From: Somniosus microcephalus
Taxonomy: Eukaryota
Direction of reading: 5' to 3'
Assembly (NCBI GenBank): GCA_052327205.1
Contig: JBMRGM010000043.1
Coordinates: 31,496,001 to 31,560,000 of the forward strand
DNA: 64,000 nt
The notes under the pieces were generated by a model that had not been told where the DNA came from, ran no database searches, and saw nothing but the letters and a program-made list of their open reading frames with translations. The position numbers and the translations under genes were made by a program. Positions 1-64,000 of the stretch are shown here, piece after piece. Every line of letters begins with the position of its first letter. Position 1 is the first letter of the stretch.

Positions 1-142
1 ATTTTGGTCAACAGCCCGCCAAAAGTTAGCGCCTGTTTGGGACACTGAGTAGAAATAACCACTCTATTTATTACAGTGGATATTTCATAGATTAGAAGTT
101 CAATATTTCTAACAACAAATTCCTTTTAATGTCTTTCTGCAG

Positions 143-376
143 CTTCTGGACCGGAAGTGCTGGTTAGTTATCCCAGCAGTGGAGTCGTAAAGGAAGGAGA
201 TACATTTAAACTGCAGGGCCGATACACTTATTGGTGGAAAAATAATGAAAAGTTACCTGAATCTTATGGGGATATTTATGAATCGCTTGTCGACAGTAGC
301 AGTGGCGGCTCTGACCAGTGTGAAATGTTTTCGGTAGAATGGCGGAGGAGTGAGACTTTGGAAGTGGTCACCATCG
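143..376 (+). CDS. Copy A Ig exon 1 (degenerate C2-type Ig domain)
   Basis: ttctgcAG acceptor, G/GTAGGT donor, 234 nt open; VKEGDTFKLQGRYTYWWKNNEK...SGGSDQCE...SETLEV. The B-strand Cys position reads Gly and YxC reads DQC. Confidence 0.7.
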
Positions 377-1088
377 GTAGGTGAACTTTGACACTTAAAA
401 TCTGTATTTATCTACCGTCTTTCACGACCTCCGATAGCACCATAGTGGGCAGCGAGTGAGCCAGGCCTATTGTTGATTATTGGCTGCTGAGTCAAACCGC
501 TGGAAGTGGCCAGCTTCGGTCGCTGAACTTTGACCCATAGTCAGCTCAGCTCTTGTCCCGAAAGGTTACGTTTTTAAAGAGGCCTCTCACTAAATCGTAA
601 GACAGTGTAGCAAACATATTATATACTTGAACAAAATTGCCAAATGTTCACCGGGGTGAAGCGTGCGGCCAGTCCACAAAACTGAAGTCCCTCTTCCCTG
701 ATACCATTCTGGTGCAACTCCCTTCAACCAGCTCTGTTCTAAATAGAACAATCCCAGCTCCTTTAGTCTCACCACACCTGATGAACAAATAAAAGTCGCT
801 CCTTGAGAGAGGGCCGAGTTTGTTGCTCATTTGTAGAATCGGGTTTCTAAGTAAAAGTTATTTGATGAACGTTTGCAGGACAACATACGGGGAGTCAGCT
901 GAACATTAGAAGGGACACGTGACTTTATAATGCCACACCTGTCGCTATGGCTTTTCGGGTTATAGATGTGTTCATTACTGAAGTGATTAGTATAGCTGCA
1001 CTTTAAAGGAAATATACTATAGGATGTCATACATGTAATTTAACATATTCCAATTTGTACTTACTTAATATTTCTTTCATACTGTCAG

Positions 1089-1349
1089 CTTCTGATATGA
1101 TTATAACTCTTAAAGTAAATCCAAGAGCCGCGCTGTCAGGAGAACCAATTATCCTGAATTGTTTGGTGTCTGACCAGAAAGGGACAGGATACTTCCTGTG
1201 GTATCAGAAAGAAGAGATAATAATTGGAATTTTTCAATCTCAATACATCATAGCTAAAGTGGATATTGCAGATGAGGCATCTTATCGGTGCGAACACAGA
1301 ATATGCTACAGGAAGTGGCTCTCACCGGAAGTTAACCTCACCATAACAG
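1089..1349 (+). CDS. Copy A Ig exon 2 (FcR D1-like)
   Basis: AG/GT bounded, 261 nt, open; GEPIILNC...WYQK...DEASYRC...SPEVNLTIT; paralog at 33063-33344. Confidence 0.85.
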
Positions 1350-2908
1350 GTTAATCCCTGGTTTGGTTGTTTTCCTCCAAAATTTGCTGCTTGGTAATTT
1401 GCGGAAAGATGGAAAATGAATCGAAGTGCATTCTTTGACCAGAAAAGTTCTGATGAAATTGGTAAATATTTGCAATTACTGGGAAAACATCCCAAGCTGG
1501 GCACTTTAGGCAAGTTTCTGGGTCGCATGTGGCAACATAACACACTCTGTTACTGTAAGGGCCCCATGAATCCATAGGAGGGGAGGTCTCCTTCTCGGTT
1601 GCACCTGAGAACTATTGAGAAATGTCGTGGGGGGTCATTTGCAATTCATTTCCGTGCTCTCAAGCTGCTGTGCGATTTCATGTGTAACCCCGTGCTCATA
1701 TCACTGGGACTAGCGTCAGTAATAAGAAGGTGGTTAGAATGTGGAACTCGCTCCCACAGGGAGTAGTTGATGAAACTGCATTTAATGTGAAGATAGGTAG
1801 GCACATGTGGGAGAAAGCAATATATGGATATGTTGCTGGGGTAGATGATGAAAGGTGGCCAAAGACACGTGTTGAGGATAAGCACCTGCATGGACTTATA
1901 GGGCCGAATGACTCTCTGCTGTAAATACTGGGAGCAATTTACTATGAGTCTGGTGGTGGTGATCCAGTTTTCCCCAATAGTTTCCTATCCATTTAGCCAT
2001 GGCGGGCCCCAAGAAAGGGAGGCTCTTGAACAACACTGGTTGTGGAGCTTTCATCGGTTATAATCTGCCAAAGAAAGTCTTTGTGAGGATCCAGGGGCAT
2101 CCTAAAGATATAACAAGGTAGGTAGTTATTTGACTTAAATACTCGCACCTGCCGATCTTAGGTCCTGGAAGACTTTGAACTGCTAATCTTCGGCTGCAGC
2201 CTGAAAGCTCCATTTCAAAGTTAACATGAGTCCATTACCCATGCTCTCGGGCCTACTGTTGTGTTTGTAACCCAATGTAAGACCATCCCAACATAGCAGG
2301 ATTTGATGCTAAAGGATGGGAGTTGGTACCTGAGTCAGGCTTATAGCTGAGGCCTAGAAGCATTGGGGCGCTCCTTTCCTTATGTTCCCAAAGCATTTCT
2401 GGCATCCTGATCCGGCTGGGCGTCTCAGAATGCAAAATGAGCTGGAGTCACTCCTTCCAGAATCTGGTGGGATGGATGGAATGCCCCTCAAAAAATCCGG
2501 TGTAATTTCCATCTTTTGAAATCAATGGAATACATATACGACGGGTTCAGTAAGCAATAAGTGATACTTTGTGCCGGATTTTCTATTCCCTTTTCTGCTT
2601 ATGAGTTTCTGAACCGCTGTACACAACATGGATTATTTCAGAGTTCCAACCTAAGAAGAGCTGTGCCAAATGATGGGGAAGTTCTGCATGAGGAGAGCAA
2701 AATCAATAAACAGCAATTGGAACCATCAGTAAATTCAGCACCAACTGACCACTGCTTCCTTTCTGTTCTGTATTTGCCCCAGCCTGGATTGGAGTTGCGA
2801 TTGGGATTATATAATGTGTCCAATGTATTCGGGCTGTTGTCAAAGCAGTTCTTAGTTTGATTTAATCATTTGTTAAACTAAACCACGAAATTCTTCTCCC
2901 ACCATTAG

Positions 2909-3163
2909 ATCGCAATGTGGCCTTCCAGGTCGACCCATGTTCGGTTTTGGAAGGAGATGTTCTGAATCTGAATTGTCGGTACAGGAAGTATTATTTCTGG
3001 AAATATGTTGGCTTTTTCAAAGGCAATAGAAGGATCCACTCAATGAAGTTGAATCATTGGAATGCTCTGCATAGCATTAGGGTGAATAGTTCAAATGACA
3101 GCGGATCGTACCATTGTACTAATGACAAAAAGATTTCTCGAAGTGTTCATGTTCACGTTCATG
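2909..3163 (+). CDS. Copy A Ig exon 3 (FcR D2-like)
   Basis: AG/GT bounded, 255 nt, open; FQVDPCSVLEGDVLNLNC...VGFFKG...DSGSYHC...SRSVHVHV. Confidence 0.85.
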
Positions 3164-3508
3164 GTATGTATTTCAATTGGTGATATCCCTCTTTAATATT
3201 TATAAATATTACAGATCTGAGAAGTTCTGAATCTGTACTAAATTATACATAGTTCTGTGATTCTGGAATAATGTGCTCACGTTAGATCATATGATGTTTA
3301 TCTAACAATGTGCTACTTTACTCGATATTTAACCCAGGGTGGGTCTCCTCCCATGCCAGCACCAGCAGATTTCCTTCTCCTGCCTCCCCTCCTCGGAGGT
3401 GAATTTGTCGGCTTCTCCCATTACCACCCTGTCACATCTAGAGGCTGACAGAGAGTTTTCTCCCAGGAAATCGAAATATGAAGCTGCCTCTCTTCCTTAA
3501 TTACCACG

Positions 3509-5103
3509 GTGTGGAGATGCCGGTGTTGGACTGGGGTGTACAAATGTAAGAAGTCTCACAACACCAGGCTATAGTCCAAAAGTTTTATTTGAAACCACAA
3601 GCATTCGGAGCGCTGCTCCTTCGTCAGGTGAAGTGGAGAGATGCCTATAGACACAGATTATATAGTCAGTGAATAATGCCAGATGATTACAGGTAATCTT
3701 TCTAACTGCCATTTATCACACCTCGGCAGAGAGATAATCACAGCAATCAAAGGTGTGAATGGTGTCCAAACAGGTCAGTCAGGAAAACATTACATCGAAG
3801 AACAATGAGGTGGGGTCACAAGGGCTAATATGTTGCAGATGCTGGGGTCTGTAAGAAAAACAAAAAGCAGACAAAAACATTTTCTTTGCTGGAAATCACA
3901 GCAGGTCCGGCCGCACCTGTGTAGAGAGAACAAGCCAACGACGACTCGAGTCTGGAAGACCCTACATCAGGTGCGGTTACATGTAGCGTGACATGATCCC
4001 GAGATCCCGGTTGAGGCCCTACTCATGAGTTAGGAACTTGGCTATCAGTTTCTGCTCTACCATTTTGCATTGTCGTGTGTCTCGAAGGCCGCCTTGGAGA
4101 ATGCTTACGTGAAGATCGGAGGCTGAATGTCCTTGAGCACATCGCTAAGTCCATCTCCACGCCTCCACTACTCACCTTCTAACAGCTGCCTAACCTCAAA
4201 CAGACCATTGTTCGCAGCTTTCAGGAGATCAGCGGCCATGACACCACACAACTCTGCCATGGCAACCTTTCCAACACATGCCAGATCATCAACACAGATA
4301 CCATCATCACACGTGAGGACACCACCCACCAGGTACATGGTACATACTCATGTGACTCGGCCAACGTTGTCTACCTCATACGTTGCAGGAAAGGATGCCC
4401 CGGAGCATGTTACATTGGCGAGACAATGCAGAAACTGCGACAACGGATGAACGCACACCACGCAACAATCGCCAGGCAGGAGTGTTCCCTCCCAGTCAGG
4501 GAACACTTCAGCAGTCAAGGACATTCGGCCTCCGATCTTCGGGTAAGCATTCTCCAAGGCGGCCTTCCAGACACATGACAATGCAAAATCATACAGCAGA
4601 AACTGACAGCCAAGTTCCGCACTCATGAGGACGGCCTCAACCGGGATCTTGGGTTCATGTCACGCTACATGTAATCCCACCTGACGAAGGGTCATCCAGA
4701 CTCGAGTCCTCGTTGGCTTGTTCTCTGTACACAGATGCGGCAGGACCTGCTGTGATTTCCAGCAAAGAAAATGTTTTTTTCTGTTTTTTGTTTTTCATAC
4801 AGACCCCAGCATCTGCAACATTTTACCCCTTGTGACCCCACCTCATTGTTCTTTGATGTAATGTTTTCCTGACTGACCTGTTTGGACACCATTCACACCT
4901 TTCATTGCTGTGATTATCTCTCTGCCGAGGTGTGATAAATGGCAGTTAGAAAGATTACCTGTAATCATCTGGCATTATTCTCTGACTATATATTCTATGT
5001 GTATAGGCATCTCTCCACTTCACCTGACGAAGGAGCAGCGCTCCGAAAGCTTGTGATTTCAAATAAAACTGTTGGACTATAACCTGGTGTTGTGTGACTT
5101 CCA
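3509..5103 (+). mobile_element. Penelope-like retroelement, 5'-truncated, with inverted pseudo-LTR
   Basis: GIY-YIG remnant near 4345-4580 (SCDSANVVYLIRCRKGCPGACYIGETMQKLRQRMNAH); arms 3551-4136 and 4515-5100 are inverted; imperfect TSD aat(t/a)accacg; absent from copy B near 37630. Confidence 0.85.
5020..5056 (+). ncRNA. Minimal type I hammerhead ribozyme motif in Penelope pLTR
   Basis: TCAC-CTGACGA-aGGAGCagcGCTCC-GAAA-GCTT-GTGA: core boxes, stem II, stem I (TCAC/GTGA), palindromic AAGCTT in place of stem III. Confidence 0.7.
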
Positions 5104-5809
5104 AATAACCACGATGAGGAGTTAACAAAAAGTACCAGCAGGTCCACGTGAGCCCCTGAAACTTCAGTGGTGGGTCCGCTGATGGACTTTGTGGAAGGAT
5201 AGAATAAGCAGTGAGCTCCTCTCCACTCTGTTTTGCTATTTTCACTTACGTGTTTGACGTAAGCTTAGATACAGACTCCTAATGAACTATGGGAGCAGAT
5301 TCCCTTGGATGTCCTTGTCATCACAGCGGGTGATTTGTATCATCACTGATCCATCGCCCTGGCCATGAGAATCCAGATTCTTTGTAATTTCAGATGGTGA
5401 CAGCTGAGCTGGGGGCTGGCTGGGGACAGAGCGATGTAGCTGTGAACATTTGTGGAGTTCACCCTGGTCATAGTAGATAGTGAGACACAGCAGGGTATGG
5501 CTAAAAGAGAAAAGAACTATGGGAGGATTCCTGCTGAAACATATGTCTTGTCCTGTTTGGGATTCCAGTTTCAGCACAATATATTAAGCAGATTAACTTC
5601 TCTGCAAACAACGCAGCGAGAGGAATTCCATAACAATATGGTAATGCTTCCTGCTCCATTGTTCCACAATACAGCTGCTGGTTACCATTAATTGCAGACG
5701 CCCCTCGTGGCGATTCTCGGTATTGCCTTGCTCCTGGTAATAAGCTCTGCTGTTTGTTCAACTCAGTGATCGGAACTGTGACCTGTCAATCCAGATTCTG
5801 TTTTCGCAG

Positions 5810-6086
5810 AACTCTTCTCCAAACCTAAACTGAGGACTGACCCTGCTGGTGAAATATTTGAGGGACACCAGTTAGTATTCATCTGTATTATTGAAACAAT
5901 GCCGGACAGTATTGAGCTTCAATACTCATTTTACAAAAATGGCAAAGCTCTGATATTGACTTCATACAACAACTTTAAGCTTAGAGACAGCTTCTTTGAA
6001 AGACTCGGGGACTTACCTGTGTGAAGCAAATGTTTCCTACCACGGTGTGAAAAAGAAGAGTGATGAGGTTTCCATTGAGGTTAAAT
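5810..6086 (+). pseudogene. Copy A Ig exon 4 (FcR/FCRL D3-like), frameshifted
   Basis: ELFSKPKLRTDPAGEIFEGHQLVFIC...LQYSFYKNG then DSGTYLCEA in another frame; 277 nt; 2 nt missing near 5982 relative to copy B. Confidence 0.85.
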
Positions 6087-7398
6087 GTAATTACAGCCAG
6101 CTGTAATTATTGTTCATCTTTGATTTAATGGGGCTTATAGTTAAATAAACATACGGGAGGGATCCAGTCTGGTAAAGGATTTACCCACATGTTTATCACG
6201 TAATAACTCAATTTTGAATGCAACATGTTTAAATCATAGCGCCATCTGGTTATTAGACTATCCATACATTTGCTGAAAACCGAATTTGTAAAAGCTGCAA
6301 CGTTTGAGGACCAGTGCCCACTCCCAGTGGGTAATATAATCTTCTTGCAATAGTGTGGAATTGGGCGCTATTCAATTTACCTCCCATTATATGTCCAGTC
6401 CGTTTTTGCCTCCATTAATTTTCAATGGACGGGAAAATCATGCGTAGTGTAGAATTGGTGCAAATTTCGGTATCATGCGTTTTAACCCATGGCCCAAAGC
6501 TAAAGTTACCACCTCTGTTTCTGTTTGGCAGATTCAGCAGCGGGCAGAACCTGGTCAGGAACAGCAGGGTGATTAACCAGACAATGCCTTACCACTTACT
6601 AGCCCCGGAAATCTTTTATAGTTGAAAACTCGGGGGTAAAGTTTAACATTGAGAGCGCTAAATTCGATCGGCAGAAAATGGAATTGAAATTGGCCTCTGT
6701 TTGTAAAGGGTGACCAATCTGCTCCACCGGTTTTGCACCCCAGACAACTTGAATTTTCACCCCCTCCAATTTCAGTAGAGGTGGCGGCAAAACGCCCGAG
6801 GTCACTAAAGTCTGTGCCTCTGATGCCCGGGGATTCCTTCCCACTCCGTTAGATCCGGCCAATCATAACTCTAGCTTCGCATTTTCCACGCAGCAGGCAA
6901 TCTGAACACAAGGTGGGAGTTATCAATCCTGTGTCGGCAGTGTATTTCAGAAATATTGTATTGTCAGTAGCTGAGCGTTTAACATGAATGTCCTAAAATT
7001 TGCAGGTGCTGCAACAATGATCAAGGTTATTTCAGTATTTAAGACCGGGGAGTAAAGCATCGCCTGGGCGGAGAGCTGAGTTCAAATGGTGGAGAGTTGG
7101 GGAATAATCTCAAAGGACTCGTAGGATGGTTCTTCCATTCATTTCAATGGAAGGGTTAACTGGTTCCCCAATCTAGCCACGACAGATTGTTCAGATCTCA
7201 GGTGATAACTCTGTCGGTGTCCCAAACTGCATATTCCCGTAGCAGAGCGCAATCAAGGATTATTGAAAGCCTCTTTCTCTGAGCCGCTGTCGGCGTTTCA
7301 TTGTTCTGCTCATTAACATGAGTTGTCCAAACACATAAATTGTTAAGTCTGTGATGGATGTGGAAACCGGAAAATCCACATGTCATTCTATTTTATAG

Positions 7399-7677
7399 AG
7401 GTCTTCTCCATACCTACAGTGAGGGCTGAGTCTGGAACTCAATTATTTGAGGGCCAACAGTTAAATCTCATCTGTTTTGTTAAAATATTTCGATCCAATA
7501 CTTCCTTGAGACTCATATTTTACAAGGATGGACAATCTCTCACTTCAGCGGCAGACCACAACTATTACATCAAGGAAACATCCCTGCCGGACGATTCGGG
7601 GATTTACCAGTGTGAAGCAATTAATTTGAACAGTGCTCAGTTTCTTTAGCTCAATCAGGTTTCCGTTTCAGTCGGAC
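7399..7677 (+). pseudogene. Copy A Ig exon 5 (D3-like) with premature stop
   Basis: EVFSIPTVRAESGTQLFEGQQLNLIC...FYKDG...DSGIYQCEA; 279 nt; TAG at 7647-7649 lies inside a micro-inversion. Confidence 0.85.
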
Positions 7678-8069
7678 GTGAGTAAAATTTAAGATAATTG
7701 TTTATCACTTTTAAAGAGAACATGAACATCATAGAAAACGGGCGGCTCTGATTCAACATATCACCAGGGAAGTAAAATTGTTTTCTCCAGGATAGACTTG
7801 AGGTACTGGGACTAACACTACCGGATTAGCCATGGCTAAGGATTATTTAATTAGTGTTTTTTACATGCCAATTGCGAGATAGGGCGATTCTGGAAATGTA
7901 TTCTCTCTGATTGCAAAGACAGGAAGGAGGGATCAGTAATATTTAATTATCATTAAATCGGGAAGGTAGCACTTTGAAGTACGTTCTTTACATAGACGAG
8001 TGCTGGAACATAGAATGATTTGCCAGGTGGAGCGGTGGAGTTAGTTACCATAGAATTAATGTAGAGTAG

Positions 8070-8295
8070 TGTGGTAAACCACTGTTTGTATACTGTTTGC
8101 ATTCCATTGTGTACATGCCTGGACATGCCTCGGCTGACTCCTCCCACAAGTCCTAGTATAAAGGTGGCTGCTCCCCAGCCCTTTGTATTTCTGGACCGGT
8201 CGACCACTCGAGGCAGACCTCCATTCTTTTGTTAATAAAAGCCTTTAGTTACTCTCCTAACTCTCAGTCTTTTATGAGTAATTGATAGCGCATCA
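8070..8295 (+). mobile_element. Solo LTR related to the Gypsy element at 45614-49902
   Basis: TG...CA, 5-bp TSD AGTAG (8065-8069, 8296-8300), starts TGTGGTAAACCACTGT like the Gypsy LTR, TATAAA and AATAAA; empty site in copy B near 43490. Confidence 0.85.
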
Positions 8296-8903
8296 AGTAG
8301 TTTTTATGGTACTGGAATAGTGCATTGCTCCTGCCTTTCAATAGCAATGAGAAGGGAAACTGGGTGTGGTGTATGATGAGCGGATAATTCCACGCGCTGC
8401 ATTTCACACCATCTTGTAAAATTCAAAATACCCTCCGAGTTGTTCAGCATGAAACTCAGTGCAAGTTGTACTGTTGGCTCATTGTCACCACCACAATGAT
8501 GCCGGTGACAAAGGAACGCTGCACATGAGTGTTTCAGTGCATGAACGAACCTACCGGAAACAATTATCTTGTTTGTTAGCGCAAAAATATTACCGTCCAC
8601 TTGCTATATTCCTCGTTTGATATACAGTCCTGTTGAAGACTTTCAATTTTGGAAGAAAACCTACTCTTTGGAGTTATGTGCAGAAACTTTAGGTAGAACG
8701 AATATTCGATATCAGTGACGGTACATCGCAAGGGCAAATCTGAACTAAATATATTCGCCAATGCATTTGCAGCTGATCAGCAATTCTTGATTTATTTATT
8801 TATCTGATTTAATCTAAGTTAGTACTCAATATAGGCTTCAATTTTGAATTGTAACTTGCAGAATTAATTCTCTACATCTTTAATCTTGTTTGCTTTCGTC
8901 TAG

Positions 8904-9206
8904 TGCCTGTAGCTTGTGCTTCTCTCACTTCCAATACAAACAAAACGGAGATTTCAGCGGGGGACCGTCTCGTTCTCCAGTGCCTGGTGATGAGAGGCAC
9001 TGTACCACTTTTCCGCTGGTACCTGAACAACCAACTGTTAGAAAACACCAGCGATTCTTAACACTTCAACACGGACGGGAGTGAACTCATCATCAATTCA
9101 TTCCAGAAAGGGCATGGAGGGCGCTATCACTGTGTAGCGACCAACAGAGGGATGTATGAAAGGATTTTTAATACAACCAGCAATTATATCGATGTCACTG
9201 CACCAG
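8904..9206 (+). pseudogene. Copy A Ig exon 6 (membrane-proximal, FCRL D4/D5-like) with in-frame TAA
   Basis: VPVACASLTSNTNKTEISAGDRLVLQCLVMRGTVPLFRWYLN...DS*HF...GGRYHCVATN; 303 nt; TAA at 9059-9061; AG/GT bounded. Confidence 0.85.
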
Positions 9207-10521
9207 GTAACTGATTCATTGTGCTTGATATGAATATATCAATAACTTTTCTTTCGGCAAAACAAACAGTATATTGAATTCGCATGATTTATGCCTCAGA
9301 GGACACATCACAACGCAGGTGAACATTTATAAGTTGAACTTATAGACAAGAAATTGAATATTATAAGGGAAAATGTCTCTGAAATAAACTAGCAGCATTT
9401 CCCAAGTGCGTTTTATTACTTGAAATGGACAGGGGAACTACAAGAGCCTTGGAGAGAAAGTGAGAGTGTGAGAGATTGGAAGGGAAAAGAAAGCCCTGTC
9501 TGAAAATAATGGTCCTGTGAAGGTCTTTGAAGCAGGATGTAGTAGAGATGGAAAGAGGATTAATGAGGTGGTTTAGGAGCGTTGAGCCAAAGCACTTTCA
9601 CTAATGGTGTGACGAAGTAAGCGGATAAGTCGAATCGGCCAGAAACAATTGGCTGAATGGTTTAAAGACAGAGAAAAATGTGGACGAGATTTGTCTGAAC
9701 CATGCTGAATATGAGGAGCAGTGGTTTAAATTTGATGCCTTGAAGGACAGGGAGCTCGATGGACAAAATGTCGAGCAGCTTTTATTGTGGCACAGGAAAG
9801 TTTGGATTAGTTGGAGATTGTGGAAGGCCGGGCTTGGAACCGAGAAAGGAACGCATTGAAGTCAATGAGGCGAGAGCTGAACAATCCATGGATCAGTGGT
9901 TCAGGAGTACTAAATGGGGGAGGGAGGAAATCATTTCTATGCAGCTGTTAATATGTCAGAACCTCCTCTGCAAAGCGAATTCGTTGCGGTTGCAGTGATA
10001 GGCGAGTTATTATAAGTATCCCTGTGGCAGAACGCAACAAGTGACGCAAAGACAGATCACCCTGCTTGTGCCGTAAGCTTGGATGGTGTAACATCTTCTT
10101 TGACATCCATCTGTGTGAAGGGAGGCCCTGGTGACACAGGTGAATGACAAAAAAGTACAAGGAATGTCATTTTAACGCATCAAGTTTTTGATTCTGAAAA
10201 CCAGTACAGTTACTTGTCTGTTTAACTTAATAGAACGCTTTGTATAAATGCCAAATAGGGTGAATTTATGCAGATAGGTTAATGCTTCAAATCTTAATAC
10301 CACAAGCAGTCATTTCTGGGCTATAGATTTTAGACTATAATTTGTCGACAGTCGTTGCTAATGTTCTTCAGCTCAAATAGAATATATAGGTTCGAGACAA
10401 TTAATTTTGTTCGATTGGCATCTGTGGAGCACTCGGTCTGCTGTCTCGAGTTATGTTGAAGGCTTCACCCTGATGGCTAATATTAACTTTGGGAGAGGTG
10501 TAACATGAGTTATATCGATTT

Positions 10522-10900
10522 CATAGAATCATAGAGACTGACAGCACAGGAGGAGGCCATTCGGCCCGTCGTACCTGTGCTGGCTCTTACAAAGAGCAGT
10601 CGTCGTGCTGAGCCCCACACCCCCCGCATTTTGTCCATTACCCTCTAAATTCCTCATCCTCAAGTAGCTGCGCGAGTCACGTATAAAATTATTGATGGAA
10701 TGGGCTTCAACCACCTTTGCAGGCGGAGCAATCCAGATCCAGACAATGCACTGAGGTAAAAAAAAGATCATCTCATCTCCCCTCTAAATCGTTTGCCAAT
10801 GCTTTTGAATCTATGACCTCTGATTATTGACCCACTCGCCAGAGGGAATAGTATTTTTCTATCTACTCGATCAAAACCTCTCAAAATCTTGCAATGGCCT
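10522..10900 (-). mobile_element. CR1/L2-type LINE 3' fragment
   Basis: FFLPQCIVWIWIAPPAKVVEAHSINNF-type decayed ORF2 C-terminus and GPNGLLLC 3' tail. Confidence 0.7.
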
Positions 10901-11459
10901 CTCATTGTAAACCCCTCCTGTTATTTCCTTCCTAGTTTATGACTAGCGGATAATTCGACAAGGTGCATTTCCAAACCATCCTGCCAATTTCATGTTACCC
11001 CCTGATGATATAACATGCGCCCAGTGCGATGTCGCCCTTTTATGCTTCCATCCCAGACAGATTTATAAGCTCATGTCCAGACACGTTAGTTAGAACTGAT
11101 ATTCAGAAGGTTAGAACTAACCTATTCAATGGCAACTGGGGATGGGGAACAAATGCTGATCTTGCCAGCGACTCCCAAATCCTGTGAATGAATAAAAGGT
11201 CGACCTCACTGATGGTACGACACAAGGACAATTCGGAATGAATTGTTTGCACCAATGCATTTACAGCTTACCTGAGATTTGAGTTTGAACCTGAACTTGC
11301 TGAATTAATTCCTGGGAACGGAATTAGGGAAGCAGTTCAGGAAAGTAGGACCAGAGTGGATAACAGATTCATTTGAATCAGTCGGAGTTTCTCGAGGTTT
11401 GGATTGGGGACCCAGAAAGGAAGGAATTCTAAAAATCAAATTTAGAGCTGCAAAATCAA

Positions 11460-14235
11460 AAAGAATATAAGGAATAAGAGCTGGAGTCGGACATTTGGCC
11501 CTTCGAGCCTGCTCCACCATTCAACAAGATCTTGGCAGATATTCTACCTCAACTCCATCTTCCCGCACTATCCCCATTTTTAGAATTCCCTTAGGCCCAA
11601 AAATGTATCGACCTCTGTCTTGAATGTGCTCAACAACTGAGCCTCTACAGCTTTCTGGGGTAGAGAATTCCAAAAGATTCACAAACCTTTGAGTGAAGAA
11701 ATTTCTCCTCCTCTCAGTCCTAAATGGCCGACCCCGTATTCTGAGCCACTGACTCCGTGTTCTAGATTCCCCAGACAGGGGAAACATTTTATCAACAGTA
11801 AACCTGTTAACCCCCTTAAGAATGTTATATGTTTCATTTGGATCTGCTCTCATTCTTCTAAACGCTAGCGAATATATGCCTAGTCTACTCAATTTCTCCT
11901 CATAGGGCAATCCCCTCATCACAGGAACCAGTCCACTGATGCTGCATTGCCCTCTCTTAAGGCAAATATATCCTTCCTTAGATAAGGAGACCAAAACTGC
12001 ACACCGTACTCCAGGTGTGGCCTCACCAATGCCCTGTATAACTGTAGTAACAATTCTTTACTCTTATACACTAATCCCGTTTTTAACAAAAGGTAACATT
12101 CCATTTGCTTTTCTAATTGCTTGCTGTACCTGCATGTTAATTTACTGTGATTCATGTACAGGGAAACTCAGGTTCCTCTGAAAGCAAATAATTCCTAGAA
12201 TCTCAACATTAAACAAAAATCTGCTTTTTTTTCCCTACCAAAGTGGATACATTCAGACTTCCCCACACTGTATTGCATTTGCCATGTGCTTGCCCACTCA
12301 ATCAATTTGTCTATATCTCTCAGCAGCATCTTTGCGTCTTCATCGCAACTGACTCTCCCACCTAATTTTGTATCATAAGCAAACCTGGATAGGATACACT
12401 CTGTCCCTTCATCAAAGTGATTAATATAGGTTGTAAATAGCTGCGGCCCAAGCAACTACCCTTGCGATACCCCATTAGTTACAGCTTGTCAACCCGAAAA
12501 ATTCTCATTTTTTCCCACTCACTGTTTCTTTACATTATCCAATCCTCAATCCATGCGAATATATTTCCCACAACGCCATGAGTCCTAATTTTGTTTAATA
12601 ACGTCTTGTTTGGCACCTTATCAAATGCTTTTTGTAAATCCAAATACATTGCATCCACTGGTTCCCCCTTATCCATCCTACTAGTGAGATCTTCAAAAAA
12701 CTCTGGCAGATTTGTCAAACACGATTTCCCTTTTCTGAACCCATGTTTACTCTGCCTAATCATATTACAATTTTCTAAGTGCCTTGTTAACACGCCGCAA
12801 TAACAGATTCTAGCACTTTGCCTACTACTGATGTCAGGCTAACTGGCATATAATTCCCAATCTTTTCTCTTCCTTCTTTCTTAGGTAGTGGGGTTATGTG
12901 TGCTACGTTCCAATCCTTGGGGACTGGTCTAGAATCTAGGGAATTCTGAAAGATCAGTACCAGTACATCCTCTATCTCTGCAGCTACCTCTATTAAAACC
13001 ATAGGATGCAGGTTTCAGGTCCTGGGGATTTGTCGCCACTCAGTCCCATTAATTTCTACAGTACTATGTCTTTACATATACTGACTTCTTTAAGTTCGTC
13101 ATTCTCTCTAGACCCTTGGTTCCCCATTGCTTTCGGAATTTTTTTCTATCTTCCCTAAAAGCCCCTTTACTACAAGTTTAGTAATTAACCCTTCCTCATT
13201 GCACAATACTAGATCTAAAAAACTCTGTTCTGTAGCGGGTTTCTCCACATTATGATTATAAAACTATCATGAACCTGTCCTCCATACTTTTACTGCAAAC
13301 TTGGTTTGCCCCATCTATATGTAGATTAAAGTCCCAGATGATAGCTTTATTATCCTCGTTACATTCGCTTCTAATATCCTAACTTATACTCTACCCTACT
13401 TTACATCTGCTGTCTGGGGGCCTACAAACAAATCCCACAAATGTCTTCTGCCACTTGTTGTATCTTAGCTCCACCCAAACTGATTCTACTTCTTAATTTT
13501 CCGTGCTAAGATCCTGTCTCTCCACTGTCTTTTTCCCATCCTTTATTATCAGAGCTACCCTGATAACAAGAGCAGTTAAAGAGAGTATTAGATCATAGGA
13601 AGAGGCTTATAATGTTGCTAAACAGAGTAGTAAGCTTGAGGTTTGGGAGGATTTTAGATTTAAGCAAAGGAGGACCAAGAAATTGATAAGTAAAGAGCAA
13701 AAAAGAATATGAGAGTAAATTAGCAAGAGATATAAAACAGATTGTAAAAGTTTCTATAGTTAGGCAAATAGGAAGAGATTAGTGAAAGTTAACGTGGGAC
13801 CATTAGATTCAGAGATTGGAGAAATTATAAATGGCAATAAGGAAATGACAGACACATTAAGCACATATTTTGTGTCTGTCTTCACTGTAGAAGACACAAA
13901 AAACATTCCGGAAATAATGGGGAACCAAAGATCCAGAGAGAATGAGGGACTTAAAAAAATAATTATCACTTAAGACATAGTTCTGGAGAAATGAAGGTGG
14001 TGTTGAGGTAAAAGATCAGCCAGGATCTTTTTGAATGGCCAAATGGACTACTCCAGCTCTTATTTCTTACATTATTATGTACACCATCCATGTTGCCCAT
14101 CTCTTCTGAAAGTTAAGTATCCTGTAATATTTGGTTCCCAACCTTGGTCACTGTGCAACCACGTCTGCATAAGTGCTATTAGATCGAAACTATTAACTTA
14201 TCTGCGCTATTAATTGATCTATTTAGTTGTGAATG
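11460..14235 (-). mobile_element. CR1-type LINE, decayed, with an internal inverted block (~13561-13990 on +)
   Basis: ORF track fragments: HGFRKGKSCLTN, YLDLQKAFDKVP, LGPQLF, RFAYDTKL, LVRPHLEY, RRNFFTQR; absent from copy B. Confidence 0.9.
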
Positions 14236-14355
14236 GATCAGCGCTGCGTTATGGTGGCATTGAGGTGGGGCAGGATGGATTCAATTAATTGCAGGTCTAA
14301 TATTCATTTTTAATGATGCACATGACATTCATGGGTTATGTTTATATTATTCCAG

Positions 14356-14457
14356 TGCAGGGTCCCACAACCGCGATCAGAGCCTCAGTTCTTACACTTT
14401 CTCTTGTCGCTGCCCTGATTGCACTGGTTCTCGTCAATCTTCCCAACAAGAAACAAG
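14356..14457 (+). CDS. Copy A transmembrane exon (splice donor mutated)
   Basis: VQGPTTAIRASVLTLSLVAALIALVLVNLPNKKQ, 102 nt; followed by TTGAGT where copy B has GTGAGT. Confidence 0.8.
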
Positions 14458-14973
14458 TTGAGTAATGTTTACAGACAGGTGACTGGCTCTACAGTCACGT
14501 GAAGGGATTCCGTGTATTCCAAGCACAGTTGCCACCTTCAAAATGTAACCATATGATTTGGGATAGATTCGAGTAGTCTGGGCTGGAGAAAGAAAAATGT
14601 AGTTTGCAATGATGAGATCAGAACAGATATGAGCTTAATTCTGGGGTGAACTTGCTCGGTTAACGAAATTGTTTGCCCCTGTGTGCTGTTCAGAATAGAT
14701 ACGTATCTGGTCGAGGGGCAGAACAATAAGTGACTGCATCACTCGTGGTTAGTGTGAGGAGATGAATTGGCCTAAAGGATTTGTAATTCAGTATATGGGA
14801 ACACCTTAAAAGTTTCTGCACGTCTTTTCTGTATTGATGCTGTATTAATAAATCATTGAATGTACGTTTGTAAATATATAGTATTGACATGAATGAATAT
14901 GTTTGCTGTAAAAACAAACCAACTGTGTTTACTGTACAACTTGCTGAATTAGGTCTCTTCCTATTTTATCCAG

Positions 14974-15004
14974 ACAATTCTTCAAAATTTTCACAACAGC
15001 TGGG
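14974..15004 (+). CDS. Copy A cytoplasmic mini-exon 1
   Basis: Polypyrimidine tract + CAG, GTAAGT donor; 31 nt, phase 1-2, DNSSKFSQQLG; paralog 50874-50901 differs by one codon. Confidence 0.7.
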
Positions 15005-15574
15005 GTAAGTCCACGAATGTGTTATATCAATAAGGCGTAGTAATATCCCTGAATATATTCAGTCTCTGTATAGCTGAATTAAACACTGTTAATGTTTTTG
15101 GGGTAGATTTTGAATTTGAATTGAGCTTAAGTCCGCCATTACGGATCAACTGCCTGTTATAGAAATCGTCCCATTTTATTTCATTTGAGTTCAATGGGAT
15201 TGAATAACATTTGCTTTCTACAACTGCTGTCGGTTCCACGATGCCACTTTTAAGCCCGGGCAGCAAGCTGAAAATATGCCCCTTTGATTATGGGGCTCAT
15301 CAGTAGCTCGCACTCACGCTATTATACTCTCAGCAGTCTATAAGATTTGATCATTTTCTAATTTATGTCCGTTGTAGCTGGACTTCCTAACTTAAATAAC
15401 GTGAAATTCACCCTGCGTGGTACAGTAAAAGGGATGATTACAAATCGTTTTACAGTCCGCACGATATTAAATTCCACTGACTTGTAAACGAATTTTGGGT
15501 GGATTGTAAAAACCGTCGGATATTCTCTGCGCACTGCTCTCCACCATCGTCCAAGAAGGCTTTAAAAACATGAG

Positions 15575-16370
15575 AAAATAAGATCATAAGAAATAGGTGC
15601 AGGAGTTGGACATTCGGCCCATCGAGCCTGCTCCGCCATTCAATGAGATCATGGCTGATCTTCTGCCTCATCTCCATTCACTGGCCCAATCGCCATATCC
15701 CTTGATGCCTTTACTAGTCAGAAATCTATCGACTTCTGTTTTGAATATACACAATGAATGAGCCTCCACAGCCCTCTGGCGTAGAGAATTCCAAAAGATT
15801 CACCAACCTCTGTGTGAAGAAATTTCATCTCATCTTAGTCCTGAATGGCCTTTATCCTGAGGCTGTGGCCTCTGGTTCTCGACTCCCCAGCCAAGGGAAA
15901 CATTCTCCCAGTATCCACCCTATCAAGCCCTGTAGTAATTTTGTATGCTACAATGAGATCCCCTCTCATTCTTCTGAATATAAGAGAATTCCTGCCTAGT
16001 TTACTCAATATCTTCCCACACGACAGTCCCCCCATCCCAGGAATCAATCTTCTGAACCTACGTTGCACTCCCTCTATGGCAAGTATATCCTTCCTTAGGT
16101 AAGGAGACCAAAATTGTACACAATACTCCAGGTGTGGTCTCAAAAAGTCCCTCTATAATTGGAGTAGGACTTCTTTACTTCTGTACTCAAATCCTCTTGT
16201 AAAGAAGGTCAGTATAACATTTGCCTTCCTAATGGCTTGCTGCACTTGCACATTCACTTTCACTGACTCATATGCAAGGACACCCAGGTCCCTTTGAGCA
16301 TCTGAATTCCACAATCATTCATCATTTAGGAAATAATCTGACTTTCTGTTTTTTCTACCAAAGTGGATAA
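15575..16370 (-). mobile_element. CR1-type LINE 3' fragment
   Basis: RPHLEYCVQFWSPYLRKDILAIEGVQRRF...RTRGHSL. Confidence 0.9.
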
Positions 16371-16608
16371 CTAACCTTAATTACATGCACAATCGCACTG
16401 CATATTAAATCTTAGAAAGCGTCAGTTCCCTGAGATTTACATGATGATTAAATTTGAGGATTGAAAAATGACCAAGCTCACTGAGTGATTGAAGAGTTTG
16501 GGGAATTAATTTCAAGAAGACTTTATATTTAATTTTATTTAAAAGCGATATTTCTGTTGTCGGTGATTTTTGTTAAACTTTATTCACTGAGAACATTTCT
16601 GCACTAAG

Positions 16609-16700
16609 GAAGGCAACTGGAAATAGATCTCGACCCCCGAGTGAAGAGAAGTCTGCAGACAATTCCGAGTATGCAGGTGTGGTATCTGCCCAAATCACCG
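16609..16700 (+). CDS. Copy A cytoplasmic exon 2 with ITIM-like SEYAGV
   Basis: Phase 2-1, continues the frame of the mini-exon: KATGNRSRPPSEEKSADNSEYAGVVSAQIT, GTAAGC donor; frame kept in paralog despite 6-nt indel. Acceptor (AAG) is weak. Confidence 0.65.
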
Positions 16701-16977
16701 GTAAGCTCGACCTGATCTGCATGTGATGAACTGTAGATAGCTCGGGGTATCATTTCCATTCAGCATCAATATCACTTACACTTTCTCAATCTCTATGTCT
16801 ATGTCAAGTCTACTTCTATGACTCTCTCAATCGAACAGCATCTCTCATTCTAAATCTATCTTTCTCTATTGCACTAACTCACTATCTCTATGTACCTATC
16901 TATCTCTACCTCTATCTCTGTATCTCTTTCGGTATCTTTCTATATCCCTTTCTATTTCTGTCTCTCCTATCTCTATT

Positions 16978-17527
16978 GGATGCATTTTCTGATGGGAGCC
17001 ATCCTGCGGACGGATGCCTCCAATTGGAAAAAAATCTCCGAACACACCAGCTGCCTCCGTCGGTCCCGCGGAAATGCGCAGAGGCCCAAGTATCCCAGGG
17101 GCGCATGCAGTTCGGAAGCATCCCTGGGAAAATTTTAAAAACCATCACGTATATAAAATTAGTTCAAATACTTTAAATTAAATATTTTAGACGAAATATT
17201 AATCTTTTAAAAAATGATTTTTTTAACGGGGCTAAATATAAACTTATATTTTTTAAAGTATTTTTAAATTATAAATGGCATTTTATTTTTAATTCTTATG
17301 CTGTTACCAAGCATAAGATTATTAAAGGTTTTTAACGGGCGGAAGTTGGGCAGAAAGCGGATCTCCCCAACTGCAGAGGCCCTTCTCCTGGGCATACGGA
17401 TTCTTGACAGATCGGTAGTGCCGGGTTTTAGCGCCTGCGCTTGCCATGCCTGAAACCGGCACTTGCGAGGCCACTACGGGTGCGTACACACCTGGTACGC
17501 ACACGTGGGCGTCAGATAATCCGGCCG
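16978..17527. mobile_element. MITE-like non-autonomous element (family also at ~17650-18941 and ~55149-55897)
   Basis: Three dispersed similar copies with GC-rich ends and AT-rich core; best copy begins GGGCTGGATTTT and ends AAAACCGGCCC. Boundaries approximate. Confidence 0.5.
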
Positions 17528-17799
17528 AATATATCTAACACTGTCTCAATGACCATGTCTATGTGCAGCCTATTTCTATGCATTTGTTTATGTCTACGTC
17601 TGTGCCTATCTCGAGCTCGATCTCTATGTCCACCTCCATCACCATGTGCCGTACTTTCCGATCAGAGGCTTCCTGCGTGTGGAGGCCTCCGACCTGGGAA
17701 AAATCTACTAACTTACCTGAGAGCTCCCGAGGTCCAGACACTTCCACTCCTGGGCCTCCCAACTCGAAATTTGCAGGGCCCACGTATCCAAGAGGCAAT

Positions 17800-18501
17800 G
17801 GCCTAGAAATTCAGTTTGGGCCTGCCAGCTGGCGTGCGCCCAAAAGTTAGCGCTGCGCGCGGTGCCAGTTGCGCCCGTGAGATATTTAGTTTCTGCGCCC
17901 CAAGTCGGCACCGGGCGCTGTTCCAGGGTATGCCCGCCTCCGCTTGGGGCGCTGAAACTGAATATCAGTGCTCTAGGTGCCACTGCGCCACCCGATGTGG
18001 TGCGGCAGGCTGCGGTACTGCAGGCATCCTCCTTCTCTTAAGGTGGAGGTGCCTGCAACGGGGAGATCGCCGCTGGATTGTGCCGGCAAATGAGCCCGGC
18101 ACCACGGAGAAGTGCCGGGCTCACAGAAAGCAGCCAACAATGCCACGGGGGGGGGTGGTGGAGGAGGCCGGGGAAGGAGGTGCGGGCAGGCGGCCGCCGA
18201 AAAAGCGGCCGGCCGCACCTCCACCTTTATGCGCCCCACTAAGGCTGCAGGAAGGCCCTGGTCTCCGGATGTTAGTAGCGGCCGCCACGGAGGAGGCGGC
18301 GGCTACTGAAGATGGGGGTCGGGGCGGTAGCGGGGCGGAACCGGGGCACTGCGCACACCGATGACATCATCGGTGCCGGCGCAGCGCTACCGGCTACCGC
18401 CGCCGTTACGGTGGCACTCAATATCAGCGCTACCACCCCTACTGGCGCAAAAGCCCTCTTTGGGCGAAAACTGGGCGCAAAGCCAACTGAATTTCCAGCC
18501 C
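17800..18501. mobile_element. GC-rich MITE, probably PIF/Harbinger-type, nested in another MITE
   Basis: TIRs GGCCTAGAAATTCAG / CTGAATTTCCAGCCC, 3-bp TSD AAT; host sequence is continuous at ~55300-55330 in copy B. Confidence 0.7.
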
Positions 18502-18949
18502 AATGTGTTTCACAAGCGTCCTTGGGATCACGTGGGCCATGGGGAGCTAGATAGACCCGTCCAATACAGGAATGTAGATCACTCCAAAAACAATGTAAAA
18601 TATTTTGAAAAAAATTAAAATATCAAATTTTTTACATGAGTTGAAATGACAACAAATTAAATATTTTAAACAAAAATTTAAATTTTTGGATAAAAAATTA
18701 AGATTTTTAAGGGGCTAAAAATAAACTTACTTTCTTAGCGTATTTTGAATTGATAAATGAGTGAATTTTTACTTTTACTTTTACTCTTTTCAACTCTTAT
18801 GCTCGTAAAAGCAGGCCATACGCAGGCATGCGATCAGTCAAGAGAATTCTTGACAGATCAGAAAATACCGGTTTTCAGCGCATTTCTGATCTCCCTACGT
18901 GTGTGTATGCAGTACACCCGCAGCAATCAGAATATCCGGTCCCATCTCT

Positions 18950-20330
18950 ATAACAATCTCCATGTCTATGTCTAGCTCTACCTATATATTTCTATCTCTA
19001 TCTCTAAATTTCCATCTATCTCTCCTATCTATATCTCTCTGTATATAGCAGTCCCTCTCATTCTATCTGTATCTCTCACTCTAACTCTATCTCTCCCTAT
19101 TGATCTAACTCTCTACCTCTATGTCCATATCAATCTCCCTCTCTCTATCTGTATCTCTCTGTATCTGTCCATATCCATTTCTATTTCTATCTCTTCTGTC
19201 TCTTTGTATATCCAAGATTCTCTCTATTCATAGAACACATTACATATATGTGGGCAGCACGGTGGCATAGTGGTTAGCACTGTTGCCTCACAGCGCCAGG
19301 GACCCGGGTTCGAATCCGGCCTCGGGCGACTGTCTGTGTGGAGTTTGCACATTCTCCCCGTGTTTGCGTGGGTTTACTCCGGGTGCTCCGGTTTCCTCCC
19401 ACAGTCCAAAGATGTGCGTGTTAGGTTGATTGGCTATGATAAATTGACCCTTAGTGTTAGCGGGATTAAATACATGGGGTTACGGGGATAGGGTGGGGTA
19501 TGTGTTGGTGTAGGGATAACGGGGATCGGGTGGGATATGTGTCGGTGCAGGCTCGATGGGCCGAAATGACCTCTATCTGCACTGTGTGGTTTCTGTGATT
19601 TCTGTGATATGCCTCTATTGGTATCAGTATGCACGTTATTTATTTCTGTCGCTATCTCTAGCTCCAGTACGTTGTCTATGAGATTCTCCAAATTTGTTTC
19701 CATTTCAATACCCTCTCGGCCAACGTGCCTATCTCTATCTATGTCGATTAGTATCTCTATCTTCATGGCTATCTCTAGCTCTTGCTATAACACAACTATC
19801 TCTAACTCCATCTCTCCAATGTCAATCGTTATGTGTATCCCAGTCTCTCTCATTGTATCAGCATCTCTCACTCTATTTTGATATATCTAATCTCTTTCGC
19901 TCTATCTATCTATCTATGTCGCTCTATCTCTATCTCTAGCTATCTACTTGCATCTATCTCTATTGTTCTCTATCTCTCTCTACCTCCACATCTCACTATC
20001 ACTATCTCTATCTAGGTCCATTTAGATCTCTACCTCTATCTGCACTATCTCTACGTCAATCCCATACTCTTTCTATATATTTATATAGCTCTATTTGTAT
20101 CAATTCATTTATCTGTATCTCTCTCTAGCTCTAGTTGATTCTCTACCAGCATGTCCAAATGTATGTTCGTTTCAATCCTCTCGCTGCCTCTGTGCCTATC
20201 ACAATCTATGTTGTTTAATATCCCTCTTTCACAGTATTCTATCTCTATCTCTATTTCTAACACTATCTCTGTCTCTATCTCTATCTCCATCTATAATCTC
20301 TAATCTCTATTTCTGTCCCTAATCTGTCAT
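18950..20330. repeat. Degenerate (CTAT/CT)n low-complexity tract (also 16780-16975, 54910-55148, 55900-57090)
   Basis: Long runs of tctatctc variants, interrupted by a SINE. Confidence 0.85.
19252..19607 (+). mobile_element. tRNA-derived V-SINE (HE1-like), full length
   Basis: GGGCAGCACGGTGGCATAGTGG A-box, GTTCGAATCC B-box, V-domain TGTGTGGAGTTTGCACATTCTCCCCGTG, CR1-like tail; near-identical copies elsewhere. Confidence 0.9.
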
Positions 20331-23300
20331 TAATCTCTGATATTACAATATTACCATTATGCACACCTGTTGATTGCTAAACTGTGTAAATCCTTAGTAA
20401 ATGGATCTCGACAGCAAGAAAATGTGCATTACGTAGAGGAAACAGGAAGCTAAATTATGAAAATTTGGCAGTTACTTTACTTGGAGACTCTTAAGAGCCG
20501 AGATGGTATTACTTAGCCACCAATAGATTGAATAAAATAAAAGTGATCTTACTTTCGTTAGAAATCTCTTTCTTAATCCTTATATTCGATCTGAAAATTA
20601 TTTCCTTGTGAGAATATATCAAACGAGTAATGGAAACGGACTGATAATATGCAATACAATTGAGATTGTTGCATTGATAGAATGTTAATTTCCTTTCATG
20701 GTAAGTTTGAATCTTCTGACTATTACGTGGCTCCTGTGACACGAATCATCAACTGGAAGGGAATCGAGAGCCTGGGCACCTAGAAGAAAAATACGGATGA
20801 TCGGAGTCTACAGGAAACTGCATAACCTTCCAGAGGCATTCATTGAAGCAAGCATGTTATTCTACAATTGGCTAAAGAAGTTTATTGCAAGGAGAGCACC
20901 TCATTTTGAGATGTTCACTCAAAAGAAAAACTGTGGAATCGTCACGTTTTACCCAAGAATAGGATCTTTCTTCACAAGATCCTCTATGTACAGAACCTGA
21001 TTCATCTCTCTGTTGTATACAGCTTTTGATTGATCATCACAGAGAATAAGTAGCCCACCTCGAACAACTTAATCATCTGTTTGTGGATGTACATGCCGAT
21101 GGTCAATGATCAATTGAAACCTTTGGTAAACTAGCTTCCCGACTGTGATTGGAATATTTTCATTCGGACCTAAATGACTTTCTATCGCTTGGACATTTCT
21201 CTTGTATACACCAGATAATTAACTGCTTATCTCCCAGATGTTTCGGGACATCTTCTGATTGACAGATTTCACCTGAAATTTTCGTGTTGGTTCTAATTGG
21301 TTGCTTATAACTTGGGTGTATCATTTCAGCTACTGACTGATTGGATTAAGGTCTGGATATTTTCATGTATAAGCCTTATACTTTCTGAAGCTTACTGAAT
21401 ATTTGTTACCCGAAAAATTCTCTGCTGGACAATTTCTTTCAGAGTCATGTTTCCTTGATTATAACATATTGACGTCGGAGAACACTGGCTGATTTTAACT
21501 CGAGTGTATCATTTCAGCTCCTGATCAGTTGGCTTCGGGCCTCGATAGTTTCAGGTAAAAGCAGGTTGGCTGAATGTCACCTTGGCACTGTCTTTTGGCA
21601 GCTGAATTCATAATTCTAACCGGAATAATTCTCAGCTGGACGCCTTCGTTCACTGACGATATCCAAACATTTCTTCTGGAATTCGGAAAAAACTGATTGA
21701 TTGATTGTTTCCACCATAGGCTCTTGAAATTTAACAATAATCGACATTACTATTGCAGGCATCACTTATCATCAGGAGAATATAACTAACCCGTTGAAGA
21801 CTGTTCCCTATTACTAAATGAACAACGCAATAATTAGCGCATTCTGCATCTCAATTTCAGGTGGAATCAATGTCTGAGGAAGGGAAAATTCTGACTGAGC
21901 TGTAACATGAATCGTCCTTCTTACACTAGAACTAAGTAGATGAATGATTAACTATTAGAAAGACTAAACATGAAATAGCGGCATTGGTTATTGTTGAACA
22001 GACTGGGGGAAGGTGTCGTTTCTATGGTTGAAATGGTGAAGAAGCACGAAGTTTTGAACTTAAGCATAATGTGGAGATGCTGTGTCGGATAGTTTGAACA
22101 CGAGCATCTGTTCTGATACACTTGTTTAGTAAACCTTCCTGTGTGTACCGTGTCTAGACTCACTGAAAGTGATGGGAATGGACTCTTGTATGTTTAACGC
22201 TGTTATGTGAAAATATTGCACCAGTTAGTCTAGGCACAGTAACTGATTGCAGGAATTCGACAGCGGTACTTGTGATTTACTAATAGTTTGAGTCTAGTAC
22301 GATTTCAGCTGGATGATAGCATAAATGCAGTCAACGCTATTGATTAGGGACGAGAATGATATTGAAGCATATTTAATAGCTACTCACAGATTGATGTGGT
22401 GTTAATGATTCACAGCATAATAGTTTCCCCACAGCGAGAGGAAGGCAGGATTGATGCTTGACACATGGCGTTTTTAAAGCCTTGAAGAAAGACTAGGGAG
22501 GATATTATTTTGTGATTCTATGTCGAGGAGAACAGATGATTCCCTGACAGACTGCAGTCTACAGACTTGAACAATAGTGTTATCCTTTGCAGTTAAAATC
22601 GAGAGAAAGGGACATGGAGGAGATTTCATTGGTTTATAACACATTAGTAACAATATTAATTTTTAAATAAAGAATAACAAAACTGAGTAAAGATAATAAT
22701 CATTGCTATTCAGATTGTTGCTACTTAACTGATATTTTGGTAATGCTTTGTACAGGAGCGGAATTATTGATTCACTGCCAGTCTGCTCACGGACATAAAT
22801 TATCGAAATAAAAAAAAGCAGATAAAGTGAATGACTTACAGGCAGGTTGGGGATGAAAGTTATTACCAGTTGCAAAATCTTGGACACCTGAATTATAATT
22901 TGAGCAGTCGCACTGGACAGGTTTGATGCCAGAATGAGTTCAGGAACTAATAGAGAGACAGAAGAAAGGGACGATATCCGATATTTACCCAAATTATATG
23001 GAAATTTAGTGACTGCAGGAAGATTGAGTGGACCTGTAGTAAGATTAGCAGAGAGGCTGAAGGTCACTTTTTAAGATGCATCAGCAAACGTGGGGCTGGG
23101 CAGCATTGGGGATTGCTGGTACGCTGGGAATAAGCTTTTACAAATTCAAAGACAAAGATTTGACAAGCCCAACAAACAACGCTTTGCAGGGAATGTCATT
23201 CTTTAGATTGTTAGGGTGATTTTTGTTCGTTGTCGAAAGTCACTGGCTTCAGACCAGAGCAGATTTGTCATTAACAAATAACGGAATTATGACGCTGTCG

Positions 23301-23508
23301 ATGACGTGAAAACAAATGGATTTTTGTAAAGATTAACTAATGACTCGGGGACGGTCACACCAAGGAGGTATTATTTATTCATTGATAGTAGGCAGTTAAA
23401 CCGAATATCAAACACATGGGAACCGTACAATATACTTAAATGTCTCCATCGCATTTGCAGTCTGTAGTGTGTTGACATTTCTCGTTGACAATCTGGCAGA
23501 AAGAGACG

Positions 23509-24058
23509 TCACAGAGCAGTTCCGTGCAATAGATTTTTAAATAGGTTTACGGACTCCCAGACCGCCTGTTTGTTTTGCAGTCTGGAGGAGTCCGTGACTC
23601 ATGTTTATGTCGAGTGCGAGAGGTTGCAGCCCCTCTTCCATTATTTAAGGGGGCTGCTCCTCAAGTTTTGGTTGCACTTCAGTCCCACGCTCCTGATCTA
23701 CGGTCACCCGGTGCGGAGGGGAGCGGGCAGGTCGGAGGACCTCCTCGTGGGTCTGCTCCTGGGCCTGGCAAAGGTAACCATCAATCGGTCCAGGCAGCGG
23801 GCGGTCGAGGGGGTCGTCCAGCCAGATTGCCTCCCGCGCTTCCGCGGCCATGTTCGCGCCCGGGTGGCCCTGGAGATGGAGCACGCGGTCTCCGCCGGCA
23901 CGCTCGAGCAATTTCGTGACCGGTGGGCGCCGCGGGGACTGGAGTGCATAATAGGTCCAAATGACCAAATTTTAATTTAATTTCTGATTTGGGTTATTAA
24001 AAGTTCTTAAAAGTTACTGGATTTTTAGTTGCATTTGTTTTTGATTTAACACAAGAGG
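23509..24058 (+). mobile_element. L1/Tx1-clade LINE 3' end
   Basis: C-terminal CCHC-type motif (FCSLEESVTHVYVEC), GC-rich ORF 23570-23980, 11-bp TSD AGAAAGAGACG (23498-23508, 24059-24069). Confidence 0.8.
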
Positions 24059-25029
24059 AGAAAGAGACGAACACGGGGACCCGAACACGGGGATGTTGCT
24101 AACAGACAGAGCAGTCGCTATGCTGATTTACAGGCGCATAGTTTGAGCTCTACTTTGCAGGAGATTTTCCTACCAGCGAGCTTCCACTGGCAGAATTGAT
24201 CACAGATTGAATGGAGAAATTGTACTATTCATGGACTATCTGGGCAGGAGATTTCCATGTTGCGGCACTCATCATGTACATTGGAGTTCAGCCCGTCAGT
24301 TGGAGGGATACTGTGCGGACGTGACAGTGCTGGCGATATTGATAGGTTATGGAAAAGCACGACCGGGGATTTTCATACACTGAAGCGAGGTAAGATACTG
24401 CTGGGTGACAGATATACTGTAAATGTAAACTCCTGATGATTTCTAGGCCTATTTCTCTGAGGCATTATTTGTGTGCAAAGCAGTGCTTTTATTGGTGAAA
24501 GACGAATATCCTATACCAGGCGGTGTGGCAGCATTGTCACTGCACACACGTTTGAAGAAGTCTATTTATATGATTGTAATCAGGGGAGAGTTATTACTGA
24601 TGATTGACATTCTGGTGTGGGAGGAGTGTCTGTAATAAACGCACGTGTTAGTTACCAGCTTCCCTTTGACACGGGTATTCAGAGTTCACCCCCTCATTAG
24701 AAAGATTCTGGCGTCCATTGAATAGGTCGCAGTGTTCATTAAATAACTGAGCTTGTTTTATAGTTGTAGGCTCTATTTCGAATGGCAGCTCAGAATAATC
24801 TAAAGTGCTGCAATCAATTAATTGCTCCTTTTAACGATTACATTTAGTAAATGTATCTTGGCTATTGAATTGCCAGGTGGTTTTTCGTTTCTCTGCTGTT
24901 TCTGGCGCAACTGAATTATTTACAAACAACAATCTATTTTCAATTTCGATATGAATACTGCAATATATAATGAAATGTTGTGATCCATTCAGACGCTGTC
25001 TTTAAATATTTTACAAACTGAAAGCTGAC

Positions 25030-25640
25030 GGTACCGGTTCAGGTAGTGTATGGCATAACCAAAGGGCAGGACCTGTATAGGTAGCATGTTTATCAGTCCC
25101 AGTACTTCATGTAGTTTTGACAGTCCTGTACAAGCAGGACACTGTAGGTACTGATCACAGAGCTGTACAAAGAAGGTAGCGTGGGAAATAATCACAGATC
25201 AGTATCAGTAGGCTGGTGTAGGTGATAATATAAAGTCTGAACCTATATGACAGTGCAGATATTAATCATAGTGGTGCACCGGTAGGATAGTGTTGGTATA
25301 ATCAGGAATCTGTATATTTTGCCGTCTATGTACTGATACCAGGTCTGTCCAATTAGGGCAGTGTCGGTACTACTCACAGACCTGTACACAGACGGCGCTG
25401 TAAGTATTAATCATAGACCAGTACCAATAGAACAGTATATGTACTACTTATGCACAGAATAATCATAGTCATGAAACAGTAGTACAATTTAGATATTAGT
25501 CATGGAGCATTACCAGTAGAACAGTGCTGGCGCTAATCAGAAAAGCGGGTATTATAGTTAATAATTACACACTCGGACCTCAGCATAGGTACTGATCATA
25601 GCCCTGTACCAATAGGGCAGTTTCGGTGCACATCATTGAA
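25030..25640. repeat. Degenerate ~36-bp minisatellite (also ~28250-28900, ~60640-61240)
   Basis: Recurring unit approximating GGACAGTATAGGTACTAATCATAGACCTGTACCAATA. Confidence 0.7.
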
Positions 25641-26280
25641 TAAAACATCTGGGATCTTGGGCTTCATAAAGAGAGGCGTAGAATACAAAAGCCAGGAAGT
25701 TAGGCTAAATCAATATAAATCACTGATTCGTCCCCAGCTAGAGTCTTGTGTCCAATTCTGGGCGCCGCACTTTAGGAAGGACGTGAAGTCTTTGGAGAGG
25801 GTGCAGAAGTGATTTATTAGAATGGCTCCAGGGATGAGGGTATACAGTTACGCGGATAGACTAGAGCAGCTGTGGTGGTTCTCCTTAGAGCAGAAAACGC
25901 TAAGAGGAGATTTGACAGAGGTATTTCAAATGACGAAGACTTTAGGCAGACTAAACCAAGAGAAACTCTTTCCAATGACTGAAGCCTCGATAACCAAAGG
26001 GCAGAAAAATAAGTTGATTGGCAAAAAAAAGAGGCGACATGAGGAAAAACATTTAACACAACGAGTGTTTAGGATATTGAATGCATTGCCCAATAGGGTG
26101 GTGGGTGTAGATTCAATAGCAGCCTTCAAAAGCGAATTGGATAAATACGTGATGTAGAAACAAACTGCATGGATATGGGGCAAGAGCAGGGGAGTGGGGC
26201 AAACTGGATTGCTCTTGGAAAGAGCCAGCACAGACTCGATGGACCGAATAGCCTGCTTCTGTGCTGTACTATCCCAACTT
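25640..26280 (+). mobile_element. CR1-type LINE 3' fragment predating the duplication
   Basis: LIRPQLESCVQFWAPHFRKDV..., TQRVFRILNALP; same insertion at ~61245-61860. Confidence 0.85.
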
Positions 26281-29200
26281 CTATAAAGTTATAGGCTCGT
26301 GCCAGTAGGACAGTATAGATACAATTTATAATGATGGGGCAAATGTTTCACTGTCATACTTATTGATTGTATTCACACGTATAGTGTCACTGATATGGTT
26401 AATAGAGTCATACAACACTTACTCAGTAATTACAAAGGTACACCACATCAATAACAACATGCATGGACACATTTTTGAACACAGTCAGCACTGAATGTGT
26501 AAGATATTCCATTGACCTGCATGTCTGCAATTAGAAGGCTAAACTCATTTAGAGTGCAAAAATTAATGTTCAATTATAATTAGAATATTGGTTCTGGTAG
26601 AGCAAAGTTAACGGTTACCTGGAGTGAGGCGGATAGTGGGATTAGAATGGCCAGCTAAAGCAGATACACCTGATAAGCCTGTGCTTAGGCTAATTTGTGA
26701 GTTGAATCACCTCTTTTGTAAAACAGCGGGTTAATCTCTCGGGAGTTTAATGGTGCCAGAGTGAAAAGCTTTCAGTGGTCACAGATCCCAGTGCTATCTG
26801 CCCTTCCCCTTGTTTCCCCCTCTACCGTTGTGCCAGGCCACACACACAGAGCTTGGTGACCGCTTCCGTAAACCCGTGAAAAAAACAAGCATTCAGCCTG
26901 GGGCCACACATCAGGCCCTGTGTTAACGGTACAAGCTGCGGTTACAATAAATCATATTTAAAACAGTTTCCAGAGATGTCTCCCGCCTGTATTAAAACTG
27001 TTCGCTTCAGAGAAGAATTTATTTTGAAAGTTCCAGGGCTCATTTCACTTTTCAGCGTTAGGGTGGACTCGTCATCACGTTAGGTTTAAGTTCCAGTTTT
27101 CTCCAATATGGTCAGAAGTCACAGTGATCTCAGTGCGCAGTCGCCTGGTGCATGGGCAGTGAGCTCCACAGCTGCAGAGTGCTCCCGGGGAACTCGCTCC
27201 AGCCGCTGTCTCCTCATTCCCCATAAGTACAGACTCGGGATCTGCGCGTGTGGGCGTTTGGTACTGAAGAAGTAGAACAGTGTCAGCGGCTGAATGTGGG
27301 CGGGTACATTTGTCGGGAGCTGGAGTGGGAAGCGGAACAATGCGCTTGGGAATAGATTGTTCTGTGTTTGACGGAATCGACCTGTTCTGGCGCTCGGTTG
27401 AAATGTTCACCCAAACCTGACTAAATAGAGGCTGCATTGAATCAAAGAGCATTATGATTCATGGGTCATTTATGTTAGTCTAAAAGGGTTAACACAGCCA
27501 AGTATCAAGCAATGGAGTCATTTTCTGCTCTCCGCCCGAGCTTATAACTGACCTTCTGGAATCGCCACCGTTAATGGAAACGCTCGATCATCATTTTCAG
27601 TGATTAAGGTTGAATATAAAGTGGGCGGTTTCTCTAGAACCCCACTTTTAAGTCTCGGCGCCAAGTTTAATGCATACCACATTATATTAAAGACAAAGTG
27701 ACCTATAAATTGGTCTGGGTGACTGCTAGTTCATTTACCCGGGGTTTGGAAGTGTGCAATCATAATTGAGTAATTAAATGGATGGATAAATAGAAATTTC
27801 TTTGATGAAGTAACAGCAAATGTTCATGACATTAGTGCGTTACTGTTGTGTATAGACTTTGCAAAAGCGCTTAATGGCGTTCCACATAATAGACTTGTTT
27901 GAGAAATAGAATCCAAAGTATTATGGACAACATAAGGGGCGTCAGCTTAGCACAAGAATGGACACGTGACCTTCCATTGCCACCATTGTCGCTATGGCTT
28001 TTCGGGATATAGACTTATTGTTCGTTAATCAATTGATTACTATAGATGCATCTTAAAGGACATATTCTAAAGGATGCCATACCTGTCGTTTAACATATTC
28101 CAATTTGTACTTACTTTTTGCTTCTTATTGTTATCGCACATTGTCAGCCTGTTTTATCTACCTACCGATATATCTCTTTGTGTTTGTCCTACTATCTATC
28201 TAACTATCTGTCTGTTTATTCATCGTCAGTATAACAAATAATCAAAGGCAGGCACCAATAGGACAGATAAGGATCCAGTCATAGGTTGTATCAGTAAAAT
28301 AGTACAGGTATTAACTATAGACCTGTATCATTAGGACAGCATAGTTGATAAACATAGGCCTCTTCGAGGAGGACAATCAAGTTTGAAAAATGTGCCTGTA
28401 ACAAAACGACAGTATAGTTACTCATCAAAGACCTGCAACAATAGGACAATATAAACAGTCATCAAAATACCTGAGCCAGTATGATAGTTTAGGTATTAAT
28501 CATAGACCTGCACCAATAGGACGGTATAGATAATGATTAGAGACATGCAGCAGTCGTACATTGCAGGCATTAATCATAGACCTGTATCAGAAGGACTGTG
28601 AATGTACTGAGCATTGACCAGCACCTGTAGGGATATATATGTGGTCATTACTAACTGCATGAGTAGTAAATTACAAGTTCATTATCCAGTGTCTCTGTCT
28701 CGGTTCCAGTTATTGACCAATACCAATAGATTTCAATTAGAGTTCGCCACAGTAGTATAGAGTGGGTATTTATCGGAGATCTGGGCAATGGGGTCAGTAT
28801 AGCTACTAAAAGCTGACTTGTACTAGAAGTGGAGTCAAGTGCTGATCATATACATTCTGCAGGAGGAGAGTCAAGGCAGCAATCATAGACCTGCACCTTT
28901 CGGTGATACCTAGAGTGAGCCCTAGAGAGGAACAATACTGTGTTGAATCACCTATTTGTAAAACATTGCTGACTGGGTTAGACTCTCAGGACTTAAATGG
29001 TTAATTGTGCCAGGGTGCAACAGATTCAGTGGTCTGATGTTTCACTGGTACCAGCCTTTCACCTCTACCGTTGTACCAGGCCACACATACAGTGCTGGGG
29101 TTGACCACTTCCCTAAGCCCGTGAAAAAAACAAGCCTTCAGCCTGGGGTCACAGACCAGGCCAGTCTCGATGTTAACGGTATAAACTGCGGTTAGAATAA

Positions 29201-29659
29201 ATCATATTTAAAACAGTTTGAACAGATGACTCCGGCCTGGATTCCAACTGTTCGCTTCTGATAGGAATTCATTTTAAAACTGACGGGGCTCAGTTAACTT
29301 TTCAGCGTTAGGGTGGACTCGTCATCACGTCCGGTTTAATTTCCTCTTGTCTCCAATGTGCTCAGAAGTCACAGTGATCTCAGTGCGCAGTCGCCTGGTG
29401 CATGGGCAGTGAGCTCCACAGCTGCAGACTGCTCTCGGGGAACTCGCTCCAGCCGCTGTCTCCTCATTCCCCGTAAGGTAAGTACAGACTCGGGATCTGC
29501 GCGTGCGGGCGTTTGGTACTGAAGAATTAGAACAGTGTCAGCGGCTGAATGTGATTCTATGATTTCACTTTTCAGGTGAACGTGACTGAAAACAGCTGAT
29601 GTGAAGCGCGGGTCTTCACAGAGGGAGTGGAGCTTCTGCTCGGATCCCCTGCATTCGAA

Positions 29660-29690
29660 ATGAAGCACATCTGTCGCCTTCTGATCTTCT
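29660..29690 (+). CDS. Copy B signal-peptide exon S1
   Basis: ATG, MKHICRLLIF, T/GTAAGT donor (phase 1); paralog at 63327. Confidence 0.8.
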
Positions 29691-31419
29691 GTAAGTGAAT
29701 CTCAAATATTTCCAGTGCCTTGAAAAATCTGCGTCACTCACGCCGGACCTATAATCCGATTAATAAGGTTCATTCTGCGAGAGGGAGCGTCACACTAAAT
29801 TAAAATTCAGCGTTTATTAAGGTCAAACATTCAATTAAAATGCATTGAAATGTCATTTCCATGCTTCAGTTTTAATCAGAATTTAGTGGAACAACAGAAA
29901 TAAGTTTGATTAGTCAGGCTAACAGGATCTTTCTGCTCATCTAAGGTTGCAACCGAATTTAGACACATCTAAACGGTCCAATATTTATTATTTTACCGAT
30001 TATTTAGCCTCACCTGCAGAAACTGCTTGCACGTTTCTTATTGTTGTCGTTTTGTTAATTAGAAAAAAAAACATTTGTATGCGCGTCATATCAAGTATCA
30101 GCGTTGGCTCAGTTGACTCACTCTTACAAATTGCTCTTAATACATGCGGTGAGCTTTACAGTGCGTGGGTTCTGTGGCTAGATGTTAAACTTGGTCCATG
30201 TCATTGCTTGATGATTTCGAGTGCGGCAGGCACGCTTCTTGTTAACATCTGCCACAGTGCGAGAGAGAGAGAGAGAGAGAGAGGCGAAGAGGGAGTCAGA
30301 GCGAGAGTCAATCAGATAGGGACAGAGAGAGGCAGATAGACAGAGATTGTAAGAAAGTAACAATCAAGCTGTCCACGAAGGAGAGTGACAGAGAGAGGGA
30401 GAGAGGGCAGGAGTTTTTTTTTCAACTCAGTTTTGCACATTCACTATGAAGGGCTTATTTTATTTTCTGTTGTGAGGGAGAAAATAGACATTAATGGGAC
30501 GACATCCCTTGAGTTAACAAAGCTGAGGAGAACATATTTACTATGATTATACTTGACCTAAACTGACGGCTTAAGGGTGTTTGGCAGGGAAATTTAAAAT
30601 GCTGGATCTTTAAAATTAATTTCTGATGCTGTTTGCTGGAATTTAGACAGAAATGACTCTTTATGGCCACAGGACATTGTGGCTGCCTTCCTGTGAGATG
30701 CTGACGTCAGCGCTCTATTGTCTTGTTACCCACTGGACCACAAGACCAGCAAACAGGAACAAACAACAGGGTTTGCATCTTTAATGTACCATCGACTCTT
30801 TCACCAGAATCTCATCTATTTCAGTAACTTGACATTAGTTGGGTGATCATGTTAATCACAGCTAGTTCCACAAGTTAATGTAGTAGAGCTTATAAGGTGT
30901 GAAGTTACTCTTAAATTGTTTGTTCTTGATCTTATAATGTGCCCCATGTTTCATTTGTTGCACATCACATAAAACCCCCTTTGTGGAAAGAATTGGACAA
31001 ATGTAATACTTCAAACATTCACCCTATTGAATCCTAGCTGGATTAAAGGCCCAGGTTCTACGTGTGTAAAAATGAAATAGAGATACATCTGCATTGATCA
31101 TTGACCCTTTTGCAATTATTTTTGCAACGTTTCCAGCATCAGGCATTGCCTTAGAAGTGTGATTCCTGTGGTCTGAGGCGCGACAAAAGCCTTCTGCAGC
31201 CAGCCGCTGGGTCTTGTACGAGCAACAGTTGAAACCAAGGCAATACTTGTGCTTCTGATGAGGATTAAGATGATTTAAATGATGATATGAACATTGAAAC
31301 ACGTGTAGTTCATTCAGACCTTCGCACCCGTTCTGTCATTCAATTATATCATGGTTGATCTGTACAACTCCAATTAACCCCCTTTGCTCAATAGCTAATG
31401 AAACCCTTACTCAACTAGT

Positions 31420-31672
31420 GCCAGCCGTGGCTCAGTGGGTAGCATGCTCCCCTCTGCGTCAGAACGTTTGTGGTTTCAAGTCGTACTCCAGAGATTTGAG
31501 CACACAATCTAGGCTCAATCTCCAACACAGATTATCTGGTCATCATCATCAGGATGTGAAAATTGGCTGCCACATTTCCTGCAGTGACTACACATCAAAA
31601 GTACTCCATTGGATGCAAGGCGCTTTGGGAAGTCCCGAGGTTGTGAAAGGCGCTATATGAATGCAAGTCTTA
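31420..31672 (+). mobile_element. Decayed tRNA-derived SINE (Deu/SacSINE-like)
   Basis: GTGGCTCAGTGGGTAGC head, GGTTTCAAGTC B-box-like, tail GTGAAAGGCGCTATATGAATGCAAGTC. Confidence 0.6.
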
Positions 31673-32241
31673 TTTTTTGGAGTAAAATCTACCTTGACCT
31701 CCATCTTGAAAGTCCAATTTAGCCCCAGAGCCCGCAGCATTCTTAGCGCAGTGAGGTTCAATTTCTCACTACACATTGTGTGAAAAGGTGCTTCCTGATT
31801 TCCATCCTAAATGGCCTATCACTAATTTTAAAGAAATGTTCCCTTCTCCTTGACACAACAAACACACTCATTGGCTCTCAGAACAAGGAATCATTTCAAT
31901 CTGTGTCAGTTTCCTTTCATCTGGCAGCATCTTTTCCATTTCATCCACAGACCATTAGGATCTTCAAAATAGAAGAACAATTTATCTTTATTCGTGAGAG
32001 GGTCAATTGGCACAACTCGATGTATTAATATTTTATATTTGCTTCAACTGAACTGAGTAACTCGCAGCACGTATATACTGGCGGCAAATGTGGTACCATC
32101 TGTTTTATGTTCCTGCCGAAGTCGAATTTCACCCCAGGGGTGTTTCCTCTAATCAGCTGCCGTACAACATAGCAGCTTAGGTCAACCTTGAAGATGGTCA
32201 CTGATAATGAAACATATTTTACATTGTCTTCTCTCTTTCAG

Positions 32242-32271
32242 TGCAAATTACTCATCAGGCGACCACACAAG
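32242..32271 (+). CDS. Copy B signal-peptide mini-exon S2 (30 nt)
   Basis: tcttctctctttcAG acceptor, G/GTATGA donor, phase 1-1, LQITHQATTQ; joins S1 to the Ig exon in frame. Confidence 0.75.
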
Positions 32272-33062
32272 GTATGATGACAATAATGTCCATTATTGAT
32301 AATAATCCAGTTTGTGAAATGAATTCTTCCAATTTATATCTAGAGGACAGCAACAATCCAGCAATAGAGTAATTGTCAGCTGTTCGCCCGAGCATAAAAC
32401 TGACCACCTGGATTGGTGACCTACAAGAGAAACGTTCGCTCATCATTTTCATTGGTCCAGTGGGAATGTAAATTGGGCGCTTTCTCTAACAGTCGGCCAG
32501 ACCCCCAGTTTTAAGCCTCAGCGCCAAGTTTAATGTCTACCACAATATATTAAAGACAAAGTGGCCGAGAAATTTAGCTGGGTAACTGTTAGTTCATTTA
32601 ACTGAGGATTGGCAGAGAGTAATCCAAATTGAGTAAATAAATGGATGAATACATAGACAGCTCTTTGATGAAGTAATCGAGAATGCTGATGAAATTGACG
32701 CGGTTAATTTTATGTAAGGGCGTTTAATGAATTACCAGATAATAGACTTGTTTGGGAAATAGAAACCCAAGTCATTAAGTGGCGGTGCCACCCTGGATTA
32801 GAAATTGGCTGAGACAAAAATGAAGAGTGGTTGAGAATGGTCGTTTTTTCGCAATGGAGGGCAGTTTTCAGTGATGTCTCCCGGAGGCCGGTATTTGGAC
32901 CACTGCTCTGTCTGATAAATATTAGTGGCCTGGACTTGTATACACCGGGCATAATTTCAAACTTTGCAGAAGTCACGAAACTCGCTAATGTAGTAAAGAA
33001 TCAGGGAGATATTTTAACGTATCCAATCTGAACATATTTTGTATTTCTCATTTATTTTTCAG

Positions 33063-33344
33063 CTTCTGATATGAGTGTAAGTCTGAAAGTCGAGCCAAGA
33101 GCCGCGCTGTCTGGTGCAAATATTGCACTGAGGTGTTTGGCGCCTGACCAGAAAAGGGGAGGAAACTTCCATTGGTATCGAAACGAAAAGTTAATAGAAG
33201 GACATTCTCAATATGTGTACTTCATAATTCAATCTGAAGACACCATTGTTAAAGTGGATATTGCAGATGAGGCATCTTATCGATGTGAACTCATAAGAGA
33301 CAACAGGAAGTGGGTCTCACCGGAAGTAATGGTCACCGTAACAG
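33063..33344 (+). CDS. Copy B Ig exon (paralog of A Ig2), intact
   Basis: AG/GT bounded, 282 nt, open; IALRC...WYRN...DEASYRC...SPEVMVTVT. Confidence 0.85.
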
Positions 33345-34084
33345 GTTGGTCACTGGCGTTGTTGTTTTCCTCTGAATTTTCAGGCTGAAAGATGCAAACG
33401 ATTCCAAGAACATTCCATTTCCAGAAAAATTCTGTGGAAATCGTTTAAATATTTGCAATTATTGAGAAAACATTCAGTTGTGTGAACTCTTGTCAATCAC
33501 ACCCTCGGTTAAGTGTAAGGGCTTCGAGTGCCAATAAATCCGTGCGAGGGGAGGTGTCCCTTTTGGTTGCTCCTGGAAAGAATCGGGAATTGTCGTTGGT
33601 GAACCTTTGCGACTTATTTCGCTGCTCGCTAGCTGCTGTGCCATGTCTTGGACATCTCCATACTTATATCACTAGGCCTTTTTTGGGATAACAACCTGAA
33701 AGAGGTTAGAATGTGGATCTCACTACCACAAGGAGCAGTAGAGGAAAATACCGGAGATGTATGTAAGGTGAGATAAACAAATGAGAGAGAAAGTGATAGG
33801 AGGATTTGTTGATCGGGTAGATGATGAAGGGTGGGATGAGGCAAGTGTGGAATTTTAACACCTGAATGCACCAGTTGGGTCGAATGGTCTGCTTCTGTGC
33901 TGCAAATACTGTGTACAATGCACTATTAGTTTGGTGCGGGTCTTCCACAAAATGTTCCTATCCCTTTGGCCTTGCGTGCCCGAAGAGAAGGGGATTTATG
34001 ATGAACACTGTTGGTGGCACTTGCGCTGGGATAATCTGCCAAACTAAGTCTTCCTGAGGATCCGTGGGTATCCTAAAATGAGAA

Positions 34085-35600
34085 GGATTGCATAGGATTA
34101 CATAGAATTACATAGGATATACGGCACAGAAAAAGAACATTTAGCCCAACCTGTCCATGCCAGCATTTATGATCCAGTCGAGCCTCCTCCCGTCTTTGTG
34201 TTTGTCCAGCCTCCCCGTAAATGTGACTATAATATTCGCTTCAACCACTCCCTGTGGTAGCGAGCTCCACATTCTCGCCACTCTCTGGGTAAAGAAGTTT
34301 CTTCTGAATTCCCTATTGGATTTTTTGGTGACTATCTTATATTGATGGCTTCTAGTTATGTTCTTCCTCACAAGTGGAAACATTCTCTCTGTATCCACTC
34401 TATCAAATCTTTCATAATTTTAAAGACCTCTATTTGATCACCCCTAAACCTTTTTTCAAGAGAAGAGTGAACCAGCCTGTTCATCCTTTCCTGATATGTA
34501 TACCCTCGCATTTCTTGTATCATCCTTGTAAATCTTCTGAAGTGCCTCTATATCCTTTTTATAAAATGGCGACCGGAACTGTACGCAATACTCTAAGTGT
34601 GATCTAAACAAGGTTCGATAAATGTTTAGCATAACCTCCCTATTTTTCAATTCTGTACCTCCAGAAATAACCCTGGTGCTTGGTTTGCTTTTTGTATGGC
34701 CCTGCTAACCTCGTTGCAACATCTAGCGAATTGAGTATTTATACTCCTAGAACCCTTTGTTCCTCTACCGCACCTAGACTCGCACCATCCAAGTGAAAAG
34801 TGACTTCTCTATTCTTCCTACCAAAATGTATTACCTCACATTTATTCGTGTTGAAATTCATTTGCCAATGATATGCCCATTCTGCAAGTATATTAATGTC
34901 CTCCTGTAATTTGTTGCAGTCCTCCTCAGTATTGTCTATCCCCCCCCAAATTGGTATCATCTGCCAATTTAGAAATTGTGCTGTTGACTCCAAAGTCTAA
35001 ATCGTTAATGTAAATTGTGAACTGCAGTTGTTTCAGCACTGATCCTTGTGGAACACCACTACCCACCTTCTGTCACTGTGAATAGCTACCCTTTACTCCT
35101 ACTCTCTGGTTTCTGGCTTGAAGCCAGCCAGCAATCCATTCTGCTACTTGCCCCCTGACTCTGAATTCTCTCACCTTGTTCATCAGTCTATTATGGGGTG
35201 CATTGTCAAATTAATTTTGAAAATCCAGAAAAATTACATCTACTTCATTACAATTGTCTATTTTCTCAGTTACCTCTTCAAAAAATGCAATAAGGAAGAT
35301 CAAGCAAGACTTTCATTTTGAAATCCACGCAGACTATTCCTTATTACATTTTTAGTTTCTAAATGTTCTTCTCCTTTCTCCATTATTAGGAATTCCATTA
35401 TTTTTCCTACCACCAATGTTAAGCGGACTGGTCTATAATTCCCTGGAAATGTTCCAACCCTCTTCTTAAATATCGGTATTATGTTAACTACCTGCCAGTC
35501 CAGCTTTTTCTAACGAATTATTAAATATGAGTAGTAATGCATCTGCTATCTCTTCCCTAGATTATTTTAAACGCATTGATGCAATCTATCTGGACCTGAA
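34085..35600 (-). mobile_element. CR1-type LINE fragment
   Basis: LQEDINILAEWAYHWQMNFNTNKCEVIHFG, RSHLEYCVQF, RRNFFTQRVARMWSSLP; absent from copy A near 2100. Confidence 0.9.
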
Positions 35601-35998
35601 GAATGTAGAGAACTATTTGACAAACCTTTCCCGCCAAATCCCCGCCTGCCGCTGGTGCGTACTGCAGCCATTCGAACTGCTGGTGTTCGGCCGCAACCTG
35701 AAAGCCCCATTTTACAGTGAACATGAGACTAGTGGCAGTGCTCTCGGGCCTACTGATGTGCGCCTGTTACTGCCCTATGGAGAGCAGCGTCAGCCTGTCC
35801 CAGCTTACGTGGATCTCTTGCTAATTGATGGGAGATTGTACCTGAGTCAGGAGTATAGCTGGGGCCTGGAAGATTTGGGGCACTCTTTCCCTTATGTTCA
35901 CAACGCACCTCTGGCACCCTGTGCCCGCTGGGCGTCTCAAAGCAAAATGAGCTGGATGCACTCCTTCCAGAATCTGGTGGGGTGGGTGGAATGCTCCT

Positions 35999-36652
35999 CA
36001 CAGAGTCACAGAATCACAGAAACCCCACAGTGCAGATAGAGGCCATTTAGGCCCATCGAGCCTGCACCGACACATATCCCACCCGATCCCCGTAACCCCT
36101 ACACCAACACATATCCCACCCTATCCCTGTAACCCCACGTATTTAATCCCCCTAACACTAAGGGTCAATTTATCATAGCCAATCAACTTAACCCGCACAT
36201 CTTTGGACTGTGGGAGGAAACCGGAGCACCCGGAGAAAACCCACGCAAACACGGGGAGAATGTGCAAACTCCACACAGACAGTCACCCGAGGCCGGATTC
36301 GAACCCGGGTCCCTGGCGCTGTGAGGCAACAGTGCTAACCACTATGCCACCGTGCTGCCCTGGACCAGTATTAGGACCAATGCTCTTTCACAGAATCACA
36401 GAAACCCCACAGTGCAGATAGAGGTCATTTCAGCCCATCGAGCCTGCACCAACACATATCCCACCCGATCCCTGCGTATTTAATCCCTCTAACACTAAGG
36501 GTCAATTTATCATAGCCAATCATCCTGTGGGAGGAAACCCACGCAAACACGGGGAGAATGTGCAAACGCGACACAGACAGTCACCAGGAGGCCGGATTCG
36601 AACCCGGGTCCCTGGTGCTGTGAGGCAACAGTGCTAACCACTATGCCACCGT
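35999..36652 (-). mobile_element. Two tandem HE1-like V-SINEs (35999-36360 and 36389-36652)
   Basis: Reverse complement of the 19252 element; the second copy has internal deletions. Confidence 0.9.
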
Positions 36653-37060
36653 CCGGTGGAGTTTCCTATGATTGAAATCAGTGGAATGCATATACAGCGG
36701 GTTCAGTAAGCAATAAGTGATCCTTAATGTCGGGTTTGCTATCCCCTTATCTGTTTAGGCGTAGCTTAACCACCTAATATAGATTATTTTCAGAGTTCCA
36801 ACATATGAAGAGCTGGGCCAAATAGTGGGGAAGTGCTTCACGAGGAGAACAATATCAGTAAACCGCAATTGGAACCATCAGTAAATTCAGCACCAACTGT
36901 CCACTTGTTCCTTTCTTTGCTTCATTTGTCCCAGACTTGATTGGACTTGGGTTTGAGGTTAAAAAACGTGTCTGATGTATTCGGGCTGTTGTAGAAGCTG
37001 TTCTCAGTTTGAGTTAAGCATTGTTAAACTTTAACTGCGAAATTTTGTTCTCAACATTAG

Positions 37061-37308
37061 ATGGCGATGTATCCTTCCAGGTCGACCCACCTTCGGTTTT
37101 GGAAGGAGATGTTCTGATTCTGAATTGTCGGTACAGATACTATTATTGGAGCAATAAAGGTGTTGGCTTTTACAAAGGCAATAGAAGGATTCACTCAATG
37201 ACGTTGAATAATCCTAAAGCATTAGAGTGAAAAGTTCAAAAGACAGCGGATCGTACCATTGTACTTTTGACAAGATGAAATCTCGAAGTGTTCATATTCA
37301 CGTTCAGG
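37061..37308 (+). pseudogene. Copy B Ig exon (paralog of A Ig3), frameshifted
   Basis: 248 nt; ~10 nt missing near 37215 relative to copy A, TGA at 37228-37230; DSGSYHC resumes in another frame. Confidence 0.85.
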
Positions 37309-38095
37309 GTTCGTATGCAATATTTCAATTTGTGATATCCCCTCTTTAATAGTTATACGTTCTACAGGTCCTAAAAGTTCTAAATCTGTACAACAATATA
37401 CATAGCTCTGTAAACACAGAATAATGTGTTCGAATTAGGTCATATGATGTTTATCTAAAAACGTGCTACTATAATCGATATTTAACCCAAGGGCAGGTGC
37501 CCTCCTGTGCCAGCTCCGGCAGATTTATTCATCTTCCTGCCCAACTGGCGACTTACCCCACCCTATCACATCTAGAGGTTGATGGGAAGTTTTCTCCAAA
37601 GAAACCGAAATATGATGCTGCCTCTCCTCAACAACCATGAAGTGGAGTTGACAAAAGGTACAAGCAGGTCCTCGTGAGCTCTTGGAACTGCAGTGGTGGG
37701 TCTGCTGATGGTCTTTCTGGAAGGATAGAATGAGCAGTGCACTGTGCTTCTCCCTCTATTGCTCTTTTCACTTACATGTTTGTCGTGGATTGAGTCACAA
37801 ACTCCTAATAAAACCTGGGAGATGATTCGCTCGTATATCCTTGTCTTCGCATGTTATATCATCACTGATCCATCGCCCTGGCCATCAGAATCCTGAGTCT
37901 TTGTAATTTCAGATGATGACAGCTGAGCTGATGGCTGGCTGGGGACAGAGCGATGTAGCTGTGATCATTTGTGGCGTTCACCCTGGTCATAGTAGATGGT
38001 GAGATGCAACAGAGAATGGCTAAAAGAGAAAAGATCTAAGGGAGGTTTCCTGCTGAAACATAAGTATTGTCCTGTTTGGAATTCCAGTTTCAGCA

Positions 38096-40622
38096 TATTG
38101 GCCCAGTAATTCCTCTCTGAACGTGTGAGTACGGTCGGGGTACTCACGCGTCTGGCCGGAGGAAATGCCCGTGTTCAGCATGCACAGCGCATGCGGGGAA
38201 AACCGGCATTTCCAGTCCTCTGAACGAAGGGGTTCAGAGGCACAGCGCGTGCGACTGCACAGGCAGCGCTTGCGCAGTGAACTTCGTCGATTTCATTCAT
38301 GGATTCAGTGAGGGTAAGTCCTTACAAGTTACACTTGAAAAAAGCATGTGTAAAGTTGCTCCAAGGCTGCGGAGGAAGATATATTTTATCGTGGAGCTTC
38401 TGAAAGGCTATATTTTTGTTTGGGAAAGGGAGGAAAGTTATTTTAAGAAATGCTGAGGTAAGTTTTAAAGTTTAATTTTTTTTTTTTAAACGGGTTTTCA
38501 GTACGGTAGGTAGAAAGAGCAATTGTGGCTGTGTGAATTGAATGTGAGAATGAGTGTTCTAAAATGAGTAATGTAACATTTCCAACACTTTTAAGAAAGA
38601 AACTTTTCATCAGTAATAAGTAATTATGTATGTATGTCCGCATATATTCCTTTACGTATATATATGTATGTTTTATATTCCTTTTCTTATGTGTATGAAT
38701 GTATGTTTTTAATTATGATTTTCCAATAAGTTACTTTCTCTGAAAGTCATAATTAAATACATACATTCATACACATAAGTAAAGGAATATATACATACAC
38801 GCAAAGGAATATATACAGACATACATACATAATTACTTAAAAGAATATATTACTGATGACAAGTTTCTTTCTTAAAAATGTTGGAGTCATTTTCACATTT
38901 AATAAACACAGCAAATTCAATTCACATAGCCACAATTGATCCTTCCACCTACAGTACTGAAAACCTGTTTTAAAAAACAAAAATAAACTTTAAAACTTAC
39001 CTCAGCATTTCTTAAAATAACTTTCCTCCCTAGCCTTTCAGAAGCTCCACGATAAGAAATATCTTCCTCCGCAGCCTCTGGAGCAACTGTACTCATGCTT
39101 TTTTCATGTGTAAGTTGTAAGGACGTGACCTCACTGAAAGCATAAATGAAAGCGGCGAATTTTACTGCGCACGCGCTGCCTGTACAGTCGCACGCGTTCT
39201 GCCTCTGAACCCCTTCGTTCAGAGGACAGGAAATGCCGGTTTTCCCCGCATGCGCTGTGCATGCTGAAAACCGGCATTTCCTCCAGCCAGACGCGTAAGT
39301 ACCCCGACCGTACTCGCGCGTTTGGAAGGGAAATACTGGGCCAACATTTTACATGTCAATAAAATGAAAAATTTAACAATTGCACGATTTGCCCCTCGCA
39401 TCTGCGACTGAGGGTCCAAGGAGGTGCATTGCGCAAGAGGTCATCGTCGTACGTATCCTCACACTGTTCCCTTTCAGGAACTGTATGAAGTGGTGGAAGG
39501 ATTTCTGGCCACGTTAACACTTCTTCCGTGACCATAACCATCTTCATACCAGCCATTAGGGTGGTTAGGCCCACTCTGCGCAAAAGGTGACACCCATACG
39601 CTTCCTGCGCCTTTTCCCTCCCCGTGACTGGAGCCCTATGCTGCCACTTGAAAGACCAAGCTATCATCTGTCCTTTTTGCGGCGCCTTTGACTTCTCATT
39701 ACCAATGATGAGCAGGCGCTGCGCCTCCACCTCGTTGAGGAGATTGCTGAGGTCATCATCAGTTCAATTGTGAGCTCTTTTAATGCCGTGAATTTTGCTC
39801 ATTCCAGCCACTTCACGTTGCTAATCGAATTGGGCCTTTGGCGTAGCGGTAGGATCCCTGCCGCTGGGCCAGACGGGGTAGGGTTTCCGAACCCCGCTTC
39901 CAGACAGTCCCGGCAAGTGGAGTCGGAGCTCCGGCTCTAAATTCTGGGTTGACATCCAGTGGGATATTTGCGTCTGTGGGTGTGGGTGGCCCCCCCTCCT
40001 TGTATAGCTTGTGGGAGCCCGTAAAACCCTCCCGCCATAGGACTAACCACTCTAATGGCTGGTTCAAAGATGGTTACAGTCACGGAATGAGCGTTAATCA
40101 CGGCCATAAATCCTTCCACCACTTCATACAGTTCCCCAAAGGGAACAGTGTGAAGGCACGTATGACGACGACATTGCTAAATAAATAAATGGAATAAAAA
40201 AAATTCTTTTACGTCTTTTAAAAGTCTTTAAATTGCTTTAATTCTGTTTAAAACTACTTCAGATTCTTCAAAATAATGTAAACGTTTTTAAAAGTTTATA
40301 AAAGTTACCAAAAGCTTCATAAAAATACCAAAAACCTATTTAAAATGCTGCTCTACATGTAAAAATGCTTAGCAGCTTGTGAGAAACATTGGGGGCGTGT
40401 CCTATTAAACTGAGACCTCAAGGGGCGTGTCTCAGTTGCACAGCGCGCTCCAGGCTTCGCGCTGGCTGCACTCCTGGGCGGCGTGACGTCAGACGCTGCC
40501 CGGGAGTCAACATTTTAAAACAGGAATTCCAGGCGTCCCTGAAGCTCAACGGCCGGCGCGTCGGGTAAGTGCAGATCGGGGGCTTGCACGCGCGGCAAGC
40601 CCCTGACCTGAATTTCTGGGCA
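38096..40622. mobile_element. Composite non-autonomous DNA-transposon-like insertion including a 1.25 kb foldback palindrome
   Basis: Interrupts sequence that is continuous at 5570-5590 in copy A; ends TTGGCCCAGTAATT / AATTTCTGGGCAA; 38096-38723 is inverted at ~38742-39347. Confidence 0.75.
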
Positions 40623-40853
40623 ATATATTAAGCAGATTAACTTCTCCGCAATCAAAGCAGCGAGAGGAATTCCACAACAATATAATAATGCTTCCAGCTC
40701 TAGTGTTCCACAATACAGCTGCTGGCTACCATTAATTGTAAACAACCCTCGTGGCGATTCTCGGTATTGCCTTTCTCCTATTAATAAGCTCTGCTGTTTG
40801 TTTACCTCAGTGATAGGAACTGTTACCTGTCAATCCAGATTCTGTTTTCACTG

Positions 40854-41131
40854 AACTCTTCCCCAAACCTAAACTGAGGACTGACCCTACAGTTGAAATA
40901 TTTGAGGGACACCAGTTAGTATTCATCTGTATTATTGAAACAATGCCGTACAGTAATGGGCTTCAATACTCATTTTACAAAAATTAGCGAAGCTCTGATA
41001 TTGACTGAATACAACAACTTTAAGCTCACGGAGACAGCTTCTTTGAAGGATTCGGGGACTTACCTGTGAAGCAAATGTTTCCTACCGCGGTGTGAAAAAG
41101 AAGAGTGATGAGGTTTCCATTGAGGTTAAAG
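40854..41131 (+). pseudogene. Copy B Ig exon (paralog of A Ig4), dead
   Basis: Acceptor AG>TG at 40852-40853; +1 insertion giving TAG at 40985-40987; 2-nt loss in the YLC codons (tacctgtgaagc). Confidence 0.85.
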
Positions 41132-42439
41132 GTAAAGACAGCCAGCTGTAATTATTGTTGATTGAAAGAATTCTTCAGGGGATTATAGTTAAATAAACAT
41201 ACGAGAGCGATCCAGCCTGGTAAAGGATTTATCCACAAGTTTATCAGGTAATAAATCAATTTTGAATGCAACCTGTTTAAATCATTGCGCCATCTGGTTC
41301 TTACACTATCCATACATTTGCTGAAAACCGAAATTGTAAAAGCTGCAACGTTTGAGGACCAGTGCCCACTCCCTGTGCTTCCTGCAACAGTGTGGAATTG
41401 GGCGATATTGAATTTACCTCCCATTATATGTCCCGCCCGTTTTGCCTCCATTAATCTTCAATGGACAGAAAAATCTTGTGTTCTGTGGAATTGGTGCAAG
41501 ATCCGAAACCGTGCGTTTTAACCCATGGCCCGAAAGTAAAGTTACCTCCTCTGTTTCTGTCTGGCAGATTCAGCAGCGAGCAATACCTGGTCAGGAACAG
41601 CAGGGTGATTAATCAGACAACGCCTTATCACTTACTAGCCCCGGAAATATTTTATATTTGAAAACTCGGGGGTAAAATTTAACATTGAGAGCGCTAATGT
41701 TGATCGGCAGAAAATGGAATAGAAATTGGCCTGTGTTTATAAAGGGTGATCAATCTGCTACCACCGATTTTGCTCCCCAGACAAACTTGAATTTTCACCC
41801 CCTCCAATTTCAGTAGATGTGGAGGCAAAATGCTCGAGGTCACTAAAGTCTGTGCCTCTGATGCCCGGAGATTCCTTTCCACTCCATTAGATCCGGCCAA
41901 TCGTATCTCTATCTTTGCATTTTCAATGGAGCAGGCAATCAGAAAATAAGGTGGGAGTTATCAATCCTCTGTCGACAGTGGATTTCAGAAAAATTGTATT
42001 GTCAGTAGCTGAGCGTTAAACATGAATGTCCTAAAATGTGCATTTGCTGCAACAATGACCAAGGATATTTCAGTATTTAAGACCGGGGAGTAAAGCATCG
42101 CCTGGGCGGAGAGCAGAGTTCAAATGATGGGGTTGTGGGGGTGGGGTGTTGGGGGATAATCTCACTGGACCCGCACGATGTTTCTTCCATTCATTTCAAG
42201 GGAAGGGCTAACTTGTTCCCAAATCTAGCCACGACAGGATGTTCAGCTCTCAGGTGATAACTTTGTTGGTGTCCCGAACTGCAAATTCCTGTAGCAGAGC
42301 GCAATCAAGGATTATTGAAAGTCTCTTTCTGTGGCGTTTCATTGTTCTGCTCATTAACGTGAGTTGTCCAAACACATAAATTGTTAAGTCTGTGATGGAT
42401 GTGGAACCCGGAAAATCCATATATAATTCTATTTTATAG

Positions 42440-43095
42440 AGGTCTTCACAGAAATCACAGAAACCCCACAGTGCAGATAGAGGCCATTTCGGCCCATCGA
42501 GCCTGCACCGACACATATCCCACCCGATCCCCGTAACCCCTACACCAACACATATCCCACCCGATCCCCGTAACCCCTACACCAACACATATCCCACCCT
42601 ATCCCCGTAACCCCACGTATTTAATCCCCCTAACACTAAGGGTCAATTTATCATAGCCAATCAACCTAACCCGCACATCTTTGGACTGTGGGAGGAAACC
42701 CACGCAAACACGGGGAGAATGTCTGTGTGGAGTTTGCACAGTCACCCGAGGCCGGATTCGAACCCGGGTCCCTGGCGCTGTGAGGCAACAGTGCTAACCA
42801 CTATGCACCGTGCTGCAGGTCTTCTCCAAACCTACATTGAGGGCTGAGTCTGGAGCTCAATTACTTGAGGGCCAGCAGTTAAATCTCGCCTGTTTGGTTA
42901 CAATATTTCGATCCAGTACTTCCTTGAGACTCGTATTTTACAAAGATGGACAAGCTCTCACTTCAGCGGCAGACCACAACTATTACATCAAGAAGATATC
43001 TCGGCCGGACGATTCGGGGATTTACCAGTGTGAAGCAACTACTTTCAACAGTGAGGTGAAGAAACTGAGCAACCAGGTTTCCGTTTCAGTCAGAG
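42440..43095 (+). pseudogene. Copy B Ig exon (paralog of A Ig5), interrupted by a SINE
   Basis: Original acceptor at 42438-42439, SINE 42448-42816, then the full open 279-nt exon 42817-43095 with GTGAGT donor. Confidence 0.85.
42448..42816 (-). mobile_element. HE1-like V-SINE inserted in a coding exon
   Basis: 8-bp TSD AGGTCTTC (42440-42447, 42817-42824). Confidence 0.92.
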
Positions 43096-43551
43096 GTGAG
43101 TAAAATTTACGATAATTATTTATCACTTTATAATAGAACACGAAAATCATAGAAAACGAGTAGCGCTGATTCAACAGATGACGCCAGGGAAGGAAAACGT
43201 TATTCACCAGGATAGACTTGAGCTACAGGGACTGACAGTACCGAGTTAGCCATGGCTAAGTGTTATGTCATTAGTGTTTTTTACATGCCAATTGCGAGAT
43301 AGGGCGATTAGGAAAAGCTATTCTTTCTGATTGCGAAGACAGGAAGGAGAATCAGTAATGTATAATTATCACTAAAAGCGGGAGGGTAGCCCTTCGAAGA
43401 ACATTTTATGCGTATCTGACTGCTGGAACATAGAATGAGTTGCCAGGTGGAGCGGTGGTGTTAGGTACCATTGCATCTAGATATTGTAGTGTTTATGGTA
43501 CTGGAATAGTGCAGAGTTCATGCCTTTGACTAGCAGAATCAGTAGGAATCA

Positions 43552-43847
43552 GGACCAGGCCAGAGATAGTAGGGTGGCCACAAGTGGATTCACAGAATCA
43601 CAGAAACCCCACAGTGCAGATAGAGGCCATTTCGGCCCATCGAGCCTGCACCGACACATATCCCACCCGATCCCCGTAACCCCTACACCAACACATATCC
43701 CACCCCTATCCCCGTAACCCCACGTATTTAATCCCCCTAACACTAAGGGTCAATTTTATCATAGCCAATCAACCTAACCCGCACATCTTTGGACTGTGGG
43801 AGGAAACCGGAGCACCCGGAGGAAACCCACGCAAACACGGGGATTGT
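43552..43847 (-). mobile_element. 5'-truncated HE1-like SINE
   Basis: SINE match 43590-43843; flanking direct repeat AGTAGGAATCA at 43541-43551 and 43848-43858. Confidence 0.8.
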
Positions 43848-44892
43848 AGTAGGAATCATTGTAGTTCCAGGATCAGGCTTTACTCTATTAATTCCACCTA
43901 TTGCTAAAGTAGGAGAGGGGTACGTGCGCCCAATATAGGTGTGGTAACCTACTGACGAGGCTGTTTATTATGATGAGTGCCCTATTTCACTTTGAATGTT
44001 GCAACACAAATTCAACAAAAGCAAAGTAACTAATAAATGGTAGTATTTACAGGACTCCCAGTGTCAAAACCGGAACTGACAATCAGCCCTTAATACAAGG
44101 AGAAACAGCGTCATTAACCTGCTCAGATTTAAACCGTAGTGTCCAAGAACGTTAGTTAAAACTGCTATTCAGAAGATTAGAACTAACTTTCTCAAGAGCA
44201 ATTGGGGATGGGGAACAAATCATGGTCTTGCCAGCGACGCTCACATCCAGTGAATGAATAAAAGATGAACAGGACTGATGGTACGACACAAGGAAAATTC
44301 TGAATTATGAGCTTTCACGAATCCCTTTACAGCTTTCCTAAGCTTTAATTATGAACTTGAACTTGCTGAATTATTTCCTGGGGGGGGATTTCGGGAAGCA
44401 GTTTGGGAAATTATGTCCAAAGTGGCTACAATTTATTTGACTGATGGAGGAGCGATTGGAACTGGTAATCCTAATAGGCCACAATCAAAGAGCTGAAGGA
44501 TGCAACGATATAGTTAAACTTAGAGGAGATATTTCAGAAAGAAGGTGAATACGAGGACATGGAATTCAAATTTGATACAATGGTGGCTGCGGATCCAGAT
44601 GTTAAAAACGTGTGCGAGTAGAATTTAGTGCAGAACAGAGACATTTGGATCATCTGGAGTTTGTAGATGGTGGGTTTTGGAGTCCAGAAAGGAAGGCGTT
44701 GTAATAATCGAATCTCGAGATGAGAAATCCATGGATTAGTTTTTTATGACCGAGAGGCTGCGGTGGAGCTGGAGGGAGTCAAGTCACTGCCGATCTGAAA
44801 TGTATTGCTAATGATACACATGGCGATAGATTGAATCTGTATTATTTGAAAAGGTGTTATGTTACTCATGAGATATCTTTATTTGATTCCAG

Positions 44893-44994
44893 TGCAGATT
44901 CTCACAAACACGATCAGAGCCTTCGTTCTTACACTTTTCCTTATGGGTGCCCTGATTGCACTGGTTTGGGTCAATCTTCCCACCAAGAAACAAG
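44893..44994 (+). CDS. Copy B transmembrane exon, intact
   Basis: VQILTNTIRAFVLTLFLMGALIALVWVNLPTKKQ; ttccAG acceptor and GTGAGT donor; 102 nt. Confidence 0.85.
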
Positions 44995-45613
44995 GTGAGT
45001 CATGTTTTACAAGCAGGTGATTGGCTATATAGTCACGTGAAGGGATTCAATGTATTTCATATTTAATTGCCACATTCAAGTTGTCAGCATATGATTTGGG
45101 AAAGAGACGAGTAGTCTGCGTTGGAGAAAGCAAAGGTTGTTTGCAATGATGAGATCAGAACAGACAGGAGCCCAGTTATGGGGTGAGTTTGCTCGGTCAA
45201 GCGAATGTGTTCCCCTGTGTGCTGTAGAGATTCGAGTATCTCTGGTAAACAGGATCGAATGCAAACCAATATGGTGTGTATACCATGTTTAATTGGAGTT
45301 TAGCACGGAATATAACACACTAGGAATACAGCAAAAACATACGACCGTGACAAGCAGCTGGTACCAGACCCTATTGGATAGACGGCTGGTGTGCGTGAAT
45401 AGTTCTTTGTCTTCTGGCCTTTATCTCTCTCCCTCTGGGGCCTTCGATGGTGAGTGTGGGATCACTCTCAAACGTGTGTTCGACCAGCTTGTCGTCTCAT
45501 TGCAACTTCTGCTCGGCTCACCCCTCCACCGTCTGTGTAGGCAAGCACTCGGTGTGTCACTTTCATTCTCTTTTTAGAGGTGTGCCTGACGCCAAGTTAT
45601 TGACAAGACCATT

Positions 45614-48600
45614 TGATACGCTTATCAATTACTTCATAAAAGGTGATGAGTCGAAGAAGAGATGACGAGTCGAAAGAAGAGATGAATAAGGCTTTTATTA
45701 GCTAAGAAGAGACCATGCTTCTTCGTGAGTGACTGAACAAGTCTGAACGAAACCCACACAGTGGTGGGTGGAGTCAGCTGAGGCATGCCTCCATACACAG
45801 CGCCACCCAGAGGTGGCAATATACAATACAGTGGTTTACCACATTCACCCCTTGTTTAATGTGAAGTCCGGCGGGGTGAAGGGTACTACAAGTTAAGTCT
45901 ATCAGGAGGCCTTGTCTGACGTCTTGATCGTCGTGGTGGCGGCGGTGGTGTTGCAGCATCCGACGTCGGGTCTGGTGTCTGGGTGGTTGGCGAAGATTCC
46001 TGGGGCTTTGGCATGCCGTCTGCAGGGGTTGGGTTGGGAGGGGTGGTGGGGGATAACAGTGGTAAGGGGGATAATGGTGGTAAGGGGGATAACGGTGGTA
46101 ATTCAGGGGTACCCGAGGGTGCGAGATCTCGTATGGAGACCGTGTCCTCCCGCCCGTCTGGGTATGTCACCCAGGCATACTGGGGGTTGGCGTGTAGGAG
46201 GTGCACCCGCTCGACCAGGGGGTCCGTTTTATGCGTCCTCACGTGCCTCCGCAGTAGGACGGGCCCAGGAGAAGTCAACCATGCCGGTAGCGAGGTTCCC
46301 GATGTAGACTTCCGGGGGAAAACGAACATTTTCTCATGAGGGGTCGCATTAGTGGCAGTACAAAGCAGTGACCGAATGGAGTGGAGCGCTGCAGGGAGGA
46401 CCTCCTGCCAGCGGGAGGTCGGAAGGCCCTTAGATTTTAGTGCTAAGAGGACTGCCTTCCAAACCGTCGCGTTCTCCCTTTCCACCTGGCCGTTCCCCCG
46501 GGGGTTGTAACTGGTGGTCCTGCTCGAGGCGATACCTCTTGTTAGCAGGTACTGCCGAAGTTCGTCGCTCATGAACGATGAGCCCCTGTCGCTATGTATA
46601 TAGCTGGGGAACCCGAACAGAGCGAAGATGTCATTCAGACACTTGATGACCGTGGTACTGGTCATGTCTGGGCAAGGGATGGCAAAGGGGAAACGGGAGT
46701 ACTCATCAACTATGTTGAGGAAGTACACATTGCGGTCAGCGGAGGGGAGGGGCCCTTTAAAATCGACGCTCAGGCGTTCGAAGGGGCGGGTGGCCTTGAT
46801 CAGGCTTGCTCTGTCCGGCCTGTAGAAGTGCGGTTTGCACTCGGCGCAGATTTGGCAGCTCTTGGTCATGGTCCTGACCTCCTCGATGGAGTAGGGCAGG
46901 TTACGGGATTTGATAAAATGGAAAAACCTGGTGACCCCCGGGTGGCAGAGGTCATTGTGGAGGGACTGCAGCCTATCACTCTGTGCGTTGGCGCATGTAC
47001 CACGTGATAGGGCATCTGGGGGCTCATTGAGTTTCCCTGGCCGATACAAGATATCATAATTGTAGGTGGAGAGTTCGATTCTCCACCTCAAGATCTTGTC
47101 GTTCTTGATTTTACCCCTCTGCTTATTATTAAACATAAAAGCTACTGAACGCTGGTCAGTGAGCAGGGTAAATCGTTTCCCGGCCAGGTAATGCCTCCAG
47201 TGACGCACCGCTTCTACAATAGCCTGGGCCTCCTTTTCGACGGAGGAGTGTCTCGTCTCGGGGCCCTGGAGGGTCCTTGAGAAAAAGGCCACGGGTCTGC
47301 CCGCCTGGTTAAGGGTCGCGGCTAGGGCAAAGTCGGAGGCATCGCTCTCCACTTGGAAGGGGATGGACTCATCCACCGTGTGCATTGCGGCCTTCGCGAT
47401 ATCGTTCTTGATAAGAGTGAAGGCTGCACATGCCTCTGGTGTCAGGGGGAAGGAGGTGGCTTTGATGAGGGGCCTGGCTTTGTCTGCATAGAGGGGCACC
47501 CACTGGGCGTAGTAGGAGAAAAACCCCAGGCATCTCTTCAGTGCTTTTTGGCAGTGGGGAAGGGGTAGCTCCATTAGGGGGCGCATTCTGTCGGGGTCGG
47601 GCCCGATGACTCCGTTCTCCACCACGCAGCCGAGGATGGCCAGGCGCTTGGTGTGAAACATACATTTTTCCTTATTGTACGTTAGGTTCAGCCGTTGGGC
47701 CGTACGGAGGAAATTTGCTAGATTAACGTCGTGGTCCTGCTGGTCGTGGCCGCAGATGGTGACGTTATCCAAATAGGGGAAGGTTGCCCGCAGCGCGTTC
47801 TGGTCAACCATTCGGTCCATCTCCCTTTGGAAGACCGAAACCCCGTTGGTGACGCCGAAGGGGACCCTAAGGAAGTGGTAGAGGCGGCCGTTTGCCTCGA
47901 AGGCAGTATACTGGCGGTCCTCATGGCGGATGGGCAGCTGGTGGTACGCTGACTTAAGGTCGATGGTGGAGAATACTTTGTATTGCGCAATCTGATTGAC
48001 CATATCAGATATGCGAGGGAGGGGGTACGCGTCCAGCTGGGTGTACCGGTTTATGGTTTGGCTGTAGTCGATTACCATGCGGCGTTTTGCAGTGGTTTTA
48101 ACGACTACAACCTGGGCTCGCCAGGGGCTAGTGCTACCTTCGATAATGCCCTCCTTCAATAGCCGCTCCACCTCAGAGCTGATAAAAGCTCTGTCCCCGG
48201 CATTGTACCGCCTGCTTTTGGTAGCGATGGGTTTACAGTCGCGGGTGAGGTTAGCGAACAGGGGAGGGGGGGGGACTTTTAATGTGGAAAGGCTGCAGAC
48301 TGTGAGTGGGGGGAGGGGTCCACCGTATGCTAGTGTGACACTCTTAAGGTGGCACTGAAAATCCAACTCTAGCAGGACGGCAGCGCAAAGACGGGGCAGG
48401 ACTAGCAGTTTAAATTTTTTATATTCAGTGCCCCCTACTGACAGGGTCACCACACAGTAGCCGCTGATGTCCCTTGACTGGGACTTGGACGCCATAGAAA
48501 TGCGATGGTGCGTTGGCAGAATCGTGAGGGAGTGGCTACGTACCGTGTCGGGGTGGACGAAACTCTCTGTGCTCCCGCTGTCGATCAGGCAACTGGTGGC

Positions 48601-49902
48601 GCGGCCGTTTACCGCGATATCCTTCATGGAGCTGGATAGATGGTGAGGGAGGGCTTGATCCAGCATCACGGAGGCCAGTATGTGGCTTAGTGAGTCACTA
48701 TAGTCATCCGCCGAGACGGTGGTCGGTTCCGGTGACGAAATGGCGGTTGAGTGCGTTGGATACGATGGCGGCGGATGCCATGCGGCCGGGGGTACACAAA
48801 ATGGCGGATAAGATGGCTGCTCCCACGGCCCGCACGCTGCGCTGCTGGCTGGCTTCCCCTTGCAGGCGTTAGCGTAATGGCCTTTCTTCCCGCAGCCCGA
48901 GCAGGTAGCTGTCTTAGCTGGGCAGTGCGCTCTGGGATGTTTTAACTGGCCACAGAAATAGCATTTTTGGGCCTGGTTACTGGGCATCGAAGCAGTTCTT
49001 ACCGGAGGCTGCTGTCTCGGTTGGGTCGCTGCAGCGGTTGGTGCCGGGGGCGGCGGTCCCGTGTCCCACGGTTTCGATTGCCATGTCTCGGCGCCGTTAC
49101 GGGGGTATGCCTCGAGGTTTCGGTGGGCCTCCTCTAACGAGAGCGCAAGGGCAATGGCCGTCTTCAGGTCGGGTTCCTTGCTTTCTAGCAGTCTCTGCCG
49201 GGTGTGGTCTTACTGGAGGCCCCTGACGAAGGCATCACAGGCGAGTCCCTGCGCGTGCTCCACAGCCGTTACCGCTTTACAATCGCAGTCTCTGCAGAGT
49301 GCCAGTAGCGCCCGTGCAAATGCCCCTACCGATTCTCCCGGTTGCTGCCTGCGGGATCCCAAGAGGTGTCGGGCGTAAATTGTGTTCACTGGGCGCGTAT
49401 ATTGCCCTTTTAGTAGCTCGAGGGCCGCCACGTACGTATTAGAGTCCTGGATTAGCATATATACTTGATGGCTCACCTGGGCGGTCAAAATTTTCAGTTT
49501 GTGATCCTCCTCTGTAACCTGTGAGATTGCGAGGAAGGATTCAAAGCAGCTCAGCCAGTGTTCAAACTTGGCTGATGCACCCACCTCTTGAGGGTCGAGG
49601 TCCAGGCGTGGTGGTCTGAGGGCTCTCAGCAATGTCTGCTGTATCCGTTGCTGTTGTTGCTCCTCAGGTGTCGCCATTTAACTTTTAGCTAATAAAATTG
49701 ATACGCTTATCAATTACTTCATAAAAGGTGATGAGTCGAAGAAGAGATGACGAGTCGAAAGAAGAGATGAATAAGGCTTCTTCGTGAGTGACTGAACAAG
49801 TCTGAACGAAACCCACACAGTGGTGGGTGGAGTCAGCTGAGGCATGCCTCCATACACAGCGCCACCCAGAGGTGGCAATATACAATACAGTGGTTTACCA
49901 CA
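45614..49902 (-). mobile_element. Near-intact Ty3/Gypsy LTR retrotransposon
   Basis: LTRs 45614-45843 (3') and 49699-49902 (5'), TG...CA, 5-bp TSD CCATT, PPT AAGGGGTGAA (45844-45853 on -), domain order gag-PR-RT-RH-IN. Confidence 0.97.
45886..49677 (-). CDS. Gypsy gag-pol polyprotein with one in-frame stop (49210-49212)
   Basis: CCHC knuckle (CSGCGKKGHYANAC), protease LIDSGS, RT YLDN, RNase H SDASD/EKE/TDQ, integrase HxxxxH..CxxC and DDE; ORFs 49210-49677 and 45886-48987 share a frame with 74 open codons between. Confidence 0.93.
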
Positions 49903-50873
49903 CCATTTAACCTATAGATGTTCCTCTAAAGTCTCATCATCCTGTAACACATCATGTCCTTCATCCAATTGCCACTATTGTTCAATCTTTCTGAAGGTTC
50001 TTCCTTTGGAATTCGTGTCTTAGCTCTCTTGTCCCTCTCCTCCTTAACCCAGCATGTACAAGGGCCGACACAATCCCTGTTGTTCATGGCCCCAGCCAAA
50101 GCTGTCACACATTCACCAGTCACTATTTCACCTTCATCTAGCCAACGGCCCATTCTAAGATGGATAATTCAACCTCCTCAAATTCCTTTCATTCTATGTC
50201 TTTTCCAAATTAATTTTTAATTAACTTTGCAAGCAGTTCTGCTAAACAAACTTCAAATTCTATCTGTAGAGATTATAATATGGTTATTAGTAACAATAGT
50301 CGAAACAAAGGTTGGGACTTCACTGTCCAAATTAACAAAGTCAAAACCCAAAATTACATACAACAGATATAGCAGGCCTGGCTGGGCGATCCTATGGACC
50401 CCTGTGTGGAATGTTTATGCCTCACCTAATCTAACCGATTAAATTCATTTTCTCAAATTATAATGCACGTTTTCCAGGAAAAGGAAACTTCATCAGTCAC
50501 TCACTTCTCTCATGCCGAAACATACAGCCATGTAAACACAGTATTATTGGTGTAGCCATATACATTTTTAGCCACCCCTAGTTTCTAACAGTGCTTTTCA
50601 GAATAGGTATGCATCTGGGCAAGGGGCAGAACAATAAGTGGCAGCATCACTCGTGGTTAGTGTGAGGAGGTGATGTGGCTTAAAGGATTTGTAATTCACT
50701 ATATGGGAACACCTTAAAGGTTTCTGCACGTCTTTTCTGCATTAATGCATTTAATGTACGTTTGTAAATATTTAGAATTGAGATGACTGAATATATTTGC
50801 TGTTAAACAAAGCCAACTGTACAACAATATTTACTACAACTTGCTGAATTTGGTCTCTTCCTATTTTATCCAG

Positions 50874-50901
50874 ACAATTCTTCAAGAATTTCACAACTGG
50901 G
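50874..50901 (+). CDS. Copy B cytoplasmic mini-exon 1
   Basis: 28 nt, phase 1-2, DNSSRISQLG, canonical sites. Confidence 0.7.
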
Positions 50902-53322
50902 GTAAGTCCGAGAATTTTTTATATAAATAAGACATCGTGATACCCCTGAATATTTCTGTATAGCTGAATTAAATGTGGTAAATGTTTGTGCGGTAGATTT
51001 TTAACTTGCTTTGAGCTTAAATCTGGCATTGGTATCAACTGCCTATTATAGAAATCGTCTCATTGTATTTCATTTGAATTCAATGGGATTGAAAATCATT
51101 TGCTTTCTACAACCGGAGCCAGTTCCGCGATGCCATTTTTAAGCCGGGTGGCAAGTTGAAAATATGTCCCTTTGACTATAGGCATCAATAGTAGCTCGCA
51201 CTCACACTATTATACTCTCTGCAGTCTGGAAGAAGTGATCTTTTTTCTAATTTATGTCAGTTGTACCTAAACTTCCTAGCCTAAAATGAGTGAAATTCGC
51301 CCTGCATGGTTCAGTAAAAGGGACAATTACAAATCGTTTTACAGTCCACACGAAATTAGATTCCAGTGACTTGTGAAAGATTTTGTGAAGAAGACTTTAT
51401 ACCCCAAACTCTCCATCACTCAGTGAGCTTGGCCATTCTTCAATCCTCACATTTAATCATCATGTAAATCACAGGGAACTGAAGCATTCTCGGATTAGTA
51501 ACATTCAAAGAGTGACTATCTCAGACAGTGCTCCATTTAACTGAACACGCTTTTCTGGATACAGTTCTAAATTTAGTAGCCTTGAAACCTTTTGTTGGGA
51601 GCGAATATCTCGTCCCCTTGTGAATCCAGTCACAGATTGTTGGTCGACTCTACTATACTGGAACTCTTTCCACATGTGTTTCAACCTCTTACTGAAAGTT
51701 GCTTGAAATTCCGATATGCTTCCATGGCCCTCAATTTGAACCTGTAGTACAATCTTCTTGAGCTTCGGTATAAACACATATCTGTATACAAAATCACCAA
51801 TCCACTCATTATCATAAATAGTTTTGCCAAAAACTTCTCACTCTTCTTTCAAGACTGCACTTTATCAAAATACTCTAACTCCTTTCAAGGCTCTGTCTCA
51901 CAGGTTTTGGAACCAACCTTCTGTCTCAGCTGTAATATTCAGGAAGAGTCTAGTATGTTTTTTTAAATGAAAATGATATAAAAATTGTACTCCCTGCGCC
52001 AGATGTGGGAAATCTGCTGGGCAGAACACAGAAAGGAAGATCTGGTGGGAAGGATCTCTTGCTGAAAGCAGCAATGCTTGATTTCTGTTCCATTAAGTAC
52101 CGTGAATGGAAAATCTGGCGTGTTGTGTTAAGGATGTGTGAAACTCTGCACCACATTCTCCTCTTTGCGTTCCTTCAACATGATTCTTAAAAAAAATGGC
52201 AGGAAAAAACATTTTACCCCATGAACTTGCAAAAATACCAACTAACATTTTAAGGTGATCTTGATTTATAAGTTACACGGTTGTGATGTATCTCAATATT
52301 CCCTACACTTTCCTAATTCCCTTTCAACTCTGCACCCACAGTTTTTCCAAACAGATACCCAAATATCAAAGTTACAATCTTCCAATTATTCGGTATTGAC
52401 ATCTCCCTTCCATTCAGGACACAATCGTGTGAAGTTCATTTTATGGTGGAGTTGAAAACAGCTGCTAATGGATCGCTGGCCACTTTTACCCACCGCCTGA
52501 CTTTGTTTCCAAATTCAGCTGAAGTGTAAACCGAGTGGTTAATCCTCTACCGCCCGCTTTCTGCTGGATGGTAAAAGTGAATATTAACATCAACTTTCCA
52601 ACTTGCCGCTCCAGAATAAACTGGCATTATTGTCAGCCATCCATTAGAGATAGCGCCCGATTTTCCTTTGAATTAATTTCGAATTTAGAATAATGCGGCG
52701 AGTGCTGTTACTGGGCTTCGATTCCTCCACCAGATTTTTCAATTCTGTACTTGTCCCAGTTGATTCTTACTGCCCAGGCGGTAATGTCGATCATATACAC
52801 ACCTCCAGCTGTCACTCTTAACAGTTAACAATCTTCAACGATGAGCAGTATAACTTCATCTGGGGCCACAGCACACAGCGAGCACTCGTGAAAACGTGTC
52901 GCTTTTTGGACTCGCCGATTTGAATTTCCATAAATTATAATGATTCAAAAATGATCTGGAGGACTTCTAAACGGACATCCATTTCGCTACCTCTCGCTTT
53001 GAGCTGTCTTCAAGGACCAAATTCAACTCCAGTTAATCAAGTTGAGTGAACACTGGAAAATTTCAGTGAGATCATTCAGGATCTGCTGAGACTAGGTCTT
53101 CAGACCCCTTGGGAGGAAAGTGCCAGAGCCCGGGCCCCTGTCTACCTTGAGCTTCTTCAACTTATCCAATTGATGTGGCCTTGCGATTTTAAAGAATTGT
53201 CTCTTGTAAACTGCTTGCTGATTTTTGACAATTAATCTACGATTTCATTTTATTTAAAAGTGATAGTTCCGTTGTTGGTGATTATTGTTAACTTTAATCT
53301 CTGAAAACATATCTGCACCAAG

Positions 53323-53408
53323 GGAGACAACTAGAAACAGACCTCCAGGTGAAGAGAAGTCTGCAGACAATTCCGAGTATGCAGCTGTGGAATCAGCGCA
53401 AAGCACCG
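53323..53408 (+). CDS. Copy B cytoplasmic exon 2 with ITIM-like SEYAAV
   Basis: 86 nt, phase 2-1, ETTRNRPPGEEKSADNSEYAAVESAQST, GTAAGC donor. Confidence 0.65.
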
Positions 53409-53785
53409 GTAAGCTCGACCTAATCTGCATGTGATGAACCGTAGATTGTTCGGGGTAACATTTCCAGCGGGAGCACTCAATACCGTTATGGCTTCGGTGG
53501 AAGATCAGCGAAATCTCCAGACAGATGAGCCTTTCTGCAAGTTTTCAACCGAAATTCCACAGAAGTTACGACGAGGCTCTGGGAAAAGCCACATAGAAAT
53601 TCTATTTCCTCATCTGCGTACATTCAACACAATATAGCGTTAGATTTTCCCCTTCACCGTCTGGACTTTCAGCATCAATATCTCTAACAATTTCTCAAAG
53701 TCTATGTCAAGTCTATTTCTATGTCTCTGCCTATGTCTATGTCTCTGTCTATCTCCAGCTCTATGCCGAAATCTATGTCTACCTC

Positions 53786-54908
53786 AAAAAGAAAATACTG
53801 CAGCTGCTGGAAATCTGAAATAAGAACAGTAAATACTGGAGATACTCAGCAGGTCAGGCAGCATCTGTGAAGAGAGAAACAGAGTTAACGTTTCAGGTCG
53901 ATGACCTTTCATCAGAACTGGAAAAAAGCAGGAAACAGAACAGATTTATAAGCAAATGTAGGAGCTGGGAAAGGGGGGAGGGTATGAAAGAACAAAAGGG
54001 AAGGTCTGTGATAGGATAGAAGGCTGGAGAGGTTAAGAGACATTAAGAGATATTCAAGGCAAAAGGAATTCGTAATGGGGCAGGTTAAGGAATAAAGGAT
54101 GGCTCTAGATGAAGTGTAAATTGCGCTGGCAGAATGAAAGACAGTTGCCATGTGTGAGGGAAGAACAGAAGGCACAAACAAAAAATGTGGATAAATCATA
54201 TATATCTGATAGAGGCCGAGGTTATGTTCTGAAATTGTTGAACTCGATATTGAGTCCGGAAGGCTGTAAAGTGCCTAATCGGAAGATGAGGTGCTGTTCC
54301 TCGAGCTTACGCTGAGCTTCCATGGAACAATGCAAGAGGCCGAGGATGGTGAGGTCTGAGTGGAAATGGAGCGGTGAATTAAAGTGACAGGCGGCCGGAA
54401 GCTCGGGGTAACCCTTAAGGACTGAACGGAGGTGTTCCCCAAAGCGGTCAACCAATCTGTGTTTGGTCTCCCCAATGTAGATGAGACCACATCGTGGGCA
54501 GTGAATACAGTATACTAGATTGCAGGAAGTACAAGTAAATCGCTGTTTCACCTGGAAGGGGTGTTTGGGGCCCTGGACAGTGGGAAGGGAGGAGGTAAAA
54601 GGGCATGTGTTGCAAATCCTGCACTTTCATGGGAAGGTGCCGGGCGAAGGGGAAGGGGTATTGGGGTTGATACAGGAGTGGACAAGGGAGTCGGGGAGGG
54701 AGCCGTCCCTTCAGAATGCTGAAAGTGGAGGTGAGGGGGAAGATGTGTTTGGTGGTGGGATCACGCTGGAGGTGGTGGACATAGTGGAGGATGATCCGTT
54801 GAATGTGGAGGCTGGCGGTGAAAGGTGAGGACAAGTGGAACTCTATCGTGGTTCTGGGAGGGAGGGGCAGGGGTGAGGGCAGGAGTGCGGCAGTTAGAAC
54901 GGACACGG
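53786..54908 (-). mobile_element. Penelope-like retroelement 3' fragment (second family)
   Basis: GIY-YIG ORF 54222-54551 (CNLVYCIHCPRCGLIYIGETKHRLVDRFGEH...GLN); 14-bp TSD tctatgtc(t/a)acctc at 53772-53785 and 54909-54922. Confidence 0.9.
53884..53918 (-). ncRNA. Minimal type I hammerhead ribozyme motif
   Basis: Minus strand GTT-CTGATGA-aAGGTCatcGACCT-GAAAC-GTT-AAC: intact core, stem II, palindromic AACGTT. Confidence 0.75.
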
Positions 54909-56328
54909 TCTATGTCAACCTCCATCACTATGTCTATAACTATCTCCATGCCTATGTCTAGCTCTACCTTTATATCTCTATCTCTATCTCCACGTCCAAC
55001 TCTCTTATCTATATCTCTCTGTATATCCTAGTCTCTTGCATTCAATCTCACTCTATTGCTCTAACTCTCTATCCTTTGTACCTATCTATCTCTATCTCTC
55101 TATCTGTCTGTATATATCCATTTCTATCTCTATCTCTCCTCTCTCTATGGGCTGGATTTTTCGATCGGAGCCTTCCTGCGGATGGAGGCCTCCGATCGGA
55201 AAATATATAACATATAAGAACTTATCTGCTGGCTGCATAGGTCCCTCGACTTCCGATCCTGGGCCTCTGCTCTACGAAATATGCAGAGGCCCAGTTATCT
55301 CAGGGGTGCAGGCGGTTCGCAAGCGTCCCTGGGATCACGTGGGCCATGGGGAGTGGGCCATGGGGAAACAGTCAAAGATGGGAAACCCCCTTCACACTTT
55401 TGAAAGGTCTCTACTCACAGATCTTTCAAAAGTATGAAAGGGGATCACTTACAAATAAGTTAAACATTATTGTTTTTCAAATCCCTTTTTAAAAATTAGT
55501 TAAAATTACATTAAATTAAATATTTTGAAGAAAAATTTGTTTTTGAAAAAAATATAGTTTTTTAAGGAGGTATTATAAATACCTACATTATAAATGTGAA
55601 AAAATAATCATTTTTTGTTTTAATTTCTTATGCTGGTGAAAGCAAGCATTACACCTGTGTTTACCAGGCGTAAGATTTTGAAAGCTTTTCAGCAGGCAGA
55701 AGTTGTGCAGAAAGCGGAATTCTTCACCGGCGGAGGTCCTTTTCCCGGGCAGGTGGAGGATCTGTTAAGAAAATTCTTGACAGATCGGATGAGCCGGGTT
55801 TTAATGCATGCGCTTCACATGCCTGAAACTGGCACTTGCGAGGTCCCTACAGGTGAGTGCACAACTCGTACATACCCGGTGTGGGAAAACCGGCCCCATA
55901 TCTCTAACACTATCTCAATGACCAAGTCTATGTCTAGCCGACTTCTGCATATTTGTCCATGTCTATGTCTGTGTCTATCTCGAGCTCGATGTGGATATCT
56001 ATGACTACCTCCATCACCATGTCTATAACTATCTCCATGCCTATGCCTAGCTCTACCTACATATCGCTATCTCTATCTCGACACCCATTGACCTCTCCTA
56101 TCTATATATCTTTGTATATCCCAGTCTCTCATTCTATCTGTATCCCTCACTTTAAATCAACATCTCTCTATACCTCTAACTCTCTATCACTATGTACCTA
56201 TCTATCTCTATCTCTCTATCTCTGTATCTCTCTCTGTACCTCTCTATATCTGTCTAAACCCATTTCTATTACTATCTCTTCTATCTCTTTGTATATCAAA
56301 GACTCTCTCCCTATACATATATACATAC

Positions 56329-56360
<32 letters not shown>

Positions 56361-59300
56361 ATAATATACCTCTATTGGTATCACTATGCACGTTATTTAT
56401 TTCTATCGCTATCTCTTGCTCCAGTTCGTTGTCTGAGATTCTCCATCATTATATCCATTTCAATACCCTCTCTGCCCATGTGCATATCTCTATCTATGCT
56501 GATTAATATTTGTATCTCAATCTCTGTGTCGATCTCTAGCACTAGCTAAATCTCTAATACCTCTAACTTCTTCCCTCCAATCTCCATCTCAATGTATATC
56601 CCAGTTGCTCTCATTCTACCAGTATTTCACACACTATTTCTATGTATCTCTATTTCTATCGATCTATCTCTCTATCTATGTCTCCCTATCGCTATCTCTA
56701 TCTACCTAACTGTATATATCTTTATTTATCTCTGTCTCTCTACCTCTCCATTTCTCTATCACACTCTCTATCTATGTCCAGTTAGAACTCTACCGATATC
56801 TCACTTATCTCTACCTCTACGCCAATCTCTTTCTACATATTTATATAGCTCTATTTGTATCAAATCATTTATCTGTATCTCCATGTCTATCTCTCATTCA
56901 TTCTCTACCAATATCTCCAAACTTATGTCGGTCTCAATCCGTTCTCTTCCTCTGTGCCTATCACAACCTATGTTGTTTAACATCCCTCTTTCTCTGTATT
57001 CTGTATCTATCTCTATTTTTATAAATATCTCTGCCTGTATCTCAATCTCCATCTATAATCTATAATCTCTATCTCCGTCTCTAATCTGTCATTAATCTCT
57101 GATATTTCAGTAGTATCCTTATTCACACCTGCTGATTGCTAAACTGTGTAAATCCTTAATTAAGTGAGATGCATTTCCACAGAAAGAAAACGTGCAATAC
57201 GTAGAGGAAACAGGAAGTTAAATTACGAAATGTTTTAGTTACTTTACTTGGTGACTCTGAAGAGCCGAGATGGTTTTACTTATCCACCACTCAATTGACC
57301 GAAAAAAAGTGATCTTACTGTCCTTAAAAATCTCATTATTAATCCTTATATTCGATCAGATAATTATTTCTTTGTCAAAATATATCAAACGAGTAATAGA
57401 AATGGGTTTAAATCTGCAATACAATTGTGAATATTGCATTGATAGAATGTTAATTTCCTTTCATGGAAAGTTTGAATCTTCTGACTATTACGTGGCTCCT
57501 GTGACATGAATCATCAACAATTGGAAGGGAATCGAGAGCCTTGGCCCTAAAGAAAAATACAGATGTTCGGAGTCTGTAGGAAACTACATAACCTTCCACA
57601 GGCAATAATTGAAGCAAGCATGTTATCCCTACAATTGACTAAAGAAGGTTATTGCAAGGGGAGCACCTCATTTCTGGACGTTCACTCAAAACAAAAGCTC
57701 TGCAATCGTCACGTTTTAACCAAGATTAGGATATTTCTTCTCAAGATCCTGTATGTACAGTACATGATTCATCTCTCTGTTGTATACAGCAGTTGATTGA
57801 TTATCACAGAGAATAAGGCACCCAACTCGAACAACTTAAGCATCTGTTTGTGGATGTAGATGCCAGAATGTCAATGACCGATTGAAACCTTTGGTAAACT
57901 AGCTTCCTGACTGTGATTGGAGTATTTCCATTCGGACCTAAATGTCTTTCTATTGCTTGGACATTTCGCTTGTATACACCAGATTAATAACTGCTCATGT
58001 CCCAGGTGTTGAGGGACTTCTTCTGATTGATGCATTTCGCCTGGAATTTTCGTATTGGTACTAATTGGTTGCTTATAACTCGGGTTTATCATTTCAGCTA
58101 ATGACCAATTGGATTAAGTTTTTTATATAATCCTGATCCTTTCTTAAGCTTACTGAATATTTGTTACTGGAATAAGTCTCTGCTGGACAATATCTTTCAG
58201 AGTCATGTTTCCTTGAATATAACATATTGACGTCGGAGAACACTGATTGATTGATTTTAACTTGAGGGTTTCATTTCAGCTCCTGATCAGTTGGGTTCGG
58301 GCCTCGATAGTTTCAGGTAAAAGCCGATTGGCTGAATGTAACCTTGGCGCTGTCTTTTGGCAGCTGAACATTTAATTCTAACCGGAATAATTCTCTGTTG
58401 CCGCCTTCTATCAGTTTCGGAATATCCGAACATTTCTTATGGAATTCGGAGAAAACTGATTGATTGATTGTTTCCACAGTTGGCTCTACCAAATTAACAA
58501 TAATCGGCATTACTATTGCAGCACTTATCATCAGGAGAGTATAATCAACCCGACTGGAGACTGTTCCCTATTACGGAATGAACAACACAATACTTAGCGC
58601 ATTCTGCATCTCAATGGCAGGTGGAATCAACGTCTGAGGAAGGGAAGATTCTGACTGATCTATAACATGAATCGTTCTTCTTACAATAGAATTAAGTAGA
58701 TGAATTATTAACGATTAGAAAGACTAAACAGGAAAGATCGGCGTTGGCTATTGTTGAACACACAGGGGGAAGGGGTCGAATCAATGGTTGAAAGGGTGAA
58801 GAAGCACGAAGTTTTGAACTTAAGCATAATGTGAAGATGCCGTGTTTCATTTTTTGAACATGAGCGCCGGGTGTGATACATTTGTTTAGTAAACCTTCCT
58901 GTATCTACCATGTCTAGACTCACTTAAAGTGATGGAAATGGCCTCTTGTATGTTTAACGCTGGTTTATGTGAAACTGTTGCACCAGTTAATCTAGGCACA
59001 GTAACTGACTTACAGGAATTCAACAGCGGTACAGGTGATTTACTAATAGTTTGAGTCAAGCACAAGTTCAGATGGATGAAAGCATAAATGAAGGCAACGC
59101 TATTGATTAGAGGGGAGAATGATATTGAAGCATACTTAATCGCTACTCACTGATTGTTGTGGTGTTAATGATTCACAGCATACTAGGTTCCCCACAGCAA
59201 GAGGAAGGCAGGATTGATGCTTGACCCATGGCGTTTTTAAAGCCTTGAAGAAAGACTGGGGAGGATAGTATTTTGTGATTGAATGAGGAGGAGAACTGAT

Positions 59301-61244
59301 GATTCGCAGACAGACTGCATTCTACAGACTCGAACAATAGTATTATCCTTTGCACTTAAAATCGAGAAAAAGGGACATTGACGAGGTTTCATTGGTTTAT
59401 CACGCATTAGTAACAATATTAATTTTTAAATAAGAACAACGAAACTGCATAAATATAATGATCATTGCTATTCAGGTTGTTGCTAGATAATTGATATTCT
59501 GGTGATGCTTAGGACAGTAGCGGAATTATTGATTGTCAGCCAGCCTGCTCAGGGATATGAATTGTCTAAATAAAATAGAAGCAGATAAAGTGAATGAATT
59601 GCAGGCAGGTTGTGGATGAAAGTTATTACCAGCTTGCAAATACTAGGACACCTGATGTATATTTTCAGAACTAGCAATGTAGAGGTTTGATGCCAGAATG
59701 AGAGCAGGAACTAATAGCGAGACAGGAGAAAGCGACAATATTGGAGTTTGAGCTCTACTTTGCACGGGATTTTATGGTCAGCGAGCTCCCACTGGCAGAA
59801 TAGATAACAGATTGAACGGAGACATTGCTCTATTCATAGATTATTTGGGCAGGAGACGTACATGTTGATGGACTCATGTACTCTGAAACTTCGCCAGGAA
59901 ATCAGAGGGATACTGTGGGGAAGTGAGTGTGTGTGTGATATTGATAGGTAATGGAAAAGCACGATCGGGGATTTGCATACACTGAGACGAGGTAATCTAC
60001 TGCTGGGTGACAGATATATTGTAAACGTAAACCCCTGGTGATTTCTAGGCCTATTGCTCGGGGCATTACTTGTGTACAAAGCAGTGCTTTTAATAGTGAA
60101 TGACAAATGTCCTACACCAGGCGATGAGCCACCATTGTCACTGCACACAGGTTTGAAGAAGTCTATTTCTGTGATTTTAATCAGGGGAGAGTTATTACTG
60201 ATGACTGACATTCTGGTGTGGGGGGAGTGTCTGTAATTAAGGCATGTGTTGGTTACCAGCTTCACTTTGACACGGATATTCAGAGTTCACCCCTTCATTG
60301 GAAAGTTTCTGACGTACAATGAATAGGTTGCAGTGTTAAATAAACAACTGAGCTTGTTTTATAATTGTAGACTCTGTTTCGATTGGCAGCTCAGAAAAAT
60401 CTAAAGAGCTAAAATCAATTAATTGCTCCTTATAACGAATAAAATTAGTAAATGTATCCTTGCTATTGAAATGCCAGGTGGTTTTTAGACATCTCTGCTG
60501 TGCTTCTGGCCCAACTGAAGGATTTACAACCAATGATCTATTTTCAATTTCGATATGCATACTGCAATAAATAATGAAATGTTGCGATAACTTCAGAAGG
60601 TGGCTTTAATTATTTTACAAACTGAAAGCTGACCAGTACCGGTTCAGGTACTGAATGGCATAATCAAAGGGCAGGACCTGTATAGGTCGCATATGCATCA
60701 GTCCCAGTATTTCATGTAGTATTGACAGTCCTGTACCAGCAGGACACTGTAGGTACTAATCACAGAGCTGTACAAAGAAGGTAGCGTGGTTAATAATCAC
60801 AGATCAGTATCAATAGACTTGTGCAGGTAATAATAAAAGCATGCACCTATATGACAGTGCAGTTGTTAATCAAAATCCTGTACCGGTAGGATAGCGTTGG
60901 TATGATCAGGAATATGTATATTTTGCAGTTTATGTACTGATACCAGGTCTGTAAAATTAGGGCAGTGTCGGTACTAATCACAGACCTGTAACCAGACGGC
61001 ACTGTAAGTACTGATCATAGACCACTACCAATAGGACAGTATATGTACTAGTTATACACGGAATAATCATAGTCATGCACCAGTAGTACAATATAGATAT
61101 TAGTCATAGAACTTTTCCAGTAGAACAATGCCGGAGCTAATCAGAAAAGAGGGTATTATAGTTAATAATTACAGACTAGGACCTCAGCACAGGTACTAAT
61201 CACAGGCCTGTACCAATAGGACAGTTTCGGTGCACATTAGATAA

Positions 61245-61860
61245 CAAAACATATGCGATCCTGTGCTTCACAAAGAGAGGCGTAGAGTGAAAAAGCCAGG
61301 AAGTTAGGCTAAATCAATATAAATCACTGGTTCGTCCCCAGCTAGAATGTTGTTTCCAGTTCTGGGCACCGCACTTTAGGAAGGACGTGAAGTCTTTGGA
61401 GAGGGTGCAGGAGAGATTTATTAGAATGGTTCCAGGGATGAGGGTTTACAGTTACGTGGATAGCCGAGAGCAGCTGGGGTTGTTCTTCTTAGAGCACAAA
61501 AGGCTAAGAGGAGATTTGATAGAGTTCTTTAAAATGATGAAGTATTTAGGTAGACTAAACAAATGACTGAAGCCTCCATAACCAAACGGCAGATAATTAA
61601 GTTGATTGGCAAAAAAAGCAGAGGCGACATGAGGAGAAACTTTTTAACACGAGTGTTTAGGATATTGAATGCATTGCCCAATAGGGTGGTGGATACAGAT
61701 TCAATAGCAGCTTTCAAAAGCGAATTGGATAAATACGTGATGGAGAAACAAACTGCAGGGATATGGGGCAAGAGCAGGGGAGTGGGGCAAACTGGATTGC
61801 TCTTCGAAAGAGCCAGAGCAGACTCGAGGGGACGAATGGCCTCATTCTCTGCTGTACTAC
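61245..61860 (+). mobile_element. CR1-type LINE 3' fragment (paralog of 25640-26280)
   Basis: LVRPQLECCFQFWAPHFRKDV; MRRNFLTRVFRILNALP. Confidence 0.85.
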
Positions 61861-63326
61861 CCTATGCTACTATAAAATAATAGACCCGTGCCAGTAGCAC
61901 AGTATAGATGCAATTTGTAATGCTGGGGCAAATGTTTCACAGTCATACTTAGTAAATGTATTCACAGGCTTATACATCTGCTTATGGCGACACTGATATG
62001 GCTAATAGATTCATACAACACATGCTCAGTAATTAGAATGTTGCACCACAACAATAACAACTTGCATGGATAATTTATTTTAATCATATTCAGCACTGTG
62101 TGGGTAAGATGTTCCATTGCCCTGCATGCCTGCAATTAGATGGCTAAACTTATCTAGAGTGCAAAAATTAATGTTAAAATATAATTAGATTATTCGTTCT
62201 GGTAGAGCAAAGTTAATGGTTACCTGGAGTGAGCCGGGTGGTGGGATTAGATTGGGCAGCTAAAGCAGATACACCAGATGAGCCTGTGTTTAGGCTCCGG
62301 CAATTTGTGAGTTGAATCACCTCTTTGTAATACACCGGGTTAAACTCTCGGGACTTTAATGGTTAATGGTGCCAGAGTGAAACACTTTCAGTGGTCACAG
62401 TTCCCACTGGTACCAGCCCATCACCTCGGTTCCCCCTCTACCGTTGTGCCAAGCCAGCTGGGGTGACCGCTTCCGTAAGACCGTGAGAAAAACAAGCCTT
62501 CCGCCTGGGACCACAGACCAGGCCAGTCTCTGTGTTAACGGTACAAGCTGCGGTTAGAATAAATCATGTTTTAAACAGATTCCAGAGATGTCTCCGGCCT
62601 GTATTCCAAATGTTCGCTTCTGATAAGAATTTATTTTAAAACTGCTTGAGCTCAGTTCACTTTTCAGCGTTAGCGTGGACTCGCCATCGCGGTTTAAGTT
62701 CCCCTTTTATCCACTGTGGTCAGAAGTCACAGTGATCTCAGTGCGCAGTCGCCTGGTGCATGGGCAGTGAGCTCCACAGCTGCAGAGTGCTCCCGGGGAA
62801 CTCGCTCCAGCCGCTGTCTCCTCATTCCCCGTAAGTACAGACTCGGGATCTGCGCGTGTGGGCGTTTGGTACTGAAGAAGTAGAACAGTGTCAGCGGGTA
62901 CAATTGTCGGGAGCAGGACTGGGAAGCGGAACAATGCGCTTGGGAATAGATTGTTCTGTGTTTGACGGAATCAATCTGTTCAGGCGCTCAGTTGAAATGT
63001 TCACCCAAATCTGAATAAATAGAGGCGGCATTGAAACAAAGAAAACAATGATCCATGGGTTTTTAATATTTCACATGGCTCTCTTAAAGGCGAGCGACTA
63101 TCTGCAAAGTGGAATAATGCAATGCTTTAGGGAAAGGGCAGGGGAGTGGGACCAATTAGCAAGTTCTTTCGAAGAACCGGCACAGGCATCAGGGCCGAAT
63201 GACCTCCTTCGGCGCTGTATGATTTTTGATTTCACTTTACAGATAAAAAGAACTGAAAACAGCTGATCCGAAGCGAGCGACTTCACAGAGGGAGGGGAGC
63301 TTCTGCTCGCATCACCCGCTTTCGAA

Positions 63327-63357
63327 ATGAAACACATCTGTTGCCTTCTGATCTTCT
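63327..63357 (+). CDS. Copy C signal-peptide exon S1 (gene continues beyond window)
   Basis: MKHICCLLIF, T/GTAAGT; flanks align with 29575-30270. Confidence 0.8.
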
Positions 63358-64000
63358 GTAAGTGAATCTCAAATATTACCAGTGCCTTTGAAAATCTGCA
63401 TCACTCACCCCGGACCCACAATCAGATTAATAAGGCTCATTGTCTAAAAGGCAGCGACGCTCTAAATTGATATTGACAGTTTCTGAAAGTAAGACATTTA
63501 TTTAAAATGTGTTGAAATATCATTTGTAGGTTTCAGTTTTAAGCTGAATTTAGTGCAACAATGCTACGTTTGATTATGCAGGGTAACAGGATCTTTCTGC
63601 TCATCTAAAGAGATCCACTTTACTATAACAGGTTGCTTCTAAACAGCATAATATTTTTGCTTTACCAATTATCTAGCCTCACCTGCAGAAACTGCTTTCA
63701 AATTTCTAATTCTTGTAGTTTTGCTTATAAGTAGGAATTAACAGTGTTATGCACTTCATATCAAGTGTCAGCGTTGTCCCAGTTGTTTCACTCTTACTAA
63801 ATGCTATTAATAAATGCGGTGAGCTTTGCAGTGCTTGGTCTCTGTGGCTAGCTGTTAAACTTGGTCTAAAGCATTGCTTCATGATTTTCTGTGGCCCAGA
63901 CTGGCTTCTTGTTAAACATCTGCTATAGAGAGACTGGTATAAAGATAGATTTATAGAGAGATAGAGAGGGAGAGACTTTCACACAAACACAAACACACAC

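Follow-up and report, generated by a model that had tools for sequence, protein, structure and literature searches.

The 64,000-nt stretch of Somniosus microcephalus DNA analysed here, the window, is a decayed part of a large tandem array whose genes are most likely Fc receptor-like (FCRL) genes and are likely to encode paired immune regulators of leukocytes. The multi-Ig receptor genes of this array lie head-to-tail on contig C43, in about 40 copies spread over ~1.6 Mb, and the window contains two broken copies (genes A and B) together with the first exon of a third (gene C).

Gene content of the window and turnover of the array

All gene models are on the + strand, and positions refer to the whole window. 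Gene A comprises six phase-1 Ig exons (143-9206), a transmembrane (TM) exon and two small cytoplasmic exons; its two leader exons precede the window by about 1.2 and 3.9 kb. Gene B has two leader exons, four Ig exons, a TM exon and two cytoplasmic exons. The features are as follows:

143..376, +, gene A N-terminal shark-type Ig exon (D0), short and without its first Cys; no Pfam match, weak FCRL D1 profile score
1089..1349, +, gene A second Ig exon (D1/D2-like), open; within the D2 clade (SH-aLRT 95)
2909..3163, +, gene A FcR D2-type Ig exon, open; 34/34 PDB matches are FcgR/FceRI/FCRL4 second domains
5810..6086, +, gene A D3-type exon (D3a; ELF..P.L), frameshifted; the 99.5% duplicate keeps the frame
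7399..7677, +, gene A second D3-type exon (D3b), in-frame TAG, a stop shared with the duplicate
8904..9206, +, gene A membrane-proximal D6-type exon (VPV), in-frame TAA; D6 clade SH-aLRT 97
9950..10004, +, gene A 3' remnant of a D4-like exon
14356..14457, +, gene A TM exon, Arg class; splice donor now TT
14974..15004, +, gene A cytoplasmic exon c1
16609..16726, +, gene A cytoplasmic exon c2, likely terminal: read-through to a stop common to the Arg class
29660..29690, +, gene B leader exon 1, 31 nt
32242..32271, +, gene B leader mini-exon, 30 nt
33063..33344, +, gene B D1/D2-like Ig exon, open
37061..37308, +, gene B D2-type exon, frameshifted
40854..41131, +, gene B D3-type exon (D3a): acceptor lost, stop, frameshift
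42440..43095, +, gene B second D3-type exon (D3b), split by a short interspersed repeat (42448-42816) with an 8-nt target duplication
44053..44125, +, gene B 5' remnant of a D4-like exon
44893..44994, +, gene B TM exon, Arg class, with N-x-x-R
45614..49902, -, LTR retrotransposon of Gypsy type, lying in the intron that follows gene B's TM exon; not present in B's duplicate
50874..50901, +, gene B cytoplasmic exon c1
53323..53434, +, gene B cytoplasmic exon c2, likely terminal by read-through
63327..63357, +, gene C leader exon 1, the only part of C in the window

Gene A is disabled by a D3a frameshift, by stop codons in both D3b and D6 and by a GT-to-TT change of the TM splice donor, while in gene B D2 is frameshifted, D3a has lost its acceptor and contains a stop and a frameshift, D3b is interrupted by the 369-nt repeat and the Gypsy element sits in the intron 3' of the TM exon. 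The first-pass annotation had described at least three head-to-tail genes with a split leader, up to six phase-1 Ig exons, TM and small cytoplasmic exons. The tandem arrangement is real and the exon structure is confirmed on the + strand, but three full genes in the window are ruled out, and A and B are pseudogenes. Gene C, the remainder of which lies in the next 25 kb, reads open over 15 exons (707 aa) and has an uncharged TM and an ITIM tail. No tRNA was found in the window.

The window has a twin of 99.5% identity 290 kb away, 30 loci collapse into 11 groups at at least 99% identity or 7 groups at at least 95%, and an exon of the gene at 30.28 Mb has a copy at 25.29 Mb that is 100% identical. 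These figures would suit a copy number much inflated by uncollapsed haplotypes or mis-assembly, with a true family of about 10-12 genes. We consider such inflation improbable, given that the twins are distinguished by the whole Gypsy insertion and the D3a frame, that copies in inverted orientation occur around 30.67 Mb, and that exon-bearing bins of gene C have 2-4x the contig depth of flanking bins (run X1; a rough measure). We reject the view that the twin of the window arose by assembly duplication alone.

The birth-and-death expansion that had been proposed is supported. With symmetric phase-1 exons, unequal crossing-over could shuffle domains and broken exons could be skipped, and A and B would be casualties of array turnover. 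The family, first described as lineage-specific, is elasmobranch-wide and already automatically named in RefSeq. A window exon has two full-length relatives, both of them shark proteins, in agreement with the cartilaginous fish origin read from the letters alone, and more occur in numerous sharks and rays (Heterodontus, Heptranchias, Chiloscyllium, Stegostoma, Scyliorhinus, Mustelus, Carcharodon, Cetorhinus, Pristis, Mobula, Hemitrygon, Narcine). RefSeq and UniRef models from sharks and rays, called 'Fc receptor-like protein 2/3/4/5', are 61-76% identical to a window exon; these names are automatic and their numbering does not denote orthology.

Affinity of the Ig domains

Six of the eight Ig pieces scanned match Ig models of Pfam at E<=0.01 (best 2e-11), and the exons are therefore not a product of chance; no Pfam Ig match was obtained for the degenerate first exon of gene A or the 61-aa D3a piece preceding the frameshift. 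All 34 PDB matches of the window D2 exon are second domains of FcR/FCRL proteins, and the best matches of the window D3 exon are FcgRI D3 and FCRLA, with the second D3-type exon of gene B matching FcgRI D3 best (E 2.6e-11). When scored against HMM profiles of bony-vertebrate domain classes, FCRL D3 was best for 20 of 20 cluster D3-type domains, D2 for all eight D2-type domains and D6 for all six membrane-proximal domains; the D1/D2 resemblance of D0 and the second domain is weak. The VPV domain of gene A, earlier taken for D4/D5, is thus D6-type by its profile score and its place in the D6 clade. Mammalian LILR, KIR, CD22, CEACAM and MILR1 were compared through PDB searches only. LILR identity of the domains was rejected, as FcR/FCRL were matched first and LILRB1 reached only E 4e-4 for one domain.

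Domain trees recovered a D6 clade (SH-aLRT 97), a D2 clade (SH-aLRT 95) and a D3 clade (0.93 in FastTree; SH-aLRT 81 with PECAM D4 inside), with 27 of 191 cut domains omitted from the FastTree set and 110 of 191 from the SH-aLRT set, and with some PECAM and caecilian domains overlooked by the domain-cutting regex. AU tests on single domains reject neither the FCRL nor the PECAM side: p was 0.78 for shark D3 with FCRL D3, 0.90 (at slightly higher likelihood) for shark D3 with PECAM D4, and 0.33 for shark D6 with PECAM D6. In two IQ-TREE trees without support values, PECAM domains are intermixed with D3.

The inseparability of shark D3 from PECAM D4 raises the question of whether the array could belong, as a sister lineage, to the PECAM1/MILR1 side of the IgSF branch that both share, its genes being adhesion-type ITIM receptors that are named FCRL by similarity only. 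Further points in this direction are the D4-like (IPVSKP) domain, which scored best with PECAM D6 in 6/6 cases, several members named 'PECAM-like' in RefSeq, and two of 20 looked-up unnamed matches that carry the name PECAM or PECAM-like. We nevertheless regard this placement as quite unlikely, since the D2 and D6 domains and the tail agree with FCRL, separate PECAM1-like genes exist on contig C21, apart from the array, and an FCRL3-like neighbour of the array has a PPW D1. PECAM1 (CD31) shares related C2 domains, an uncharged TM and ITIMs with the array genes and scores close for the D3- and D4-like domains, but its tail motifs differ, and PECAM D1 was the best HMM class for no array domain, while the C21 domains do score best with it.

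Membership of the array genes in the FCRL family is the most likely assignment. Ectodomain BLASTP returned non-mammalian FCRLs as the top four matches for 4/4 queries; frog PECAM reached up to 150 bits, higher than several mammalian FCRLs. Among the 20 unnamed matches looked up, 15 are named Fc receptor-like (paddlefish, bichir, amphibians, reptiles, mammals), and a horn shark relative matches human FCRL5 at E 1.6e-57. The FcR/FCRL affinity first proposed is hence supported by PDB, by domain profiles and by BLASTP against FCRL5 and non-mammalian FCRLs, but the LITR likeness proposed alongside it was overstated: the family is far closer to tetrapod and ray-finned FCRL/XFL (best FCRL 137-202 bits) than to a mackerel LITR-like protein, the one such reference (57-61 bits), and LITR identity of the domains was rejected.

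A split leader with a mini-exon had been named as typical of FcR/FCRL genes. The split signal peptide is present (31 + 30 nt in 10 of 11 models; in gene v the mini-exon was looked for and not found), but the mini-exon measures 30 nt instead of the mammalian and Xenopus 21, and the array consequently departs from the 30/21-bp leader rule of FCRL1-6, FcgRI and some XFL. This rule is not obligatory, given that only a fraction of XFL genes obey it (PMC2413239).

With non-mammalian FCRL (turtle, alligator, caecilian, coelacanth, paddlefish; Xenopus XFL, PMC2413239), the array shares the D2-D3(n)-D4-D6-TM order, the split leader, a tail on several exons whose tyrosine motifs come in matching order, and lineage-specific expansion with domain shuffling and intermingled TM classes. 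In contrast to these genes, array members have two shark-type N-terminal domains in place of the PPW D1, lack D5, use the 30-nt mini-exon and reside on a leukocyte receptor complex (LRC)-like contig. Human FCRL3/FCRL5 and FcgRI (CD64) have D2 and D3 types in common with the array and are its best solved-structure matches, but identity is 25-31% and mammals are without D6.

Two transmembrane classes

Inhibitory FCRLs recruit SHP-1/SHP-2 via ITIMs and thereby damp activation. One class of array genes combines an uncharged TM with ITIM-type motifs on exons c1-c6 (six of 11 models), and its tail motifs ([LV]xYS.V, DY.[IV]TYA and [IV]YEN) align with those of turtle, alligator and paddlefish FCRL tails; the ITIMs of these multi-exon tyrosine tails would recruit SHP-1/SHP-2 in the same manner. 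The second class, to which A and B belong, has a TM with an Arg at its outer end and a short ITIM-less tail. The Arg is present in all six TM exons of this class (identity 89% within and 76% between classes), and no homologues of the c3-c6/ITIM exons were found downstream of the six genes. An Arg near the outer TM end together with a short tail is also found in activating LILRs (PMC2413239). LILRs belong with CHIR and OSCAR to the LRC receptors, which are physical neighbours of the array, although its Ig domains are not LILR-like. We lean slightly toward a role for the Arg-class copies in activation, for which they would borrow the FcR-gamma chain, whose TM and ITAM exons lie on contig C40. 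The classical FcR TM motif, (M/L)Fxx(D/N)TxL, is absent from the array and, unlike the NxxR-bearing Xenopus TM1 exon, the Arg TM derives from the uncharged TM exon and has its tail on separate exons.

There is a sizeable, though less than even, chance that the family is FCRL but purely inhibitory, with the Arg/short-tail class as a decoy or a truncated side branch that is dying out. Three of five fully modelled Arg genes (A, B and v) are broken, the Asn of NxxR is missing in five of six Arg TMs (the full motif occurs in gene B), and c2 still has a GT donor at its end, making an unrecognised last exon possible. Among the proteins listed, moreover, the Arg class is known from the S. microcephalus genome only: none of 42 from other species (four of them without a TM) has an Arg at the equivalent position, and neither does any RefSeq/UniRef shark or ray model listed. 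Against decay of the class, the Arg and the loss of the basic stop-transfer cluster are kept in 6/6 copies that differ by about 11%, three Arg genes (the modelled w and gamma, and a further copy at 31.37-31.40 Mb) are open from D1 to c2, and a tandem stop after c2 is common to A, B, w and gamma. Open Arg-class copies include those at 30.81 and 31.59 Mb on C43.

Genomic neighbourhood, ligands and expression

The array is flanked on both sides by LILR-like exons, more than 100 in all, and C43 carries the markers NDUFA3-TFPT-PRPF31 at 16.2-16.3 Mb. In human, the order NDUFA3-TFPT-PRPF31-CNOT3 lies beside the LILR genes. After PRPF31 on C43 is only what we take to be a CNOT3-like first exon; it has no Pfam match, and a Pfam Not3 search of the genome matched contig C28 and the unplaced C984 but not C43. 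The markers of the human 1q21-23 block are on other contigs (MPZ, FcR-gamma and a VANGL on C40; PRCC and UFC1 on C41). The array shares its contig with LRC-type markers and not with these of 1q21-23. Twenty 10-kb samples from 25.9-29.8 Mb contained repeats, retroelements and one GPCR, and no synteny marker. The neighbour gene at 25.60-25.70 Mb has the layout leader-D1(PPW)-D2-Ig-D4-D5-D5-TM-ITIM, which resembles the six domains of human FCRL3, and its Mustelus orthologue matches FCRL5 at E 2e-90. The two TM classes and the LRC-like location were absent from the first-pass annotation.

Only tentatively do we suggest that sharks keep an ancestral joint FcR-family and LRC region, in which an FCRL array with inhibitory and FcR-gamma-coupled activating members sits among more than 100 LILR-like genes; on that view the first jawed vertebrates would already have had paired receptors of the FcR family, and the missing shark IgM Fc receptor might be among the members. 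The locus allows the idea that FcR and LRC receptors share an origin to be tested directly by synteny, and it supplies named candidates, together with an adaptor, for the IgM-dependent opsonisation long ago observed in sharks.

Ligand would be bound by the variable N-terminal domains (D1-like, D2 and first D3). Immunoglobulin Fc, in that case probably of multimeric IgM, is a possible but doubtful ligand, and other self or microbial ligands are the likelier candidates. It also seems doubtful that the array genes are the true antibody Fc receptors (for IgM, IgW or IgNAR) behind IgM-dependent opsonisation and cytotoxicity. Human FCRL5 uses D2-D3 on IgG (PMC12757038), IgM-mediated phagocytosis in sharks is reported with the receptor unnamed (PMC5192425), and FcR-gamma is in the genome. 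However, array members have no clear PPW-type D1, and between paralogues dN/dS of the N-terminal domains is 0.91-0.99 versus 0.50-0.65 (pseudogene exons included), a rate of divergence more in keeping with variable ligands than with a constant Fc. Immunoglobulin binding is not family-wide either, because mouse FCRL5 does not bind IgG (PMC12757038).

FCRL, FcR-gamma and LRC genes were not found in sharks by a 2014 survey (PMC4016189), and Fc receptors (2021; PMC7916673) or both Fc receptors and FCRLs (June 2026; PMC13337447) were described as lacking there in later reviews. The presence of all three in this shark genome would make the family as old as immunoglobulins. Two fcrl genes and an LRC-like gene were reportedly described in elephant shark in 2021; this paper, the RefSeq names, a 2024 mention of fcrl3/fcrl5 and the dead state of the window genes reduce the weight of the finding. 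No description of the shark array, its TM classes or its linkage was found in our literature search. Already known are the RefSeq names of shark and ray relatives and, from the 2024 single-cell paper, the expression of genes annotated fcgr1a-like, fcrl3 and fcrl5 in bamboo shark B cells (PMC11372145). Two RNA runs with the same species label, about a quarter to a third of which was read, gave no spliced joints and trace exon depth (<~3). Shark cell-type data in PMC11372145 may bear on expression.

Genes of the window and the surrounding array

The array on contig C43 is a real and uncharacterised shark branch of a known receptor family, and the window itself is mostly pseudogene. The first-pass annotation had counted at least three head-to-tail genes here. 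Exon search and self-alignment confirmed repeated units, namely two paralogous ones ~32-38 kb apart, but of the third only the leader lies within the window:

Gene A: six phase-1 Ig exons, one transmembrane (TM) exon, two small cytoplasmic exons; leader exons just upstream of the window
Gene B: 31-nt leader, 30-nt mini-exon, four Ig exons, TM exon, two cytoplasmic exons
Gene C: window 63327-63357, leader exon only
Window 45614-49902, (-): young Gypsy-type LTR retrotransposon in gene B, 1107-codon open frame, 5-nt target duplication, missing from a twin locus (290 kb distant, 99.5% identical)

Gene A carries one frameshift, two stops (both also present in the twin) and a dead TM donor. Gene B has two frameshifted exons, one lost acceptor and an Ig exon with a repeat inserted eight bases in, as well as the Gypsy element, whose LTRs are identical except for a 26-nt indel. 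Since exon skipping would leave B with only one Ig domain and cannot turn A back into a membrane receptor, we infer that both are pseudogenes. A short interspersed repeat that contains a 37-nt tandem unit occurs at window 19252-19607, 36006-36360, 36388-36652, 42448-42816 and 43587-43843, one copy splitting an Ig exon. Just 5' of each leader exon lies a conserved, partly duplicated block (window 26698-27466 plus 28939-29544; 62308-63060), probably the promoter, and orphan copies of leader and mini-exon are found elsewhere in the array.

Searching the 6.45 Gb genome with one Ig exon type yielded 37 matches among 54 candidates, all on C43, where the window occupies 31.496-31.560 Mb: 34 lie at 30.32-31.85 Mb and three at 25.32-25.45 Mb. 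At least five more genes lack this exon, and the array thus comprises ~40 units. Most copies are very recent, as 30 loci collapse into 11 groups at 99% identity and 7 at 95%. Five of 11 exon-by-exon gene models are open (t, u and C with full tails; w and gamma as far as the second cytoplasmic exon, c2). Genes k and beta each have one broken exon with a lost acceptor, which would be skipped in splicing; the broken models are v, A and B, and alpha has one frameshifted exon. Simple counting on open exons of paralogues (5-13 per type, pseudogene exons included) gave a dN/dS of 0.91-0.99 for the second domain, D2 and the first D3, and of 0.49-0.65 for every other domain type. Three other features were seen in this region:

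C43:31.892 Mb (L072:2172-2591), (-): diverged copy of histone H3 at the array's right edge, probably a pseudogene
C43:28.35 Mb (L209:1868-2794), (+): single-exon rhodopsin-family GPCR frame between two FCRL arrays
C43:29.36 Mb (L214:6921-9332), (-): 804-codon open frame resembling a retroelement envelope gene, no Pfam match

Family identity: FCRL versus PECAM1

The array genes very probably belong to the FCRL family. Both full-length relatives matched by a window exon come from sharks and are called 'Fc receptor-like protein 2'. Among 100 matches of the horn shark protein, elasmobranch proteins ranked best, ahead of mammalian FCRL5 and then of FCRL2/3 and PECAM1. Further bony-vertebrate proteins were ranked by index-free search, and 20 were looked up: 15 bear the name Fc receptor-like, two PECAM or PECAM-like and two hemicentin-like, while one (coelacanth) is unnamed. 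Against solved structures, all 34 matches of the window D2 exon were second domains of FcgR, FceRI and FCRL4, and FcgRI D3 and FCRLA ranked first for the D3 exon; the exon preceding D2 gave weak and mixed matches. Profiles made from domain classes of bony vertebrates placed the array's D3-type (20/20), D2-type (8/8) and membrane-proximal domains (6/6) with FCRL D3, D2 and D6, respectively. For the six D4-like domains the top score was with PECAM D6, by a narrow margin over FCRL D4/D5.

The FcR/FCRL affinity put forward in the first-pass annotation was examined by domain phylogeny. D2 formed a clade (SH-aLRT 95), as did D6 of reptiles, caecilian, coelacanth, paddlefish and sharks (97), but the D3 clade (81) includes three PECAM D4, and AU tests rejected neither the FCRL nor the PECAM grouping, so that single-domain trees leave the two unsettled. 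In whole-ectodomain ranking, non-mammalian FCRLs came top for 4/4 queries with frog PECAM close behind, and the tail motifs follow the FCRL order. PECAM1-like genes were located on another contig, C21, where two such multi-Ig genes stand in tandem (69.78-69.92 Mb; L112, L116-L117). D6 is described as Xenopus-specific (PMC2413239); it extends beyond Xenopus to paddlefish, coelacanth, caecilian, turtle, alligator and sharks (proteins P0161, P0198, P0134, P0159, P0211), and mammals therefore appear to have lost it.

Two fcrl genes and one LRC-like gene have reportedly been described in elephant shark by Wang, Belosevic and Stafford in 2021, and RefSeq names for the shark relatives pre-exist. Literature searches, mostly outside subscription journals, turned up no account of such an FCRL array in elasmobranchs, of its TM classes or of its LRC linkage. 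Cartilaginous fish are without these receptors according to PMC4016189, PMC7916673 and PMC13337447.

Transmembrane classes and the FCRL3-like neighbour

Behind six uncharged TM exons come as many as six cytoplasmic exons bearing ITIM-type motifs. In another six, those of A and B among them, an Arg stands ~19 residues ahead of the cytoplasmic border and the cluster of basic residues behind the TM is gone. Exons c3-c6 are absent from these six genes, and in A, B, w and gamma reading on through c2 leads to a common tandem stop. Activating XFLs and LILRs bind FcR-gamma through an NxxR TM (PMC2413239, PMC4536121). The shark Arg would be a convergent, lineage-specific route to this pairing, because the Asn of NxxR occurs only in B among the Arg-class exons, the exon derives from the uncharged one, and none of the other-species proteins listed has this Arg. 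A candidate partner was found:

C40:10.60 Mb (L132:1504-1593, L176:1567-6092), (-): FcR-gamma (FCER1G), with exons for TM and ITAM; MPZ and a VANGL lie nearby

This call relies on a Pfam match for the TM/ITAM exons, whose motifs we take to be those of FcR-gamma. The gene is reported missing in sharks in PMC4016189.

A further gene lies apart from the main array:

C43:25.60-25.70 Mb (L120-L130), (-): divergent FCRL; copies at 30.24-30.30 and 25.29 Mb

It has an FCRL3-like six-domain layout, comprising D1 with a PPW motif, D2, one unclassed domain, D4, D5 and D5; the TM behind them is uncharged and the tail carries an ITIM. Its Mustelus orthologue matches FCRL5 at E 2e-90. At 30.27-30.30 Mb, a second copy of this ectodomain appears to be joined to an Arg TM; with the ITIM gene at 25.65 Mb it would form a classic pair, although one of its acceptors looks lost.

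Chromosomal setting, expression and ligands

MPZ, FcR-gamma, VANGL, PRCC and UFC1 are markers of human 1q21-23. The first three lie inside 2.2 Mb on C40 and PRCC and UFC1 on C41, placing the array away from a 1q21-23-type block, but amid LILR-like exons and on the contig of PRPF31. The human LRC is flanked by the order NDUFA3-TFPT-PRPF31-CNOT3; at C43:16.21-16.31 Mb (L138-L147), NDUFA3, TFPT (INO80F) and PRPF31 stand in a row, with a CNOT3-like first exon next in line. The remainder of this CNOT3 may sit on the unplaced contig C984, and a Not3 family search gave no match on C43. LILR-like exons flank the array on both sides and form a very large array of their own: 122 of 150 scored matches fall on C43 at 21.5-42.5 Mb (e.g. 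L094:5312-5620), a lower bound as 805 candidates were found. C39, C40 and C41 carry weaker matches. Against the PDB, 21/23 of their matches were LILR, PIR-B and OSCAR, while CEA ranks first and FCRL5 third. LRC genes are lacking in sharks according to the reviews. Further, divergent FCRLs may lie on C40 or C41. Given that PRPF31 lies 9-15 Mb from the receptor arrays, that Not3 is without a match on C43 and that gene order was read in one species, the array could possibly have come to lie beside an LRC-like region by a lineage-specific fusion or translocation.

RNA-seq reads from two runs of unstated tissue returned trace exon depth and zero splice joints. In bamboo shark, B cells express genes that carry the annotations fcgr1a-like, fcrl3 and fcrl5 (PMC11372145), which are likely of the same family as the array. 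Human FCRL5 binds IgG via D1-D3 and mouse FCRL5 does not (PMC12757038), and FCRL membership is therefore no predictor of Ig binding. Shark phagocytosis mediated by IgM is on record (PMC5192425).

Follow-up and report, generated by a model that had tools for sequence, protein, structure and literature searches.

Two disabled Fc-receptor-like gene copies of a shark carry the transmembrane arginine of a probable activating branch that lacks distal ITIM exons

In the KIR and Ly49 families, as set out in one account (PMC2213150), a transmembrane (TM) charge was gained, ITIMs were lost and the module was spread by recombination, in that order, and rat Ly49 relatives in which the charge and the ITIM occur together are taken there for the earlier stage. 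The shark gene lineage described here appears to resemble the activating KIR (short-tailed) and Ly49 receptors of that account in acquiring a TM charge by few base changes, losing ITIMs and passing the module to other ectodomains by recombination (PMC2213150); it differs in its FcR-like Ig ectodomains, in an outer-edge Arg where activating KIR have Lys and in the loss of ITIMs as whole exons. Xenopus offers a second comparison: NxxR TMs are described there behind FcR-like ectodomains, and they associate with FcR-gamma (PMC2413239); PMC4536121 counts such TMs. The XFL TM1 class likewise belongs to an expanded FcR-like array in which Arg-TM and uncharged-TM genes are intermingled, with Arg near the TM N-terminus; as presented in that source, it is homologous to LRC TMs, with NxxR and a short tail on the TM exon (PMC2413239), whereas the shark Arg TM comes from an uncharged TM and is followed by two separate tail exons. 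An FcR-type ectodomain joined to an LRC-type TM is thus not new, having already been described in Xenopus (PMC2413239).

A third likeness is to KIR2DL4 and chicken CHIR-AB, in which a TM charge and a Tyr motif occur in one gene. Both of these are expressed, working LRC receptors, whereas the copies analyzed here are disabled, non-LRC and match the Tyr motif loosely only. CHIR-AB is described as bifunctional (PMC6760009). As for cartilaginous fish, FcR-like genes are said to be absent by a 2014 study (PMC4016189) and a 2026 review (PMC13337447), and the former reports no FcR-gamma or LRC homologues there either. The presence of FCRL-type genes in sharks is nonetheless not new, because automated annotation already uses FCRL names, as does a bamboo shark single-cell paper that names fcrl3 and fcrl5 in B cells (PMC11372145). 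A search of the literature, in which most papers were seen at the level of their listing, brought up no account of an Arg-TM lineage among the FcR-like genes of sharks.

The window, by which we mean the whole 64,000-nucleotide stretch analyzed, is C43:31496001-31560000 in the 6.4-Gb genome of Somniosus microcephalus, and it contains two copies, both on the plus strand, of one multi-Ig receptor gene (Table 1). Both are members of a large array in which Fc-receptor-like genes of the shark are repeated in tandem; when the TM exon served as a DNA query, 40 of 46 candidates were scored as matches, and every one lies on C43. Neither window copy has Ig exon type G, and exons A and F are missing from copy 2 as well. 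An insertion at 3550-5101 has 587-bp inverted terminal repeats (93%) and looks retroelement-like by eye. A second, GC-rich insertion of ~5.3 kb (45241-50591) lies in the TM-c1 intron of copy 2 and is apparently missing in the duplicate, whose TM-c1 intron is 4.3 kb shorter. On the 3′ side of c2, the two copies share stretches that are ~85% identical (19607-27466 and 56364-63060); a new last exon for Arg genes would be expected in these stretches, but none was identified there, and a candidate near 20700 was rejected because it has no AG acceptor and its paralogs carry stops.

Table 1. Exons and related features of the two receptor gene copies (positions are those of the window; all on the plus strand)
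Copy	Feature	Position	Remarks
1	Ig exon A	143..376 (+)	Open; first Cys replaced by Gly
1	Ig exon B	1089..1349 (+)	Open
1	Ig exon C	2909..3163 (+)	Open; best PDB matches Fc-gamma-RI/IIa
1	Ig exon D	5810..6086 (+)	2-bp deletion, frameshift; duplicate open here
1	Ig exon E	7399..7677 (+)	In-frame TAG 7647-7649, common to duplicate
1	Ig exon F	8904..9206 (+)	In-frame TAA 9059-9061, common to duplicate
1	TM exon QGPTTAIRASVLTLSLVAALIALVLVNLPNKKQ	14356..14457 (+)	Arg codon AGA 14379-14381
1	TM donor	14458..14459 (+)	TT, not GT
1	Tail exon c1	14974..15004 (+)	31 nt
1	Tail exon c2	16609..16700 (+)	SEYAGV at 16664-16681
2	Signal-peptide exon 1	29660..29690 (+)	MKHICRLLIF; intact
2	Signal-peptide exon 2	32242..32271 (+)	30 nt; intact
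2	Ig exon B	33063..33344 (+)	Sole usable Ig exon in copy 2
2	Ig exon C	37061..37308 (+)	10-bp deletion, frameshift; duplicate broken too
2	Ig exon D	40854..41131 (+)	1-bp insertion leading to TAG 40985-40987, plus 2-bp deletion
2	Ig exon E	42440..43095 (+)	SINE-like insertion of ~377 bp just past acceptor
2	TM exon QILTNTIRAFVLTLFLMGALIALVWVNLPTKKQ	44893..44994 (+)	Canonical splice sites; Arg codon AGA 44916-44918
2	Tail exon c1	50874..50901 (+)	28 nt
2	Tail exon c2	53323..53408 (+)	SEYAAV at 53372-53389

The preliminary description of this locus had joined an FcR-type ectodomain to an LRC-style TM, and its ectodomain assignment was borne out, in that the best PDB matches were Fc-gamma-RI/II for two Ig exons and weak and mixed for a third. 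Exon E of copy 2 matched Fc-gamma-RI domain 3 (E 2.6e-11), with FCRLA (3e-8) and FCRL5 also among the best, exon C of copy 1 matched Fc-gamma-RI/II (~5e-5), and exon B of copy 2 gave the weak, mixed matches. A nearly identical counterpart of this exon B is present in a second organism. The signal peptide is encoded on two short exons of 31 coding nt and 30 nt; the FcR-like rule, as stated for Xenopus, is a split signal peptide on 30/21 bp exons (PMC2413239), and the second exon here is not 21. The nearest named proteins, annotated ‘Fc receptor-like protein 2/3/5’, come from three sharks (Heptranchias perlo, Heterodontus francisci, and Mustelus asterias) and are 60-70% identical to an Ig exon of the neighbouring gene. 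They have the same TM and tail layout, with SEYAVV in Heptranchias; those with a TM have Thr where the window copies have Arg, and the long-tailed ones bear three to five Tyr motifs.

Both motif pairs noted earlier are also real. A six-frame search recovered AIRASVLTL at 14376 with SEYAGV at 16664, and TIRAFVLTL at 44913 with SEYAAV at 53372 (Tyr codons TAT at 16670-16672 and 53378-53380, respectively), and no other match to these motif patterns in the window. The Arg does lie at the outer TM edge: in a simple Kyte-Doolittle hydropathy scan, applied to the copy 2 TM and the commonest Arg TM, it comes third in the highest-scoring 21-residue window, at the position that Thr occupies in the uncharged paralogs. 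If splicing is canonical, the TM exon, the 28-31 nt c1 and the Tyr exon c2 share one frame. The ITIM consensus is S/I/V/L-x-Y-x-x-I/V/L, and SEYAGV and SEYAAV do match it, in its loose form only. A loose ITIM arose in 128 of 4174 open shuffles of the Tyr exon, and SEYAxV is homologous to SEYAVV, FEYAVV, and FQYAVV of other sharks; judged on its sequence, the Tyr motif is not a chance match.

The description of the TM as LRC-style did not hold, as the window exons encode a TM that belongs to the family itself, with Arg in place of Thr, and have neither DYT nor the C-terminal acid. LRC TMs are defined, in the source that we follow, by NxxR, DYT and a C-terminal acidic residue (PMC6557307). NxxR occurs in 2 of the 21 Arg TMs, only in the copy 2 lineage (copy 1 reads TAIR), while DYT and the acidic residue occur in none of them. 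At the DNA level, the window TM exons are 81% and 74% identical to a Thr-type paralog versus 29-32% identical to two TM exons of LRC style that lie elsewhere on C43. A protein search with the Arg TM, a weak test given the short query, returned no match, nor did a PDB search. The same contig does contain a separate LRC-style TM, QYHTVPLVRLCLSAFVVIVMVIFIVEHF, which lies behind LRC-like Ig exons, has Pro instead of Asn at -3 and carries its tail on the TM exon; the Arg-gene tail is on separate exons. Between 23 and 42.5 Mb of C43 there are 38 matches to Arg-bearing short-tail TM exons of the QYHTVPLVRLCLSAFVVIVMVIFIVEHF type and a large LRC-like Ig exon family (150 scored of 623 candidates) that is also found on C39-C41 and others.

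We read 35 TM exons, comprising all 21 of the Arg type, 13 of the 19 other matches and one more; a separate pattern search likewise gave 21 Arg-type TMs. AGA goes with a C-end NLP or NRP in those 21 and ACA with KLR in the other 14, and the Arg TM reading frame is open in every one of the 21 copies. The Arg group forms one clade in the DNA tree (support 100/100; 34 rows) and again in a midpoint-rooted tree of 17 protein rows (100/99) that includes Thr-type rows of other sharks; the five rows taken from other proteins group with Thr. Among the 26 closest homologs listed, some of them isoforms of one gene, none of the 21 with a TM has Arg at this position; two listed homologs have Lys about two residues earlier. 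Since the homologs are without Arg and the Arg group is one clade, we infer that Thr would be ancestral and Arg derived. These comparisons trace the Arg TM back, by one base change, to the uncharged TM of the family and give the Arg module a single origin.

The gain of charge is accompanied by a shortened tail. Of the Thr genes, all nine that were followed as far as the next gene have exons c3-c5, and three more, followed part of the way, have c3-c4; the motifs of these exons are VTYSLV or IIYSVV, LVYSEV, VTYATV or VTYAIV, and VYEN. None of the 21 Arg genes shows c3-c5 (12 read to the next gene and 9 for 7.7-15.6 kb), the two window copies included, which have none before the next gene. The remaining Tyr motif is likely the stub of a longer, inhibitory tail. 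It has itself changed from Tyr to Ser in 11 of the 21 Arg genes, which make up the largest clade (SESAGV), and is retained in the other 10 as SEYAAV (four), SEYAGV (two), SKYTGV (two), SEYAVV (one), and SEYEAV (one). Counted by lineage, Tyr is kept in six of seven, which speaks against a general loss and for Tyr loss as one event. The proximal motif varies in Thr genes as well (FECAVV and FEYAVG). The next gene (C43:31559267-31584400, from window position 63267) is of the Thr type, with six open Ig exons; Cys takes the place of its proximal Tyr, and its distal ITIMs are kept.

The reading that we consider reasonably probable is that both window copies are disabled members of a lineage that gained Thr>Arg, lacks the distal ITIM exons and likely formed an activating, FcR-gamma-pairing branch, with SEYAxV a vestige of an inhibitory tail. 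In this sequence of events, one inhibitory gene would have gained the TM Thr>Arg change and lost the distal ITIM exons c3-c5. The Arg is predicted to pair with the TM Asp of FcR-gamma and would signal through the FcR-gamma ITAM, and the Arg module may have spread by duplication and recombination. One clade would then have lost the last Tyr, and many copies, the window copies among them, would have decayed. A TM exon with Asp that is FcR-gamma-like lies at C40:10607082, on another contig than the array, and a CD247-like one with Asp at C14:86659861; both are assigned by likeness. When the copy 2 TM was modelled together with an FcR-gamma TM dimer, the score was 0.08, which speaks neither for nor against pairing.

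A rather unlikely alternative, and the one that survives best, is that the Arg module was never activating, being a 3′-truncated, dead or dying duplicate in which Thr>Arg arose through drift and then travelled with segmental duplications. No selection could be detected on the Arg TM: dN/dS is ~0.96 (seven lineages), the Arg codon would have stayed unchanged by chance with P ~0.2, and neutral decay is therefore a real rival. TM donors are altered in two of the seven lineages, the basic stop-transfer KLR has become NLP or NRP, and 20 of the 21 Arg genes have a lesion. By a hand count of Ig exons, in which duplicates are not independent, 24 of 66 are broken in the 13 Arg genes whose ectodomain was read (the remaining eight all have a LINE-disrupted last Ig exon) versus 9 of 82 in 12 Thr genes. 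However, all Ig exons are open in only 4 of those 12 Thr genes and the other 8 have a broken one, so that a dead exon is no proof of a dead gene. Drift also sits poorly with a TM frame that is open throughout the Arg group, with Arg at TM position 3 as in FcR-gamma-pairing receptors, with a charge gain that goes together with the loss of every distal Tyr exon and with the occurrence of the module behind at least four different ectodomains. The idea that two Arg copies are orphan TMs was rejected, as divergent ectodomains were found. Returning to an activating branch, its best candidate for a working receptor would be the SESAGV clade, in which two fully read members have six open Ig exons and the TM, c1, and c2 sites are canonical; by leaving out their dead Ig exons, some Arg genes, such as the 11 copies of this clade, may still be functional.

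A dual activating/inhibitory receptor, as put forward in the preliminary description, does not stand for the window: both copies are multiply disabled and probably non-functional, the canonical ITIM exons are missing in the whole Arg lineage, and the largest clade has SESAGV. Taken together, 6 of the 10 Ig exons of the two copies are broken, in addition to the TT donor. Copy 1 has one frameshift, two stops and the GT>TT change after the TM exon, because of which its TM cannot splice canonically to SEYAGV; read-through past the TM exon ends in KKQVE and a stop, and use of a GT one base upstream shifts the frame, with SEYAGV then unread. In copy 2, three of the four Ig exons are out of frame, exon E whichever AG is used. 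The Arg and the Tyr, said to be in the same receptor, were thus demonstrated together in neither copy, given that both are disabled and the copy 1 TM donor is TT. Conservation of the two residues in intact paralogs likewise fails, as the four array genes with wholly open ectodomains have Thr.

A working dual receptor elsewhere, or as an exon-skip product, appears doubtful to us; it would pair with FcR-gamma and recruit SHP-1/2 through the single Tyr, either from a one-Ig product of copy 2 or from a gene at 21.5 Mb. In copy 2, signal-peptide exons 1 and 2, Ig exon B, and the TM, c1, and c2 exons show AG/GT sites throughout, and their joins preserve the reading frame; as Ig exons are phase 1-1, exon skipping is possible, and copy 2 could yield a 194-aa one-Ig product with Arg and SEYAAV. 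The Tyr kept in most Arg lineages and the precedents of KIR2DL4 and CHIR-AB, as these are described (PMC2213150; PMC6760009), point the same way. Copy 2, however, has to skip three exons, copy 1 has lost its donor and cannot reach SEYAGV in frame, and the motif has Ser at -2, no second motif beside it and, with variants such as ECAVV, EYAVG, and HADV, the greatest lability of the family's motifs. In two RNA runs with the same label, of each of which 24-31% was compared with 14250-16850 at 80% likeness, ~5 reads fell on the TM exon in one run and none in the other; no c1 or c2 read, no TM-c1-c2 junction and no spliced Arg-gene transcript was among the reads shown. As the TM-exon reads differ from copy 1 and a fraction of each run was covered, this RNA result carries no weight either way; for exon B of copy 2, no RNA match was listed.

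The second candidate for a dual receptor lies 10 Mb away at C43:21515598 (gene within C43:21533838-21511700), where the Arg TM, c1, and c2 with SEYAVV have canonical sites and no lesion was seen. Two open LRC-like Ig exons lie 14-18 kb upstream, and within 50 kb no further TM exon was convincing; signal exons were not securely found, and the splice of the Ig exons to the module is putative. These Ig exons gave weak matches to CHIR-AB1, PIR-B, and LAIR1 and fell with the Atlas clusters KIR3DX1, IGSF1, A1BG, and LILRA6 at 0.90-0.92; the first also has a weak Fc-epsilon-RI match, and a search with the LRC-like Ig exon returned no match. The module shares with copy 1 a collinear upstream intron stretch that is 86-92% identical and starts in a LINE, which suggests a graft. 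A sister gene (96%) has a different, uncharged TM candidate. At C43:25273699-25303900 and 30272132-30302300, the Arg module follows a third ectodomain type, with four open Ig exons (47-60% to P0118) and a broken fifth; the c2 acceptor of these two modules is shifted by one base, and SKYTGV may be out of frame. The 21.5 Mb copy would keep the dual-receptor idea alive, and a broader version of it, that sharks reinvented the KIR2DL4/CHIR-AB design as an FcR-like-born cassette of Arg TM and proximal Tyr, spread by LINE-mediated grafts of which at least one (21.5 Mb) is a working dual receptor, strikes us as equally doubtful. If true, the 21.5 Mb gene would join an LRC-like ectodomain to an FCRL-derived TM, the reverse of the chimera first proposed.

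That the lesions are assembly errors in otherwise intact copies is scarcely credible: three are 1-2 bp indels, the usual long-read error, and two of these are missing from the duplicates, but the duplicates 290 kb off, which were assembled separately, carry all lesions of both copies except two 2-bp deletions. Shared in this way are both nonsense codons and the TT donor of copy 1 and, in copy 2, the break in exon C, the insertion in exon D and the SINE-like insertion, so that most lesions are not assembly errors; adjoining genes, moreover, have wholly open exons. The Cys missing from exon A of copy 1 is kept in the duplicate (C43:31785977).

In sum, against the claims of absence cited above, an FcR-like array occurs in this genome, together with an FcR-gamma-like TM exon and Arg-TM genes that are LRC-like. 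Since the Arg TM came from an uncharged TM within the family, it seems that an Arg at the outer TM edge can arise de novo, without borrowing of the conserved NxxR exon. Collectively, if the activating branch is read correctly, the array would offer a well-resolved inhibitory-to-activating switch in a cartilaginous fish, since the ancestral state can be seen side by side with the one-base change, the loss of ITIM exons and the later loss of Tyr.
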